DNA of 56,939 nt, taken from IMG/VR virus record IMGVR_UViG_3300023179_000127, positions 1 to 56,939 of that record. One strand, 5' to 3'. How positions within the stretch are numbered: position 1 is the first letter of the stretch; every line of letters starts with the position of its first letter. Below are positions 1-56,939 of this stretch, in pieces. The notes beneath the pieces are model-generated. The model was not told the origin of the DNA. It saw only the letters and a program-made list of their open reading frames with translations, and did not search any database. A program made the translations under genes and the position numbers. The stretch is from a virus. Its lineage: Duplodnaviria > Caudoviricetes.

Positions 1-104
1 ACAAGTGTTAAAACATCAATGTTTCTAGCAGCTGCAAAACCAACAAGCGAGGGCCATTCTTCACTGTGTTCAATAATTACATCTTTGAGTTCTTGGTCTG
101 TCAT
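1..104 (-). CDS. Partial hypothetical protein (MTDQELKDVIIEHSEEW...), runs off the left edge
   Basis: Read by hand: ATG at 104, open to the window edge, preceded by TAAATA (113-118) like most genes here. Absent from the ORF track. Confidence 0.6.
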   Translation of the reverse strand, partial: MTDQELKDVIIEHSEEWPSLVGFAAARNIDVLTL

Positions 105-150
105 ATTGATAATATTTATGTTGAACTATTGTTTAAATCTACTGTTTTTT

Positions 151-1074
151 TTATATTTTTACATAGCTAGGAGCTGGAAACAGAATTTCTGGCCAATAGG
201 ATAGCAATGAATTTATGGTTTTTTTCTGTATTAATGTATTGTCAAGTGTAGCTACTTCTTTATCAAGAAGTTCCTCAACAACAGTAATTTCAAAAACGCT
301 GTCATTATCATTGTTTTGTTGTGCAGCTGTTTTTTCTTCTGATAGAACGGTTTTTGCTTCAGCTATTTTTTCTAAAATTCTACTTTTAACTGCATCGCGT
401 AGTTTACTGCATGCCGGCTCTTCATTAATCTTTTCAAAATCCGCCAAAAGCAGATCTTTAATATTAAACTGATTAAAGTATGCAAGATTTTCTAAGTATC
501 TGAAAACAAGCAAATCGCTTAGCCAGAAAGGCTTTTTAATGCCATCATTCATTTCTATTGGCCAGTATGAAAAGATTAAATTTAAACTCTGTACTTTCTT
601 CAATTCTGCAACCATGCTGTCTACTAATTGTTTTGCCTTGACGCTATCATTAAGTTGACGCTTAAGATAGCGATACACTACTTTTCCCCATTTCTCTGCA
701 ACATGAGAAACAACTTCCGGTGTGTCTTGATACAATTCGTCTATTGTGATTTCAAAAAAGCGTAGAATATACAACGACCCATCAATTATATTGTTTTCTA
801 TGCTGTAATTAAATTCAAATAAATTTTTCCCTTTGCCGAGTTTGTACATTTTTCTGAAATATTTTAAAAGTGACGGTTTAGTTTTAATGTAATCTATTCT
901 TGGAAATTTGTTGAGCTCAACAGGCTCCATTGTCACCGCGTCGATATAGTTGTTTTTTGTTTTTTGAATGAATCTAAAATAATCTTTGTCTGTATCGTTA
1001 TATACACCTCTGATAATAGCTCCAACCTTGAAAGGCTTTAATACTTCTTCAAATTGGGAAAATATCTGTACCAT
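151..1074 (-). CDS. Hypothetical protein, 307 aa
   Basis: Long ORF with no recognised motif. Confidence 0.75.
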   Translation of the reverse strand: MVQIFSQFEEVLKPFKVGAIIRGVYNDTDKDYFRFIQKTKNNYIDAVTMEPVELNKFPRIDYIKTKPSLLKYFRKMYKLGKGKNLFEFNYSIENNIIDGSLYILRFFEITIDELYQDTPEVVSHVAEKWGKVVYRYLKRQLNDSVKAKQLVDSMVAELKKVQSLNLIFSYWPIEMNDGIKKPFWLSDLLVFRYLENLAYFNQFNIKDLLLADFEKINEEPACSKLRDAVKSRILEKIAEAKTVLSEEKTAAQQNNDNDSVFEITVVEELLDKEVATLDNTLIQKKTINSLLSYWPEILFPAPSYVKI

Positions 1075-1116
1075 TATATTGATATATAAGTTTTAAAAAA
1101 GGAAAATCTAGACGTA

Positions 1117-1917
1117 TTATGTGTTAGCGGCTCTGACGTAATAATATTGAGGTATGTTTATGTTGTTTTGATTGTTTGCATCGCGGCAACCAAAGTTATT
1201 GACAACATAAAGGCTGTGTGTTGATGCTCCTGCTAATCCGCCGATAGTGTAATCGCCATTAGCATTAATAGATCTGTCTAACGCACCGTTTCTGTATATT
1301 GTGGCAGATGATGCTGCGGTGCCACCATAAGAACCCATGTCCACATTAATTTTAATGGAACCACCTTTGCAATCTAACCATCTAAAAGCCGGCTGACTCC
1401 AGTATCCACCTACGCAAGGGGGTGGAGGAGCAGTTAGTAATACAACATTTACAACAGGTCGAGGAGGCCCGGGTATGGTGAAATTAATTGTTCTAGTAGA
1501 ATTGTAGTTTCCGGTAACTTGCCCTTGTAAAAACCCGCCATCATAAAATTTTACTGTGACAGAGCCAGATGTAGATGTCGAGCAGTTTTGCCCGCCGGGG
1601 TTAAAATCATTACGAAATGAACGGGTATGTGAACTACCTCCAATTGGTGTAAAGTTTGTATGCCATGTCCAAGTGTAGTTATTGGGGTTACTTTTTATTC
1701 GATCAAAACGTCTTCCTTCTCCGCTAAACTGCATAGATACAGAGAAGGTTGAGCCATGTGGTGGTGATGCAGTTGTGGTTGACGCCTCGCCAACTGCACT
1801 AACTAAAAAATCTGACATTCTTATGTCAGCTGCTGGTCCTCCATTGCATGCTTCTAGTGAAGGTCTGTTAGCGCTTGTAGCAGTTTGAAGTTTTTGTAAG
1901 CTTAAATTTGATGGCAT
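1117..1917 (-). CDS. Putative fibre-tip/adhesin protein, 266 aa
   Basis: Directly downstream of the S74 fibre. AAGGAG lies 5 nt before the ATG. The C-terminal Cys-pair beta domain is shared with the C-terminal repeats of 22482..27014. Confidence 0.55.
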   Translation of the reverse strand: MPSNLSLQKLQTATSANRPSLEACNGGPAADIRMSDFLVSAVGEASTTTASPPHGSTFSVSMQFSGEGRRFDRIKSNPNNYTWTWHTNFTPIGGSSHTRSFRNDFNPGGQNCSTSTSGSVTVKFYDGGFLQGQVTGNYNSTRTINFTIPGPPRPVVNVVLLTAPPPPCVGGYWSQPAFRWLDCKGGSIKINVDMGSYGGTAASSATIYRNGALDRSINANGDYTIGGLAGASTHSLYVVNNFGCRDANNQNNINIPQYYYVRAANT

Positions 1918-1919
1918 GA

Positions 1920-4283
1920 TTACTCCTTAATTTTTTCGCTAAGCTCTTTGATAGCTTCAACAAGTAATGGAATAACCTTTTCATATCTTACTGCTTTAAA
2001 TCCGTTGTCTCTTGTAGCAACAATTTCAGGGAAAATACTTTCAACTTCTTGTGCAACTAAGCCAATATCATTACCTTTGAAGGTTTTAAAGTTTTCATCC
2101 CATTCAAATTTAATTCCTCTTAGTTTCTTCACCTTATCTAAAGCGTTATCAATCCGTACAATGTTTTTCTTGAGTTTCACATCAGATGTTGAGTATGCAA
2201 TAACATCTTGTGATGCGCTGATAACACCGTTAGTCTGTAGTGAGCCATTAATAGTGGTATTACCGTTAATAGTGACTGGGTTATTCTGACCTGTAGGACC
2301 AAGTCTAGTTGTTGATGCAGTTGTGAATGCACCTTGAACATTTGCAGTGCTGTTAACATTGAGTGTATTGAGGGATGCTGTGTTGTTAACAACCAAGTTT
2401 AATAAGGTTGATGTTGCTGCTGTAGCATTCAATGTACTGTTGATTGTTGTAGCACCTAGTGTAGTTGTACCTGCTGAAATTGTACCTGCTTGTAATAACC
2501 CAGTGATGTTAGCAGTATTAGATATTGTTTGACCGTCAACTGTTAAATTAGTGTATATTCTGCCAGTTGATGCAAACAAACCGCCTGTGCTTGTAATGTT
2601 ACCTGTGACATTCAGCGGTTGCGATAAATTTGTAAGACCGCTAACTGTTAAATCACCGCCTATTTGCGCGGTACCGCTACCAATAGTCCTGAATGTACCT
2701 ACTACTGTAGTTAAATCTGATATATCAGCGCCTAAGACACTGCTCTCTCGAACATCTAGAGAGCTATAAATGGTGACAGGTGAATACATGGTTGTAGCAC
2801 CATTGATTCTAACTGTGGAATTGCATATCATGGAGCCATTGGCATTAATTGTATCTGCAGCTTGATCACCTAATGTGGCAGTACCGTAAACTGATAAATT
2901 ACCATCAACTCTCTCATTTCCGTTTATTCTAGAATCACCAGTTGCACGAAAACTGCCAGTTAATTCCAATCCCCGCTGATCATTTTGCAGAACCATCTTG
3001 TTCCCTGCAGCTTGAATATCAACAGTACCTGCATTGCCTGATCTAATTACAACTCTGCTGTTTAAAAGCGCGGGGTTAGGAGAAATAAAGAAGCTACCAG
3101 AAACACAGAAATTCGCTGTGTCAGTCCCTTGCAAGAAAATCTGTTCTGGGTTGGTATTGAATCCAAAATATGGCCCGTCTTTAATAGATACTACAGGGTT
3201 GTTACCTTGTGAGCTTTCAAACCGCGCCAATGTTTGATTAGCTGTAGGTGACCCTTGTCTAACCAACATTGCACACATGTTTTCATTAAAGTTTAATACA
3301 CTTAGTGCACTAGTGGTGGTGACTGTGGTATCAAGATATGTAGTAGTTCCCATTACAGACAAATTACCAGAAATGGTAACATCGTTATTAAATGTAGCAT
3401 CATTAGCTAAAACACTGTAAGCTGATAACGTACCATCAACAAATGTATTTCCATAGATGCGTGATAAACCGTACACTCTGAAACCAGGGTTAGCATATGT
3501 TAATTGAGTAGCTGTAGGATTAATTAAAACAAACCCACCTTGTGTGATAGTAAACTGTGGTTGTTCTAAGAAGCCAAGACGGCCAGCGCGTATGGTTAAA
3601 TCATCACGACCGCGAATATGAAGATTGCCGCTAATAGCATCAAAAGTTGTACCCAATGCTTGTGGATTATATGCATAGGTTTGTAATTGATAGCCATTTA
3701 CTGAGCTGTTTACAAATATGTTGTCTTGTACATTGAGTTTTGCACTTAAATTGTTGGTTATAGTTCGAGTGTTGATGTTACCAACATAAAAACTGCCATG
3801 GGATGCGCATAAAGAGAGATATCTTGAATCAAAATCTATAACATTGTATCGTTTTGTAATAGAGGTGGGTGCAAGTGTACCAGAATCGTTATAGGCAAGA
3901 GAAAATGGTGCTGCTAGTAATTTTGGTGAGACTCTGTATTCACCATTTTGGCTTTTCTCTAAACTGTTTTCGTAAACCTGAGGGTGTACAGAATAAACAC
4001 CAGTTCCTTTGGCGTAAGAAACCAATTCTTTCTTTGTAATATCATACATCAAGTCACCGTCTTTTAAAAACGGTACATAATCACTAGGTGTTGAAACACG
4101 CCCGAACATTTTGTTACCAACAACATGTCCACCTGGAGTAACGCCGTCTCCGACAAACAATCTTGCTTGATCAATTGTATAGCCTAATTCACCTTCTGAT
4201 AATACAATTTTTAAACGTTCTGACTCTTGGCCGCGGCGAACAATTAATTTTACAACTGTATCATTAGTAATTTCTATTGCCAT
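1920..4283 (-). CDS. Tail fibre with N-terminal Mtd_N/hyaluronidase-like anchor and C-terminal peptidase S74 intramolecular chaperone
   Basis: N-term RRG...LSEGELGYTID...LFVGDG. Beta-repeat shaft (V.G.L.V.G). C-term SDVKLKKNI...LRGIKFEW...IGLVAQEVE...VRYEKVIPLLVEAIKEL. Confidence 0.85.
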   Translation of the reverse strand: MAIEITNDTVVKLIVRRGQESERLKIVLSEGELGYTIDQARLFVGDGVTPGGHVVGNKMFGRVSTPSDYVPFLKDGDLMYDITKKELVSYAKGTGVYSVHPQVYENSLEKSQNGEYRVSPKLLAAPFSLAYNDSGTLAPTSITKRYNVIDFDSRYLSLCASHGSFYVGNINTRTITNNLSAKLNVQDNIFVNSSVNGYQLQTYAYNPQALGTTFDAISGNLHIRGRDDLTIRAGRLGFLEQPQFTITQGGFVLINPTATQLTYANPGFRVYGLSRIYGNTFVDGTLSAYSVLANDATFNNDVTISGNLSVMGTTTYLDTTVTTTSALSVLNFNENMCAMLVRQGSPTANQTLARFESSQGNNPVVSIKDGPYFGFNTNPEQIFLQGTDTANFCVSGSFFISPNPALLNSRVVIRSGNAGTVDIQAAGNKMVLQNDQRGLELTGSFRATGDSRINGNERVDGNLSVYGTATLGDQAADTINANGSMICNSTVRINGATTMYSPVTIYSSLDVRESSVLGADISDLTTVVGTFRTIGSGTAQIGGDLTVSGLTNLSQPLNVTGNITSTGGLFASTGRIYTNLTVDGQTISNTANITGLLQAGTISAGTTTLGATTINSTLNATAATSTLLNLVVNNTASLNTLNVNSTANVQGAFTTASTTRLGPTGQNNPVTINGNTTINGSLQTNGVISASQDVIAYSTSDVKLKKNIVRIDNALDKVKKLRGIKFEWDENFKTFKGNDIGLVAQEVESIFPEIVATRDNGFKAVRYEKVIPLLVEAIKELSEKIKE

Positions 4284-4286
4284 AAA

Positions 4287-4916
4287 TTATGTTCCTATTG
4301 TTAGTGCCCTGGTAACTGGGTTAATGTACAATCTACCGGGCCCAGGGTTAAAGTAGCTCAAGGTGGATGTATCAACGTTAGAAATATCAACAAATAATTG
4401 TCTGTTGTTATTGATCTTTATGCTTACCCCGTCATAGTTTACACGAACAGGAGAACTTTCTGTTGTTCTAGCAAGCCCGTTATTAAAGTCAAACAAGTTG
4501 TTTGAAATGTGCACCGCGCTCAATCCGTATTCTTTGACTCTTAGCAGTGAGCCAGCTGGGTATGTGATGGTTGTTTCATCAACTAATGTGGATATCTGAG
4601 CATAAGCATCTCTATTATCATAATCTGGGTACAAGCTTTCATTGTATCCAGTTAATACAAACAAGCGAGTGGATGTGCTGTCAAACATTAGATCGCCTAC
4701 TTGAATGGTAGGTAAATTAGACAGCTGATCAATTCTACCAGTGTAAAGCTTCATGCCTGCAGGATTACCGCCAGGTGTAGCGCCATCACCAACAAATAAT
4801 CTACGAGAAGATGGGTCAGTAACATAGCCAATCTCACCGTTTTCCAAGATAACTAGCTTTCTCTCGTAATCAGTACCGCGTCTAATTTTAATTTTTGCTA
4901 TTTGTACTGTTGCCAT
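4287..4916 (-). CDS. Short fibre-anchor protein (Mtd_N-like), paralogous to the N-terminus of 1920..4283
   Basis: IKIRRG...LENGEIGYVTD...RLFVGDGATPGG matches the neighbouring fibre N-terminus. Confidence 0.7.
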   Translation of the reverse strand: MATVQIAKIKIRRGTDYERKLVILENGEIGYVTDPSSRRLFVGDGATPGGNPAGMKLYTGRIDQLSNLPTIQVGDLMFDSTSTRLFVLTGYNESLYPDYDNRDAYAQISTLVDETTITYPAGSLLRVKEYGLSAVHISNNLFDFNNGLARTTESSPVRVNYDGVSIKINNNRQLFVDISNVDTSTLSYFNPGPGRLYINPVTRALTIGT

Positions 4917-4955
4917 TTCAATTATTTATTAAAACACGTTAAATTACAATGAGAT

Positions 4956-6419
4956 TTATGACGGTATAGTGGCAGGAACACCTTGAGGAACACTCTTCTT
5001 CACAAATCCCATGGTAGAACTTATGTAGTTTTCGGAAACTAGAGCGTTAAGAAGAATTTTTTGATATTCATATATGCGTTTAAGAACTCGGTTTACTACA
5101 AAATTAGTGACTAACTCATTTTCTCCAATAAAATTCTCTATATCTTGTTGAAAGATAAGCTGGTTTAATTCTTTTTCATTAAAATACCTAGTGCCCTTGA
5201 ACAGATAATTACCTTTGCTATCTTTTAATTGTAAAAACTTACCTTCTATTTGATCTCTGAATCTCATATGGTTAATAAGCAATTTGGCAATTGCTTTGTT
5301 AAATACCCAGTTTTGAACATATTCATCTTCACCTAAATGAATTTCTTCTTTAGTATACACGTCAAAATCTGGAACAGATAATACATCGAACAAATTAATG
5401 TTGTCATAAAACAAGCTAAATTTACCAGCATTATTATCAACATCTTTAGAAAACATTAATGTAAAATCATTAAATTTTTCTTTCGCAGGGTCTGGGTCGA
5501 CATCAATTTTAGCAACATCAAATGCTCTGATTTTTTCTTTTGTGTTAAATTGAAACAAATAGAACAGATACCACCCTACCGTATAAAAGGGATATCTTGT
5601 GAATTTTTTGTATATATTGTTTTCTGTGACCACATAACATAATGATGGGTCAGTGGGTGAAAAATAAATTCTATTAAAAAATTCATTTTGCGGCATATCG
5701 TATGTTAGTTCTTTGAGATCGTAAACGTATTTGTTGTTAAAATTGTCAATGTAAGATAATAATTTTTGATTGCTAGTGAGTACAGCAATTTCATTATCAA
5801 TAGTTGAATTAATAAAGATTGGATATGCTGATAAAAAGTCTTTGGTTAGCAAATAGGTAAATTTCCAGTTGAGGTTTTCATCAAACCTTTTAATGCAGTT
5901 GTTAGATGAATCTAAAACTAGCAATTCGTCGTTTTGAACACACATACTTCTAGGTGAGTTAAAGGACGTTTTATCCGCAAAGTTACCAATGTCACCTATT
6001 GTGTCAACATACATGAGTTTGTGTTTTAGTATGTTATTTTCTGTTGTAAATCCATCTATTTTATAAGAATGTAGTTGTGATGTACCAGCATCAAGAACAT
6101 AAAAATGATTTTTAATTAAACTAAAAGCAGTAATTTCTTTAAAGTATGTGCTCGAGCCTGTAAACACCTCGTTAGTGCTCAATACTAATGTTATAGAAGA
6201 TAGGTCTAGAGGTGATTCAAAAATGCATATATCATTTCCCTTGGAAGCAGCAAGATAAATTTTTTCTTGCGTTTCATTAGGTATTAATTTAATAACCCGT
6301 ATGTCATCTATGTTGTCAAAAAATGCGTTATATAGAGGTAAAAACTGACTAGTGCTAAGCTGACTTGGACCTGTTGTGCTCCACATGAAATTTTGTACAC
6401 CGGTGAAATCCATGCTCAT
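4956..6419 (-). CDS. Putative virion beta-propeller (NHL-like) protein, 487 aa
   Basis: FYVLDAG, FNSPRSM...LLVLDSSNNCIKRFD resemble NHL repeats. ATGA overlap with the upstream gene. Confidence 0.6.
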   Translation of the reverse strand: MSMDFTGVQNFMWSTTGPSQLSTSQFLPLYNAFFDNIDDIRVIKLIPNETQEKIYLAASKGNDICIFESPLDLSSITLVLSTNEVFTGSSTYFKEITAFSLIKNHFYVLDAGTSQLHSYKIDGFTTENNILKHKLMYVDTIGDIGNFADKTSFNSPRSMCVQNDELLVLDSSNNCIKRFDENLNWKFTYLLTKDFLSAYPIFINSTIDNEIAVLTSNQKLLSYIDNFNNKYVYDLKELTYDMPQNEFFNRIYFSPTDPSLCYVVTENNIYKKFTRYPFYTVGWYLFYLFQFNTKEKIRAFDVAKIDVDPDPAKEKFNDFTLMFSKDVDNNAGKFSLFYDNINLFDVLSVPDFDVYTKEEIHLGEDEYVQNWVFNKAIAKLLINHMRFRDQIEGKFLQLKDSKGNYLFKGTRYFNEKELNQLIFQQDIENFIGENELVTNFVVNRVLKRIYEYQKILLNALVSENYISSTMGFVKKSVPQGVPATIPS

Positions 6420-8185
6420 GCTACTCTCCCTATTTTTGGATAATTAGATGCAAGTGGGTGCATGTTACCTGTGCCGCCGCCATGGAAGAATTGATTGTTG
6501 CCACCAATAAATGTGAAGTTATATCCATTTCTTACCATTGCGTATCCAGGTGTACCAGTACTGCCTCTATTTTCTTGCCCGTACCCCCAGTTACCAAGAC
6601 TACCGCCATCTCCTGCTCCGTAGCAGAATTCTCCGCATTTGGCACCTACAAGCCATGAACTGTTTTGTTGTTCTTGTAAAATACCGCAATTTTGTGCTTG
6701 ACATCCATTATTGAGCCAGTAGTTGTAGCATTCTGACCATGAATTAATACCGCGTTCAATCGTTCTATCAGAGCATGCTTGCAAGCTTTTCCATCCTGAA
6801 TTAGCAATACAGAAATTTATGCCTCTCGCATTAGCTACCCCGGCTCCAGCTCCACCCACCAAGCTAACACCGTTAATATTTTCAAATTTATCAAACCAAT
6901 AGTTAGTACTATCCATTTCACCACGACCACCGCCGCCAGCAATAATACCATCATTAATTATTTTTAAATCCCAATCTAAATGTATTGCATCGCCGGCTTT
7001 ATCAATAGACGTACCATTTAATTTGTAATGGTATTCCCAATCTTGCAAAACATTATCTGCTCTGGATGATCTGCATCTACCATATAGGAAGGCAGTAGCC
7101 AATCCATTCTCCACATTAGAGCTGTCTTGACCATAACCGGCTATTACACCTTGAGCAGGGAAATCTATGTTGCCAGCTTGACCGTTTTCTGTGCAATAGT
7201 TAGTTGCTCCATTGGTAGGTCTGCTATATACTGCAGTCGCAGCTTGAACCTTCTGAGTTCCTATGACTTGAGGGTTAATCAAAGTAATTTCACTACCAGA
7301 AGGCCAACCAATACCGGTTCTAAGAGCAGGCCCTTTGCCGCGCGTGGCGCCAATAACACCTTTGTTAACAAAAGTAGCGATAACAGGATTTGAAAAGGAA
7401 TCAGCTTTTCTATTTAGCTTCATCATCATGTATTCAAACAAGTTAACATCAAGAGTCAAAGCTCCATATGATCCAATTTCAATGTATACAAATTCTAAAG
7501 GTACAGATGTGGAAGGCGTGTTGGTATTTGTAACTGTTTGCGTTAAAGTGGGTGTTTGTGTAGGTGTAAGTGTCAATAATGGTGGTGTTTTAGTATTGGT
7601 AAGTGTGGGTGTCATTGTGAGCGTCGGTGTTCTCGTATTAGTGATTGTTTGAGTTGGTGTTCTTGAAGGGGGTTGTGTAGCAGTAGCGGTTTTTGTAGGT
7701 GTAGGTGTAGTAGTTAGATTAGGTGTAAGTGTAGGTGTACGTGTTACAGATATGGTAGGTGTCACTGTAGGAGTGGGTGTAACTGATCTTGTTAAAGAAA
7801 TAGTAGGAGTCAGTGTTTGTGAAGGTGTAACTGTGCGTGTAACTGTAATTGTGGGGGTTACTGTAGGTGTATTAGTAACAGTTATGGTCATTGTTGGTGT
7901 TATAGTAGGTGTTTGAGATATGGTTAATGTAGGTCTTGGGTATGCGCTTAACCCTGCCACACCTACACATGAAACCGGTATAACATTAGACGCAATTCTA
8001 GAATGTTCGTACAGATAAAGAAAATTGTCATACAGTTTATCTAGTCGTACATTAATAGAATCTGTAGTAATCATTTCATTTACAGGTATTTTTATGCTTT
8101 CAAAATCGTACGGTAGTTCTAGCTTCTTATTGACGTATCTGTCAAAGAATCTGCCAGCATTTTTTGCTATTTCGAAAATGTTCAT
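6416..8185 (-). CDS. Thr/Pro-stalk protein with C-terminal gp38-like glycine-rich adhesin domain, 589 aa
   Basis: ~80-aa globular N-term, ~150-aa T/P tract, then NKGVIG...GWPSGSEITLIN...GVIAGYG...INDGIIAGGGGRG...GGAGAG. Confidence 0.6.
   Translation of the reverse strand: MNIFEIAKNAGRFFDRYVNKKLELPYDFESIKIPVNEMITTDSINVRLDKLYDNFLYLYEHSRIASNVIPVSCVGVAGLSAYPRPTLTISQTPTITPTMTITVTNTPTVTPTITVTRTVTPSQTLTPTISLTRSVTPTPTVTPTISVTRTPTLTPNLTTTPTPTKTATATQPPSRTPTQTITNTRTPTLTMTPTLTNTKTPPLLTLTPTQTPTLTQTVTNTNTPSTSVPLEFVYIEIGSYGALTLDVNLFEYMMMKLNRKADSFSNPVIATFVNKGVIGATRGKGPALRTGIGWPSGSEITLINPQVIGTQKVQAATAVYSRPTNGATNYCTENGQAGNIDFPAQGVIAGYGQDSSNVENGLATAFLYGRCRSSRADNVLQDWEYHYKLNGTSIDKAGDAIHLDWDLKIINDGIIAGGGGRGEMDSTNYWFDKFENINGVSLVGGAGAGVANARGINFCIANSGWKSLQACSDRTIERGINSWSECYNYWLNNGCQAQNCGILQEQQNSSWLVGAKCGEFCYGAGDGGSLGNWGYGQENRGSTGTPGYAMVRNGYNFTFIGGNNQFFHGGGTGNMHPLASNYPKIGRVA
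7500..7940 (-). repeat. Degenerate Thr/Pro coding repeat tract
   Basis: TPTxTxTx repeats; boundaries approximate. Confidence 0.9.
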
Positions 8186-11100
8186 TAGTTTTTCCAGGTA
8201 ATGTTATTTAACTTGACATGTGCGGGTATCAATTTGCTAGCTATTTCACGTATTTTACCTTCTAATTCTGCCTTAAACTGTGTATCTACTATTCTACTGT
8301 TGTTAATGTTTAGATTTATCACATTTGACTTGTGCCCGGGTAATTTAAATTTAAAGAATCTTTCAATTTCTTCTATGAAATTGCGTTTTCCACAAGGTAC
8401 ATAAAAATTAATATCCCGTACTTTCATGTTTGCTTTAGAGTGATTTATAATATCATAAGATAGTAATGCTTTATCATAAATGTACAGGTTTTTTATTTTT
8501 ACTCCCTCTGCTAAGCTTGTCTTTTTCTTCAAATATTTGAAAAGTGGCACTGAATATGCGGCACCAGATGTTCCAATTAAGAAGGGCTTATGCACAAATT
8601 CTCTCATGGTGTATTTTGCTGGCATAAACCTAGTAACATTAGTGTAAATACCGTCTATGTACAAATCCATTTGACCGATGTCACAATTAACACGTACAGC
8701 AAAATTGTGATACCCAGCATCTAACTGAGTTAGATCAAACCGCATTTCTGGAAGAATAATATCATTATAGTTGCTAGGTGTAGCTACAACAAGCTTGATG
8801 TTTAAACTGCTATCAGGATAGGCATCATGTATGTATTCTCTTAAATATTCGCTGTTGTTTATCTTTCCGAATGCGCTTGATGTGCTTTTGTAGTAAGTTG
8901 TTTTGAGTGTAGGTACTGCTTCTGCTGCGTCCAGCACGACATACTCTACATAGTTGCTGCTTAATGGGCTTAATCTGGAAAATACGATCCTGTCACTTAC
9001 ATCTGATTCAATAAATTCAGTTAAAAGATTTATTTTGTAGTTCTTAAAGCCGCTAGGCAACGTACTTGATAGCATTACATTGAATGTAGCAGGGTCTATC
9101 TTAACATAATTTTTGTCTTGATCTAGTACCCAAATAAACCCGTCGAAATCAATAGTAAAATCATTTATAACTGTTGCTGCATGTACCATTGAAACAATGT
9201 TTGTGCTTAAATTCCAATAAAATACACTATTATCTTTGAGATAATAAATCTGCTCACCGCGGCGTTCTGCTTTGTCTCCATCAGTAAAGAAAATTATATC
9301 ATTATCTTGTATTGTTGCAGCGTGAATTGTTTTTATTGTTGACAAATTTTTAGAGAATGATGTGCCAGGTACAAATCTTATTGAGTAAAAGTTTGAATTT
9401 AAGCTTTCATAAATTTCATCTGTAAGTAAATTGTATCCTTGTATGGTAAGATTGGTTCTTCCTTGTTTGCCATACATGCCACCATCGTTGGCTGATAACA
9501 TTAGTGCTAAATGACCGTAAATGTCAAAGTCCAATATGTCATTTATTCTTCCTTTCACTTGTCTGGACACTACCTCAACATTGTTAGGATTGTATTTTGA
9601 TATTTCACCGTCGCTGAACATGATATGGTAATCAGTAAAATCGTTTGTTCTAAAAATATACTTTATGTCTTTGTTGAACTGCAATTTTCTCAAAACAGTA
9701 AAGTCTGTGTTTGTTATATCTATGTTGCGATTTCCACCTAAAAACATTAATGCAGTGTTAGGGACATAATTGTATATGCTGAACCCGTACTTATCAAGAT
9801 TGCCTATGATTTGATTGCCGAATGGCTTTGACCAATCAGCACAGTACATGTCAAATATAATTGTAAACTCAGAACTTTCACCTATGCTTGATAAATTAGC
9901 TGAGTTTGTGTATCTGTTACCATCAAAAACAAACTCAGCATCTGGTTCAATAACATCAAACACTTCAATATCCCCTGTAGTTCTGAATGTGCTTACATTT
10001 CGTTGAACAAGATATTCGTTCAGTGCTTCTATTCTGTGTTTAACTCCTTCTGGCCCGACTCTATAATAAGCATAATAACAACCAGGTTCAAAAGTAAGAG
10101 CAGACGGTGTATCAAAAATATCATACTTGTCTGCATCTGGTATTTTGTTAATTTTATTTTGAAACTCTGGCACATAATACATGGCTTTAAAATCGTCTGC
10201 AGTAAGAGCATTAAAGAAATTTACTTTCTGTGGGTTATAGTATCTGTCAACCCACACTGGGCGAGAATTAACGTCACCATTACCAGATAACCAGCTACAT
10301 AAAAAGCTTCCTGTTTGTTCATCAATAGCATCACCGAAATAAGATGAATGTTTGTAATTAGCTAGTTTTTTAAATACTAAATCAGATTTTAAAGGGTGGT
10401 CGGCTGCAGTAGCACCAGCTTCAATTAACCCCGAATCTCTAATGTTGATTCTGTTGAACGGGTACATGTCTGTTGGCATATGAAAATATGTAATTTTGTC
10501 GTTCTTAAGTAAAATTTTGGTAGAGAAGGTTTCATAACCAAGCGATATATTGTCATTACCATAGTTTTGACGTGACCCGGTGAATAATTTTTTGTAGTCT
10601 CTAAAGTTGCACAAGTCTTCATCATAAAACGGTGCGTTTCTTGCTTGACCACCTTCAGATGTGAAAGTATTTTTTAAAGACAATATGTTTACTGGCATTT
10701 CATTGCCAGTGATAGCGTAAAATTCACTGTTAACGAGTAGGTTCGATTTTATATTAGGAAAACTTACATTTTCATCAATTTCTGTTGAATTTGTTTTAAA
10801 AGTTTTTTCATACGACACCCATGAATCTTGTATTTTTGAAACATTAGCTGGATCAGATCTTTTTATACATTTAAAAATAGATTTTAAATCAAAAGGAAGT
10901 GCAAACCCTGTGACCGGATCTGTTAATGTTAATTTTTCTTCTTCATTTATTATAACATATTTTGCTATATCGTTAATATTTTTATAGAAGACGATGTAAT
11001 CAGAATCTCGGTCATACAAATAGTAGAATATTTGAGGACTGTATCTACCTAAGTAATCTGATTTAGTATCTTTACAAAATATTAAATTTCCTATGTAATC

Positions 11101-11571
11101 TACTGTCAAATATCTTGTTACATTGAACATTTCATGAGAAATTTTGCAAAATTTGTCGTCTAGCAAAGTAATATCAAAATAATATCTGTTATCAATGTAT
11201 TGTTGTCTCCCGGATACCGCAACAGTAGCAGTTCTTTGATCAATTTCAGGTTCTTCTGTAACCCAAAACCTAGTGAAGTTATTAATTCCTAATAACGCGT
11301 TGGCTGCAAGGTATGTTGAGAAGCCTTCATCTTCCAACGGCTTCAAGTTTTCAATGTAAATGTTGCTATCTAATGTGTCATTGCGTGTTAAAAACAAGTT
11401 AGAGAAATTATTAATAGCATTATCATTTGATTTGTAGAAAATATCATTTAGAGGGAATGAAACATTGTGTTCAGTAAAGAATATAGACTCATTAAACTTT
11501 AAATTCTGATCATGCACATAAACAGAGGATAAAGGCCTAAACGTTACAGGCGTGAACTCCTTAACAACCAT
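8185..11571 (-). CDS. Large virion structural protein with LamG/concanavalin-like domain interrupted by a propeller-like insert, 1128 aa
   Basis: FVFDGNRY...FTIIFDMY...QIIGN, then ~350 aa later GYHNFAVRV...MDLYIDG...FLIG...IKNLYIYDKAL. Confidence 0.6.
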   Translation of the reverse strand: MVVKEFTPVTFRPLSSVYVHDQNLKFNESIFFTEHNVSFPLNDIFYKSNDNAINNFSNLFLTRNDTLDSNIYIENLKPLEDEGFSTYLAANALLGINNFTRFWVTEEPEIDQRTATVAVSGRQQYIDNRYYFDITLLDDKFCKISHEMFNVTRYLTVDYIGNLIFCKDTKSDYLGRYSPQIFYYLYDRDSDYIVFYKNINDIAKYVIINEEEKLTLTDPVTGFALPFDLKSIFKCIKRSDPANVSKIQDSWVSYEKTFKTNSTEIDENVSFPNIKSNLLVNSEFYAITGNEMPVNILSLKNTFTSEGGQARNAPFYDEDLCNFRDYKKLFTGSRQNYGNDNISLGYETFSTKILLKNDKITYFHMPTDMYPFNRINIRDSGLIEAGATAADHPLKSDLVFKKLANYKHSSYFGDAIDEQTGSFLCSWLSGNGDVNSRPVWVDRYYNPQKVNFFNALTADDFKAMYYVPEFQNKINKIPDADKYDIFDTPSALTFEPGCYYAYYRVGPEGVKHRIEALNEYLVQRNVSTFRTTGDIEVFDVIEPDAEFVFDGNRYTNSANLSSIGESSEFTIIFDMYCADWSKPFGNQIIGNLDKYGFSIYNYVPNTALMFLGGNRNIDITNTDFTVLRKLQFNKDIKYIFRTNDFTDYHIMFSDGEISKYNPNNVEVVSRQVKGRINDILDFDIYGHLALMLSANDGGMYGKQGRTNLTIQGYNLLTDEIYESLNSNFYSIRFVPGTSFSKNLSTIKTIHAATIQDNDIIFFTDGDKAERRGEQIYYLKDNSVFYWNLSTNIVSMVHAATVINDFTIDFDGFIWVLDQDKNYVKIDPATFNVMLSSTLPSGFKNYKINLLTEFIESDVSDRIVFSRLSPLSSNYVEYVVLDAAEAVPTLKTTYYKSTSSAFGKINNSEYLREYIHDAYPDSSLNIKLVVATPSNYNDIILPEMRFDLTQLDAGYHNFAVRVNCDIGQMDLYIDGIYTNVTRFMPAKYTMREFVHKPFLIGTSGAAYSVPLFKYLKKKTSLAEGVKIKNLYIYDKALLSYDIINHSKANMKVRDINFYVPCGKRNFIEEIERFFKFKLPGHKSNVINLNINNSRIVDTQFKAELEGKIREIASKLIPAHVKLNNITWKN

Positions 11572-11596
11572 AGAATTATTTATTAACAGGTAACTA

Positions 11597-12826
11597 TTAT
11601 CTAATAGTTCCTAAGTAGGGCCCGTATATTAAGAATGATGTGAAAGCTCCTGCATATGCTTCTTTGAATGAACCGCTAAGTACTTGCCATTGAGTGATAT
11701 ATTGACCGGTAAAGGCTAAGCCATCGCCAGCGCCAAGCTGACCCTCTTCATTTCTACCTACAGAATACGCATGATTTTCATTATCTACAACAACTGTGTG
11801 TTCATACCCTGCAGCTATTGATTTAATAGGGACACCGCCCCATGGACCTATGTTAGTTATATTTATAAAGCTAAGTGACATTGCTTGGCTGTTATTACCT
11901 AGCTGACCGGCATTATTAAATCCTGTAGAATATATTTTACCATCTTTGTCAATAGCAATTGTAAATGTAGATTTGCATGCAACATCTCTCCATACTATGT
12001 TGTCTGTGTTTTGCACAAAATATTCAGTTAATGTAGATGTACCTAATCCTATGGCGCCGGATAAGTTTGTACCAGCAGTAAACATGTTGTAATTACCGCC
12101 GCCGACGGATGATAGTAATATAGTAAAGTTGTTACCACAAAACACTTTGTCAAATCTAGGCTGTTCAACAGGAGTTACATTACCAGCCAAGCGAACTCTG
12201 GCGGGTGTTATGGGTGTAAATGAATAAAAGTTTGAAAAAGCAATTTCATTGAACCCGCATTGTGCATCAATATTTAAACCTGTTGTAAGTGCAACGCCAT
12301 CAGAACTTAATGCGCATGTGTGTAGCAAACCGCATGCAACATCTTTGAAACTGCCATTAATTGGTGTGAATAGTGCACAGCTTAACACACTTACACCGAG
12401 TCCCAATTGACCTTGTTCATTGTAACCAGTAACATACAGAGTGTTGCCTGCAATAGCTGCAGAATGTACAATACCAGCAGCAACTTTAGTGAAATTGGTA
12501 GGTGTTGGTACTCTTACAGTGCCTGGACCATCAAACATTGTAGAGGATACTTCAGGTACTAAACAAAACGAACTCACAATAAAGGTATGAGTGTTGGTCA
12601 CATTGTTGTCTAGACCTAACAAGCAACCTGTAAACTTATTAGATGGTACTGGATGACCAGGATTAGGCTCTAGAAGCAAATCTTTTACTAAAGGAACAAC
12701 ATCATTTACACCGGCACCGTATAATTTACCAGTAGAATCAATTGCAAGTGTATGATAATAACCACCGCCAACAGAATCCCATGTGCCTGTATTGGCAATG
12801 AATGTGGTTTGGTATGTCTGATTCAT
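11597..12826 (-). CDS. RCC1/BLIP-II repeat beta-propeller, 409 aa, lacking the first half-repeat
   Basis: Repeats such as GYNEQGQLGLG...VACGLLHTCAL, GFNNAGQLG...IAAGYEHTVVV and GRNEEGQLG. Confidence 0.85.
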   Translation of the reverse strand: MNQTYQTTFIANTGTWDSVGGGYYHTLAIDSTGKLYGAGVNDVVPLVKDLLLEPNPGHPVPSNKFTGCLLGLDNNVTNTHTFIVSSFCLVPEVSSTMFDGPGTVRVPTPTNFTKVAAGIVHSAAIAGNTLYVTGYNEQGQLGLGVSVLSCALFTPINGSFKDVACGLLHTCALSSDGVALTTGLNIDAQCGFNEIAFSNFYSFTPITPARVRLAGNVTPVEQPRFDKVFCGNNFTILLSSVGGGNYNMFTAGTNLSGAIGLGTSTLTEYFVQNTDNIVWRDVACKSTFTIAIDKDGKIYSTGFNNAGQLGNNSQAMSLSFINITNIGPWGGVPIKSIAAGYEHTVVVDNENHAYSVGRNEEGQLGAGDGLAFTGQYITQWQVLSGSFKEAYAGAFTSFLIYGPYLGTIR

Positions 12827-12862
12827 ATTAGTATTTATTTATTTGGTTAATTTTCATAGTGA

Positions 12863-15166
12863 TTAGTAATTTTTAGCCTCATCAAAAGCATTCAATGCAG
12901 CAATGGTTGTTGTTGGAGAAGGTGTAAGAGTACGTGTATTAGTTGGTGTAGAGGTGTTAGTATTTGTAACTGAAACTGTGGGTGTTTGTGTAGGTGTATC
13001 AGATGGCGTAGCAGTCACTGATTCTGTTGGTGTCTGAGTAGGTGTATCAGTCACTGTAGGTGTAGGTGTCAGAGTAGGTGTGTTAGTAGGTGTCAGAGTC
13101 TGTGTATATGTTTGTGTTGGTGTAGCTGTTTTAGTTAAAGTAGCGGTGTTAGTTAATGTAGCAGTCTGTGTAACAGTGTTGGTCATTGTAGGTGTACTGG
13201 TCACTGTGGGTGTTGGTGTTACTTCTGTTGCAGTGTTGGTTGGTGTTGGGGTATGAGCCCATGGTACCCCTGCAGGAATAGTTACTGTTCTGGTTAAAGT
13301 AGGTGTGTTAGTAGGAGTTCTTGTGGGTGTTACTGTTAAATTAGGTGTCAAGGTGGGTGTTAATGTGGGGAATGGAGTTTCAGATGCTGTATAAGTTTGT
13401 GTTAATGTTGGTGTTGTGGTGTCAGTCACTGTTGGTGTAGGTGTTAGCAATGTTCCTGTGTTGGTTTGTGAAGGTGTATAAGGAGGTACCCCTGTTGAAA
13501 CAGTTACGGTAGGTGAAACGGTGGGTGTCAGGTCTGGTGTAGTTGTAGGTGTCTCTGTTAATGTGTTGGTAGGTGTTGCAGTCACTGTTGTAGACACTGT
13601 CTGAGTAGGTGTTGGTGTCATAGTGATGTTTGTTTCTGTAATTGTCATGGTGTTGGTAACTTGTGGAATGTCTAATCCAAGTTGACCGTGCATGTTGATA
13701 CCAGCGCGGAACATGGCCTCGGTTACTGGTGTCGGCGTTGGTGTCGGTGTAGCAGTTGTAGTACGAGTAATTGTTGGTGTGTTTGTGGATGTTATTGTCT
13801 GTGTAGGAGACAATGTCATGGTGTTCGTTAGTGTAAATGTTGGTGTTTGTGTTACAGTGTTTGTTAACGTTTGAGTTGCAGTTATTGTAGGTGTAGGTGT
13901 TGGTGTTCTGTAGTTCTTGGACTCGTCTTCGCCAACCAATATAGCGGGTGTAGGTGTAACTGTGTTTGTTACTGTCAAGGTTACAGTCTGTGTTACAGTC
14001 TGTGTATTGGTTGGTGTATTTGTAGGAACTTGTGTAGGTGTAACAGACGGTGTCTGTGTTGCTGTCTGCGATACAGTAGGTGTATTGGTTGCAGTTGTTG
14101 TCGGCGTCTGTGTAGGTGTATCGGTAAGTGTAACAGTTGGGGTCTGCGTCTGAGTATTTGTGTTGGTATTTGTAATAGTAGGTGTGCATGTTGGCGTCTC
14201 GGTTTGTGTAGACGTGGGTGTGACTGTCTGTGTAACTGTTCTTGTAGGTGTTTGTGTGAAGGTTGTTGTAGGTGTCTGTGTAGGAATAGCAGTAGGTGTA
14301 AGTGTGTTTGTAGGAGTAACAGTTCTTGTGAGTGTGTTTGTTGGTGTAACTGTGCGTGTCATTGTTAATGTAGGTGTTACTGTAGGTGTTAGAGTGAATG
14401 ACGGCGTCAATGTCAAGGTCAGTGTTATTGTCGGTGTCAATGTCATGGATGGAGAAATTGTAGGAGTAGGTGTCGGTGTAACAATTTCATCTGATATTGC
14501 AACGTTAGACAAATATTTCTTACCTTTTAGTTCCATGACCATCAAATCATTTTCATACAGCTTGTTGTTGACTTTGCTAAACGGTAATTGACGCGCTTCT
14601 AACAAATGTATGTCGCCTAATTCATAAACTGAGTCTTGCAACACGCACAAGATATAATTGAACGTGGTTTGTGTCATGTTACCGTTAATAACACTAATAG
14701 ATGGATAATATGTTGTTAGATAGTTACTAGATTGTTTGTATACATGTGGTACGTTTACTAGATTAGGAAATAATGATTGTTTGGGGTTCTTTTCATCAAT
14801 ATTTTCAATAATATCTTTGCTTATGTCAGTAATTTGACCGTCACCAAAATTATATATAATTTTTAATACTGCAAAAGTAGACGCTTCTAACGCAGACGGC
14901 ATGAATACAACAGTGGTATCACCTTTGCACAGGGGTAATGGCTGCCACGTTACTGTATCTTTGATGGGATAACCATATGGGAAAAATAACCCGGCATTGG
15001 CACGTGATGTATACTTTGAGGGAGCAGCTTCAAATATATCACCTGAAGCAGATACCGGAAATTCAATTTCTGTATCATAAACTGGGTCTAAAAACAAATA
15101 ACCGTTTAAAAACTCACCTCCAACATACGGGACACTGGATGATAAGAGAACTGACAGAGTGTTCAT
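12863..15166 (-). CDS. PKD-like domain plus very long Thr/Pro tract carrying an RCC1 half-repeat island, 767 aa
   Basis: [11 protein letters not shown]-like motif; ~530 aa of T/P repeats; [17 protein letters not shown] island; AGGAGG upstream of the ATG. Confidence 0.7.
12905..14480 (-). repeat. Degenerate Thr/Pro coding repeat tract (~530 codons)
   Basis: GT-rich plus strand (gtaggtgt...); boundaries approximate. Confidence 0.9.
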
Positions 15167-17727
15167 TATGGCCCTCCTTCAGACGGTGTTGGGGTTGGTG
15201 TGGGAGCCGGTGTCATGACTTCAAATAATAGATCATTTTGATTTTGATTGTTTTCTACCCATCCAGCTATTGGTATATTATTTACATCTGTTGAAGGGTT
15301 GTTAGCTATTACTTGACTGGAGTCCAAATTAAATAGCACCCATGTGCTGCCTATGCTATTGTCAGTAGCCACACTAGGATCCATGAATACCATTAGGTTG
15401 TATTGCCAAACATAGCCGCTACCGCTAGAATTCTTAATGTACGTACCATTTAATTGATAATTTGGATTAGAAGCCTGTACATTGTATACTAAGAAATTGT
15501 CATTTGAAGTGCTAATACTGTAATTAGGTGTTGTAGTAATTGTTGGGGTTGGGGTTGCAGTAGGCTCATTTGTTGTTGTTTGAGTTAATGTCACTGTGAC
15601 AGTAGGTGTGTTTGTGGGTGTTTCAGATGGTGTGAATGAAGGTGTATAAGTCAATGTACTTGTTTGTGTGACTGTTGGTGTATTTGTAGGTGTCTTTGTT
15701 AGTGTCGGTGTTAATGTAGGTGTCTCAGTTAATGTGGGTGTAGCAGTAGGGGATAGACCTGGTGTTGTTGTTGACGTGACAGTGCATGTGTTGGTAGGTG
15801 TAGGTGTTACATTGGGACTGTATATAACATCAACTAATGGTTTTGCTTTGCCTTGCAGTGAATTCCATTCTAAATTGCTTATTACGGCAGAAGCATTGTA
15901 ATAAGTGTCTGTGTTGAGCGTTGCATCAAATAATACCCATGCATCTAATGACGGTGAAGACGGTGTGCTGATTGTACGGAACTGGATAGTGTTGCCATTT
16001 GGTCCAATAAAGTTTTCAGTAGCGCTAGATCTTGTATACAATCCAACAGATGATGCATCTTCTGCTTCAACAACATTAATAGCAGAAATGTAGTTTGAAG
16101 TGAACGGTGTGTATGTGGGTGTTACTTCAAGATCCCAAACAGGGGTAGCTGTCGTGGTGGTAGTGGGTGTAGCAGTGGGTGTAGGTGTTGATGTTTCAGA
16201 AACAGTAGGTGTTAAAGTTTGAGTTGCTGTTGATGTAGGTGTTACTGACTCTGTTGGTGTTAATGTAGGAGTTTCAGTCAACGTGGGTGTAGGTGTTGAT
16301 GTGATTGTTTCAGTAGGTGTAATTGAAGGTGATACAGTTAGTGTGGGTGTTTCAGTCAATGTCGGGGTAGCTGTTACAGTCTCAGTAGGTGTATATGTAG
16401 GTGTAGCTGTTACAGTCTCTGAAACTGTAACTGTTGGTGTCGGTGTTGCAGTATAGAGAGGAATATCTACACCGACTTCACCAAATCTGTTTTGACCGGC
16501 GCGGAACATAACTTCTTGTGGTTCTGTCGGTGTAGGTGTGGATGTAACTGTATTGGTCGGTGTGGGTGTTTGTGTAACGGTCTCTGATACTGTAATTGTT
16601 GGTGTTTGTGACGGCGTTACAGTCAATGTTTGGGTCAATTCCGGTGTACCTGTTGGTGTAGGTGTAACTGACTCTGTTGGTGTCATGGTAATCGATTGTG
16701 TTGGTGTTACAGAAGTTGTAGGCGTTACTGATTGCGTCTGAGTAACAGATTGTGTAGGTGTAGATGTAACTGTACCAGTTATTGTTGGCGTTACAGTTGG
16801 TGTAGCTGTAGGAAATGCAGTACGGGTTGGTGTAACTGTTGGGGTAACTGTTCTTGTAGGTGTAGGTGTTAACGGCCGCGTGTTGGTCTGTGTTACAGTT
16901 TGTGTTACTGTTTTTGTAGGCGTTGGGGTTGTTGTGGGTGTAAAAGATTGAGTTAGTTTGGGTGTTAAAGTTACAGTCTTTGTGGGTGTAGGTGTAACTG
17001 TAGGTAGAGGCAGAGTTTGTGTTAAACCGGGTGTCAATGTGACTGTAACAGTAGGTGTTACAGTTAATGTATTGGTGACAGTTGGTGTGGGTGTGAGATA
17101 TGGGTTCGTCTCTGTTGGTGTTAATGTGGGTGTAGGTGTCGGCGTAAATTCAGCTTTTGCATCTGTGTAGAATGCATTTGAATTTAAGCTTTTTATTTTA
17201 AGCATTGTATCTGTGGATTCAAACAATGGTTTTGCAAATGAAAGGACAGGGTAAACGCTTGGCGGAAATGCTATTTTTTCGCGTAAGTCAGTTTTGAACA
17301 GTGTAACAAATTTGTCTTTAATTTTGTGTTCTACTTCTAGCGTTCTGCCTTGATTTGTTAGTCTCACTCTGAATGTTCTGTATTCTGGTACAATTCGCAA
17401 TTTAGTTTCAATATCTTCAGAAGAAGCTGGTCTATATAGTGTGAATGGCTCTTTAAAAGAAGATAATGCGAGGTTATCACTAACAAACAACAATTCATTT
17501 TCAAAAAATTGTGATATTGTAGGTGTAGGTATAATAGTTCTGGTTAATGTTTGTGTGGGTCTGGGTGTTCTGGTGGCTGTAGGGGTGTTTGTTATTCTAA
17601 ATGTTGTAGTTAATGAGATTGTTGGTGTGACTGTGGGTGTCCATGTGGTTGTTGGTGTTCTAGTAGCTACAGGTGTTAAAGTTAGAGTAGGGGTACTGGT
17701 TAACGTGGGTGTTGGTGTCGGAGTCAT
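15166..17727 (-). CDS. Thr/Pro mucin-like protein with lectin C-half, RCC1 half-repeat island and two small beta domains, 853 aa
   Basis: Starts directly in TPTP repeats, with globular islands at ~17161-17510, 16459-16509, 15820-16104 and 15214-15504. Confidence 0.7.
15185..17727 (-). repeat. Thr/Pro coding repeat tracts interrupted by globular islands
   Basis: Seen in translation; boundaries approximate. Confidence 0.9.
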
Positions 17728-17805
17728 TGTACCTTATTCTCCAGCATGCAGTTCATAGAATTACTCTATTATTTAATAAGCGAATCTAGCTTTAAAGGTC
17801 TTAAC

Positions 17806-19494
17806 TTATTTTATAACTGACCAAAAAGGTGCCCATTCACCAGGTAAAACAACAGGGCCTAACTTAAATGCACGGTTAAACCCAATTACAGCCATGGTTC
17901 CGTCCGAATTTAATGCTAATAACGTGTATTCGTTACCAAAGCCGTTGCTAGCAACATCTACTATCTTATTGCCGCTCATAGTGTTAAAGGGTGGGTTCAC
18001 TTCAATCCAACCTTTGTGATCACCTACGCCTTGTGTGCCAGGCATGTAGCCTGCAGCAAATAAACGACCATTATCTAGTAATAGCAAAGTTGTAGTAAAT
18101 TTGTTTGTACCGCCGCAAACTACAGTTTTAATAGTACTATCATATTCTCTAGCATCAAAAACTTTAGTAAATAGCTTAGTAGTGCCATCTGTTAAACTAT
18201 TGCCTAATTGCCCATAACCATTGTATCCGCAAGCGTATAGTTCATAACTGTCACTGGTTTTATAGAAAGTACTAGGAAACTCACCACCACCGGTATAAAC
18301 TGCGCCGACATTTACTGCTATTTGAGTGGCGCGTGTCAATTCTAAAGTGCTGTTGTTGCCTAATTGACTGTATGTATTAGCTCCCCACCCGTAAAGTATA
18401 CCGGCAGCATTAAGAGCAAAACAAGTTGACCCTACATTTGCTCCTTCTATTGCAATCTGAACAATGTTTGTTAAAGTTGTTTTGCTAATATCATTTTGAA
18501 CAGAATGCCAAATAGGATTTACAGACGCTTTGCCCCCGTCACCCATTTCTCCGTTAGAACCAGAGCCTATCGCTTTAACTTGACCGTTATTTAATAAAGC
18601 TAGTACTGTTGATCCTTTGGATATGACATAGTTTACGTTGGAAAGGTTGCATGAAATAACAGAACGCTTGGGTGTTGTGTCACCAGTGCCTAGCCAGCCG
18701 TAACTATTATGACCAAACCCATATAAGTCGTTGGTATTACTAGTGATAAACATTGTAGCAGAATTGCCACGAGTATGAAACGGTAGCATAATATTTTTAG
18801 GTACAAAGCCTAGCTCAGTTTGGCTTAAACTGTTTGCAATATCAAAATAAAGATAATTGTTTGTGCTGCCTTTACCATCACCAAAAGACCAATTACCGCC
18901 TAAAAATATTCTGCGCTCAGTGGTAATACCTGCCCAATATTGATAACCGTTGTAAACATAATCCCAATTATAATCGCGGTATGTGTAGGTGTTTCCAGCA
19001 GGGTTAACAGGATAAAAGGCGCTGTAACCTGTACGAACCTGTGATAAACCTACACTGTTAGTATTTCCAGAAAAGATTATGTGTTTTTGATTGCGGGAAA
19101 CAAGCAAATTGTAATCATATGCTCCTGCATTGCGTGGCAGCCCATTATATGAAAATCCTGTTGTATTATCAAGCGCTCCTAAGGAAGTAATTTTAATGTT
19201 ACCTGTACTAAAATCTAATGAGATACCATCTCCTGCAGAAAGCGATAATACACCATTATTTGATAGTACTACTCTGTTACCATCACGGAAAACATTAATT
19301 CCAGGGTTGCTTGATTCAATAGAAGTTACAGGGTCATTGCCTTCAGAAGATACTTGCACTTCATCCCATTTAGTCAAAAGATCATTTACAGTGATTTTGT
19401 ATGTGCCTGTATCATCTTGAATAATAAGATAATCAGTAGGTAAAGGGCTACCTATTAGCTTTGGCAAATCATTAATTTTGATTACATTCGACAT
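17806..19494 (-). CDS. RCC1-repeat putative receptor-binding protein with fibre-type N-terminal module, 562 aa
   Basis: N-term IKINDLP...TYKITVNDL; repeats LYGFGHNSYGWLG, LYGWGANTYSQLG, LYACGYNGYGQLG. Confidence 0.8.
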   Translation of the reverse strand: MSNVIKINDLPKLIGSPLPTDYLIIQDDTGTYKITVNDLLTKWDEVQVSSEGNDPVTSIESSNPGINVFRDGNRVVLSNNGVLSLSAGDGISLDFSTGNIKITSLGALDNTTGFSYNGLPRNAGAYDYNLLVSRNQKHIIFSGNTNSVGLSQVRTGYSAFYPVNPAGNTYTYRDYNWDYVYNGYQYWAGITTERRIFLGGNWSFGDGKGSTNNYLYFDIANSLSQTELGFVPKNIMLPFHTRGNSATMFITSNTNDLYGFGHNSYGWLGTGDTTPKRSVISCNLSNVNYVISKGSTVLALLNNGQVKAIGSGSNGEMGDGGKASVNPIWHSVQNDISKTTLTNIVQIAIEGANVGSTCFALNAAGILYGWGANTYSQLGNNSTLELTRATQIAVNVGAVYTGGGEFPSTFYKTSDSYELYACGYNGYGQLGNSLTDGTTKLFTKVFDAREYDSTIKTVVCGGTNKFTTTLLLLDNGRLFAAGYMPGTQGVGDHKGWIEVNPPFNTMSGNKIVDVASNGFGNEYTLLALNSDGTMAVIGFNRAFKLGPVVLPGEWAPFWSVIK

Positions 19495-19512
19495 ACAATA
19501 ATATTTATTAAA

Positions 19513-22443
19513 TTACAGCTCTAAATGAACATCTCCAAGCATATCTTCATGACCTGAAGGTCCTTCATTGTTGTCTGTAGTGGGATCTTTTAATCCCGGG
19601 ATAAAGATGTTTCTAACTGGATTAAACCTTGCAGGTGTTGATGCGGCTTTGCGGCTTCCATCGTTTTCTACAACTTGAACAGTATAGAATGTATCTTGTA
19701 CATTAGGTATTTGAATCTTTCTCACTGATGTGTTGTCGCCTTGAGAAGATGTCCAGTTTATACCGTCAGCTGTATAGAGCAATGTGACTTGAGTACAATC
19801 TAGTGATGTGCATTTGATGTTCCATGTCCACATAGTACCGTCCATGGAGCTAGTCATGCGAACCATGGTGGGTCTTCTGCCATATAATGCTGTATGTGTC
19901 ATGGTCATAGTTGGTGTGGGTGTAGGCGTTAATCCGGATGTTTGAGTAAAGGTAGGTGTCATGGATGGGGTAGGTGTGACTGTTCTTGTTGGTGTAACAG
20001 TCGGGGTACCGGTCATAGTTGTAGTCGGGGTGTTGGTTGGTGTATCGGTAACTGTTGCTGTGACCGATTGAGTTGGTGGCGGTGTTGGTGTGTTTGTAGG
20101 TGTAGAAGTAATTGTTTGAGTCATACCTGGAGTCAATGTCACTGTAGGTGTCACAGTTAATGTTGCTGTTTGGGTAATGGTTAATGTGGGTGTAGCAGTT
20201 GGCGAAACAGACGCTGTCACAGAAATTGTAGGTGTTTGTGTGGGTGTTAATGTAGATGTACGAGACACAGTATTTGTTACTGTGGCGGTTGTAGTGGGTG
20301 TTGGTGTTGTCTTTCCTGACGCAGTATTGGTCATGGTAATAGTAGGTGTAAATGTTGGTTGTGGTGTGCGTGTAGAAGACATTGTCGGTGTAGGTGTTGG
20401 TGTAACAGATGTGATTGTGGGTGTGGGTGTGACTGGTGTACCTGTAGGTGTTGGTGTACCAGAAGGTATAGGTTCAGGTATATAGTACCTGTTTGTAGGT
20501 CCTCTTACAGCTATGGTATTAGGACGAGGCATTCCATATCCCAGCAATCCATAAGCAGATGTAGAAAACATTCCTGTTAAATCAAATCCTATGCCAATTA
20601 CACCATGCGGTATACCTGTGAATAATGCTCTGCTAAGCATTCCATCATCATCTCTGTACACATCTAACTTGCTATATCCTAGAGAAGGGCCCGGGCCACC
20701 ACCTGTTAACGGGCTCAAGAATGAATCAACTAATGATAAACAGAAGCCTTCACCGCCAGTGAGATGTTCACCGTAACATGAGTATTCAAACGTTATGACA
20801 ATGTCCTTCTTGGTATCTAATTGTTGATCCAAATAAATGGCGCCGGAATACGCAGTAAGCATGTATTCCATTGTCATAAATTGTGTGTGAGTAATAGTTG
20901 GTGTAAAGGAAGGGGTTACTGTGATGGTAGGTGAATTAGTAGGCGTGGCATTAGGGGTTGTTGTTGGTGTTCTTGTAACTGTAGGTGTGAGTGTATATGT
21001 GACAGATTGAGTTGGTGTCTGTGATGGAGGACACACACCTAATGCAACTAAAGGAGCAGGGCTTGATCCATTTACTGGAACCCAGCCAGTTGTAGGTATA
21101 TAGAAAGGTACTTTAGATGGGTTAGTATATTTTACATTGCCTTTATAAAACTGCCAATCAGGGTTATACCAATCACCGAAATATAAGATGGGCGTAAAAG
21201 TACCGACCCTGCTAAAATATGTGTTGTTAGGTAGTAATTCATATGTACCATTGACTTCACCGCTACCTGCAAACGATACACAAACGTTTGTTGCAGGTAT
21301 GTTGTATGTGGTGCTTGTCACTGTTGGTGACGGTGTGGGCGTCATTGTCAGTGTGGGTGTGGGCGTGGGTGTAATTAAATCATGAAAATTAATTAATTCA
21401 GTTTGAACGTCTGTTGTACCTAGAGCACAATCAAAAGTTTTTATAGCTGCTATGAGACCGTTATATCCTTCTGAATTAGTTGGATCATTTTTGTTTAAAG
21501 CAGAACCTACTGCAAAAGGATCAGTTGATGTGGCACTTAAATCTCCGAAGTAAGATGTAAACGGTATAGATAAGCCGCTTAAAGGAATTATTTTACCTGT
21601 GTCCTGTAAACCTTGGCTGTATGGTATTAGATATTGTAAATTACCGTTAACATATAACCTTACATTTTTTGTAGAAGCATTTAAAGATAATAATATATGC
21701 TTAAAGGAATCATCTGTAAGTACTTCTTCTTGTGTTTGATGGTAGATTGTATTGTTGTTAGAGAGTGAGCCTATGCCAATTACTACTTTTCTACCTTCTT
21801 GCTTTATAAAATAACCAGGTGCAAAGTTCCATCCACCTTTACCTACTATTCTGCGTGAGAAATTAGCAACGCTGCCAGATGCTACAACAGAAACTGTAAA
21901 GCTATCTGTGTCATGGTTATGCTTGCTATCATAAAAAGGAAAATATGTAGATAGTGCAGGAAAATTGTTAGAATCAGTAAATGTAAAAATTCTGTTTCCA
22001 TCTATACCGACATTATGAACAACGAGACTATTGTTGCCTTCTATAGACAAGTCGCGCACATAATCCCCGCTTTGACCGTCGCCTGAATAACAGTCTAACG
22101 ATCTGCTATCAATTGTCATGTCTAAGCAAATGTTAATGGTAGGGGTCGGTGATGGTGATTGCGAAGGCGTCTGAGTGGGTGTTATTGTATATGTTTTGGT
22201 CGGTGTGGGTGTTCTTGTGTATGGATTAGTTTCAGTTGGTGTTAAAGTAGGGGTCGGTGAAATACTTGTTGTTGGTGTTGCTGTTACTGTTCTGGTAGGA
22301 AATGGTGTTTGTGTAGCAGGCGGTGTAGCTGTTACTGTGCAGGTAGGTGTAGGTGTAGGGGTATTATAATACAACACGATATTTTGATTGATATCGGTTA
22401 ATAACCCTTGATTATTATCTGTTAATATTCTGTTGTCAGACAT
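19513..22443 (-). CDS. Multidomain Thr/Pro protein: LamG domain, small beta domain, L-type lectin N-half, C-terminal Ig/FN3-like domain, 976 aa
   Basis: LamG: SFTVSV...FKHILL...RLYVNG...YNGLIAAIKTFDCAL. Lectin: GGEGFCLSL...GPSLGY...IGIGFD. Confidence 0.7.
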   Translation of the reverse strand: MSDNRILTDNNQGLLTDINQNIVLYYNTPTPTPTCTVTATPPATQTPFPTRTVTATPTTSISPTPTLTPTETNPYTRTPTPTKTYTITPTQTPSQSPSPTPTINICLDMTIDSRSLDCYSGDGQSGDYVRDLSIEGNNSLVVHNVGIDGNRIFTFTDSNNFPALSTYFPFYDSKHNHDTDSFTVSVVASGSVANFSRRIVGKGGWNFAPGYFIKQEGRKVVIGIGSLSNNNTIYHQTQEEVLTDDSFKHILLSLNASTKNVRLYVNGNLQYLIPYSQGLQDTGKIIPLSGLSIPFTSYFGDLSATSTDPFAVGSALNKNDPTNSEGYNGLIAAIKTFDCALGTTDVQTELINFHDLITPTPTPTLTMTPTPSPTVTSTTYNIPATNVCVSFAGSGEVNGTYELLPNNTYFSRVGTFTPILYFGDWYNPDWQFYKGNVKYTNPSKVPFYIPTTGWVPVNGSSPAPLVALGVCPPSQTPTQSVTYTLTPTVTRTPTTTPNATPTNSPTITVTPSFTPTITHTQFMTMEYMLTAYSGAIYLDQQLDTKKDIVITFEYSCYGEHLTGGEGFCLSLVDSFLSPLTGGGPGPSLGYSKLDVYRDDDGMLSRALFTGIPHGVIGIGFDLTGMFSTSAYGLLGYGMPRPNTIAVRGPTNRYYIPEPIPSGTPTPTGTPVTPTPTITSVTPTPTPTMSSTRTPQPTFTPTITMTNTASGKTTPTPTTTATVTNTVSRTSTLTPTQTPTISVTASVSPTATPTLTITQTATLTVTPTVTLTPGMTQTITSTPTNTPTPPPTQSVTATVTDTPTNTPTTTMTGTPTVTPTRTVTPTPSMTPTFTQTSGLTPTPTPTMTMTHTALYGRRPTMVRMTSSMDGTMWTWNIKCTSLDCTQVTLLYTADGINWTSSQGDNTSVRKIQIPNVQDTFYTVQVVENDGSRKAASTPARFNPVRNIFIPGLKDPTTDNNEGPSGHEDMLGDVHLEL
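19895..22365 (-). repeat. Four Thr/Pro tracts (~19895-20470, 20885-21025, 21310-21375, 22135-22365)
   Basis: Seen in translation. Confidence 0.9.
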
Positions 22444-22481
22444 ATATTTTATTATTTACGTTGTTGCTTCCATTTGTAAAG

Positions 22482-25400
22482 TTAAGGTTGAACTGTAATA
22501 TTCAGACTGTCGTCTGATACTATTGGATCTCCATCATCCGTTAAAAGGTTAAATAACTCTGCTATGTTCCAAATATATTCAGGTATTCTGACATTTAAAG
22601 GGGCGCTTTCAGTGCCAAAATTGTTTACAAATTTTAATGAGTAAACAACATTGCTATCAAACCCTAGATATCTAGTAATATCAAGGTAGTCAAAGAAGCC
22701 GGTAGTGCCAAAATTGTTTGAATACCTGTACGAACTACTCATTGTCGTGTATGGCTGGCCGTTAATATACAGTGTTCCTTGTGTGGCTTTCTGTAAGTTG
22801 AAGCCACCATAAGTAATAACCAATCTCATGGATCCTTTGCTGCAAAGATTGGTGAACGGATTTAATTCACATGGTAATACTGGTCCGCTAACAGTTTGTA
22901 GCTGTACAGTAGGTGGCTCTGTAATGAGCGCGTCAGCAGGGTAAGTGGGTATTGCAACAGTAATTACATTGCTTCTTAATGCAAAATTATTGGCTGCTTC
23001 AACACGAATAGCTGTGTTACCATCAAATTCACGCAAATAGAAATTGGCATAACCGTTAACAACGCCAGCACTAGAATGTATTCCGCCGTTAATTATGAGT
23101 GTAACGGTAGATGCAGTTACCAAGTCGTAAGAGCCTGCTGCTACTCGCACATGGAATCCACCGTTGGTACAATTTTGTGTAATAGGGTTTCTTACGCAAG
23201 GTTTGGGTGGGCCGGAGACTGTTACTAGTTCTACAAATGGATTTACAACTATAATTTCTGTAGGTGTGAGTGTAGGTGTCATGGTCAATGTTGGTGTTAA
23301 TGTAGGTGTAGTTGTTGGGCCTGGTGTACGGGTGGGAGATGCTGTTACTGATGCAGTTGGCGTTCTTGTAGGCGTAGTGGTCTTTGTTGGTGTAATTGTC
23401 GGCGTGATTGTCGGTGTTCTGGTTGCTTCTACAGTGTAGGTTAATGTCAATGTAGGTGTTACTGAAACTGTTGTAGTTGGGGTTGCAGTAACTGTAATAG
23501 TTGGTGTATTTGTTGGTGTCACTGTTCTTGTAGGTGTAACTGTCGGCGTTCTTGTTAATGTCGGGGTGGGGGATGGATCTAACCCAGCAGTCGATGAAAC
23601 TGTTAATGTTGGTGTTACAGTGGGTGTTCTTGTTAATGTCGGAGTGGGTGTAGGTGTAGCTGGCTGTGTTGTTGTCGGTGTAGGTGTCATAGTTACAGTT
23701 TGTGTTGGTGTAACTGATTGTGTGACTGATACTGTAACAGTGTTTGTCGGGGTTTGAGTAATAGTAGGTGTTTGTGTAAATGTAGGTGTAGGTGTGAGTT
23801 CTGGGAACGGATCGGCTGCATCTAAATTAAACGTAAATACACCATCTTCTGTAATGGAGCCAGCAACACCTCTGAACGAATCAAAATCGCTTACAACATC
23901 ATCACTTGTTTTACTGGTATAATCACGAAGAAGCGGGCCTACACTTGGGTCACAGAAGTTTTCAGAATAAACATCTATTCTTGGCTTAAAGAAATTATTC
24001 TCTACAATTTCTAACTTATCTGCAATATACTTAAAAGAAGTTCTATATACATAAAACAAATTAGAAATATCTTTACCTAAGAACGAAATTACATAGTAAT
24101 TTGTATCATCATTGTAATTTACTAGAGGTTTTTCTGTGTTAATTATGTTTATTTTTACGTCTCTATCTACTTCTACAATGGAATAAGTGAATACATCTTC
24201 TAGAGATAACTGTCTGTTGAATGGATACAGTTTTATAACATCACCAGAATTAATATCAACTTTGTAAATTTCAGGGTAAATAATTTTTTGAGTCGTGCAG
24301 CTTAATTGATAAAACAAATTTGTCTTTACAAAAAACAGTTCTTTAGATTTTTCATTAAACCAAGGCAGAGATACATCTTCAAAATCTCGATGATCACCTT
24401 TATAAATTACTGTGTCTGCGCGTGCATTGCCAAATATAATGTTTGATTCAAAATCGAAATATAATTTTTCAAATATTACATAGTTTTCAGTTTCTATGTA
24501 AAGCAAATCGTAAAACATGTCAAAACTTACAACATGATCATTAACCTCATTTAGAACATCTTGATTGTATTTTATGAATACACCACTTAATGCAGCAGAA
24601 AGCGGTTGAAGTATGGATGAATTGTTGTTACGAAAATATATAGTACCTTTTACCTTGTTGCGTGCATCATACAAGGATTCAACGTCCTCTGTATTATCTG
24701 TAGTTGTATCATATTTTGTTAATCTATTGTCTGTGACGATATTGAAGAAGTTGCTTCTTATGAAGTACGGTTCAGGGTATCTGTAGATGTCAGAGCACGG
24801 ATCAGCACTTGCAACTAACATGTAGAAACCATCTAGATTCCAAACACCAGTGCCTGAAGGTACAAAAGTAAAATCTGGTCTATACAGATAGCTGGGACGA
24901 TAATTAGGTGGCTCCGCTCTGCGACTTGCACCGCTGTCGATCAAAACATTATAGTACAATGATCTGTCTGCAGGAGAAAATTCAGGTGTATCAGTGTTGG
25001 GGTCATAATATTTCGTAGAAAGAGAAGGTATAAAGTTTAGACAATCGTAAATTGAGCAATCAAATGTATCGTACACATAATTCGAGCTTTGGCAGAAGTT
25101 GTCAGGTAGCATTCTGTAAGATAGAACAAAGTCAACTTTTACGGCTGTTAATGAGAATGAGGGCGGCTCTGTGTCATACAAAGATAAATCAGGGGTCCAA
25201 TATTCGCGTAATCCGTAAGAATATGGTGCGGTTCTAGTAAATACACCTGAATATTTTTTAATTGGATCATAAGTAGTGTAGTCAAAATTAAAACCAGATA
25301 ATACATCATAGTATTGATGACCGTTGAGTATCAAGCATTGCTTAGCATCAGTGCGAAATATGCCTGTGTCTACTAGCCTTTGAGCTCTTGTTAAATCTTT

Positions 25401-27014
25401 GTTTTTGTATAATTTTTTGTATAACCCATAGTCATTACCAAAGACGTCACTCTTGTATTGAACTAAAGTCTGATTTATAGAAAGCAGAGTGCGCTGTCTA
25501 TTTTCCAGGTCATAATAACCTGCTTGTCGTAATGGAAATATATCATCGTTTGACCATATATTTTTCTTTTCACCTTTGAAAAAGTCGGTGGGGTCTGTGT
25601 ATCTAGATAAACCTTGAGGGTTGTATTCAAGAGTTTGTTCGCGAGATTGATAGCCTCTGAACAGTTGCAATTTGCTGTCAGATATAATATCGCCAAACCT
25701 GTATGAGTTTGATGCATCTACTTTAGTTTCGCTAATATCTTCAACAAAGTCTAGCGGTGTGTCAAATAGCGAGCCAGTTTCTGCTGAAATATTTCCTTGC
25801 TTGAATGGATCAGGAAAAACATACAATGAGTTGGGTGTTAATTTTGCAAGATCAATGGATGGATAAAACTTAAAGTTTGTAAATGTAAGGTACCCTAGTT
25901 TGTCTGGTTTGAAGAACAATCCTATTTCTGTAGGTTTTAATAAAAACTCTGAGCTGGGCGATGCAACTACAGTTGGAAAGCGCTTGTTAGCAAAATTAGC
26001 ATAGTCATTAGCAGCTTTAAATAATATGCCGGATGTAATGCTTGTAATAGTATTTCCTGTAGATAAGAAATAATAATCTGTACCTAAAAACTTTTGGGTT
26101 AGCAATCTTTTGTTTAGTAAATTTAAGTTATCTACTGATCCGTTGTTAATAGTGTCAATAAAGTCTCTATCTTGCAGGTAAAATAATTGATTTGCACTTA
26201 CTTTAGGATTAATGGTAAACAAATTTCCAAGCTCGGAAACATAGAAAGGGTAGCTTGTAATAGCATTTGTAATAGCAGTGTTGATGCTGCCTTCTAAATT
26301 TGTAAACAAATATGGGTCTACATCTACTAAGTTTGCGCCATAAAAATCTTTGCGCATTCCTTTGGACACATCATAAGCGGAAAACGGTTTAGTAGGATCA
26401 ACATCATAATAATCATTGTATCTATCGTATAATTCTTCTACTTTGAATGTTAATAAATCTCGAATGCCTGAAAGCGACATTCCCAATGAACGTAATTTAA
26501 CAAACCCTTCTTCTGTTGAAAGGTATCTCAACACTTCATTGTAAAGAATTGTTTCTACACCCAATGAAGAGCCTTGCAAATTGTGTTGAACTACAGAACC
26601 TTTTACATGATCTCGTAATGTTGAGTAATACAAACACACTTCTTTTATTTTGCGAGCATAAAAAGGTAGTACTGCAGCTAGATCTTTGTCATTAGAATAA
26701 TCGATGTTATCTAAGAATCGTTTTTCTTCTGGTGTAGTAAAATTAATCGCAATTTGTTCAATTAGATCTGTGTATAGAGTTCTTACATAATTTGCTCTAA
26801 CATTGTCTTTACTTGCATTAGCTTGAAACCAATTATTAACATATAATTGATAATTTTTTAGATATGCAGATGTATCGGTATAAAGCGCGCCATTGTATGT
26901 TAGCCAATCTATGAAAGGCAGGGGTTTATTTATATCAACAGCATAGATATTGTCAGGCGCATTAATGATAGAATTATCAACAGCATCCTTGGTGTAGCCT
27001 GTAAACTGTTGCAT
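22482..27014 (-). CDS. Large baseplate-associated protein (gp7-like wedge module?) with T/P stalk and two C-terminal repeat domains, 1510 aa
   Basis: PFYARKIKEVCLYY...QGSSLGVE wedge-like segment; position two genes downstream of gp6; tandem C-terminal domains. Confidence 0.55.
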   Translation of the reverse strand: MQQFTGYTKDAVDNSIINAPDNIYAVDINKPLPFIDWLTYNGALYTDTSAYLKNYQLYVNNWFQANASKDNVRANYVRTLYTDLIEQIAINFTTPEEKRFLDNIDYSNDKDLAAVLPFYARKIKEVCLYYSTLRDHVKGSVVQHNLQGSSLGVETILYNEVLRYLSTEEGFVKLRSLGMSLSGIRDLLTFKVEELYDRYNDYYDVDPTKPFSAYDVSKGMRKDFYGANLVDVDPYLFTNLEGSINTAITNAITSYPFYVSELGNLFTINPKVSANQLFYLQDRDFIDTINNGSVDNLNLLNKRLLTQKFLGTDYYFLSTGNTITSITSGILFKAANDYANFANKRFPTVVASPSSEFLLKPTEIGLFFKPDKLGYLTFTNFKFYPSIDLAKLTPNSLYVFPDPFKQGNISAETGSLFDTPLDFVEDISETKVDASNSYRFGDIISDSKLQLFRGYQSREQTLEYNPQGLSRYTDPTDFFKGEKKNIWSNDDIFPLRQAGYYDLENRQRTLLSINQTLVQYKSDVFGNDYGLYKKLYKNKDLTRAQRLVDTGIFRTDAKQCLILNGHQYYDVLSGFNFDYTTYDPIKKYSGVFTRTAPYSYGLREYWTPDLSLYDTEPPSFSLTAVKVDFVLSYRMLPDNFCQSSNYVYDTFDCSIYDCLNFIPSLSTKYYDPNTDTPEFSPADRSLYYNVLIDSGASRRAEPPNYRPSYLYRPDFTFVPSGTGVWNLDGFYMLVASADPCSDIYRYPEPYFIRSNFFNIVTDNRLTKYDTTTDNTEDVESLYDARNKVKGTIYFRNNNSSILQPLSAALSGVFIKYNQDVLNEVNDHVVSFDMFYDLLYIETENYVIFEKLYFDFESNIIFGNARADTVIYKGDHRDFEDVSLPWFNEKSKELFFVKTNLFYQLSCTTQKIIYPEIYKVDINSGDVIKLYPFNRQLSLEDVFTYSIVEVDRDVKINIINTEKPLVNYNDDTNYYVISFLGKDISNLFYVYRTSFKYIADKLEIVENNFFKPRIDVYSENFCDPSVGPLLRDYTSKTSDDVVSDFDSFRGVAGSITEDGVFTFNLDAADPFPELTPTPTFTQTPTITQTPTNTVTVSVTQSVTPTQTVTMTPTPTTTQPATPTPTPTLTRTPTVTPTLTVSSTAGLDPSPTPTLTRTPTVTPTRTVTPTNTPTITVTATPTTTVSVTPTLTLTYTVEATRTPTITPTITPTKTTTPTRTPTASVTASPTRTPGPTTTPTLTPTLTMTPTLTPTEIIVVNPFVELVTVSGPPKPCVRNPITQNCTNGGFHVRVAAGSYDLVTASTVTLIINGGIHSSAGVVNGYANFYLREFDGNTAIRVEAANNFALRSNVITVAIPTYPADALITEPPTVQLQTVSGPVLPCELNPFTNLCSKGSMRLVITYGGFNLQKATQGTLYINGQPYTTMSSSYRYSNNFGTTGFFDYLDITRYLGFDSNVVYSLKFVNNFGTESAPLNVRIPEYIWNIAELFNLLTDDGDPIVSDDSLNITVQP
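23255..23800 (-). repeat. Thr/Pro coding repeat tract
   Basis: Seen in translation. Confidence 0.9.
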
Positions 27015-27022
27015 TGAAATAT

Positions 27023-30000
27023 TTAATTATTGTATGGTATGTTACTACCGCTCAAAAATAGGCGCAATCCTTTTGTTAATTCATAAGCAATAAGACTTTG
27101 CATAATGCCACTGTCTTTAGACCATGCATCAAATGAACTGTTGTAAAAATTGAGTGTGTTTCTAGGATTTGCCCAATCTATTACATTTCCATATACTTCA
27201 TTAGGCGAGTACTGCTTGTATCTGTAGAATTTATAAAAGTTTCTTATTTTTGCGCCTGAAATATCAGGAGATGTGACTAATCCCCATCCCCAGTCATCAT
27301 TCCATCCAGACAACGCTACAATCTGCCCGTAGGGGAATGTAGATATTGCTGGTACATTTACAAGCTTAAATTTGTCAGTGAATAACTCTCTGGCTATAAT
27401 AGGTTCTCCTGTTTTTACTGTTCCTGACAGCACATTGATCTCTGTACCTAGGTTCTTACCATAAGGTGAAAGGCTTGTATATGTTTGTTTTATATCAAAA
27501 TCTTCATTAAATTGGTTCTTCTCGCCCCATAATCTCTTGTGATTTATGGAGCATAAATCTACTACTCTTCTAAGTTCTGGTGGTAGAGGTAAGCTGTATG
27601 CTTCTGTGTTAATAGAAAATTCATCACAATAAGATTGTAATTGTGCAATCCCGACACGGTCTATATCAGCATGAGCATCTGTAAAATTGGCTATTTTTGC
27701 ATATGATGCTCTTCCTAATGTATTAGGTGTAGAGCTTAACGTGCCAAGAGTTGAGCCTATGAAAGTATCAAACAACACTTTTTTATCTAATAAAATGTTT
27801 TGATATACTAGCTGTCTGTAGAAATCTAATGAATCAAAATCTTCGTTTTTGGCAATGATGCTGTATTGACCGGACAGAGGTAAAATATTAAACAAATTAG
27901 ATTTACCAGAAACAACTCGTGTCAAGGTAGATTTAGTCATGTATTTGTTCACCCATCTTTGTCCTATAAAATCACCTAACCCGACGTATGAATTTTCTTG
28001 CCATGCTGATGTTACATGAGTTGGAGTGCCAGATACCGCATACAGATCACTAATGTTATAAAATGAAACATTAGGGGGTGGAGGGTAAGTTGCATCAATT
28101 AAATAAATTTTCGCATCAGATGAATTTACTACCCATATATAATCTCCAGTATCACCTGCAATGGCACCTATGCTCTGTTGATAGCTTGTTTGATTTGTAC
28201 CAGACCCACCAGGGTAGTAGGTGACTTCATTTGTGAGTCTGTCTACACGCACCACTGTTTCGCGGTCATGAAATGTCCATAGATTTTGAAACCCATCTAC
28301 AGCTAAATTGCCTATGCCTCTGAATCCGCTTATAGGATATCCATTGAGCAGGTTTAAATCACTATCAAATTTGTACAGGTAATCATTTTTGCTAGATAAG
28401 TCTGGGTGTTCTGTTGTGTATAAATTAATAGCTGACACCCAAATAAATGACTCTCGATCAACTAATATTTCAACTGGTTGATGCATCCAAGGCAAGTAAT
28501 AAGAGCTCAGTTGTTTGCCATCAGTGTTATATTTAATAATAGCATTAACAACTGGGTGGCTGTATGCAACATACAGATTATCAAGTCGGTCTGTATCTAA
28601 CCCTGCGGGCATTAGCAAATTGTCTCCAGCAAAACCACTCAAAATAGGAACATTGTACATGTCACTACTAGATGCAAGAGGTACATTAGTCACATCAGGT
28701 AAAGCTATGGTTTTTACATAACCGCTACGCGCATCTAATTTTATGCAAGATACACTATCAAACAGCGCTACCCACAAATCATTTTTGCTGTTCAGTGCCA
28801 TGCTTCCTGGGGCAGCACTTCCAAGCTCTTCTGATCGGTAGTCAACATTTCTAATTACGTCGCGTTGCAAAAATTCATTATAAAATGCTGTAGGCATTGC
28901 AGATAATGAAAAAGAAGAAAGATGAGATCCTTGCACACTTATTTTAACTAATTGATCTTTTGAACCATCTGCAAACCATGTTTGGTAATCTTGCGCGCCG
29001 TCTTCACCCTTTGGAACAACTTGTATAGAATAAATGTCGCTTAAATTGCCCAAGTTAAATGCTTTTTGTTGAGCAGAATAAGATACATTGAGAGTGCCTC
29101 CTGTGAAATCAAAATAAAATTGTCTAAAAAATCTTATGACTTGTGTGTTGTTTGGAGCAGCTATCCACCCTAGCAAGCAGTCAGATGGAAAGTTTTTAGG
29201 GTCTTTAACTAAAATGGATGCAGTTAGTCTACAATTTAATGAAGTTTCTTTAGGTACCAAGTATCCTTTGTAAAAGCTTCCTAATGATCTAGGAATGTCA
29301 GGGTCAAAATCATCATAAAATACTACATTTTTTATTGGCTCGTAAATGTTTTCAGCTACTTCTTTTACCACACCCACATCTAACAATGTGTATTTTTGTT
29401 CAGAAGAAAGAACACTTAATGTAGTGTAAACTGTATCAAAACTTTCAGGTAACTCTTCTACAATTCTATTAGCATCTTTTCTTATGTGAATAGGTGGGTA
29501 ATTTTTTGTTGTGAAATTTAAAATATCTTTTAAGCGCACTGTGAACGGAATAGCAGTATTTTGAAAGCTTATTTCAGGTATGTAGAATGAGCTTAATCTC
29601 AAATCGCCCTCACCGTCAATACCGTTGGTTGATATAGATAATGAAGAAGCAGGACTGTGTCTTACTTTTACTATAGGAAATGCTGCAGGGCTAGTATTAG
29701 AATAACTGTAAGGCGCTTCATTAGCGTTTATGTATTGGTTGTTGTAAATTGTGAATTTATCTATAACTTTATTTGAATCTAATGTAGCAAATACTATTAC
29801 CGGCAAAGATCTAGCTGTAAATGCTTTGGGTTTGTCATCTGTGTAATAAAATACAGCAGTAGCAGAACTACCAATAACAAAGCTGTTCTCTGTTTCAGGG
29901 GTGCACATTAATACATCACCTGCAGAAATATAACCGTACAGTAAATCGTCTTTTGCAGATAATCTGTCAACAATTATATACTGCTCGGTGTTGGTATCTA

Positions 30001-30598
30001 AAAATTTTCTTCTTTCATAAAATCTGCTCAGTGATTTTAAATGTGCCCATTTATCATTGTAGTATTCTTCAACGTTAGCATAATCGGCGGCTGCACCAGA
30101 TGCATAAAGATTGACTGTGTATCCATATGCACTTAAATAATGAGTCTGTTGCCAGCTTCTGTACATTACAAGAACAATGGGGTCACTTAAACTACTTGCA
30201 GGAATATCGTATACAAATTTTTGTGTTGATACAAAACCTATGCCGTCAGGTACATAGTTTTTGATATTGATAGTAGGTATATACAGGCTTCTGTATGGGT
30301 TGTTTTTATTATCAAAAACGGTAAATCCTACTTTATACTCACCTGGCCACCTGTACCAGTGTGTGGGTGATATTTCAGTGGATGTCTCACCATCACCAAA
30401 ATCCCACAACACAGTTTTGTTAGATATAACCATGCCAGATAGAGCAGGTATGTTGCCAAGATCAGGGATGAATGTTAGTGGTGTTTGTGGAAAAGAGTAG
30501 CTTGATGTGGCGTAATTACCAGTAAAGTTCTTGACACTAAAATATACATAAGCGAAGTTAGGCTTTGTCGCGTATTTTGCCTCAGCTAATACTGCCAT
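27023..30598 (-). CDS. Baseplate-associated protein with PKD domain, NHL-like propeller and gp7/gpI-like C-terminal region, 1191 aa
   Basis: WDFGDGETSTEISPTHWYRWPGEYKV (PKD); P..I.VD...IWV repeats; follows gp6 directly. Confidence 0.65.
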   Translation of the reverse strand: MAVLAEAKYATKPNFAYVYFSVKNFTGNYATSSYSFPQTPLTFIPDLGNIPALSGMVISNKTVLWDFGDGETSTEISPTHWYRWPGEYKVGFTVFDNKNNPYRSLYIPTINIKNYVPDGIGFVSTQKFVYDIPASSLSDPIVLVMYRSWQQTHYLSAYGYTVNLYASGAAADYANVEEYYNDKWAHLKSLSRFYERRKFLDTNTEQYIIVDRLSAKDDLLYGYISAGDVLMCTPETENSFVIGSSATAVFYYTDDKPKAFTARSLPVIVFATLDSNKVIDKFTIYNNQYINANEAPYSYSNTSPAAFPIVKVRHSPASSLSISTNGIDGEGDLRLSSFYIPEISFQNTAIPFTVRLKDILNFTTKNYPPIHIRKDANRIVEELPESFDTVYTTLSVLSSEQKYTLLDVGVVKEVAENIYEPIKNVVFYDDFDPDIPRSLGSFYKGYLVPKETSLNCRLTASILVKDPKNFPSDCLLGWIAAPNNTQVIRFFRQFYFDFTGGTLNVSYSAQQKAFNLGNLSDIYSIQVVPKGEDGAQDYQTWFADGSKDQLVKISVQGSHLSSFSLSAMPTAFYNEFLQRDVIRNVDYRSEELGSAAPGSMALNSKNDLWVALFDSVSCIKLDARSGYVKTIALPDVTNVPLASSSDMYNVPILSGFAGDNLLMPAGLDTDRLDNLYVAYSHPVVNAIIKYNTDGKQLSSYYLPWMHQPVEILVDRESFIWVSAINLYTTEHPDLSSKNDYLYKFDSDLNLLNGYPISGFRGIGNLAVDGFQNLWTFHDRETVVRVDRLTNEVTYYPGGSGTNQTSYQQSIGAIAGDTGDYIWVVNSSDAKIYLIDATYPPPPNVSFYNISDLYAVSGTPTHVTSAWQENSYVGLGDFIGQRWVNKYMTKSTLTRVVSGKSNLFNILPLSGQYSIIAKNEDFDSLDFYRQLVYQNILLDKKVLFDTFIGSTLGTLSSTPNTLGRASYAKIANFTDAHADIDRVGIAQLQSYCDEFSINTEAYSLPLPPELRRVVDLCSINHKRLWGEKNQFNEDFDIKQTYTSLSPYGKNLGTEINVLSGTVKTGEPIIARELFTDKFKLVNVPAISTFPYGQIVALSGWNDDWGWGLVTSPDISGAKIRNFYKFYRYKQYSPNEVYGNVIDWANPRNTLNFYNSSFDAWSKDSGIMQSLIAYELTKGLRLFLSGSNIPYNN

Positions 30599-30599
30599 A

Positions 30600-32459
30600 T
30601 TAATACTCCGAAGGTACTACTTGCTGTAATGAAGGTGTTACTACTGATATTTTGTTTACAAACTCAAGAACATTGTGAATGTAAGGAAATTTAAAATAAG
30701 GCAGTTGTGTGTTCTGTGATACAATTGTAATGTCTGCTTCAGGATATATTGGATTGTATACAAGAAGGCTTATGCCAGGTGTTGATATGATTGTATCACC
30801 TATTTTTCTCTTGGTATTAATGTCTTTTACCCCTTCAATAGATAAGATAGCGTTTGTCAGATCAGTTATCTTGATAACTGAACCTAAATTGTCTCGGGTT
30901 GTAGAAAAATAGTTTTTCAAAATATTATATACAGAATTTTGAATTGATTGTGCATTTCTTTTTGCAAAGACATCTCTTGTAATTTCAAGATAACTTGTTT
31001 CAGCAATTGCTGAGTTAAGAGACTCACCTGGGCTTCTAATACCGAAATCTACTGCTACATACACTGGGTCATTAATTACAACTTCTGCAGTGGCAAGCTT
31101 TATGGGCTGTACATCGTTAATAATAAGTTGTTTTAATGCGCTGTTTAAATAATTGGTGCGTGTCACATAGCTTGTAAGTTTTTCTAATCTAGGCACTGCA
31201 TAAACGTAAATGTTGTTGAAATTGCATGAATCAGCAAACTTTACTTGATTGTACAGTACTCTTGATTCAAGAGTGGGGTTATTAACCCCCAAATCGAAAT
31301 AATACTTCATATGGCCTGTTAAGTAGTCCCAGTTGTTGACAACTTTTACTGATGCAAGAAGATTGTTATAATTTTTGTTAATATAATTTTCAAAGTCATT
31401 AACTGTTATGAGACGATACTGGCTTCGGAATGTATTTGATGCATTTGCTTTAATGTTTTGAACGCTTTCACGAGTGATAAATGGAGTTGAAGGATCTGAG
31501 TTTGAGAATGTAAGAGCAGGTATTAATTCAGCGGGTAATAAATTTAAGTCTGTAGCAACTGTGTCAGTTAATATGCTTTCAGCGCGCGGGGTTCTGTAGT
31601 AAAACAGTGTGTTGTTGTTTAAAACACCAGGGCCTACTTCACCTGCTGATCCATCAGTTCTTAAATAGTAGACAGCAACGCTATCACCAGCACTTAATTT
31701 TTTACCATTTATTCCATTGCCAAATTTTATTTCATACCTTTCATCTTCATTCATGCGTATTTCATATTTTTTAGAATTGCTTCTCTCGAGGTACAAGGAT
31801 TCTGTTGGTGTCCATTTCTCCCATACTGGGTTAACCACTGTGTTGTCTTTAACATATACGTCAATATTAAAATGATCTATTACTATGTTTTTGCCATTGT
31901 TATCAACAATAGTGAGTGTCAATGCTTCAAACGGATTGCCAATTGCAGTATATGTCGGGTATTCGTTAACAGAGCCTTGAAATAACACGTTTTCATCTTG
32001 TAATGATGCTAAAGTTTCAAAATCATTTGTAAGTTTAGAAAATGTTGTATCTTTTGTGAAAGTATAATTAATACCGTTAAGTGTGAAATAAGAATATCTA
32101 GGTATAGTATAAATGCCGGCAGGAAGAATATTATTAGATGTTGCTTTGAATGGCAAGATTGCAGATTGATATCCTACTGGTTTGTAGTTTATGAGTTTAA
32201 CAATCTTGTTTATGTTTTCATACAATTGCGCAGTTGTAAAGGTGCTTTCAGAGCTAGTTTGATTCAAATAAAACAACAACACATGGTATGCATAAGCGAT
32301 TATATCAATAAATGCTGAGATGTTACTGCCTTCAAAATTTTGATCAGTAAAAACTTTTGTATCATTAAGTCTTTTGACAATAAGACTTTTTAAGCTAAGC
32401 GCATCAAATGCAGCGTAAGCATCAGCAGCCAAACTATAATCGTTAAATTTTTGTGCCAT
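30600..32459 (-). CDS. gp6: Baseplate wedge subunit, T4 gp6-like
   Basis: FTDQNFEGSNISAFIDIIAY...ESTFTTAQL...NYKP; YEIKFGNGINGKKL; YLRTDGSAG; SQYRLITVNDFE. Confidence 0.88.
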   Translation of the reverse strand: MAQKFNDYSLAADAYAAFDALSLKSLIVKRLNDTKVFTDQNFEGSNISAFIDIIAYAYHVLLFYLNQTSSESTFTTAQLYENINKIVKLINYKPVGYQSAILPFKATSNNILPAGIYTIPRYSYFTLNGINYTFTKDTTFSKLTNDFETLASLQDENVLFQGSVNEYPTYTAIGNPFEALTLTIVDNNGKNIVIDHFNIDVYVKDNTVVNPVWEKWTPTESLYLERSNSKKYEIRMNEDERYEIKFGNGINGKKLSAGDSVAVYYLRTDGSAGEVGPGVLNNNTLFYYRTPRAESILTDTVATDLNLLPAELIPALTFSNSDPSTPFITRESVQNIKANASNTFRSQYRLITVNDFENYINKNYNNLLASVKVVNNWDYLTGHMKYYFDLGVNNPTLESRVLYNQVKFADSCNFNNIYVYAVPRLEKLTSYVTRTNYLNSALKQLIINDVQPIKLATAEVVINDPVYVAVDFGIRSPGESLNSAIAETSYLEITRDVFAKRNAQSIQNSVYNILKNYFSTTRDNLGSVIKITDLTNAILSIEGVKDINTKRKIGDTIISTPGISLLVYNPIYPEADITIVSQNTQLPYFKFPYIHNVLEFVNKISVVTPSLQQVVPSEY

Positions 32460-32461
32460 AA

Positions 32462-32950
32462 TTATTCAGTTGAAACATAGTAAAATCCAGAATTACTTAA
32501 TGTGCCTGTGAGTTTAATCACAGCTCCTTTCAATTTAGGCAGCTTCAAAAACATGTTAATGGTGTATTGATGATTGTCTTCATCCATGATTACCTGTATT
32601 CGTTCTACTTCGACTCTAGGTTCCCATGCTGTTATGGCTTTATATATCTCAGTACCGACTAAATTTGCGTTCACTGCATTCATGGGTGTGAACAAATATT
32701 GCATTATATTACAACCGAAATACGGGTTGAGGATTTTTTGGCCAGGAACTGTTGTTAATATGTTATAAATAGAATTGCGTATTGCAGCGTAATCTTTGTC
32801 AATCTTTAAATCTTTAATGGTTTTCTTTTTAAATAAACCTTCGCCTTTTGCATAATCTAGAGATAAATCAACGGCAAGATCGGAATATGTATATTCTGGT
32901 TCTAATGTAGATTGTTCTTTGCGAAGAGTTGTAAGATTAACATTTGCCAC
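32462..32950 (-). CDS. gp25: Baseplate wedge subunit, T4 gp25-like
   Basis: YSDL...AIRNSIYNILTTVPGQKILNPYFGCNI..YLF...ITAWEPRV; GTG start. Confidence 0.9.
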   Translation of the reverse strand: MANVNLTTLRKEQSTLEPEYTYSDLAVDLSLDYAKGEGLFKKKTIKDLKIDKDYAAIRNSIYNILTTVPGQKILNPYFGCNIMQYLFTPMNAVNANLVGTEIYKAITAWEPRVEVERIQVIMDEDNHQYTINMFLKLPKLKGAVIKLTGTLSNSGFYYVSTE

Positions 32951-32955
32951 AAAAA

Positions 32956-32999
32956 TATTTATAGAAATACCTATATTATGAAACGGAGACCATTAAATA
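32956..32999. promoter_or_regulatory. Divergent T4-late-like promoters: TATAAATA on minus (32956-32963) and TAAATA on plus (32994-32999)
   Basis: Matches the T4 late promoter consensus TATAAATA; 5 and 6 nt from the gp25 and 33006 starts. Confidence 0.75.
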
Positions 33000-33005
33000 A
33001 TTTTA

Positions 33006-33611
33006 ATGAATAGTAGGTTTTTGTCTTTATATGAATCTGCCATGGGGCGTTACCAGCATGGTGGTTTTTTAGTAGCGGATTTAGTAGAATTCACAGAAGG
33101 AGCATTAAAAGATCGTTTTTTTGAGGGTCAGCCTGAAAATATTAAAGAAATGGTAAAATCTTTTATTGAATGTGGTTTAAATCTGCGTGTAAAGTCTATC
33201 AAGTCGACTTTTCCTGCTGTAGGTGGTGCAGGTAACCCGGATTACAATGGTTTTAGTTTTGCAGTAGAAGTAACAAAAGAGCTTGCTCCGGGTCTTTACA
33301 GCCCTGATGTCATTGTAGTACCTGCTAATCTCTTGAAGATAAGAGACACTGGTGCAAATTTGGCTCCTGTTCCTGCTTCTTTAGTACGTGACGATAAATC
33401 ACACATTAAGCCTAAGGAAGTTGAAAATGGTGAGCAGGGTACCCAATATTTAAAGCCTGAAGATCAGACCAAGCTTTCAGATCATGGCAAAGGCAAGCAT
33501 GTTAAAGGCGATAGAGAATTGCTTAATAAAAATGTAAAGATTCCTGCTAAGACAGTTGAGGGTCAGAAAGATCCTGCAAAATATACTGCTAAATATTTAC
33601 CTTCTAGGTAA
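33006..33611 (+). CDS. Hypothetical late protein, 201 aa
   Basis: ORF preceded by TAAATA at 6 nt. Confidence 0.75.
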   Translation: MNSRFLSLYESAMGRYQHGGFLVADLVEFTEGALKDRFFEGQPENIKEMVKSFIECGLNLRVKSIKSTFPAVGGAGNPDYNGFSFAVEVTKELAPGLYSPDVIVVPANLLKIRDTGANLAPVPASLVRDDKSHIKPKEVENGEQGTQYLKPEDQTKLSDHGKGKHVKGDRELLNKNVKIPAKTVEGQKDPAKYTAKYLPSR

Positions 33612-34536
33612 TATTTTTGTAAGCTAGCGAAATAAAGCAACTGTAACAATTTATTTCTTGATCTACTACAAATGCACTTCTGTACAGGTATTCAGAGATA
33701 ATTAGCAAATAAATTCTCTTGAGCTCATTGTCTGATATATTTTTATCTGCATAATTGAACATGTTGCGCAATAGAGAGATATAATCTGCGTTAAAATGCG
33801 ATTCATTTTCAATTAAAGCTTTGCGTATTTGTGATAAATTTTTATCTTTTATAGCAGCAAAAATGAGTTGTATTGTATCGTTGCAATTATTTTCTGGTAG
33901 CATTAGCTTGCCGGTGGCAGAATGTTTCTGTAATTCGTTAATACATTTTCTCAGGTCTGGATAATTAGATTTGACAAATTCAATTAGTTTAGTTTTTTGT
34001 GAATCGTTTATTTCAATCTTTTCTGTCTTGAGAATTTCGGCACATCTCTTGATAACACCTTCAATTGGTGGTGTCAGGTCTAGAGACTGGCAACGACTTT
34101 GCAATGCTGAGATAACCCGGTATTTGTAGTTTGCAGTTAAAATAAACCTTGTTATTTTAGCAAATTCTTCCATAGTATTACGAAGCGCGCGCTGAGCGTC
34201 TAATGACAGCCCGTCAGTTTCGTCAAGAATTATTACTTTAATAGCGCCATCAATGCTTTGTGTCTGTGCAAAGTTTGTTACTTTGGTTCTAATAGTATCA
34301 ATACCATTTTCATCGCTAGCGTTAATGTAAAGGTACTGGCATTTTAAAATGTCATTTACAATAATTTTTGCTAATGTGGTTTTACCTAAACCGGGTGTCC
34401 CAAGGAACAATAAATTCGGTATTTCTTTTTTATCTTTAAAAGACTCAATGATGCTTTTGTTAGATTCAAGTATAACAAAAGATTTTAGATCTTTGGGTCG
34501 GTATTTTTCTACCCACAAATTATTAAAGTTAAGCAT
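33604..34536 (-). CDS. gp44: Sliding-clamp loader AAA+ subunit (T4 gp44/RFC-small-like)
   Basis: WVEKYRP, Walker A GTPGLGKTT, Walker B ILDETD, SRC motif. Confidence 0.93.
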   Translation of the reverse strand: MLNFNNLWVEKYRPKDLKSFVILESNKSIIESFKDKKEIPNLLFLGTPGLGKTTLAKIIVNDILKCQYLYINASDENGIDTIRTKVTNFAQTQSIDGAIKVIILDETDGLSLDAQRALRNTMEEFAKITRFILTANYKYRVISALQSRCQSLDLTPPIEGVIKRCAEILKTEKIEINDSQKTKLIEFVKSNYPDLRKCINELQKHSATGKLMLPENNCNDTIQLIFAAIKDKNLSQIRKALIENESHFNADYISLLRNMFNYADKNISDNELKRIYLLIISEYLYRSAFVVDQEINCYSCFISLAYKNIT

Positions 34537-35000
34537 TATTTACCGGAAGAACCAAAGCCCTTCTCGCCTCGAGATGACTGTGTAGTAACACCCCATGCAA
34601 CATCCATATGTATGTTGAGATACACTACAAACTGTGCAATTCTATCACCAGCTTTAATATTATAATCAGTATCAGTCAAATTATAGAGCTTAACCCCGGC
34701 ATCGCCCCTGTAACCGCAGTCTATGATACCGGGATGCGCTAGAATTCCGTGCTTGAAGCCTAATCCGCTTCTAGATTCAACTTTAACCCAGTACCCTTCT
34801 GGTATATCAGCAAACTTTAAGCCTACCGGTACAACATTGCTTGAGCGTGCAGGTATGACAGCATCAGCAACAGAATAAATATCATAACCAGTATCAGACT
34901 CATGGTTTTTAGTAGGTAATTTGGCTAAATCATGCGTTTTTTCAAATTTAAGCACAGGCATGAACTGAATATTAGGATCTACATCATTTACACGTTGCAT
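34536..35000 (-). CDS. dut: Trimeric dUTPase (start reassigned from TTG 35033 to ATG 35000)
   Basis: GYDI, SRSGL, GIIDCGYRG, DRIAQ and RGEKGFGSSG motifs; TATAAT lies 6 nt upstream of ATG 35000. Confidence 0.93.
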   Translation of the reverse strand: MQRVNDVDPNIQFMPVLKFEKTHDLAKLPTKNHESDTGYDIYSVADAVIPARSSNVVPVGLKFADIPEGYWVKVESRSGLGFKHGILAHPGIIDCGYRGDAGVKLYNLTDTDYNIKAGDRIAQFVVYLNIHMDVAWGVTTQSSRGEKGFGSSGK

Positions 35001-35006
35001 AACGTT

Positions 35007-35033
35007 ATTATAGTATATGTTTATAAAAATCAA
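35007..35033 (-). promoter_or_regulatory. Sigma70-like promoter of the dUTPase-clamp loader operon (TTGATT-N15-TATAAT)
   Basis: Perfect -10 box 6 nt before ATG 35000; the spacer is shorter than canonical. Confidence 0.55.
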
Positions 35034-35052
35034 TATGTAAATAAATATATGT

Positions 35053-35538
35053 ATGAGCGAAGAGCTTAATGAAATGGTAGGAGATCTACTGAATCAATTA
35101 GAAGATGCAAATAAAAAGGCTGTTGTTGCTAAGAAAGAAACTGATCCTCTTACAAAAGAAACTATGGAAAAGTTTGTAATTGAAAAGGCTGGCCGATTAG
35201 TAGAAGAAAGTTTAGAAGTTGTTAATAACATGAAAGATTTTGTGAGTTCAGCACCAGAATCTAGAGACATTTCATCGTTATCTGAATTAATTAATGCTAC
35301 TGCTTCAGCAATTGAAACACTTAATAAAATTATTGTTACTGAAAAGCGAAATGAAACTATTATTAAAGCTAAAACTATGGATATTGAATCAAGAAAAAAT
35401 TTAGCAGAAACTGCTCACAACACTAAATTGCTCGCTACAAGAGAAGAAGTGTTCAAAGCATTAATGGCTCAAGCTGTAGAAAACATGAATGCTATTGAAA
35501 CAAAAACGCAAGTTATAGAAGATAAAAAACAAGATTAA
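35053..35538 (+). CDS. Putative terminase small subunit (T4 gp16-like)
   Basis: Helical 161-aa protein; SAPESRDISSLSELINATASAIETLNKI...LLATREEVFKAL resembles the gp16 core and C-terminal pattern. Confidence 0.55.
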   Translation: MSEELNEMVGDLLNQLEDANKKAVVAKKETDPLTKETMEKFVIEKAGRLVEESLEVVNNMKDFVSSAPESRDISSLSELINATASAIETLNKIIVTEKRNETIIKAKTMDIESRKNLAETAHNTKLLATREEVFKALMAQAVENMNAIETKTQVIEDKKQD

Positions 35539-37370
35539 TCTTTATTATTAAATCCTTCTTGTAGTTTTTGTAATCCGCCTTGTGATGTACCTCCACCGGA
35601 TCCACCAAACAGGGAGCTTATAGACGACATTATCTTGCCAATAAACCCTAATCCAGGTATCATGGATGCAAATTGACCTATTAAGTTTAAGAACCCGGTG
35701 ATTGACACTTTGGGTATGAAGTTGGATTGTTTATAACCAAAATTACCTGGTGTAAAGGATTGTAATGAAGAGAAGTTACCTAATGGCATTGCAGGTAATT
35801 GGAATCCTGCAAATTGCTGCCCAATGCTTAGCAGCTGATTTGCAGAGCCTAATGATTGCAAGCTGCTGAAAGAAAGAGGAGAAGCTGAAGGTATAGTGAA
35901 CGGCAGACTGTACCCTGCCATGTTAAAGTTGTTTAAGTTTAAATTGCCTAAACCGCCAAAGCTGCCTAAACTGCCCAATCCGCCTGTAAGCAATCCTGTG
36001 TTTGGTAAAAGGTTTTGAAGTTGACTTGTTATGCGCGGTGTCAAGTTGTCTTTTAATATTTCTGCGCGATTTACAAAAGCTTGATATATAAATTCTGGCA
36101 TTGCAACTCCAAATTGGTTAACATTAACTACATTTGTATTGTTTAAACCGGGGTTAGTTAGATTGGAAAGACTTGCATCACGGGTTTTGTAAGATACAGT
36201 GGCTACTATAGCAGTACGTGTTGATCTGTCGCTAACAGATTTTTGAATTTTCTTTTGATTTAAATCAATGTATTGTTTTCTGTTTTCAACATTCTTTGTT
36301 ATATGCAGGGTTTTTATTTTTTGAAGATTGGCACCAGTACGTGCAGACCCGATCATTCTAGGGTTATATGCGGATGTGTCGTTAATGTTGCTAAAATAAA
36401 TGGCAAATTCATAGGTTTTGCCTAATAGTGTTTTTAATCTGTCTACTAATTCAGATAAATAGCCTTTAAAATTTGTATGGAAGTTAATATCAGTAACTAA
36501 ATTTAGACCATGTGGTTTTGTGGAATCAATAAGTATGTTGTACAAATCTGATGTCTTCTGAATGCGTATTAAATTAGTTCTCATGAGTGATGTGTTTTTG
36601 CGGCTCATATCGGTCATGAGGCTTCGTGTGTTTTCGCTTATTTTGCTATTGAGAGTAGGGGGAATTAAAATTGGAGGGCCATATAAACTGCAATTCATAT
36701 CAGCAACTGGTACAATCGAGTCATCAATTTTGTATGATTGATTTAAAAGTGTGCCAATGCTGTCGCTAAAATCGCCTAGAAACCCTAAATCACTGCCTTT
36801 TTTACTTTTGACCTGCTCTTGAACTTCATCAATGGCTGTTTTAAACTTTTTATACCAAAAATAAATGAAATCGTCATCAAGATTTTTCATTTTTTCAATT
36901 TCTAAATTGTTAAAAAACTCTGTTTGCTTGGTGACCACATCATTAGAAACTTGAGTTTTAAAATATTCAATGGCTATATCAAGTTCGTTCTCATAATCAC
37001 CAACTAAATCAAGAAAATTAGTAAACTTTTTAACAAATTCTGTTGAATTTGCTAAATTTATAAAAAGTAAATCAGGCAATGTTGTTTTTGTTATCTTTGT
37101 ACCAGTATTTTTGTTAGTACTTGTTAATTTTTTGTTTTCCAATACAGCTATGCTTGTTTGCTCGCTATTTACATCAGGATATGAAGCGCTTATTTCTTTT
37201 TCAACATCATATGTAAATGTTTTCATGTATGATGCTTGTGTTTCTGCGCTTGCAGGTTTAGTTGGCACAGCAGTTGACGGGCCGTTAGGGTTAGGTGGCT
37301 CAGGTAAAGCCATGATTGCTGGGTCTTTAAATAAATCTCTTGCAATTACTGTAGATGTTTGTTCGGCCAT
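35535..37370 (-). CDS. Hypothetical protein in baseplate hub cluster, 611 aa, with Gly/Leu/Ser/Phe-rich C-terminus
   Basis: Long ORF abutting the gp27-like gene. Confidence 0.7.
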   Translation of the reverse strand: MAEQTSTVIARDLFKDPAIMALPEPPNPNGPSTAVPTKPASAETQASYMKTFTYDVEKEISASYPDVNSEQTSIAVLENKKLTSTNKNTGTKITKTTLPDLLFINLANSTEFVKKFTNFLDLVGDYENELDIAIEYFKTQVSNDVVTKQTEFFNNLEIEKMKNLDDDFIYFWYKKFKTAIDEVQEQVKSKKGSDLGFLGDFSDSIGTLLNQSYKIDDSIVPVADMNCSLYGPPILIPPTLNSKISENTRSLMTDMSRKNTSLMRTNLIRIQKTSDLYNILIDSTKPHGLNLVTDINFHTNFKGYLSELVDRLKTLLGKTYEFAIYFSNINDTSAYNPRMIGSARTGANLQKIKTLHITKNVENRKQYIDLNQKKIQKSVSDRSTRTAIVATVSYKTRDASLSNLTNPGLNNTNVVNVNQFGVAMPEFIYQAFVNRAEILKDNLTPRITSQLQNLLPNTGLLTGGLGSLGSFGGLGNLNLNNFNMAGYSLPFTIPSASPLSFSSLQSLGSANQLLSIGQQFAGFQLPAMPLGNFSSLQSFTPGNFGYKQSNFIPKVSITGFLNLIGQFASMIPGLGFIGKIMSSISSLFGGSGGGTSQGGLQKLQEGFNNKD

Positions 37371-37371
37371 G

Positions 37372-39174
37372 TTATATTCCCTTTATTTGTTTTTGATAGA
37401 TATCAAAATAATTATATGTTTTCACTGCTTTAATTTCATTATTGTATTCGCCACCTTCAAAAACATGTTTAACTTCTGTTATATAGTATGTTCCAAGCAT
37501 TCTTTGATCAAATTCACTAATATCTAAAGTAGTATTTCTGTTAATACCTAAAAATCTGTTAGCTTGTCTGTGTGTACTACCTGGTACTTTGAAGCTAATA
37601 GCTTGATTTAGAAATACAGCTGACTTTAAAAACCTGTTTCTACCGTAACTCAATCGTTGAGCTTTAGATTGAATAGGGGTATCTTCATCATCAGATTTAG
37701 TAGAATATTCATTTCTTAAATTTTTAGATAAAAACTTGTACGTACCAGCTGCAAAATTTGTTGAATATTGACTGTTTAATGTTTTAACATAATTTGAATA
37801 ATAAACATTGTTAGATTGTTCATATGTATTGTCAATTACATCCATGGAAAATTCATGATTGTTGAAATTGTAACTATGCACTATGCTAGAATTCACAAGC
37901 TGCTGGGTAAATTCACCAGGCATCATGTCTATGGTAAAGTTATTGATTGTACCTGCTGTATATAGGTACACTGTATTTTTGAATGGTGCGTATCTTACAA
38001 ATTGTGTTGAAGATGAAATAATTTTATCTGAAAAGAAATCGGTGTAGCCTCCTAGCAAATATGTTTCTAAAAAATAAGGACCAGGTAACCCGGCGTTTGC
38101 TTCTCTGTCTGGTACTAGCGGATCCGGTTCTTGTAACAAAGCCTTCTTAAAAATAGACGTCATGCTTTCAAGAGAGAAAACTCTAGATGATCTGTCTAAT
38201 TCTAACAAAGCAAAATCATAATTGTTGTTAGAATCAGACACATGTCTGTCTAGCAGGTAGTTTAAAGTGTCTATACCTTTGTAGTTAGCTGGAGAAGAGA
38301 AGAATATTCTTGATGCACCTTTATCAAAATCTTCTGATTTATCTGTTACTGTTGCGGGGTAGCCATCTTCTTTATTAAAAAAACTTGTTAAAAACGTTTT
38401 TATAGCTTCTTGTGTTTGTAAGCTGCGTTGAGCATTGCTTACATTAACTGTGTTACTGTTGTTGCAGAAGTTTGATGTAGAATAATAGCTATTTTTTTCT
38501 AACAAAATCTGTTCATACAAGTCTCTAAAATAAAGTTTTTTATATTTTGTACCGGGGGTGTCTAGTAGTACCTCTTCTGTGTTGTAAATACTGCCGTGTA
38601 TGCATATTCTAAAATATTTGTTTATGTTTTCGTCTTTACTATCAACTGGCGCGCTTGATTCATTGATAGAAAAGTTAGGAAAAATGTTTATATAAATTAA
38701 ATCACGAGCATCTCCTTTAAAAAGAAAGCCTTTTTTGGCCGGTGTATTCGGTGCACGTTGTTCATTTATGGCGTCAATCTGTCGTTCTATAATATCAAAA
38801 GAATTATCTAGTACTATATACCCATTATGAAATGGTGAGGAAGCGTTGTCAACTAATACAAGTTGCTTTAAGCTGGCTGGTCTTATGTAAAAAGCTCTGT
38901 CATGAGTGTTGACTATAACAATAGCCATGGAGTATGGTGTACCTTCAACATTAGTAAAATTAACAACTTCAGGCTTGTTGTTTATATTTTTACTGCCTGG
39001 GATAGCTAATTCTGGTGTGTTGTCTGTTACTGGCTGCCCCGGAAATTTTCTAGCAAAACCAGGCGTACCTCTTAATTCAGGTATAATCCATTCAAGCCCA
39101 TCATCTACAGGGTCTGGCCAGCCGCCGACCCCTACTACATTGTTTTCATCAGGTGTTGGAAATTGTGTAGCCAT
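37372..39174 (-). CDS. Baseplate hub protein, T4 gp27-like
   Basis: C-term ISFKVPG...GTYYITEVKHVFEGGEYNNEIKAVK is typical of hub proteins; follows gp53. Confidence 0.6.
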   Translation of the reverse strand: MATQFPTPDENNVVGVGGWPDPVDDGLEWIIPELRGTPGFARKFPGQPVTDNTPELAIPGSKNINNKPEVVNFTNVEGTPYSMAIVIVNTHDRAFYIRPASLKQLVLVDNASSPFHNGYIVLDNSFDIIERQIDAINEQRAPNTPAKKGFLFKGDARDLIYINIFPNFSINESSAPVDSKDENINKYFRICIHGSIYNTEEVLLDTPGTKYKKLYFRDLYEQILLEKNSYYSTSNFCNNSNTVNVSNAQRSLQTQEAIKTFLTSFFNKEDGYPATVTDKSEDFDKGASRIFFSSPANYKGIDTLNYLLDRHVSDSNNNYDFALLELDRSSRVFSLESMTSIFKKALLQEPDPLVPDREANAGLPGPYFLETYLLGGYTDFFSDKIISSSTQFVRYAPFKNTVYLYTAGTINNFTIDMMPGEFTQQLVNSSIVHSYNFNNHEFSMDVIDNTYEQSNNVYYSNYVKTLNSQYSTNFAAGTYKFLSKNLRNEYSTKSDDEDTPIQSKAQRLSYGRNRFLKSAVFLNQAISFKVPGSTHRQANRFLGINRNTTLDISEFDQRMLGTYYITEVKHVFEGGEYNNEIKAVKTYNYFDIYQKQIKGI

Positions 39175-39176
39175 AA

Positions 39177-39545
39177 TTAAGCAAGGAGTCGTTTAATATC
39201 AGATATAATGTTTTTAATGTATTGGGGCTTTACAATTTTAATGTAAGTACCTTGTGCAGGGATAATAACGGGGTTTCTTATTTTATTAACTAAACATATT
39301 AACCACCACAATTCAATTGTTTGATAAGCATTGAAGCTCACTGTAGTCCATGGAGATCTCTTTTTAACTTGCATTAGATACACTTTTTCATCATCAACTT
39401 CATAATTATTCAAAGAAATAGCTTTTGAAATGTTATAAAAATATTGATTATCGTCTGTTTTGTACACTTTGAATATGTTTTCATATCTAGATGGTACTAA
39501 CTGCGGTAAATCTGTAATATCGTTTTGATATGAACCTTGTTCCAT
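39177..39545 (-). CDS. gp53: Baseplate wedge protein, T4 gp53-like (LysM-like)
   Basis: WTTVSFNAYQTIELWWLICLVNKIRNP...GTYIKI. Confidence 0.75.
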   Translation of the reverse strand: MEQGSYQNDITDLPQLVPSRYENIFKVYKTDDNQYFYNISKAISLNNYEVDDEKVYLMQVKKRSPWTTVSFNAYQTIELWWLICLVNKIRNPVIIPAQGTYIKIVKPQYIKNIISDIKRLLA

Positions 39546-39551
39546 ATATAG

Positions 39552-39559
39552 TATTTATA
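39552..39559 (-). promoter_or_regulatory. T4-late-like promoter TATAAATA before gp53
   Basis: Exact consensus, 6 nt from the ATG. Confidence 0.75.
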
Positions 39560-39579
39560 ACAGTAATGTAAGGCTGTTA

Positions 39580-40881
39580 TTAAATTTGACTGCCAATTCC
39601 TCTTTGAATTCCGGAGTTTAAGAATTGATCAATTAAGTTTGTGGCGCCAGAAGATGCAGTATTGCCAACAACTTCTATAGTACCAGGAGCATTCATTATA
39701 TTTAATTGATCCTTAAATTGATCTAAAAGCGAGCTTCCATTGTCTGCTACACCATTCTTATCCATTACCTGTATGGGTCCAGAAGGATTAAGCATATGAA
39801 ACATGAAGTTTTTAGATTCGGCAATAAGTCCTTTGAGTGATATTTTAATCATGTATGCATCTGGTATTATAGCATCATATGTGTATGAATTTACTAATGT
39901 GTTGGTTCTACTGTTTGCACCAGGTGGTAGAGGTATTTTCATTTGCCGGCGCGCGCCTTGAAAGTCTATTTGCAAATTTTGAATATAAGCAAATGGCATG
40001 TATTTTACACCTGGTATGTACACCTCGTACACTTTAGGTTGTTCAATAACACTGGCATTTTTTCTAGCGGGGCGATTATTGTACAATAATAAAAATATTA
40101 ATTGCCAATTTTTAATTACATCGTCGTACGTAGCAGAGCCTGTGTTAATTAGCGGAAAGGTAAATGTGAATTCTTCGCCGTCTGTGGGGTAATTAAAAAA
40201 TTTAGAACGTTCAACATAAGTTACACCTTTTATATCTTGACCAACAGCTATGGAGTCAGCTACGTTCGCGGCTATTTCTTTTAATCCACCTAAAGCTCCT
40301 AAGAAACCACCGGGTCCACCATCACCGGAGAATGCATTCTGTGCAGCTGCAGCAAAGTTTTCAAAATAGGGCAATCTGAATTGCCAACCTGTATCTTTTG
40401 TTAAGTACAAGTTTTTGTAAGGCTGTAACCATGAATTTCGTGTATCATTAAAAGTGGGGTTTTCATCTCTAATATTATCATAAAATTGCTGTGCTTGTGC
40501 ACCTAATTTTTTACCGGTTTCTGTTGAATCGACAATTTTTTTACCTTCACTCAAGATTTGTTTTACTGCTTGATTGAAAGAATCTACAGTGTCACTACCT
40601 ACTAGCTGAGTAGCTATATTAGTAAAACCGTCAATTGCTGCGCCACCGCTGTACAGCAATTGTGCTATTAATGCATTAGTTTTTAATTCTTTTTCGACTA
40701 GTCGTAATTCAGGTACTTCTTCTCTTGCGCGGTTGCCTTTGGGTGAATATGTCCAGTAGAATTGTTCTACAACGTTTACAACACCGCCTTGTGAACCACC
40801 TGGAGCAACTAAAGCAGGGGGAGCATTGTTGTCGCCGCCTTGTTTTTGTGAAAACTGAAAAACATGATCTACACTAGTCAT
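39580..40881 (-). CDS. Baseplate-tail tube junction protein, gp48-like
   Basis: FTFTFPL...PKVYEVYIPGVKYMPFAYIQNLQIDF...PDAYMIKISLK; lies between tape measure and gp53. Confidence 0.55.
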   Translation of the reverse strand: MTSVDHVFQFSQKQGGDNNAPPALVAPGGSQGGVVNVVEQFYWTYSPKGNRAREEVPELRLVEKELKTNALIAQLLYSGGAAIDGFTNIATQLVGSDTVDSFNQAVKQILSEGKKIVDSTETGKKLGAQAQQFYDNIRDENPTFNDTRNSWLQPYKNLYLTKDTGWQFRLPYFENFAAAAQNAFSGDGGPGGFLGALGGLKEIAANVADSIAVGQDIKGVTYVERSKFFNYPTDGEEFTFTFPLINTGSATYDDVIKNWQLIFLLLYNNRPARKNASVIEQPKVYEVYIPGVKYMPFAYIQNLQIDFQGARRQMKIPLPPGANSRTNTLVNSYTYDAIIPDAYMIKISLKGLIAESKNFMFHMLNPSGPIQVMDKNGVADNGSSLLDQFKDQLNIMNAPGTIEVVGNTASSGATNLIDQFLNSGIQRGIGSQI

Positions 40882-40896
40882 ATAACATTACTTATA

Positions 40897-43803
40897 TCAC
40901 ACTGGAGCGTATGGTGAGTTGAGCATACCAGCTCTAAAGTTGTTTGTGGAGCTACTGCTGTTTAAAACAACGTTTCTTGATGAATTATTTACATTAATGA
41001 GTTGTGGTGCGCTCTTTTCTGTATTAGCAGCTGTAGCGAACCCTCTGTCATTTATTTGATTACCTTTCTGAATATTCATATCAATATTACGTAGTAGCTT
41101 TTTATTTTCTTCTTGTGCTCGGGTGTTTTCATTAATAGATTTTATTAACTCCTCATTTTCCGGCTCACTATATGTTGTTTTAAAGCTTCTCAATGCGTTC
41201 TCGTCAATAGTAACTGGTGGCATATCAATTTTAGATGGTTGAGGTGCTGGTTGTACTTGTGTTCTGTCTTCAATATATCGTATATTATCGTCTTGTACTG
41301 GGGGCAATGGTTCAACTGTACCTGGTATTGACTGGTTTTTCTTTTTAAGCTCTTCCATGCTCACAGAAAACTCTGGTTCTGCAGGGGGTACTGTAGGTTC
41401 TGATGGTGTATAAGGCTTAGTTACTGCATCCATTTTAGTTTCTGGTTCTACTACAGTTGTAGATACAGAAACCGGCTTACCTGTCTTTTTATCAACAAGT
41501 GTACCGTTAGAATTTACTTCATACTTTTCCTTAAATTCACTATGCATATTACTAGGCACATTATTTAAAATGTTATCCATGGCCTTTTCTTGAGGTGTTT
41601 TTTGTAATGTTGGTTGTACAACTGCTTCTGTTTTAGTCTGATCTTCTAATTGTCTTGCAGCTCGTTCTCTAGCTGCATCCTGCTCGTTGCGTATTCTATT
41701 TCTTTCTTTAAGCTCAGCATATTCTGCATCAGCTGCAGCTTCTGCGGCTTCTTTTGCAGCTCTATTAGCTTTTTCCTCTGAAGCTTCTTTTTGTAATTCA
41801 TCAATTCTTTGCTGTGCATCTGCAGCAGCATCATAAGATGTTGTATCTCCATCTTTACCTTTACCTTTACCTTTACCTTTGCCTTTGCCACCACCACCGC
41901 CGTTTCCGCTGTTTATGCAATCACATAAAGCATAGAGCTGATTGGTTAAGTAGTCTCTTGTCTGAGATCCAAAATCAACTATTATAACTTCATCTCTATT
42001 AACGCTAACTCCTTTATTTTCTGCTTCAGGCCCTTCTTTCATAGGTTCCAGCTTGCCTTGCTCTTCAGGTTTCTTACCGGTAAACTTCTCTTTTAAATAA
42101 TCCCATGCATATTTACCCCATTGAATTCCTTTTATAAGTGGGTTTATTGATGCAAGTGCATTTAATATTAGATCTATTATAGTTGACAGGACGCTTTTAC
42201 CTGCAGCAGCAATTTTAGCAATAGTAGATTCTTTTATTTCATTCCATTTCTCTTCTATTTTCTTTTTAAGATCTTCTTTCTTTTCATCAATAAATTGATT
42301 AATTTTATCTCCAACTGGATTAACTATTAAATCCATCCATTTAGTTAAATTTTGCATTGCAAATGATGAAATTTTATTCAAAACTTGACCTACTATTTGC
42401 TCTAACAATGATTCTTTTCCGTCTTTTTTAGCTAAAAAGAAATCACTCAATTTAGCTCCAATTTTATCCCAAATTTCTCCAAAGTTAATTTTATCAAGGC
42501 CTAATTTTTTAAAAGCTTGATCTACATTTCCTGTAGTTAAATCTTCCAATGCATTAACAACGTTCATGAATATGTCTATTGCGGTGGCTAAGCTAGGAGC
42601 ATATTTCATTAATGCAGCTTTGCCGTCAGCATATCGCTTTGGATCGCCGCTCATCATGTCTCCAATTGCTTGTACAATATTAAAAGCGCCAGATAACATG
42701 GTATTAATTTTTTCATACATAGCCATAATTTTATCTTTAAACTCTTGTATCATGCCTTTAATATCAAATTTTTTTCCTTTAAAAAAGTCTTTTAATCCTA
42801 AACCATCTAAAACAGAATCTATTGCGTTATTAATTACATTGTCAAGATTAAAATTTTCAAATCCTTTCAAGAAATCGGCTAACCCTTTTAATGCGGGGAA
42901 CCTTACTGCCAAATCGTCTAAGAATTTTACAACTCTTGCAATAGTTAGATCGCTAGAAAAAAGTTCTTTAATTTTTTCAAACAAAAACCCTAGTGTAGAG
43001 TCTTTGCTGAACAATTTACCAAAAATTGCATCTTTTATATTTGCTATAAATTCTCTAATTTTATTACCTATGTTACTAAAAAAACCGCTTGTTGAAGTTG
43101 TAGGCTTGTTGTCTTTATCGTTTTTATCTACTCCAAAAATTTTCTCTTTAGATGTACCTAGCAGTTCAGCTATAAATTCAGCGCCTGGTATTGCAAAAGC
43201 TAATCTTTTAAACCCTTCAGAATATTTACCCTCACCAATTAACTTAAACCCGTCGTACATATCAATGAGTCTGCCCACTAGCGGTAGAGATCTTATCCAT
43301 TCTTTAAGTTTTAAATCTGTTTTATTAAATTTACTAAGAAATCCTGTGATAGATGTGTAGATATTTCCTTTCTTAAAATCGTTGAGTAGCTTTTGTACAA
43401 ATGGGAATTTACCAGCACCAAAACCAGCTGCAGCAACGAGTCCTAATATTATGCCTATAGGACCTAGTATTTTACTGAAGAAACCTTCGCTATTTTTAGG
43501 CTGTTTTCGAACTTCTTTGAGCAATGCATCCATCCTATCAGATTGATCTAGTTTTTTGAGTTCTTTTATTGATTTTTTAGATAAATTAACTTCTCCACCT
43601 TCTCTTGCGCGTTTATCTCTTTTTACCTCGCGTTCATCTTGTCTGCGAGCAAATTGATTAATTGGTACAAAGTTTTTAGATATTATTTTTTCAAGCCTAC
43701 GTAAGTTTTTTGCCTGCGCTTCCTGTGCTTTAGCTAAATCAGCTATGTTCTTTTCTAATGCTGCTAACATTTGCTCAGGTGTTAGCCCTTCTGTATTAGC
43801 CAT
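40897..43803 (-). CDS. Tape-measure-like protein, 968 aa
   Basis: Long amphipathic helical protein with a hydrophobic segment (ILGPIGIILGLVAAAG); located after gp26/gp51-like chaperones. Confidence 0.6.
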   Translation of the reverse strand: MANTEGLTPEQMLAALEKNIADLAKAQEAQAKNLRRLEKIISKNFVPINQFARRQDEREVKRDKRAREGGEVNLSKKSIKELKKLDQSDRMDALLKEVRKQPKNSEGFFSKILGPIGIILGLVAAAGFGAGKFPFVQKLLNDFKKGNIYTSITGFLSKFNKTDLKLKEWIRSLPLVGRLIDMYDGFKLIGEGKYSEGFKRLAFAIPGAEFIAELLGTSKEKIFGVDKNDKDNKPTTSTSGFFSNIGNKIREFIANIKDAIFGKLFSKDSTLGFLFEKIKELFSSDLTIARVVKFLDDLAVRFPALKGLADFLKGFENFNLDNVINNAIDSVLDGLGLKDFFKGKKFDIKGMIQEFKDKIMAMYEKINTMLSGAFNIVQAIGDMMSGDPKRYADGKAALMKYAPSLATAIDIFMNVVNALEDLTTGNVDQAFKKLGLDKINFGEIWDKIGAKLSDFFLAKKDGKESLLEQIVGQVLNKISSFAMQNLTKWMDLIVNPVGDKINQFIDEKKEDLKKKIEEKWNEIKESTIAKIAAAGKSVLSTIIDLILNALASINPLIKGIQWGKYAWDYLKEKFTGKKPEEQGKLEPMKEGPEAENKGVSVNRDEVIIVDFGSQTRDYLTNQLYALCDCINSGNGGGGGKGKGKGKGKGKDGDTTSYDAAADAQQRIDELQKEASEEKANRAAKEAAEAAADAEYAELKERNRIRNEQDAARERAARQLEDQTKTEAVVQPTLQKTPQEKAMDNILNNVPSNMHSEFKEKYEVNSNGTLVDKKTGKPVSVSTTVVEPETKMDAVTKPYTPSEPTVPPAEPEFSVSMEELKKKNQSIPGTVEPLPPVQDDNIRYIEDRTQVQPAPQPSKIDMPPVTIDENALRSFKTTYSEPENEELIKSINENTRAQEENKKLLRNIDMNIQKGNQINDRGFATAANTEKSAPQLINVNNSSRNVVLNSSSSTNNFRAGMLNSPYAPV
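41854..41889. repeat. In-frame hexamer microsatellite (TTTACC)4(TTTGCC)2 encoding (GK)6
   Basis: Read directly from the sequence. Confidence 0.9.
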
Positions 43804-43825
43804 ACAGATATTTAATGTTAATTAA

Positions 43826-44581
43826 TTAGATTGTGAAGAAACTACCGTCAACTTCTATGGTCTCATCGCCAGTAACTGTAAATTTAGACTCTACGTCTCT
43901 GTAGCTTTTAATATATTCAAGTAATTTAGTTACTAATTGAGCTGGAAGCTGTTCAGCAAGCTTAATGCACTCTTCTGCAGTAATTTGAGTGAAATCTACT
44001 GTTGTATTGGTGTCTTTGAGTGTTAGAGTTTTAATAAACTTGGCTAGTTCGTATACAAACAGCTCACTTAACACGGTTTTAAGATCACTTTCACTAGATA
44101 CAGATATTTTCTTTATTGAATATTCACTGATTTTTTTATCATTACCGATTCTGGGCAGTGAAGCTACAACAGAAAAATTCTCATGCTCTATAACCTTATC
44201 ATTAAGATCAGGTAATAAAATGTTTTTATAGTTCTCAATAACAACATTTAAATCAACATTTACATTGTTACTAGAAACATATCTATTTTCTAAGCATTTA
44301 GCGCGCAATGCAACGGTCATAGCAATTCTATCAAAAACAAATAATGAATCAATGTCGACGGTAGCATCAAGATTATTTGCTTTTAAGATATCGTTCATGC
44401 CTACAATAAAAGAAAGTTTTGTAAGTGACTCTTCCATAGATGTCTTGAGCAAGTTTTTTTGCTGTACTAAAGTTATATTTTTAAATTTTATTTCTTTTCT
44501 TAATGACGGTACAAAGACGTCTATTCCGGATTTCTTATTGTACGCTTCCAGTTGCTGTAGTGCTACATTAACATTGCTCAT
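43826..44581 (-). CDS. Baseplate hub assembly protein, gp26-like
   Basis: VPSLRKEIKFKNITLVQQKNLL...LFVFDRIAMTVALRAK. Confidence 0.65.
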   Translation of the reverse strand: MSNVNVALQQLEAYNKKSGIDVFVPSLRKEIKFKNITLVQQKNLLKTSMEESLTKLSFIVGMNDILKANNLDATVDIDSLFVFDRIAMTVALRAKCLENRYVSSNNVNVDLNVVIENYKNILLPDLNDKVIEHENFSVVASLPRIGNDKKISEYSIKKISVSSESDLKTVLSELFVYELAKFIKTLTLKDTNTTVDFTQITAEECIKLAEQLPAQLVTKLLEYIKSYRDVESKFTVTGDETIEVDGSFFTI

Positions 44582-44589
44582 TTATATTA

Positions 44590-45417
44590 TTATATAGGGC
44601 CAGGCCCTGGTTTAGGCAACTGTTTTTCCGATTTGCGTCTCTCTTCCATCTCTTGTTTGTAAAGATTTATGTAGATGCTTAATTCGGCATATGTAGAATT
44701 GCTCAGTGTTAGACTATCAAATTTAAGTTTTGAACATATTATATATTCTAATTCATAAATGGACATTAAATCTCTTTTAAATGCCAATTTCAAAAAGTCT
44801 AATATAGTATTATACTTAAATGATAGAGGTAATTCGATTGCTTTTCCGGTAAAAGGAGATCTTACTGAGAAAAATTTGTTGTTAGTTCTGTCTATGTTTT
44901 CTATATATTCACTTATGTCTCTACTTAGTTTTATAGGAAGTTCGTTTATAATTTCTGGTGTTATTTTAACCGCTGCATGCTGTATTTTAAGACTTGAAAT
45001 GAAATCTGCGTCATAAAAATTTAACGATTTTGGTAGGTTCAGCTCGAGCTCAATGTCATCTAATATTATTTTTTTTGGATAAACAGTAATTGTTTCGAAA
45101 TTTTTAATGATGCTAAAAATATCTAGAGTTACATTAAAAGTTTTTTTTGTGTCGGGGCAGGTAAAAATTAAATCTAAGGCCGGTTGAATACAAACAGCCC
45201 TTACAGTTAGAAGCATTTTAAGCTTATCTAATACAGTAACAGAATCGCAGCTATCATCGCAAATGTCGTTTAATACATTGTTAAATACATTCGATACAGT
45301 TGTTTTATCGTCAGTAATTAAAGATTTAGCTAAATTTTTGTAATCTTTAAATTTTAATTCTTTAAGTAATACAGTAGTATTATTGCTTATTTTACAAGGG
45401 TATGTAAAATTATTCAC
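44590..45417 (-). CDS. gp26-like protein with gp51-like C-terminus
   Basis: TVLDKLKMLLTVRAVCI...FTCP (gp26-like); LSNSTYAELSIYINLYKQEMEE (gp51-like); GTG start. Confidence 0.55.
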   Translation of the reverse strand: MNNFTYPCKISNNTTVLLKELKFKDYKNLAKSLITDDKTTVSNVFNNVLNDICDDSCDSVTVLDKLKMLLTVRAVCIQPALDLIFTCPDTKKTFNVTLDIFSIIKNFETITVYPKKIILDDIELELNLPKSLNFYDADFISSLKIQHAAVKITPEIINELPIKLSRDISEYIENIDRTNNKFFSVRSPFTGKAIELPLSFKYNTILDFLKLAFKRDLMSIYELEYIICSKLKFDSLTLSNSTYAELSIYINLYKQEMEERRKSEKQLPKPGPGPI

Positions 45418-45425
45418 ATATATAA

Positions 45426-46340
45426 TTAGAGTATACCTATAGGATTTATACTGCCTATGCCATTCTGTAGAGTAGTAATGCGTGGTACTTGACCATTTGC
45501 AATACGGTTAACAATGTCGGATACAGGAAGATACAAGCTATTTTCAACAGTATAATTTGAGTATGTCCATCTGGTTTGATAAGTAACAAGCTTTTCATTA
45601 TCATATTCATATGTTTGCTCAGAAATATTGTACGGTACGCAATTGTAAAATGAAAATACTTTTCTAGGTATCATGGAAATGTTTTGAAATGATCGTGTGT
45701 ATGAAAGCAAAGTCATATTCACTTTCATGTTTTTTAAGTCAGGTACTCTTGCTGTAGGTGTGTCGTTAGGCCGTGCTACCATGCCAAAATGCGAGCCTAG
45801 TATGACCCATGGTCTTAAAACGTTGTCAACAAAAGATGTGTTTGTTTCTTTAAATGTAATAACTAAGGAAGGGGGTTCTGTGTTTCTTGCATTGGCAATA
45901 ATACCAGGTATAAAGCCTCTGTTGTTATTCACAGACACAGATCCTGGTTCAAAACTTTCAGTGGGTATAGTTACATCATGAGCAAACAAACAACCAATGA
46001 TTTTTTGCAATGGAAAGCTTTTTAAAATTGAGACAGCAGTGTTAATGTTGTAACCTTTTCTAGAGCCGTCAGTACGTTCTAATGCTTGCAAGATAGATGA
46101 ATTTAATGCTGCGGGATACCTGTCGATAACAACTATCCATTGAGTTGACATTGGAATCGTTGTAAACCAAGATTCCATTTGAAACAGAAAGTAATCTCTT
46201 ACGCTAATTAATGGTACTGCAGGTAAGTTAAACCCGAACAAGTCTGTGATTTGCGGGGCAAATAAAGGGTTAGTACCCCTTCCAATGTTTTGAAAATTCT
46301 CTGCTAAGCCTGTAAAAGCAGAGTTAAACGGGTTGTTCAC
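45426..46340 (-). CDS. Tail-tube-fold protein (gp54-like tube initiator)
   Basis: LVITFKETN...FVDNVLRPW...FSFYNCVPYNI...WTYSNY; adjacent to the tube gene. Confidence 0.55.
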   Translation of the reverse strand: MNNPFNSAFTGLAENFQNIGRGTNPLFAPQITDLFGFNLPAVPLISVRDYFLFQMESWFTTIPMSTQWIVVIDRYPAALNSSILQALERTDGSRKGYNINTAVSILKSFPLQKIIGCLFAHDVTIPTESFEPGSVSVNNNRGFIPGIIANARNTEPPSLVITFKETNTSFVDNVLRPWVILGSHFGMVARPNDTPTARVPDLKNMKVNMTLLSYTRSFQNISMIPRKVFSFYNCVPYNISEQTYEYDNEKLVTYQTRWTYSNYTVENSLYLPVSDIVNRIANGQVPRITTLQNGIGSINPIGIL

Positions 46341-46355
46341 CTAATTATTTATTAA

Positions 46356-46904
46356 TTAGGTCAATTTTCTAAAATAATGATAAGCAAATGTGACAGGGAA
46401 TTCTACTGTTTCACCGGTTCCACCAGCAATATTGTAATTGATGGCACCGACGCTACGAATAGAAACACCTACTAGCTGATATTGAGCAATCTTAGCCAGC
46501 TGATTGTCAAGCTGTACTAAATCCATGATGGCTGTCTGTTTGGGAGAGAAATAGTTACCAGTGCTTGTGCTGTCATCGAAAATATCACGAGACCATTGTT
46601 CAAACTTCTGTCTGAGCTGAGAAGCAGCATCACAATAAAAATTCAATGTGTAAGCTTCACTGCCTGGATATGTTGCATTACCAGGAAGATTGAAGTTTAA
46701 GCCCATGTAAGGAACAGCAACATTTGTAATTGCTCTTTCAGGCAATGAAGCGGATTTGCAATACACTAAATCATCTTGATTGAAGGATACATTGCTTGCT
46801 CCACCGGTGTTGATTGAGAGAACACGGAAATTATAATCGCGTGCGAACTCTCTACTTGCTGCTACTCTGTAAAAGTCTGTGATTAATTGTGATACATCAG
46901 CCAT
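46356..46904 (-). CDS. gp19: Tail tube protein
   Basis: CKSASLP...VPYMGLNFNLPGNATY...FEQW...FPVTFAYHYF; directly after the sheath gene. Confidence 0.85.
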   Translation of the reverse strand: MADVSQLITDFYRVAASREFARDYNFRVLSINTGGASNVSFNQDDLVYCKSASLPERAITNVAVPYMGLNFNLPGNATYPGSEAYTLNFYCDAASQLRQKFEQWSRDIFDDSTSTGNYFSPKQTAIMDLVQLDNQLAKIAQYQLVGVSIRSVGAINYNIAGGTGETVEFPVTFAYHYFRKLT

Positions 46905-46920
46905 ATTAATTATTTATCCT

Positions 46921-49218
46921 TTAGGATACAATCTCCTGGAAGTTTGTACCTGTTCTTGTAGCGTAGAAGTTGCAGAGGATAAACTCTGTTGTCTTCACTG
47001 GCTTCAAGTAGATATCGACAACCATTGCATTGTCATCGATAACATCAGGGGTGTTGTTACGTTCATCACAAATGATCAGGTAATCGTAAAGACCTTGAGT
47101 GTTCTTTGCTTGTTCAAAGATGGGCTGCAAGGTGTTTACAACCTGTGTTCTTGTGAAGAGTGTGTTCGGTTCAAACAAGAAGTACTTGATTGTGTCGCGT
47201 ACAGAAATTTCAAGCGCTAAGAACAATCTGCGTACATTGATACGATCAAATGCGCTAGGCTTCTTCTGCATGGTCTTTTGACCGAATATAACAAATCCTT
47301 CAGCAGGGAAATATGCAACAGGATTAATTGGTATTTTGTACAACAAGTCACGCTGCTTTTGCTGCGGGTAGAAAGCGATGTCTGTTACACCGATGACTTG
47401 ACCGCGTTTGAAACCAGCAGGAGCAAACCATGGCTGGTAATTGCTGTCTGTTGTTGCCATGATAGCTGCAGCATAACCAGAGAAAGGTATCCAGATTTGC
47501 TGATTCAAGACAGGGTCTACTGTACGTGCGCATGTAGCGTAAGCGCAAGCATAGCTATTATCTAATGGACCGTATGTGTTTTTTAGCGGCCAGTAGATGT
47601 TGTTGGAGAATGTCTTTGTTGAATCATCTAATGTTCTGATGTTATTGCCAGTGATAAAGATGTTGATCAACGGATCAGAGATGAACAAATGATCTTTTCT
47701 CTGTGCAACTGCAAAATTGATGAATTCGTTTTGTACAGCTAGCCAGTTAGCACCAACTAGTGGCATGGATTCTAATCTGCTAGCACTTAGTTTGTTAACT
47801 TCAGTGTCATATGATACTGTGTCATCAAAATAACCAGATGTAGCTGGGTTGAACGAATTTGCATAGATGGATCCTAAGCCAGCTTCAACGGTGATGTTCA
47901 AAGGCACTACATCATGATTTTGTAGTTTTTCAAACATCTTAGTAAGCTTAGCAGGGATGTTGCCAATCTTCTTTGTGGAAAGATCAGCAGACTGGAAGTC
48001 GCCGAGTGGGAACAATGAATCAGTGCTGCCATAATAATCAATTACAGACTGTAGAGCTGCTTGAGGCGCGCCAACTCTTGCTTCAAATTCTGCATCAGTT
48101 TCAGAAGCATTGAGCTTCTTGATGTTAGGCTGGCTCAAGAAACGAACATACTTTGTAGGTACACCGTTAGCATCTAGATATGTGCTTCTGTTTTTGTGTG
48201 AAATGTATGGGTTGACTAACACAATACAGTTTGTGGAATTGTCATCAACACTTTCTAAGAAGAAGCTGTTGTCTGTTCCACCGTTAGGATTGTGCATGCG
48301 ACGATGTGAATCAGTTGAGCCAACAATTGATTCAGTCATTTCAAAATCAAGTGCAATTACGTCAGGCGAGAACACAGACTGTCTTAGTTTGAATACACCG
48401 ATAATAGCTGTGTCGTTCAATTTGTTGAGCGCAACGTCAAATCTCGGAGCATTTTCTAGAACTTCAGACAAGCTGTCTGTCAATCCAGTGCTTTCTGCAG
48501 AAAGTGCAAAATTTAATCTAGCAGCAGGAACTTGAATGTAATCGTCTTTTACTGCAACATTGTCGTTGTTTAGCGAGAACACTCTGTTGATGTCGTCGTA
48601 CGGTGTTGCAGGGTTGAGATTGATGTTGTCAATAACACCAATGTATATGCCTTCAAAGCGTGTATTAATTGTGGATTGCGACTTGTTTAAAACAACCATA
48701 CCGGCAGCGCTCAACGATGGTACATTGGGGAAGAAGCGAGCACCGCTTGTATTGTTTACAAATGTAAATCCGGAGCCTGCAAGAATCGATAGATATTCTT
48801 GTTCAGTTAATTTTATGTGTGTGGGTTTGCCGAACAAGTAAGCACCAGTAGATTCAAAACCTAGGTATGTGCTTGTACCGCCATCAAAATATGATATGAC
48901 AGGAAATGCTAATGCGCTGTATTCCGAGCTTGTGCCAATTCCATTGCCATCACCATATGGTAGGCGGTATACCATCACATCAGCAGGTGATTGAAAAACT
49001 GCTTTTACAGAGTGATAAAAATATCTCTCTGCGGCGTTAGTAGGTAGTCCAAATATTTGTTCAAATTCGGAAAGCGAAGAAACTTTAACTGGTTCGCTTA
49101 CAGGGCCTCTTGATGTAAAGCCAGGTATTAGTACAGTTGTTACATTTATTTTGTTAGGATTAAGAGATAAATCTATCTCTCTAATTTCAACTCCGGGACT
49201 TTCTATTGTACGCGCCAT
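46921..49218 (-). CDS. gp18: Contractile tail sheath protein
   Basis: SPGVEIREIDLS, PWFAPAGFKRG, FGQKT, AFDRINVRRLF, FEPN. Confidence 0.95.
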   Translation of the reverse strand: MARTIESPGVEIREIDLSLNPNKINVTTVLIPGFTSRGPVSEPVKVSSLSEFEQIFGLPTNAAERYFYHSVKAVFQSPADVMVYRLPYGDGNGIGTSSEYSALAFPVISYFDGGTSTYLGFESTGAYLFGKPTHIKLTEQEYLSILAGSGFTFVNNTSGARFFPNVPSLSAAGMVVLNKSQSTINTRFEGIYIGVIDNINLNPATPYDDINRVFSLNNDNVAVKDDYIQVPAARLNFALSAESTGLTDSLSEVLENAPRFDVALNKLNDTAIIGVFKLRQSVFSPDVIALDFEMTESIVGSTDSHRRMHNPNGGTDNSFFLESVDDNSTNCIVLVNPYISHKNRSTYLDANGVPTKYVRFLSQPNIKKLNASETDAEFEARVGAPQAALQSVIDYYGSTDSLFPLGDFQSADLSTKKIGNIPAKLTKMFEKLQNHDVVPLNITVEAGLGSIYANSFNPATSGYFDDTVSYDTEVNKLSASRLESMPLVGANWLAVQNEFINFAVAQRKDHLFISDPLINIFITGNNIRTLDDSTKTFSNNIYWPLKNTYGPLDNSYACAYATCARTVDPVLNQQIWIPFSGYAAAIMATTDSNYQPWFAPAGFKRGQVIGVTDIAFYPQQKQRDLLYKIPINPVAYFPAEGFVIFGQKTMQKKPSAFDRINVRRLFLALEISVRDTIKYFLFEPNTLFTRTQVVNTLQPIFEQAKNTQGLYDYLIICDERNNTPDVIDDNAMVVDIYLKPVKTTEFILCNFYATRTGTNFQEIVS

Positions 49219-49260
49219 ACAAATATTTATGGCCTCTTGGCTACATCTTTTGTAATTTTT

Positions 49261-49863
49261 TTACAAACTATCTGTATTTTCTACTAAATTGGCAATTAAT
49301 TGTGAATAGCTAAATGTAAATGTAGTTTCTATTTCTGTTGATGATCTGTTACTAAGATTAATACCGCCAAGACTTACAGGAAATGCATCTTTATAGAGAA
49401 ATTCAATTATTTTTTTCTCATATTCATCCAAAATAAATAGTGAAATATTTGCGCGGTATTCAATTTTTGAGATAGTGTATGCATTAGTTTTACTAGTGTT
49501 AGTCTGAGTACCGTCGCGTTGATCGTTGAGTAAGTTTAGCCAAGTATATATGACCCAATAATTATTAAACCGGTTATCAATTGTAAAATTAACTGTGATG
49601 GGCTCCCATGGTGGCCGGGCTTTAGTAGATATAGACAAAGGTTGGCCACTGTATGCCAAATCCAGTGCAGGTATGTTAATATCTGGCACTACTGCACCAT
49701 AAACAGAAAATTGTAATGCATTAGGAATAATGCCTGTGTTTGATCGTGTAAATTTTGCAGCTACTTTTTTAAGTGCATCAGGAAAATTTAGCACCATGAT
49801 GAACTTGTCACTACGGGCTTTGTTAAACGGGCTTTGAATAAATTCTGAACTGCTAGTTGCCAT
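49261..49863 (-). CDS. Tail tube terminator, T4 gp3-like
   Basis: ITVNFTIDNRFNNYWVIYTW...YKDAFPVSLGGI...TFTFSY. Confidence 0.7.
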   Translation of the reverse strand: MATSSSEFIQSPFNKARSDKFIMVLNFPDALKKVAAKFTRSNTGIIPNALQFSVYGAVVPDINIPALDLAYSGQPLSISTKARPPWEPITVNFTIDNRFNNYWVIYTWLNLLNDQRDGTQTNTSKTNAYTISKIEYRANISLFILDEYEKKIIEFLYKDAFPVSLGGINLSNRSSTEIETTFTFSYSQLIANLVENTDSL

Positions 49864-49866
49864 ACA

Positions 49867-51573
49867 TTAATTTAATCTTCTCCATCCTTGTTGGAACAAA
49901 TCATCAACATCTGTAGGGTCATTATTGTCTCCTCTTATAACAATTGGTAATGGCATCATGGTTGTCTCTTTGTCTTTCTCGTTGCTGTAAATTGAAGTGG
50001 GGTTAATAAAATTTTTCAAACCGTAATCTAGCGCTTTAAGTTTCATGGGTCTTTTGTTTTCATCTAATTCTAAAATTTCAAAATAAGTATTAACCAATTC
50101 ACTTTCGAGTATTATTAATGCCCATACCAAACTCATGATTCTGTCGTCCCAGCTATCTACCCCGGGTTTTGCAGCCCATGTACCATTAGGGTATCTTACA
50201 AAACCGCGTAGCTCATTTAATGTCTGTATATCATGTATTTTTACAGAGCGTAATTCATTGACCCAGTAGCGCATGTTGACTACCCCTTTGTACTTTGTAT
50301 TGGTATGCGCAAGTATTCCAATTTTTTTAAATGTTTTATCAGCGCCAATTTTTGGCCCGTAAGTGACAACATTTTCGTAGCCAAGTGTAAATTTAAGTTG
50401 GTCAACTACTTGCGCTCCGCAATTATTTCTTTCAATTAATGCGGGCGGTGATCCCCAATGCAAGAGTATTTCATGTAATTTGGTTGTAAAGTTGTACGGG
50501 CTAATATGTCTATCATGGTAAATTGCGACTTGCTTTATGTTTCTCAAATCAGACAAATCAAGCACTTGTACACAGCTAGCTGCTTCTCCTATGCCTTCTG
50601 AAACGTCAACCCCCACAACATAAATACCATCTTTGTTGGGTTCTTCCCAAAGCAAGTATTTTCCTTCATCAAAAATAAATGGCGGGTCATAGCATTCTGA
50701 TTTTAATTCTAAAAATAATTTTTCATTAATAGCACTTTCACCAGTTTGAATAAACACATTGCCAAACTCTTGATCAAATGCATCAATGCTGCCCAAGGTG
50801 CGGATTGTTTTCTCTTTCCACTCCTCATCACGTCCTGGTACTTCCCACCAATCAACTCGCTCAGCATGCCACCCGTTTTTATTTTCCATGGCTCCAGTAT
50901 ACAATTCATGAAATAAATTTCCTGTACCGTTGGGGGTGCTTGCGACAAATATTTTTGATTTTTTAGAACTAGATATAATTGGATAGACTGATTTCCAAAA
51001 TTGTTCCACAAGATGATTATCAATAAACGCTAACTCATCTAATATAACAACATTTACAGATTCACCTCGACCTGCATCACTACTAGTAGTAGAGATACCA
51101 ATGGATGACCCATTACCTAATGTCATGGATGTCTTGCCATATTCTACGGCACCAGGTTTTAAATAATTCGGCAATTGTTCATATGCTAGGCGTACTCGTT
51201 TAAAAATGTTAATAGCAGTCTGTTCTTTATTTGCCACAATGAGTAATCTTTGATCTTCAAAAAAGCATGCTATCCATAATGCATAGATGGTCATTAAGGT
51301 TGTTTTGCCTATTTGTCGACTAGCAAGAAGACAAACAAATCTGTTGTCACGCAACCCTCTTAAAACGCGTTTCTGGTAATTGTGCAAAGCAATCTTTTCT
51401 TTACCTCTATCCAGATTAACAATATAGAAGAAATTTTCTGCAAAATAAATGATATTTTTTCTGCATTTAGCTATGTCTGCTACCCATTCTGGATGACTAG
51501 CATAATCAAATGCTGCATCTGGAGAAGGCAGGTTCTTATTACCCAAGTAATATTTTTCATTTTTTTCAGGCAT
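49867..51573 (-). CDS. gp17: Terminase large subunit
   Basis: Walker A ASRQIGKTT, Walker B VVILDE, STPNG coupling motif, nuclease VGVDVSEG...DDRIMS. Confidence 0.96.
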   Translation of the reverse strand: MPEKNEKYYLGNKNLPSPDAAFDYASHPEWVADIAKCRKNIIYFAENFFYIVNLDRGKEKIALHNYQKRVLRGLRDNRFVCLLASRQIGKTTLMTIYALWIACFFEDQRLLIVANKEQTAINIFKRVRLAYEQLPNYLKPGAVEYGKTSMTLGNGSSIGISTTSSDAGRGESVNVVILDELAFIDNHLVEQFWKSVYPIISSSKKSKIFVASTPNGTGNLFHELYTGAMENKNGWHAERVDWWEVPGRDEEWKEKTIRTLGSIDAFDQEFGNVFIQTGESAINEKLFLELKSECYDPPFIFDEGKYLLWEEPNKDGIYVVGVDVSEGIGEAASCVQVLDLSDLRNIKQVAIYHDRHISPYNFTTKLHEILLHWGSPPALIERNNCGAQVVDQLKFTLGYENVVTYGPKIGADKTFKKIGILAHTNTKYKGVVNMRYWVNELRSVKIHDIQTLNELRGFVRYPNGTWAAKPGVDSWDDRIMSLVWALIILESELVNTYFEILELDENKRPMKLKALDYGLKNFINPTSIYSNEKDKETTMMPLPIVIRGDNNDPTDVDDLFQQGWRRLN

Positions 51574-51592
51574 ACTATATTAAATACTTATG

Positions 51593-52474
51593 ATGAATAG
51601 AAAAAGATCACTTGAGAACATAAGTATGGTTTATGAGAAGAACATCTCGTTTAGCACGTTCGAGCAAGAAACTGGTAAAACAGTTGGCGAAAAAGACAGC
51701 AAGAAAAACCCTTTCGTTTTTAAAAACACAGGGCCGGAAAGCGCTGAAGGGTTTAAGAAAGAGCTCATTAAGCCTTCTGAAAAAGCTAAAGAAAAAGTAA
51801 AAGACAATTTTTACAAGCCAGAAAAATTTTCACAAAACCTTGAAAAAACAGAAGTAAAAGGTATAAATAATTTTATGAACAAATCCATCTTTGACAAACT
51901 TTATGAAGATGTCATGGGTTCTCAGCATGGCGATGTTGAAGCATCCGACGCTGAAGCGCTCGGACTTCCTTCTCCTGAAACATCGGGCGACGAGTCCGAG
52001 AAATCCACAAAAGAGCTAGTAGCTGACGCTATTGCCGCTCTTCAAAAGCTACATGATTCGCTACCTGATGAAGGTGGTGATGAAGCAGCTGGCGAAGAAG
52101 GTGCTGGTGAAGAAAAGCCTGCTGGTTCTGAAGACGCTGAAAAGAAAGCTGACGAAGATGAAGAAGAAGGCGAGAAGGAAGAAGAAAAAGATGAAGCTCA
52201 CAAAGAAGCCACTGAGCTCAAGGAACTTCCAGATAGCGCTGGCCAGTCTTTAACAAAGAAAGACAACAAGGTCGGTGATGCTACAAAGAGCCTTGCTAGC
52301 AAAGGTACTGCCGATGCTAAGACAACTGATAAAGTTGGTAATGATGGTGACAAAGGTCATGCATTAGTTGGTGCCGGTGTCAAAGGCGGCGCTCCAACAA
52401 GCCCCAAGGGCAAAGCCAACGTAGTTGCTAGCAACACATCCAAAGTTGGTGCTTACCTCGCTGGCCTCAAATAA
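51593..52474 (+). CDS. Highly charged, probably disordered late protein with a nested in-frame start at 51875
   Basis: Acidic central tract; TAAATA 6 nt before ATG 51593; followed by a terminator. Confidence 0.75.
   Translation: MNRKRSLENISMVYEKNISFSTFEQETGKTVGEKDSKKNPFVFKNTGPESAEGFKKELIKPSEKAKEKVKDNFYKPEKFSQNLEKTEVKGINNFMNKSIFDKLYEDVMGSQHGDVEASDAEALGLPSPETSGDESEKSTKELVADAIAALQKLHDSLPDEGGDEAAGEEGAGEEKPAGSEDAEKKADEDEEEGEKEEEKDEAHKEATELKELPDSAGQSLTKKDNKVGDATKSLASKGTADAKTTDKVGNDGDKGHALVGAGVKGGAPTSPKGKANVVASNTSKVGAYLAGLK
51862..51869 (+). promoter_or_regulatory. Intragenic T4-late-like promoter TATAAATA
   Basis: Exact consensus, 5 nt before in-frame ATG 51875. Confidence 0.7.
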
Positions 52475-52495
52475 TTTGTTGGTTGGTGTAAAAGT

Positions 52496-52525
52496 AAAAA
52501 AGGGCCCTAACGGGCCCTTTTTTTT
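52496..52525 (+). terminator. Rho-independent terminator, potentially bidirectional
   Basis: AAAAAA-GGGCCC-TAAC-GGGCCC-TTTTTTTT just after the 52474 stop. Confidence 0.9.
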
Positions 52526-52540
52526 GCTTAAATACTATTG

Positions 52541-52897
52541 ATGACTTTCAAGGATTATTACAGTCAAAAGACTGATGCAGCTGCTAAATTAACACCTGGT
52601 GTACAGAGTCGGCACATGCACCCTACTTTGAGAGACGTGCCTACTAATGCTAAATACCCTGGGAGAGTTGTTCCGCATTATCTACGTGCAGATAACAATA
52701 GAATACAAAAAATAGAAAACGCTAAGAGAGCTGTTAAAGGTGCATTCATACCGTTGAATTCACGTGAGCTAAGACGCATAAAACGCCTTTACAATGTAGA
52801 TTATAATATTCACGAGCCTAAAGCGTTGAAGGGTATACCGTCAGTAACATTAGAATATGACCCTGTAGCTAAACGCGCAGGGTTAAGAAAGAATTAA
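52541..52897 (+). CDS. Basic hypothetical late protein
   Basis: ATG 52541 lies 6 nt after TAAATA (52529-52534). Confidence 0.7.
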   Translation: MTFKDYYSQKTDAAAKLTPGVQSRHMHPTLRDVPTNAKYPGRVVPHYLRADNNRIQKIENAKRAVKGAFIPLNSRELRRIKRLYNVDYNIHEPKALKGIPSVTLEYDPVAKRAGLRKN

Positions 52898-52898
52898 C

Positions 52899-53627
52899 AT
52901 GGCCATTAATGCAAAAGATTCATACACCGGTGGTGAAATTAGCATATATCCTAATACTACACAAAATGATTGCTTCCGGTTCACAGACAAAGCTAATAAT
53001 GAAAATGAACGTCTAGTTTATTCTAATTATTGGAAAGAACAGTTAAGTTTGTATGGTCAAAAAGCATTGTATTTCACTAACAGCACACATTTAACTTCTG
53101 TGGATCCTTTGTATGGTGAAGACCCTACAAAAGGCTACAATACTGCAAAAGTCATTACCATAGGCATTAATTTAAATGAAAATGCTTTGCTATTGAGCAA
53201 ATATGGCTTGTTAGCAGAAGATGAAGTTTCTGGTTTTATTCATATACAAACATTTTATGATGTATTTGGTGCTAGTGCTGAGCCAAAATCTGATGATGTA
53301 TTTCAGCTGCATGAATATGGAAGTGACAGACCGGGTGGTCGTAACGGAAGAATGTACATAATAACTGAACGACTTGATCAAGACATTGCTCAAATAAATC
53401 CTCTGGCAGGGCATTATGTGTGGTTGATAAAAGCTAAGCGTTATGAACATTCTTTTGAACCTGGCTTGTCAGGCGAAGCTTTAAATAAGCAAGTCTTTGA
53501 AGACACGAAACCTGTAAGTGTAGATGGAGCGGATAAAGGGTATGATTATGATATTACAGAAGCTGGTAAGAAAGTTTTTGATTATACTAAGAACGATTAC
53601 TCAGACATTTACGGTGGTTACCAATAA
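52899..53627 (+). CDS. gp14: Neck/head-closure protein, T4 gp14-like
   Basis: EQLSLYGQKALY...DPLYGEDP...LLSKYGLLAEDE...EPKSDDVF...KRYEHS. Confidence 0.75.
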   Translation: MAINAKDSYTGGEISIYPNTTQNDCFRFTDKANNENERLVYSNYWKEQLSLYGQKALYFTNSTHLTSVDPLYGEDPTKGYNTAKVITIGINLNENALLLSKYGLLAEDEVSGFIHIQTFYDVFGASAEPKSDDVFQLHEYGSDRPGGRNGRMYIITERLDQDIAQINPLAGHYVWLIKAKRYEHSFEPGLSGEALNKQVFEDTKPVSVDGADKGYDYDITEAGKKVFDYTKNDYSDIYGGYQ

Positions 53628-53906
53628 TTACAAATTGTTACTGAGTTGTTCGTATTTTGCTTCGTAATTAGGTACTACTTCACCTTTGTGTAATGAAATT
53701 ACTTTGTCTGCTTCTCTGCAATTTTTAAAAGTAATTTTTACTGGAGAGTTTTTGCTTGTATCAAAGAAATATTCAACACCTTTGCCATCAGCAAGAGGTT
53801 TTATCTTTTTAAGAAGATACATGACACCTTGTTCAAAAAAGCTATCTAATAAAGATAGCTTTTTGCCAGGTCTTAAAGCAAAGCTGGTTCCGGGGAGGTA
53901 GTGCAT
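53628..53906 (-). CDS. Hypothetical protein, 92 aa
   Basis: Fills the gap and abuts the gp14 stop. Confidence 0.6.
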   Translation of the reverse strand: MHYLPGTSFALRPGKKLSLLDSFFEQGVMYLLKKIKPLADGKGVEYFFDTSKNSPVKITFKNCREADKVISLHKGEVVPNYEAKYEQLSNNL

Positions 53907-54190
53907 ACTTTATTATCTATAATAACATTTATTTCAGCGTCATTGTTTTCCGACATTAAAATTTCATCCTGCATCGATTCAAATCTCTCTTCTACATATT
54001 TGTGTAATGCAAGAGGTTTGATCCAGTCATTGTTGTTTAAATCTTGTTTCATCTGCACAGCTTTGTTACTAATTAGTTCAATAGCTTCTATCAGGCACAA
54101 CCATCGTGCATATTCTGGAAGCGGTAGATTAATATCACCGTTCTTTTCAGTTTTAATTATGAAAGACTTTTTTGAGGTTTTGAATTGCAT
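53873..54190 (-). CDS. Hypothetical protein (start reassigned to ATG 54190)
   Basis: ORF with a near-consensus sigma70 promoter immediately upstream. Confidence 0.65.
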   Translation of the reverse strand: MQFKTSKKSFIIKTEKNGDINLPLPEYARWLCLIEAIELISNKAVQMKQDLNNNDWIKPLALHKYVEERFESMQDEILMSENNDAEINVIIDNKVCTTSPEPALL

Positions 54191-54593
54191 ATCCAAGGAG
54201 TATAATTGAAAGTTTTAAAGCGTCAAGACAATTCTTTTGTGTGCCGCAAGTAATGTTGTTCAGAAAAGCTGTAATACAATTGTCAATTCCTTTTGCGAAA
54301 ACTTGCAAATCAGATGCATATTTAACTTTGTTTTCTTCTGTGTTGCTGCTGTTGCGTATTTCTCTGTTATAATTTTCCACTACCAAGCTTATCAAGCCGC
54401 GGAAAAATGCCGCATCACTTGCAGTGCCATCTTTGTAGTACGCAATGCATGAATCGAACAATTGGCGTGTAGATGTGTCTAAATCTCTTCTAATGCTGTC
54501 AATTACTAAATTTATATCTAATTTGTTCATGTTAGGCTGTGACACAAATGGATCAGCTGGCTTAGTACTGTCTATGTATTTTTCTAAGCTCAT
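54153..54593 (-). CDS. Hypothetical protein, 146 aa
   Basis: ATGA-coupled to the upstream ORF. Confidence 0.65.
   Translation of the reverse strand: MSLEKYIDSTKPADPFVSQPNMNKLDINLVIDSIRRDLDTSTRQLFDSCIAYYKDGTASDAAFFRGLISLVVENYNREIRNSSNTEENKVKYASDLQVFAKGIDNCITAFLNNITCGTQKNCLDALKLSIILLGYAIQNLKKVFHN
54199..54226 (-). promoter_or_regulatory. Sigma70-like promoter TTGACG-N16-TATACT inside the 146-aa ORF
   Basis: 5/6 match at both boxes; 8 nt before ATG 54190. Confidence 0.65.
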
Positions 54594-54991
54594 ATTTTTA
54601 TGTTTTTCTCAATTTCTGTGTTCACGATAGGTTCTGTTACAAGCACAGTATCACATGATACAAGCACATTTAAAGTTTTTTTACATTCAGTGCATTTGTA
54701 ATAATTGTCGTTGGTCATTTTAATAGGTACAAACTCTTTGTATTTTTTGTAGCATGGGCATTCTACTTCCATGCCTTGTGGGGTAACAGCTGCAAGCAAT
54801 TTGGCTTCTGCTTCTTTGTTCTTCAATGCAGTGTACACTTTGATAAAGTATGCATATGCGTTGAACCCTGCATATTGTAATACAATAGCAAATAAGAATG
54901 TAGGTATGAACGGTAATCCAACAGCGTGTCCAAAATATCCTATAACAGCTGCAGCCCCAATGAGCTTGGCTAATTGTAGTAGTAAAAGCAT
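54590..54991 (-). CDS. Membrane protein with C-terminal zinc-ribbon-like motif
   Basis: Two hydrophobic N-terminal segments; ECPC...CTEC. Confidence 0.7.
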   Translation of the reverse strand: MLLLLQLAKLIGAAAVIGYFGHAVGLPFIPTFLFAIVLQYAGFNAYAYFIKVYTALKNKEAEAKLLAAVTPQGMEVECPCYKKYKEFVPIKMTNDNYYKCTECKKTLNVLVSCDTVLVTEPIVNTEIEKNIKI

Positions 54992-55031
54992 TACTTGTAT
55001 TTAAATGGAAATCTATTTTATATCAAGCTTA

Positions 55032-55403
55032 TTATAACGTTTCTAATGTTTTGAACATGTTTTCTAGATCTGAATCCATTTTAGTTAGTTGTTTCAACAC
55101 CAAATTAATCTTATCTTTGGCGTTGGCGTTGTTCTCTAATACTGGGTTAGCTAAACTGTTTTTAAACAAATTTTGTAAATTTTTAACAGAAACAAGCAGG
55201 TTTGTTAATTGCGGAATAGTATTTTCTAATGGAAAAGGCGCAGGTTTGTCTACTTTAGTTGTGTTTGGATGTTGTTCTTTATTAGGATGGCCGAATAAAT
55301 CCTTGAGCGACACTTGTTGAGCTGCAGTTTCTTTAGAAGCAATGCCAGAAACCCATTTGTTGTAATACATCATTGCATCTTCAAAACATAGCTTTTTTTT
55401 CAT
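55032..55403 (-). CDS. Hypothetical late protein, 123 aa
   Basis: TAAATA 6 nt upstream of the start. Confidence 0.7.
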   Translation of the reverse strand: MKKKLCFEDAMMYYNKWVSGIASKETAAQQVSLKDLFGHPNKEQHPNTTKVDKPAPFPLENTIPQLTNLLVSVKNLQNLFKNSLANPVLENNANAKDKINLVLKQLTKMDSDLENMFKTLETL

Positions 55404-55409
55404 TAAAAA

Positions 55410-55429
55410 TATTTAATGTTTAATAAATA
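55410..55429. promoter_or_regulatory. Back-to-back divergent TAAATA elements
   Basis: Minus 55410-55415 and plus 55424-55429 within a 31-nt intergenic gap. Confidence 0.7.
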
Positions 55430-55434
55430 TTATT

Positions 55435-55845
55435 ATGGCACTATTTAAGAATAAGTTTAATTTTGTATTAGAAGCTAAGGATGATGTTGAAGATGCACCG
55501 ACAGGACCGGCCACAGACAAAGAAGCAATGGCAGGTGCATTAGATACTGCAACACCACAAGACTTTGATGTTTCTGCTCCTGGTAGACAGCCAGTAGAAG
55601 ATGTGCACACCGGTGAGCAAGTCAGCTTGCTGCAGCAATGGATTGGTCAAATTGATCAGTTCATTGAATATCTCAACGGCACAAGCCCTGATTCAATTCA
55701 AACTAAGCTTCATGCAGCGCCTTGTGATACTATTTTTGAAGATATTGCTAGAAGTGAGAAAAAGAAAATTTCTCGTCTGGCAGCAGAATTAAGCTCACTT
55801 AGTGAATCACTAAAAGGTTATCTAATTTCAGCGAACGACAGATAA
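55435..55845 (+). CDS. Hypothetical late protein, 136 aa
   Basis: TAAATA 5 nt upstream of the start. Confidence 0.75.
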   Translation: MALFKNKFNFVLEAKDDVEDAPTGPATDKEAMAGALDTATPQDFDVSAPGRQPVEDVHTGEQVSLLQQWIGQIDQFIEYLNGTSPDSIQTKLHAAPCDTIFEDIARSEKKKISRLAAELSSLSESLKGYLISANDR

Positions 55846-56856
55846 TTTTAATTTACCGAGCATTCCGGTAAATGAATTGTTTAACACAATTTGTTTATCA
55901 AATTCATCTAAATTATTTGCTATGCAATAATCGTTGACGTCTTTGTATTTTTTACCCATGTCTTCTGGCCATATAAAAACAGTCTCGCTGGCATCTAAAA
56001 GCTTTTTAGTTTTATTTTTACTTGCGCTATCAAGCCATTGGCTGTCTAATACCCATATTTTTTTAAACAACATAAATTGAGAAAGCTGTTGTTCTTGTAA
56101 TTTTGAAAATGTCTTGGTGCTATTTTCTTGAATACCGGCAACAGCTGTTCCATTTTTCATGAAAAATGCATCAATAGGGCCTTCAAAAATAAAGATATGT
56201 TCCTCTTTATCGCTGATTTTATCGAGATTGTAAAGTGATTTATCGCCACCGATCTTGCTCAAATATTTCGGATACTTACTATTCTTTGAATCATATATGG
56301 TGCGTGATTGATAAAATACCACTGATCCTTTTGTATCAGTGAACGGGATTATGATTCTATTTTTATGTGTTCGGTCACTCAAGGTAACATACAAAGCGTC
56401 AGGTCTGTTTACAGCAGTGCTCAAGCGTCGATGCTCAATAACCGCTTGCGCGTCACTTACTGTCTTATTATCATTATAAAAAGCAATTTGATCTTTGTCA
56501 AACAAATTTATAACATCTTTTGGTAAATCTGGTGCCTTGAATTCTGGTTTATCAAAATTTTTGTCTTTAGTCTTGTAATTTACATTGTCATATTCTTTGA
56601 CTTCTTTAAGAACATCTGTAAAAGAAAGATGAGCGACTTCTTGGATCCATTTTAGCGGTTTGGAATACCATCCGCAATTATGACAGCAAATAGCATCTTT
56701 ATCTACAATGTAGATGCATCTTCTCTTCTTGCCCCAGGATTTACCTTCTCTGCAAATAGGGCAACACGCTTCATATGTATTAGAGTACTTTTTAAATCGT
56801 GGGTACCCTGCGTATTGATAGAATTTTTGTATAGTATATGATTGAGGTATTACCAC
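55828..56856 (-). CDS. gp61: DNA primase, T4 gp61-like
   Basis: Zn-binding CPIC...CHNC; RIIIPF...QSR; TOPRIM FIFEGPIDA; KDVND. Confidence 0.92.
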   Translation of the reverse strand: MVIPQSYTIQKFYQYAGYPRFKKYSNTYEACCPICREGKSWGKKRRCIYIVDKDAICCHNCGWYSKPLKWIQEVAHLSFTDVLKEVKEYDNVNYKTKDKNFDKPEFKAPDLPKDVINLFDKDQIAFYNDNKTVSDAQAVIEHRRLSTAVNRPDALYVTLSDRTHKNRIIIPFTDTKGSVVFYQSRTIYDSKNSKYPKYLSKIGGDKSLYNLDKISDKEEHIFIFEGPIDAFFMKNGTAVAGIQENSTKTFSKLQEQQLSQFMLFKKIWVLDSQWLDSASKNKTKKLLDASETVFIWPEDMGKKYKDVNDYCIANNLDEFDKQIVLNNSFTGMLGKLKLSVVR

Positions 56857-56862
56857 ATTATG

Positions 56863-56890
56863 AGTATACTTGTTTAGAGAATAAAAACAA
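56863..56890 (-). promoter_or_regulatory. Sigma70-like promoter of primase (TTGTTT-N16-TATACT)
   Basis: -10 box 6 nt before GTG 56856. Confidence 0.55.
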
Positions 56891-56939
56891 GTTTATTTTT
56901 TTTCTGGTAAGTCTTTAACTGAAACAACGCCTTTATGTA

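Follow-up and report, generated by a model that had tools for sequence, protein, structure and literature searches.

Propeller and lectin folds encoded in pieces in a Thr/Pro-rich gene block of a probable freshwater myovirus: candidates for reassembly in trans

Introduction

Completion of an incomplete beta fold by a strand from another subunit is the principle by which both chaperone-usher pili and TasA fibres build an extracellular fibre. Propellers have their own variant of the problem: the ring of human RCC1 closes within one chain by the pairing of N-terminal strands with C-terminal ones, and canonical RCC1 domains carry strand C7 at the N terminus. Other folds are found in more than one chain; the pea- and lentil-type lectins are two-chain proteins, and in T4-like phages there are split genes whose products reassemble, for example the split NrdA or DNA polymerase of the Aeromonas phage Aeh1. 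Finally, phages such as CBA120 and G7C link their fibre or spike proteins via dedicated adaptor modules and so obtain a multi-headed adsorption device.

We have analysed a gene block within 56,939 nucleotides of viral DNA (the whole of this stretch is called the window below). An earlier note on this DNA had suggested that at least two, and possibly three, globular domains of the block are divided between separate ORFs next to Thr/Pro (T/P) tracts, and that fold complementation assembles them into an adsorption apparatus. Our literature search found no published description of such split-domain fibre assembly.

Results

The minus strand carries every gene in positions 4956–27014 (ORF list), and the ORFs and T/P tracts are as previously described (Table 1). 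Thr and Pro make up 31–43% of o976, o853 and o767, whose long T/P tracts would act as flexible spacers separating small binding domains. The block is probably the part of a freshwater myovirus, distantly T4-like, that encodes its fibres and adhesins.

Table 1. Features of the gene block, with positions in the window
Feature	Position	Strand	Basis
o487, NHL-type propeller protein, 487 aa	4956..6419	-	Pfam
o409, RCC1 propeller, predicted acceptor, 409 aa	11597..12826	-	Pfam, AlphaFold2 model, homologue alignments
Spacer o767/o409, 36 nt, in frame, three stops (TAA, TGA, TAA)	12827..12862	-	
o767, 767 aa: globular domain at N terminus followed by T/P tracts holding RCC1-strand island	12863..15166	-	
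T/P tract, about 250 aa, from island to o767 end	12893..13645	-	
RCC1-strand island in o767, 17 residues, predicted donor of blade 7 strand C	13664..13714	-	Profile rank, complex prediction
o853, 853 aa, T/P-rich: initial T/P tract, lectin C half, RCC1-strand island, two small beta domains	15166..17727	-	
RCC1-strand island in o853, 17 residues	16459..16509	-	Profile rank; conserved in L001, L002
C half of lectin-like domain, o853 aa 73-189 (alignment aa ~74-190)	17161..17511	-	Alignment to contiguous homologues
o562, RCC1 fibre-like protein between lectin halves	17806..19494	-	Pfam, sequence reading
o976, T/P-rich protein of 976 aa with several domains: LamG-like domain, small beta domain, lectin-like N half, C-terminal domain	19513..22443	-	Orthologue in L001
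T/P tract, 199 aa, behind lectin N half in o976	19885..20481	-	
N half, L-type-lectin-like beta-sandwich, o976 aa 514-660 (core 525-654)	20464..20904	-	Homologue search

One of the divided folds is an L-type-lectin-like sandwich. Its N half lies in o976, a protein that also has a LamG-like domain (Laminin_G_3, E 9.7e-8), and it ends at ...PNTIAVRGPTNRYY, followed at once by a T/P tract; its C half lies in o853, and the whole RCC1 fibre gene o562 separates the two. A search with the N half gave 162 homologues at E<=1e-3. Homologues with continuous pieces, which the earlier note had proposed to look for, do exist: the two halves are contiguous in 90 of 148, and in 5 of the 148 a T/P insert lies between them in cis. 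In the homologue P0126 the N half aligns with residues 527–668 and the C half (E 3e-10) with residues 668–776, so that the halves abut; in P0122 the corresponding residues are 6–129 and 138–240 (C half E 2e-11). The model of another contiguous homologue, P0130 (pLDDT 92), has the legume-lectin beta-sandwich fold, its top Foldseek matches being VIP36, ERGIC-53 and the peanut and pea/legume lectins; this moderate likeness (E about 1e-6, TM 0.43–0.57, about 240 columns) is that of the homologue and not of the window's own pieces. The cut falls between strands E130–134 and E143–146. No Pfam family, of lectins or otherwise, matched o976 aa 514–660 or 10 contiguous homologues, and a PDB sequence search found no match. 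A lectin sandwich is not known to fold from one half by itself; the N half (seven strands) and the C half (six strands) would fold together and so join two stalk proteins without a covalent bond, their strands presumably interleaving as the known topology of legume lectins, rather than any coordinates, would have it.

The other divided fold is an RCC1-like propeller. When tested against the Pfam families of this kind (PF25390, PF00415 and PF13540), o409 exceeds the gathering thresholds of WD40_RLD (157.2 bits, cut-off 150), RCC1_2 (106.7, cut-off 22) and RCC1 (80.6, cut-off 21.7). Its AlphaFold2 model (pLDDT 80.6, pTM 0.85) does not have seven four-stranded blades: blades 1–6 are four-stranded and blade 7 consists only of E387–392 and E397–401. 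The model and a count of C-strand motifs give seven A/B strand pairs and six C strands. The 16 N-terminal residues are conserved (9 of the 16 are invariant in homologues down to 54% identity) yet modelled as disordered, with pLDDT below 50 for residues 1–11, and N-terminal strands do not seem to close the ring within the single chain. All 5 relatives of o409 that we have seen share its ends and have a length of 405–409 aa. By a strict pattern, and with the repeat register of the alignment uncertain, the C-strand motif stands ahead of blade 1 in none of 6 o409-family members versus 30 of 40 distant homologues. The protein begins about 15 residues ahead of blade 1 and stops after strand B of blade 7, and hence is made without the "velcro" strand C7.

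The strand motif absent from blade 7 of o409, MFRAGxNxxGQxGxDIP, occurs as an island within the T/P tracts of o767 and of o853. When all stop-free six-frame 20-mers are ranked against an RCC1 "C strand" profile, the o767 island (MFRAG...GQLG) is 7th of 40,865, directly behind six true blades, with no better match anywhere in the window except in RCC1 genes; the o853 island is 20th of 40,865, below some chance 20-mers. All six of the six island copies in 3 phages have been kept, with 53–71% identity across genomes, inside T/P tracts that vary in length and sequence (about 250 aa after the o767 island in the window versus 99 aa in L001). No Pfam family matched the 47-aa island pieces. The related contig L001 does not conserve some other small islands of o767, namely VGEDE..., IPAGVPWAH and, at the C terminus, NAFDEAKNY, and the L001 orthologue of o853 has no counterpart of the o853 C-terminal domain.

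Predictions of the complex between o409 and the o767 island scored 0.65, 0.78 and 0.73 (median 0.73, best control 0.02), with the docking runs agreeing in at least 70% of contacts and a partner pLDDT of at least 53. In calibration, the mark used was reached by 58 of 80 solved complexes and by 2 of 110 mismatched pairs, figures that are approximate here since our own alignments were supplied. In the predicted complex, residues 10–30 of the 47-aa piece contact o409 residues 395–403, 361–365 and 4–17, and island residues 15–19 pair with o409 residues 396–401, which places the island next to the last o409 strand. If this docking is real, the o767 island (and probably that of o853 too) would insert between the last strand and the N-terminal segment of o409, closing the propeller and attaching it to the stalk as a head. 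The count is two donor islands to one clearly incomplete acceptor. What the prediction yields is largely the canonical RCC1 fold, rebuilt from two pieces, and the model may be drawing on solved RCC1 structures that it remembers instead of on a true affinity.

The remaining propellers of the block behave differently. In Pfam, o562 passes for RCC1 (50.9) and RCC1_2 (47.0), with WD40_RLD (142.5) below 150. Reading its sequence, it appears to hold all seven C strands itself, including the C-terminal one (GTMAVIGFNRAFKLG), and is therefore probably not an acceptor. The NHL propeller o487, which had been put forward as a possible third divided domain, gave no sign of a split and has been dropped from the list; the RCC1 propeller and the L-type lectin stand.

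Purifying selection on the pieces is strong, with synonymous sites at saturation (pS 0.70–0.89). Against L001, pN is 0.13 and pS 0.70 for the lectin N half, and pN 0.19 and pS 0.74 for the C half (pN range 0.17–0.19), compared with pN values of 0.33 for the LamG domain and 0.31 for o409; no part of either gene is more constrained than its lectin half. The relatives compared are three related phage contigs, two of them close to each other, and both the split layout and the gene order recur in L001 and L002.

With respect to expression, the earlier note had given each acceptor gene its own initiation signal. This holds for o409, which has ATAAATA 12 and 16 nt upstream of its ATG (such spacing is found at 9 of 33 minus-strand genes), and the ATGA overlap at 6416–6419 follows from the ORF coordinates; before o853, TAAATA sits 48 nt upstream and not at the usual spacing. 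The start of o767 overlaps the stop of o853 (TAATG). Three in-frame stops lie between o767 and o409, which share a frame in the window and have different ones in L001, and ATAAATA stands at the usual -12 position; o409 is probably expressed independently.

Discussion

Two folds are encoded piecewise in this block, and these observations make it reasonably probable that they are reassembled in trans, with fold complementation joining fibre subunits. The docking of the RCC1 strand is predicted; that the lectin halves bind each other, and that the proteins are part of the virion in a branched architecture, is inferred. The earlier proposal of assembly by fold complementation is thus supported in part: the pieces are incomplete in the structure models, they are contiguous in homologues, the RCC1 pair passes complex prediction with controls and purifying selection is evident. 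It does not extend to the 487-aa propeller, which shows no split, or to o562, which looks self-sufficient.

It is possible, with the balance tipping slightly the other way, that the principle is more general and that obligate trans-completion of split domains builds a fibre network in a lineage of freshwater T4-like phages. Strand "plugs" and half-domains on T/P stalks would dock into the incomplete propellers and half-sandwiches of other genes, a donor-strand-like code that would be new for virions, and heads would be exchangeable without touching the stalk. The split itself probably arose by insertion of T/P linkers into domain loops, a cis state still seen in five homologues, followed by a gene fission or cassette insertion that cut within the linker, after which dependence was fixed.

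The pieces could instead be conserved for reasons other than complementation: o409 might close or work open alone, the islands might be spacers, protease sites or binding epitopes, and the lectin halves might act singly or form homo-oligomeric swapped sheets in a multimeric fibre. The possible bias of complex prediction toward solved RCC1 folds would fit this, as would the presence of two donors for one type of acceptor and the weak motif match of the o853 island. We nevertheless regard it as rather unlikely, since the motif of the island is the very strand that is missing and is kept in every copy, since contiguous homologues have the lectin halves exactly side by side and these halves are so constrained, and since a lone lectin half-sandwich is not known to fold. 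Functionless relics, the decaying remains of domains that cassette insertions or recombination within T/P-coding DNA had disrupted, might be suspected from the variable tract lengths, the small o767 islands that L001 has not conserved and the domain that its o853 orthologue lacks; the selection figures largely refute this, with pN of only 0.13–0.19 in the halves despite saturated synonymous sites and 53–71% identity in the islands, and with the layout kept in three phage contigs it is very improbable.

There is equally little to be said for the pieces being joined into a whole domain on one polypeptide, be it ahead of translation (DNA rearrangement, RNA splicing) or in its course (read-through, ribosomal bypass). 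The common frame of o767 and o409 in the window, and T/P tracts that are open in all three frames, would permit it, but the three stops and the different frames in L001 oppose it, the conserved whole gene o562 separates the lectin halves, and the only joints in other contigs have sides of 20–35 nt within T/P repeats of a divergent strain and are flagged unreliable. Misassembly is scarcely credible. T/P-coding DNA is indeed a degenerate 6/12-nt repeat with many copies 60–77% identical, but the longest exact repeat in 4956–27014 is 21 nt, two other contigs have the same order, and three other studies have yielded contigs that span the junctions; the contigs X3 (12429–13257) and X5 (12712–13243) have 0 differences to the window, and X7 is collinear with it over 11500–15739 and 16328–22444. 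The earlier concern that the gene order was an artefact is thereby removed.

If the pieces do reassemble in trans, this would be a natural example of a structural joint in a virion made by protein-fragment complementation, and phage fibres would have a further assembly principle besides adaptor domains and trimeric joints of the coiled or beta-helical kind. The series from contiguous domain through cis T/P insert to trans split would show in readable form how gene fission gets fixed, and protein engineering could make use of the plug-and-socket pairs, both small and genetically encoded: the 17-residue peptide and its RCC1 propeller, and the two halves of the lectin. There would also be a caution for annotation, in that an "incomplete" domain beside a low-complexity tract of a phage genome is not necessarily a pseudogene.

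Among known systems, the RCC1 pair as predicted would resemble Sec13 with Nup145C or Sec31, and Seh1 with Nup85, where a non-closing propeller takes its missing element from a partner and so ties both proteins together. In those eukaryotic coat and pore complexes a whole blade is given to a six-bladed WD40 propeller, whereas the predicted phage donor is a single strand plus GQLG loop (about 17 residues) in a Thr/Pro tract, completing blade 7 of an RCC1-type propeller. As in chaperone-usher pili and TasA fibres, an incomplete beta fold would be completed by another subunit's strand; those systems, however, make head-to-tail polymers of Ig-like or jellyroll subunits with a chaperone and usher, and the donors here are islands internal to T/P tracts. 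A classical chaperone-usher donor-strand system does not fit, the folds being a propeller and a lectin sandwich and a Pfam scan of 14 ORFs having detected no PapD-like or usher family.

The legume lectins likewise demonstrate that the L-type lectin fold tolerates a chain break, which in their case is made by a protease after a single precursor has folded; in the making of ConA, the precursor is cut and its halves are swapped (bioRxiv 10.1101/2020.10.28.360099). The phage lectin differs in having its halves on different genes, with another gene between them and T/P tracts flanking each, and in matching no Pfam lectin family. With the T4-like split genes it would share an ancestral single gene cut by inserted DNA and fragments thought to cooperate, but there homing-endonuclease insertions have split enzymes; in the present block the split affects structural or binding domains, a fibre gene together with T/P linkers makes up the insert, and the split may double as an assembly joint. 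No homing-endonuclease gene lies in the splits: only o562 (RCC1) stands between the lectin halves and only the 36-nt spacer between o767 and o409. Finally, CBA120 and G7C use complete N-terminal adaptor domains and no split-fold completion, the very feature by which the fibres predicted here would be joined.

The phage and its fibre gene block

The window is one whole 56.9-kb contig and, judging from its genes, comes from a myovirus distantly related to T4. Among the gene products recognised through PHROG or Pfam are a gp6-like baseplate wedge protein, tail sheath, large terminase, clamp loader and primase, the terminase having only 38% identity to its best cultured-phage match. A sequencing-run search located near-identical DNA mostly in freshwater and lake metagenomes of several studies and years, with at least half of the sampled words present in four runs (two of these possibly the source). 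One run with a 0.32 share of the window words carries a marine label. This search listed no RNA runs with window DNA, and there was no near-identical DNA in the phage collection searched.

The genes of interest, named by their length in amino acids, are all on the minus strand and are transcribed in the order: o1510 – o976 – o562 – o853 – o767 – o409 – o1128 – o589 – o487. Baseplate genes lie on one side of this block and two Mtd_N/Peptidase_S74 fibre genes on the other (see table); from this position we infer that the block proteins belong to the virion. Their Thr/Pro-rich (T/P) tracts are encoded by a degenerate 6/12-nt repeat with copies of 60-77% identity; no exact repeat in 4956-27014 exceeds 21 nt. 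T/P-coding DNA is open in three sense frames as well as in antisense frames, both in the window and in minus-strand ORFs of two related phage contigs (L001 and L002), and it gives long spurious ORFs (HTYYYKYQ..., VGVGV...); inside the tracts neither gene callers nor arguments based on reading frame are reliable.

Three non-T/P domains of ~90 aa, distributed over o976 and o853, appear similar on visual inspection (NGTY ... W.LF ... GW), and no Pfam family was found for them. Compared with window 22482-23246, the o1510-like protein of L001 (1-1513) has an extra C-terminal glycine-rich domain (G runs) that on visual inspection looks similar to the o589 C-terminal domain (window 6416-7498); this would be module shuffling among fibre genes.

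Features of the block and of the neighbouring fibre genes
Feature	Position	Strand	Remarks
Two adjacent fibre genes	1920-4283, 4287-4916	-	N-terminal Mtd_N (major tropism determinant), domain match; the longer has a C-terminal Peptidase_S74 intramolecular chaperone domain
ATAAATA-preceded starts (examples)	4916, 11571, 12826, 19494, 32950, 39545, 46340, 46904, 49218	-	
o976		-	T/P, LamG-like domain, T/P, small domain, T/P, 130-aa island, T/P, C-terminal domain
o562		-	N-terminal domain, RCC1
o853		-	T/P, 117-aa domain, T/P, 17-aa island, T/P, small domain, T/P, small domain, T/P
o767		-	224-aa domain, T/P, 17-aa island, T/P
o409		-	RCC1
o589		-	contains T/P tract
~90-aa domains of o976 and o853	21031-21294, 15826-16089, 15226-15513	-	15226-15513 missing in the L001 orthologue of o853
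T/P DNA open in many frames	13422-14189	-	

A lectin-like domain in two halves

An exhaustive HMMER search with residues 514-660 of o976 (the N half) returned 162 proteins at E<=1e-3, and in many of them the matched ~125 N-terminal residues are directly followed by ~100 more conserved residues. This second part is found in o853 (the C half, residues ~74-190), which matches residues 138-240 of the homologue P0122 (E 2e-11) and 668-776 of P0126 (E 3e-10). Since the N half aligns to residues 6-129 and 527-668 of the same two proteins, the pieces abut with neither overlap nor gap. P0126 is a single chain in which an RCC1 domain with its own initial C strand is followed by T/P, a contiguous lectin-like domain and T/P.

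We have sorted the homologues with profiles built from the contiguous proteins, 148 of the 150 listed proteins matching that of the N half. The halves are contiguous in 90 of the 148, nine are truncated and 43 are more distant, with a C-half match that is absent or far away. In five (P0170, P0172, P0173, P0174 and P0175) the domain is broken within one chain by a 112-143-residue gap with a T/P tract, which is inserted in a different loop from the window's cut. These five are 700-780 aa long, and P0174 has an additional stretch that reads like a frame-shifted T/P tract. Only P0121 (1/148) has the N half and then T/P, without the C half; at 969 aa, with the match at 514-660, it agrees with the L001 orthologue of o976 in length and match positions.

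Neither the N half nor 10 contiguous homologues gave a match to a Pfam family, and the N half has no sequence match in the PDB. For P0130, a homologue with contiguous halves, AlphaFold2 gave a model (pLDDT 92, pTM 0.89) that Foldseek matches best to VIP36, ERGIC-53 and legume lectins (~240 columns, E ~1e-6, TM 0.43-0.57), so that the L-type lectin proposed in the earlier note holds at the level of the fold. The window's cut falls between P0130 strands E130-134 and E143-146, with seven strands on the o976 side and six on the o853 side; as the topology known for lectin folds implies, the two halves presumably interleave in both sheets.

An incomplete RCC1 propeller and its candidate donors

The o409 protein is above the Pfam RCC1 thresholds and its AlphaFold2 model (46 aligned sequences, pLDDT 80.6, pTM 0.85) is seven-bladed. 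There are four strands in each of the first six blades, blade 7 consists of E387-392 and E397-401 only, and residues 1-11 are modelled without confidence. The sequence likewise has seven A/B strand pairs against six "GxNxxGQLG" C strands. Canonical RCC1 domains, such as that of human RCC1, start with a C strand. By a strict pattern, and with some uncertainty of repeat register, a C-strand motif precedes the first blade in 30 of 40 distant homologues versus none of six o409-family members, which start just 15 residues ahead of that blade. The four closest database relatives (97, 84, 54 and 54% identity) and the L001 copy are all 405-409 aa long, with a common MNQ start and LIYGxYxGxIR end; hence the truncated form is no accident of this contig. 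Nine of the first 16 positions are invariant among the relatives. A single-protein query found no close relatives of o409 among viral contigs, L001 being recovered from these by an alignment query. P0126 also seemed to share an "NQ" junction with the beginning of o409, but this match was dropped, as BLASTP aligns the two in shifted repeat registers.

Candidate donors of a C strand are 17-residue RCC1-strand islands inside the T/P tracts of o767 and o853. On a position-specific C-strand profile (467 segments from 116 distant RCC1 proteins), the o767 island ranks 7 of the 40,865 stop-free six-frame 20-mers of the window, next after six true blades and over three weaker blades of o409 itself. The o853 island has rank 20, ~4 SD over the mean and under a few chance 20-mers, and the 47-aa island pieces gave no Pfam match. 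An island is present in all six o853-like and o767-like genes of the window, L001 and L002; three further small non-T/P islands of o767, by contrast, have no conserved counterpart in L001. The T/P sequence after the island is variable in length (266 residues in o767 versus 99 in the compared protein L611; 430 in o853 versus 206 in L635). The two islands of one genome are more alike than either is to its orthologue, also in L001, and those of L002 (1400-1500 and 3400-3500) differ in one of 17 residues, with a pS of 0.08. This likeness suggests either gene conversion between the o853-like and o767-like genes or a shared partner, that is, co-evolution with one acceptor.

Complex prediction paired o409, with an alignment of 46 rows, and the 47-aa island piece of o767, whose alignment had four rows. 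It scored 0.65, 0.78 and 0.73 over three runs (median 0.73), whereas the highest score among three controls was 0.02. At least 70% of contacts are common to the runs, and partner pLDDT is at least 53. In calibration, 58 of the 80 solved complexes reached the mark, as did 2 of the 110 mismatched pairs, which is a rough guide here as our own alignments were used. Residues 10-30 of the island piece contact o409 residues 395-403 (blade 7 strand B), 361-365 (the blade 6 GQLG loop), 4-17 (the conserved N terminus) and 83-87. The island is thus predicted to occupy the place of strand C7, flanked by the last strand and the N-terminal segment of o409.

The other RCC1 protein, o562, seems by sequence reading and the C-strand profile to have seven C strands, one at its extreme C terminus, and so probably needs no donor; this would leave two donors (o767 and o853) for one acceptor type (o409). 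The earlier note had considered the 487-aa propeller as a possible third split domain, but neither motif search nor model comparison gave any sign of a split. The o487 protein has one Pfam NHL repeat and, by a loose pattern search, only four distinct NHL-like motif sites; its Atlas model is of low confidence (pLDDT 0.56) and resembles six-bladed NHL propellers with TM values of 0.42-0.56, too weak for a blade count.

Conservation, assembly and separate translation

Gene order is the same in the window, in L001 (a 39.7-kb viral contig, also L003) and in L002 (a 5-kb metagenome contig), the three contigs on which the comparison rests. Both relatives have an o853-like gene (T/P start, C half, island), an o767-like gene with its island and an MNQ-start RCC1 gene; L001 also has an o976-like gene (N half, then T/P) and an o562-like gene. 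When the o767 N-domain and the o853 C half served as queries in word-index protein searches, the length ranges covered yielded no match, which is no evidence of absence. Synonymous differences between the window and its relatives are saturated (pS 0.64-0.89), and pN is lowest in the split pieces (lectin N half 0.13, C half 0.17-0.19) compared with 0.33 in the LamG domain, 0.31 in o409 and 0.26 in o562.

Misassembly through the T/P repeats had been raised as a danger in the earlier note. The o767/o409 junction is contained without differences in small contigs of two other studies (run X3, 12429-13257; run X5, 12712-13243), and two long related-strain contigs from a further study are collinear over 11500-15739 (o409-o767-o853) and 16328-22444 (o853-o562-o976). 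The joints seen in run X7 were set aside as unreliable, their sides being 20-35 nt within T/P repeats of a ~90-95% identical strain, and uncovered bins in low-depth runs are uninformative.

Between the o767 stop and the o409 ATG there are 36 nt, in frame and with three stops; in L001 the o767-like and RCC1 genes are in different frames. The motif ATAAATA, which resembles the T4 late promoter, occurs 12 and 16 nt ahead of the o409 ATG. Of its 13 minus-strand occurrences, 10 precede a gene start by no more than 60 nt, against an expectation of 0.5; nine of these are at 12-14 nt and one is at 16 nt. The motif precedes 9 of 33 minus-strand gene starts, including that of the sheath gene. These sites are so near the ATG that leaders would be very short. 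The initiation signals previously assigned to o853 fared unevenly: GGAG and AAGG are indeed near the ATG, but TAAATA is found only 48 nt upstream. The o767 start overlaps the o853 stop.

Probable joining of fibre proteins by split folds

In our view the proteins are probably joined through reassembly of the pieces after translation, and constructive neutral evolution is a plausible origin. The lectin-like domain would join o976 to o853, and strand donation would join o767, and probably also o853, to o409. T/P linkers would at first have been tolerated within loops; a linker would then have been interrupted, either by a stop/start or by an inserted gene, and the dependence would finally have become fixed.

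The main rival, that the conserved pieces serve other roles and complement nothing, we consider doubtful. The docking pass may partly be model memory of solved RCC1 structures, since the pose is the canonical RCC1 fold, and the score is to be read as evidence of likeness, not of affinity. Relics, joining at the nucleic-acid level and artefact are improbable even when taken together, and the junction-crossing contigs of other studies make misassembly in particular unlikely. Post-translational reassembly is the simplest account because incomplete folds have exactly complementary pieces in neighbouring genes and the pieces are contiguous in relatives; moreover, there are T/P-interrupted intermediates in cis, purifying selection is strong and the docking prediction passes.

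Donor-strand complementation builds pili, split enzyme genes are known in T4-like phages, and the two-chain legume lectins demonstrate that the lectin fold tolerates a chain break. Open propellers are also completed in trans in Sec13 and Seh1 (PMC3115789); a whole blade is lent there, in eukaryotic coats, whereas in the window a single strand is predicted, in a phage. Similarly, the lectin fold of concanavalin A survives chain breaks (bioRxiv 10.1101/2020.10.28.360099). In both concanavalin A and the two-chain lectins, however, the break arises by proteolysis of one precursor, while the halves in the window are on separate genes. Titles and abstract openings listed by full-text searches of open-access papers and preprints gave no account of phage fibre proteins being joined through split binding domains.

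Follow-up and report, generated by a model that had tools for sequence, protein, structure and literature searches.

Does a phage stalk protein carry the strand that closes the β-propeller of its neighbour? The question is raised by a 56,939-nucleotide stretch of viral DNA (Duplodnaviria; Caudoviricetes; IMG/VR record IMGVR_UViG_3300023179_000127, positions 1 to 56,939), which as a whole is called the window here. A sequence-only reading of it had proposed that an RCC1-like propeller of 409 residues lacks its first half-repeat, and that the missing segment occurs as a 17-residue tag in two different T/P proteins, where it would complete the seventh blade in trans. The genes and tags concerned are the following.

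11597..12826, minus strand: RCC1-like propeller with its closing blade incomplete, the candidate receptor of the tags (409-aa ORF; Pfam, AF2 and Foldseek).
12863..15166, minus strand: 767-aa stalk protein, an N-terminal globular domain (residues 1-229) followed by a T/P tract of ~525 residues with tag 1.
13664..13714, minus strand: tag 1, the predicted donor of strand C and the GQLG loop (residues 485-501 of the 767-aa ORF).
15166..17727, minus strand: 853-aa stalk protein, in which three globular domains alternate with T/P tracts and which holds tag 2.
16459..16509, minus strand: tag 2, a second, more divergent copy of the putative donor peptide (residues 407-423 of the 853-aa ORF).
17806..19494, minus strand: 562-aa second RCC1-like protein, given as cluster context (Pfam RCC1 50.9 bits, RCC1_2 47 bits).

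The propeller and stalk genes are contiguous and co-oriented, with the 562-aa gene directly upstream of the 853-aa gene, and the stop of the 853-aa gene and the start of the 767-aa gene overlap (TAATG, with GGAGG upstream). Against PF25390 the 562-aa protein scores 142.5, below the cut-off of 150. Genes for the baseplate wedge, sheath, tube and tail fibres lie on its flanks, in the baseplate/tail-fibre module of a distant T4-like myovirus; we infer a location of the assembly in the virion and an adhesin role.

The 409-aa protein can be classified as RCC1-like, as it lies above the curated Pfam cut-offs of PF25390, PF00415 and PF13540, scoring 157.2 bits against PF25390 (cut-off 150), 106.7 against RCC1_2 (cut-off 22) and 80.6 against RCC1 (cut-off 21.7). 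The PF25390 match opens at residue 17 of the protein, which corresponds to position 35 of the profile. An AF2 monomer model calculated from a 104-row alignment has a pLDDT of 77.3 and a pTM of 0.81 (an earlier run on five rows was poor, with a pLDDT of 54.7). Foldseek matched this model to UVR8 (E = 1.9e-23) and to RCC1 (1a12; E = 2.4e-21) with a TM of about 0.67-0.75, which together with the pTM places the protein with the seven-bladed fold of the solved RCC1 and UVR8 structures. The chain holds six strand-C/GQLG half-repeats in cis, rather than the seven of a complete ring. Blade 1 is degenerate (GAGVND, without GQLG) and carries a family-specific insert of ~60 residues (residues 43-105) that has low confidence in the monomer. 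Blades 1-6 are present in the model and blade 7 consists of strands A and B only (387-392 and 397-401); the pLDDT is below 50 at residues 1-10 and 407-409, and the N-terminus is disordered. A closed ring in the peptide-free model was the outcome named beforehand as speaking against completion in trans, and blade 7 was left two-stranded. The open blade is predicted only, and may reflect a lack of signal, as just five rows of the alignment cover the termini.

What the chain lacks can be defined by comparison with P0015, a canonical one-chain bacterial RCC1-like relative (394 aa, about 31% identity), with which the 409-aa protein shares the repeat unit. P0015 begins in cis with the half-repeat (strand C and GQLG, residues 33-48), which strand D follows, and its C-terminus lies just past strand B. 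The D+A+B unit of P0015 (TTFLGGT.WKSV..GYYHTAAI) has its counterpart in residues 7-29 of the 409-aa chain, whose N-terminal TTFIANTGTW is strand D of the closing blade. The proposal of a missing leading half-repeat was thus right for one part and wrong for another: strand C and the GQLG loop are absent from the propeller family, whereas strand D of the closing blade is kept. Relative to P0015 the family also has the blade-1 insert and an extra C-terminal tail, which exceeds the C-termini of canonical relatives (ending right after strand B) by 4-8 residues. The four database orthologues (P0001-P0004, 405-409 aa, 54-97% identical) share the start Met of the 409-aa ORF, and every member of the family, the 409-aa protein included, starts with MNQ only four codons past a stop, leaving no space for an N-terminal extension. 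At the level of sequence comparison, the absence of the element is a property of the whole family and the site of the split can be located on the canonical relative. Homologues carrying a half-repeat ahead of strand A1 were also counted (5 of 68), but the count was dropped: MAFFT displaces repeat proteins by entire blades, and the homologues come in two circular arrangements.

ORF translation agrees with both proposed 17-mers, and each tag forms a non-T/P island of 23-26 residues inside long T/P tracts. The first 11 nucleotides of the two window tags are indeed identical (ATGTTCCGCGC). A loose half-repeat regex applied to all six frames found seven distinct sites: four in the 409-aa protein, one in the 562-aa RCC1 protein and the two tags. 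By chance, 0.004 matches to the loose motif would be expected, and 1.2e-10 to the strict one. Pfam returned no family for the six 36-mers around the tags of the three lineages described below. In a search with our own 18-column half-repeat profile, five of the six tags were the top matches outside RCC1 proteins, with weak scores of 4.4-1.7 bits, a range that includes one chance match at 1.8 bits; the 853-aa tag, the most divergent, was absent among the matches listed. The best alignment of the tag to P0015 falls on residues 33-48 (BLASTP E = 0.014 for tag 1, in that single comparison), and within the 409-aa protein it comes nearest to blade 4 (about 50% identity). With a DNA identity of only 0.48-0.58 between this blade and the tags, gene conversion between them was rejected.

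Three lineages were compared (the window, L002 and L003), too few for covariation; two further contigs, L004 and L005, are additional records of the L002 virus. The propellers of L002 and L003 are only about 55% identical to that of the window. The orthologues of the 767-aa stalk protein have 611 (L002) and 592 (L003) residues, and those of the 853-aa protein 635 (L002) and 634 (L003). The island is kept in all six stalk proteins with F-R-A-G-x-N-x-x-G-x-x-G invariant, its F, R, A, G, N, G and G standing amid T/P tracts that otherwise cannot be aligned. Between lineages the tags have a nucleotide identity of 0.53-0.69, and of 0.29-0.54 at third codon positions; the third positions have diverged while the residues were kept, so that in these alignments the tag is present, conserved and selected as a peptide and not as DNA. 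The two tags of one lineage have a DNA identity of 0.79 (L002) and 0.90 (L003) over 72 nt with flanks, and of 0.85 and 0.98, respectively, over the 48-nt core. Such near-identical pairs in L002 and in L003 fit with both tags being suited to one shared partner.

The complex of the 409-aa protein with a tag was predicted using the 767-aa tag as the lead sequence; the 853-aa tag was present as an alignment row only. The ipSAE values were 0.75, 0.79 and 0.76 (taken as 0.76), compared with 0.00 for the best of three controls, a set that contained neither a complete propeller nor a further RCC1 half-repeat. Of 80 solved complexes 58 reach this ipSAE mark, and of 110 mismatched pairs 2, counts that apply here only roughly, as our own alignments were used. 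At least 81% of the contacts were common to the runs, and the pLDDT of the partner was 61-62. The regions of the propeller protein concerned are the following.

11600..11623, minus strand: C-terminal tail GPYLGTIR (residues 402-409), a possible cis strand, lock or placeholder.
11618..11644, minus strand: residues 395-403, strand B of blade 7, with predicted edge pairing to the tag (complex contacts).
12566..12580, minus strand: residues 83-87 (IVSSF) of the blade-1 insert, a predicted contact with the tag loop (complex interface).
12791..12820, minus strand: N-terminal residues 3-12 (QTYQTTFIAN), the outermost strand D of blade 7 and predicted cover of the tag.

The tag is predicted to lie antiparallel to strand B7 (397-401) and under the N-terminal strand (3-12), which has a pLDDT of about 40 in the monomer yet falls within the confident interface of the complex. 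The contacts with the lowest error (propeller:tag) are 399:12, 397:14 and 400:11, and the blade-6 GQLG loop (361-365) packs on tag residues 14-15 in the manner of a normal blade. The tail contributes only residues 402-403 to the predicted interface, with 404-409 outside it. Invariant positions make up 30 of the 46 residues in the predicted interface and 151 of the 363 elsewhere (Fisher p = 0.0027). Among the five propeller sequences all five positions of B7 (397-401) are invariant, as are F9, A11, N12, T13, G14 and W16 at the N-terminus, four of the five residues 83-87, and ten of the 15 C-terminal positions 395-409, which include G402, Y404, G406, I408 and R409 of the tail. As for the open blade, the docking geometry is predicted only, and the complex score may reflect the model's memory of canonical one-chain RCC1 folds. 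With tag 1 predicted in the strand slot, the conservation, the family-wide absence of the element and the AF2 models lend the idea of a seventh blade completed in trans in silico support.

The explanation that we favour, and consider somewhat more probable than even, is a naturally split RCC1 propeller that is closed and fastened by a stalk-borne strand C. The 409-aa chain would provide six blades together with strands A and B (from the C-terminus) and D (from the N-terminus) of blade 7, and the absent strand C and GQLG loop would be encoded as the 17-residue island mid-linker in the two upstream stalk proteins. At assembly, the island would slot between B7 and the N-terminal strand, with its loop packed against blade 1 and residues 83-87 of the family-specific insert. 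The ring would thereby be closed and one propeller held at a fixed point per stalk, where it would probably act as a host-surface-binding head on a flexible stalk. A self-capped propeller is possible, if doubtful: the GPYLGTIR tail might fill the strand-C slot until donor-strand exchange with the stalk peptide, giving a kinetically locked, genetically encoded joint and receptor-binding heads at defined points on two different flexible T/P stalks. If such self-capping and exchange were true, RCC1 propellers would have a natural, orthogonal tag system of 17 residues.

The tail also suggests a closure wholly in cis, which we consider unlikely. The tail (Y401-G-P/D-Y404...R409) would then form a short strand C beside B7, the N-terminal strand would give a 3+1 velcro, and the tags would bind elsewhere (at the edge or face) or to another partner. 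The five invariant tail positions, the 4-8 residues beyond canonical C-termini and the location of 404-409 outside the confident interface agree with this, as does the tight turn that we read into Y-G-[P/D]-Y, which could let the tail pair with B7. However, the tail (402-409) is a low-confidence coil in both AF2 monomer runs, the complex model confidently assigns the slot to the tag, and closure in cis leaves unexplained why both stalks carry a peptide resembling strand C and GQLG. It is less likely again that the tags serve a partner other than the 409-aa protein, namely the 562-aa RCC1 protein, each other (cross-linking the stalks through a small β-sheet) or an assembly chaperone. The 562-aa gene is suitably placed, directly upstream of the 853-aa gene, but its product has eight C-strand/loop motifs with strands C and D at its end and no evident slot (by eye), and it is the 409-aa protein that both lacks the element and contains, in blade 4, the closest internal match of the tag.

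The islands could also be functionless, either as remnants of an RCC1 domain into which T/P tracts have expanded or as neutral interruptions of the linker; they are probably derived from RCC1 repeats, and the T/P tracts vary widely in length (767 versus 611 and 592 aa, 853 versus 635 and 634 aa). A relic would decay, whereas seven positions are invariant in all six copies despite diverged third positions and flanks, which makes this very unlikely. Least credible, to the point of being nearly negligible, is that the stretch is conserved as DNA or RNA rather than as a peptide, be it as a site of recombination or gene conversion or as an internal start. The 11 nucleotides common to the window tags, the ATG or TTG that forms the first codon in all six copies and the near-identical DNA of the tag pairs within L002 and within L003 would suit such an element. 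Against it stand the low identities between lineages, overall and at third positions, at which the residues are nevertheless kept, and an internal start at the ATG/TTG was rejected as no consistent Shine-Dalgarno sequence precedes the tag codon (by eye).

The split propeller that we favour has counterparts of several kinds. In the donor-strand complementation of bacterial chaperone-usher pili, a β-strand of another chain slots between two strands of an Ig-like fold and makes a stable non-covalent fibre joint; the donor is a terminal extension, and its exchange against a placeholder is known. The phage case would likewise have a single absent β-strand supplied by another chain, and differs in having a propeller, an internal island and a phage setting, with an exchange step that is only speculated. 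Strand 11 of split GFP and SpyTag/SpyCatcher are man-made pairs in which, similarly, a short peptide completes the β-structure of a larger partner, the SpyTag bond being a covalent isopeptide. The phage pair would be natural; Pfam found no CnaB family in the proteins scanned, and the 'catcher' of the sequence-only reading has no support in the covalent sense.

A mechanistic parallel is found in PMC2922654, which describes Sec13 (and Seh1) as WD40 propellers of six blades whose open ring is completed in trans, the insertion blade coming from Sec31, Nup145C or Sec16, with Sec13 residues 1-6 as the outermost strand in a velcro closure. The likeness lies in a propeller incomplete in cis, in strands donated by a partner and in the protein's own N-terminus lying outermost (predicted here for residues 3-12). 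The likeness is one of mechanism only, not of homology to Sec13/Seh1: the fold and the Pfam matches are RCC1 here, and the fold is WD40 there. In the same account the Sec13 partner donates a whole three-stranded blade next to an α-helical domain in eukaryotic coat and pore proteins, whereas here one strand and a loop are predicted to come from a T/P-linker island in two proteins of a phage tail module. Propellers completed in trans are known from eukaryotic coats and pores and strand donation from bacterial pili, and our searches of the open-access literature on RCC1 tail fibres, RCC1-like strand complementation, donor-strand phage propellers and T/P fibre linkers found no RCC1 or phage-tail-appendage case of the arrangement. 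Confirmed binding would make this a naturally occurring single β-strand that, from within a disordered low-complexity linker, completes a separately encoded propeller. Phages could in this way fix binding heads along flexible stalks without gene fusion, with stalk length and head evolving separately, and protein engineering would gain a small natural peptide/protein docking pair. It would also give a concrete structural role to RCC1-like phage proteins, which are common and still labelled 'regulator of chromosome condensation' (PMC7247149).

Homologues in which tag and propeller are fused had been suggested as a check, and none was found in our searches, which were weak for this purpose. No longer protein bearing residues 1-110 of the 409-aa protein was found either (weak evidence), and when 1.84 billion representatives were scanned with the 409-aa protein, giant multi-RCC1 proteins dominated the outcome, which is therefore little informative on fusions; P0003 was the sole full-length relative matching in a single stretch. 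As no fused homologue is at hand, a one-chain ancestral state within the propeller family is something we can only infer. Against viral contigs, the 409-aa protein as a single query gave no further lineage, and the propeller alignment found one contig (L002). The conserved 1128-aa neighbour as query led to this contig alone, and so did a degenerate DNA pattern of the tag, apart from two matches in a globular, non-T/P protein that is unrelated. The search of metagenome contigs yielded L003, as well as L004 and L005. Among cultured phages, neither the 1128-aa neighbour nor the tag 36-mer (tblastn) had a match. The N-terminal domain of the 767-aa protein had no homologue in its search, in which even the L002 and L003 orthologues were missed, and T/P proteins may be under-represented in the database. 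Pfam gave no family for the 767-aa protein; as a separate observation, and as a lead only, it shows a PKD/Ig-like resemblance (score 0.85).

The window represents a fragmentary record of an uncultured virus (completeness estimate 26%), and it carries a T4-like structural module consisting of a tail sheath, two tail-tube paralogues, a terminase, baseplate hub and wedge subunits and a tail-fibre protein. Identity to the closest cultured matches is only 29-41% in the sheath and 31-38% in the terminase. A co-oriented run of minus-strand genes sits between those for the baseplate wedge and those for the tail fibres.

Genes of the minus-strand cluster
minus strand, 976-aa T/P-rich protein
17806-19494, minus strand, 562-aa RCC1-like protein
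15166-17727, minus strand, 853-aa T/P-rich stalk
12863-15166, minus strand, 767-aa T/P-rich stalk
11597-12826, minus strand, 409-aa RCC1-like protein
minus strand, conserved 1128-aa protein

The 853-aa stalk gene ends in a stop codon that overlaps the 767-aa start codon (TAATG; 15164-15180, minus strand), and GGAGG lies nine bases upstream, an arrangement pointing to coupled translation of both stalk proteins. The 17-mers resembling an RCC1 half-repeat were located where the sequence-only reading had placed them, at residues 485-501 in the 767-aa stalk and 407-423 in the 853-aa stalk, and their first 11 nt are indeed identical. By window-averaged T+P content, these tags form non-T/P islands of 26 and 23 residues within T/P tracts several hundred residues long. 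A loose half-repeat pattern finds seven sites in the six frames; the 409-aa protein accounts for four of them and the 562-aa protein for one, and the remaining two are the tags. Residue frequencies predict 0.004 chance matches to this pattern and 1.2e-10 to the strict form for the tag. Two further non-T/P islands in the 767-aa protein, alike each other, lie at 13907-13948 (residues 407-420) and 12866-12907 (C-terminal) on the minus strand; by eye, neither was seen in the orthologues from the related lineages L002 and L003.

A 5.8-billion-protein collection contains four close relatives of the 409-aa protein (97, 84, 54 and 54% identity; 409, 409, 405 and 405 aa), and the next match is only 28% identical. 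Neighbouring genes are available for L002, from IMG/VR (L004 and L005 are more records of the same virus), and for L003, from a metagenome. The gene order is common to these and the window, and both stalk proteins of each carry an island: VMFRAGANLHGQVGIDV and VMFRAGANLQGQIGVDI in L002, and VLFRAGLNAQGQIGLDI and VLFRAGLNAQGQIGLNI in L003. All six rows of the alignment share the tag residues F, R, A, G, N, G and G. Within the 767-aa stalk the island occupies residues 485-501; in its 611-aa orthologue it lies near residue 500 and in the 592-aa one near residue 480, and the 853-aa family has it at about residues 407-422. The T/P tracts around it vary in length among orthologues by as much as about 220 residues. 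Third codon positions of the tags are only 0.29-0.54 identical from lineage to lineage while the residues are kept, so it is the peptide that is under selection. Within L002 the DNA of the two tags (7441-7512 and 9615-9686) is 0.79 identical over 72 nt including flanks, or 0.85 when just the 48-nt core is counted; in L003 (1229-1300 and 3376-3447) the values are 0.90 and 0.98. The window tags have drifted apart, with lower values of 0.60 and 0.69. Such a pattern points to gene conversion, in some of the lineages, between the stalk genes, and the near-identical tags of L002 and L003 are compatible with both having to suit one partner.

All five members of the 409-aa family begin with MNQ, have F9, A11, N12, T13, G14 and W16 invariant and end in FLIYG.Y.G.IR. 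Only four codons separate the upstream stop from Met1 in the 409-aa gene, so there is no concealed N-terminal extension. Distant homologues show two one-chain arrangements, starting either with strand C and GQLG and ending after strand B (e.g. P0015, P0046 and P0078) or with strand A and ending with strands C and D (e.g. P0050 and P0017); both have up to seven strand-C/GQLG motifs per chain by regular expression. In P0015, a canonical relative that offers the clearest comparison (394 aa, about 31% identical), the unit TTFLGGT.WKSV..GYYHTAAI aligns to residues 7-29 of the 409-aa protein, and the N-terminal half-repeat (residues 33-48) has no counterpart there. The same segment is the best match to the tag (E 0.014, one single comparison). 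The comparison with P0015 therefore places the split in the C-D loop of blade 7, the closing blade. The sequence-only reading was thus right that the protein begins mid-repeat, but the gap is smaller than a whole leading segment might imply: strand D is retained, and only strand C and its loop are missing. Against a half-repeat profile derived from 362 distant-homologue segments, genuine repeats score 24.2 to 1.7 bits and five of the six tags score weakly (4.4 to 1.7 bits), with one chance match at 1.8 bits; the 853-aa tag is not among the matches listed. Pfam gave no match in six 36-mers spanning the tags. Within the 409-aa family the tags are closest to blade 4 (about 50% identity), and a DNA comparison showed no sign of conversion between the two.

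For the 409-aa protein the AlphaFold2 model from five alignment rows was unusable (pLDDT 54.7), and the one from 104 rows reached a pLDDT of 77.3 (pTM 0.81). In the latter model each of blades 2-6 is four-stranded, blade 1 is three-stranded with a low-confidence insert (43-105), and blade 7 consists of strands 387-392 and 397-401 only; residues 1-10 and 407-409 fall below pLDDT 50. Foldseek identifies an RCC1/UVR8 fold (E 1.9e-23 to 2.4e-21). The model shows the expected open slot, in that no closed seven-blade ring is predicted without the peptide, although the termini are covered by five of the 104 rows; for this reason the open blade is possibly an artefact, and it may reflect absent alignment signal instead of a true gap. 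The C-terminal tail GPYLGTIR is conserved and could lie beside strand B of blade 7 as a short strand, with Y-G-[P/D]-Y read as a tight turn.

With the 409-aa alignment and a six-row, 36-residue tag alignment as input, the tag was predicted to fill the seventh-blade slot, as had been proposed. The ipSAE values were 0.75, 0.79 and 0.76 (best of three controls, 0.00), although pieces of folds known from solved structures tend to pass this test and the controls included neither an RCC1 half-repeat nor a complete propeller. The benchmark mark is reached by 58 of 80 solved complexes and two of 110 mismatched pairs, counts that are approximate since our own alignments were used. At least 81% of contacts are common to the runs, with a partner pLDDT of 61-62. 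In the predicted complex M11, F12 and A14 of the tag run antiparallel to residues 400, 399 and 397, N-terminal residues 3-12 cover the tag from the opposite side, blade 6 packs its GQLG loop (361-365) against tag residues 14-15, and the tag's own loop contacts blade 1 and insert residues 83-87. This modelled geometry is that of a normal blade. Invariant positions make up 30 of 46 residues in the predicted interface versus 151 of 363 elsewhere (Fisher p 0.0027), an enrichment that is partly expected for core strands.

On balance we lean towards the stalk islands completing the 409-aa propeller in trans as strand C of blade 7. The stalk proteins would be beads-on-a-string fibres with long T/P spacers; the island of each would enter the propeller and shut the ring, anchoring a single propeller at a fixed spacing from the N-terminal portion of that stalk. 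The 853-aa protein contains three globular domains. In the 767-aa protein, residues 1-229 form an N-terminal domain that bears a weak PKD/Ig-like resemblance (Atlas score 0.85), a lead only; the 5.8-billion-protein search found no sequence homologue for it and also missed its orthologues in L002 and L003. Judging by where it is encoded in the tail module, the propeller is presumably a host-binding head. Pili use donor-strand complementation as a strand-donation mechanism, and the proposed insertion would work alike. It would also resemble Sec13, which is closed by an insertion blade from its partner, its own first residues forming the outermost strand (PMC2922654). One jumbo-phage paper still considers that RCC1-like proteins of phages may organise DNA (PMC7247149). 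Protein database searches found no fused tag-propeller form, which is weak evidence, and cultured-phage searches found no cultured relative. We found no report in the open-access literature of an RCC1 propeller completed in trans or of such tags in phage fibres; the kind of mechanism is itself already known, and the case would be of clear interest if a simple binding test confirmed docking.

Other T/P-linked proteins of the module (6416-8185, minus strand; L002 2-1513 and 14625-16400) have C-terminal glycine-rich domains with G runs, and neither the half-repeat pattern nor the profile found an RCC1-type island in them. The 589-aa member of this set matches a tail-fibre PHROG weakly. GC skew runs at about +0.25 to +0.37 over the T/P tracts (ACN/CCN codons, minus strand) at 12000-18000 and 20000-24000, which also yield long spurious ORFs of 83-255 aa in other frames, G/V-rich on the opposite strand. 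The tail-tube paralogues (both phrog_45; 46356-46904 and 49261-49863, minus strand) lie on either side of the tail-sheath gene; the large terminase gene directly adjoins the tail-tube and sheath genes, and a clamp-loader gene lies between baseplate genes. The first 130 or so residues of the 562-aa RCC1-like protein are non-RCC1; by eye, it has eight strand-C/loop motifs, one above the need of a seven-bladed ring, and ends in strands C and D.
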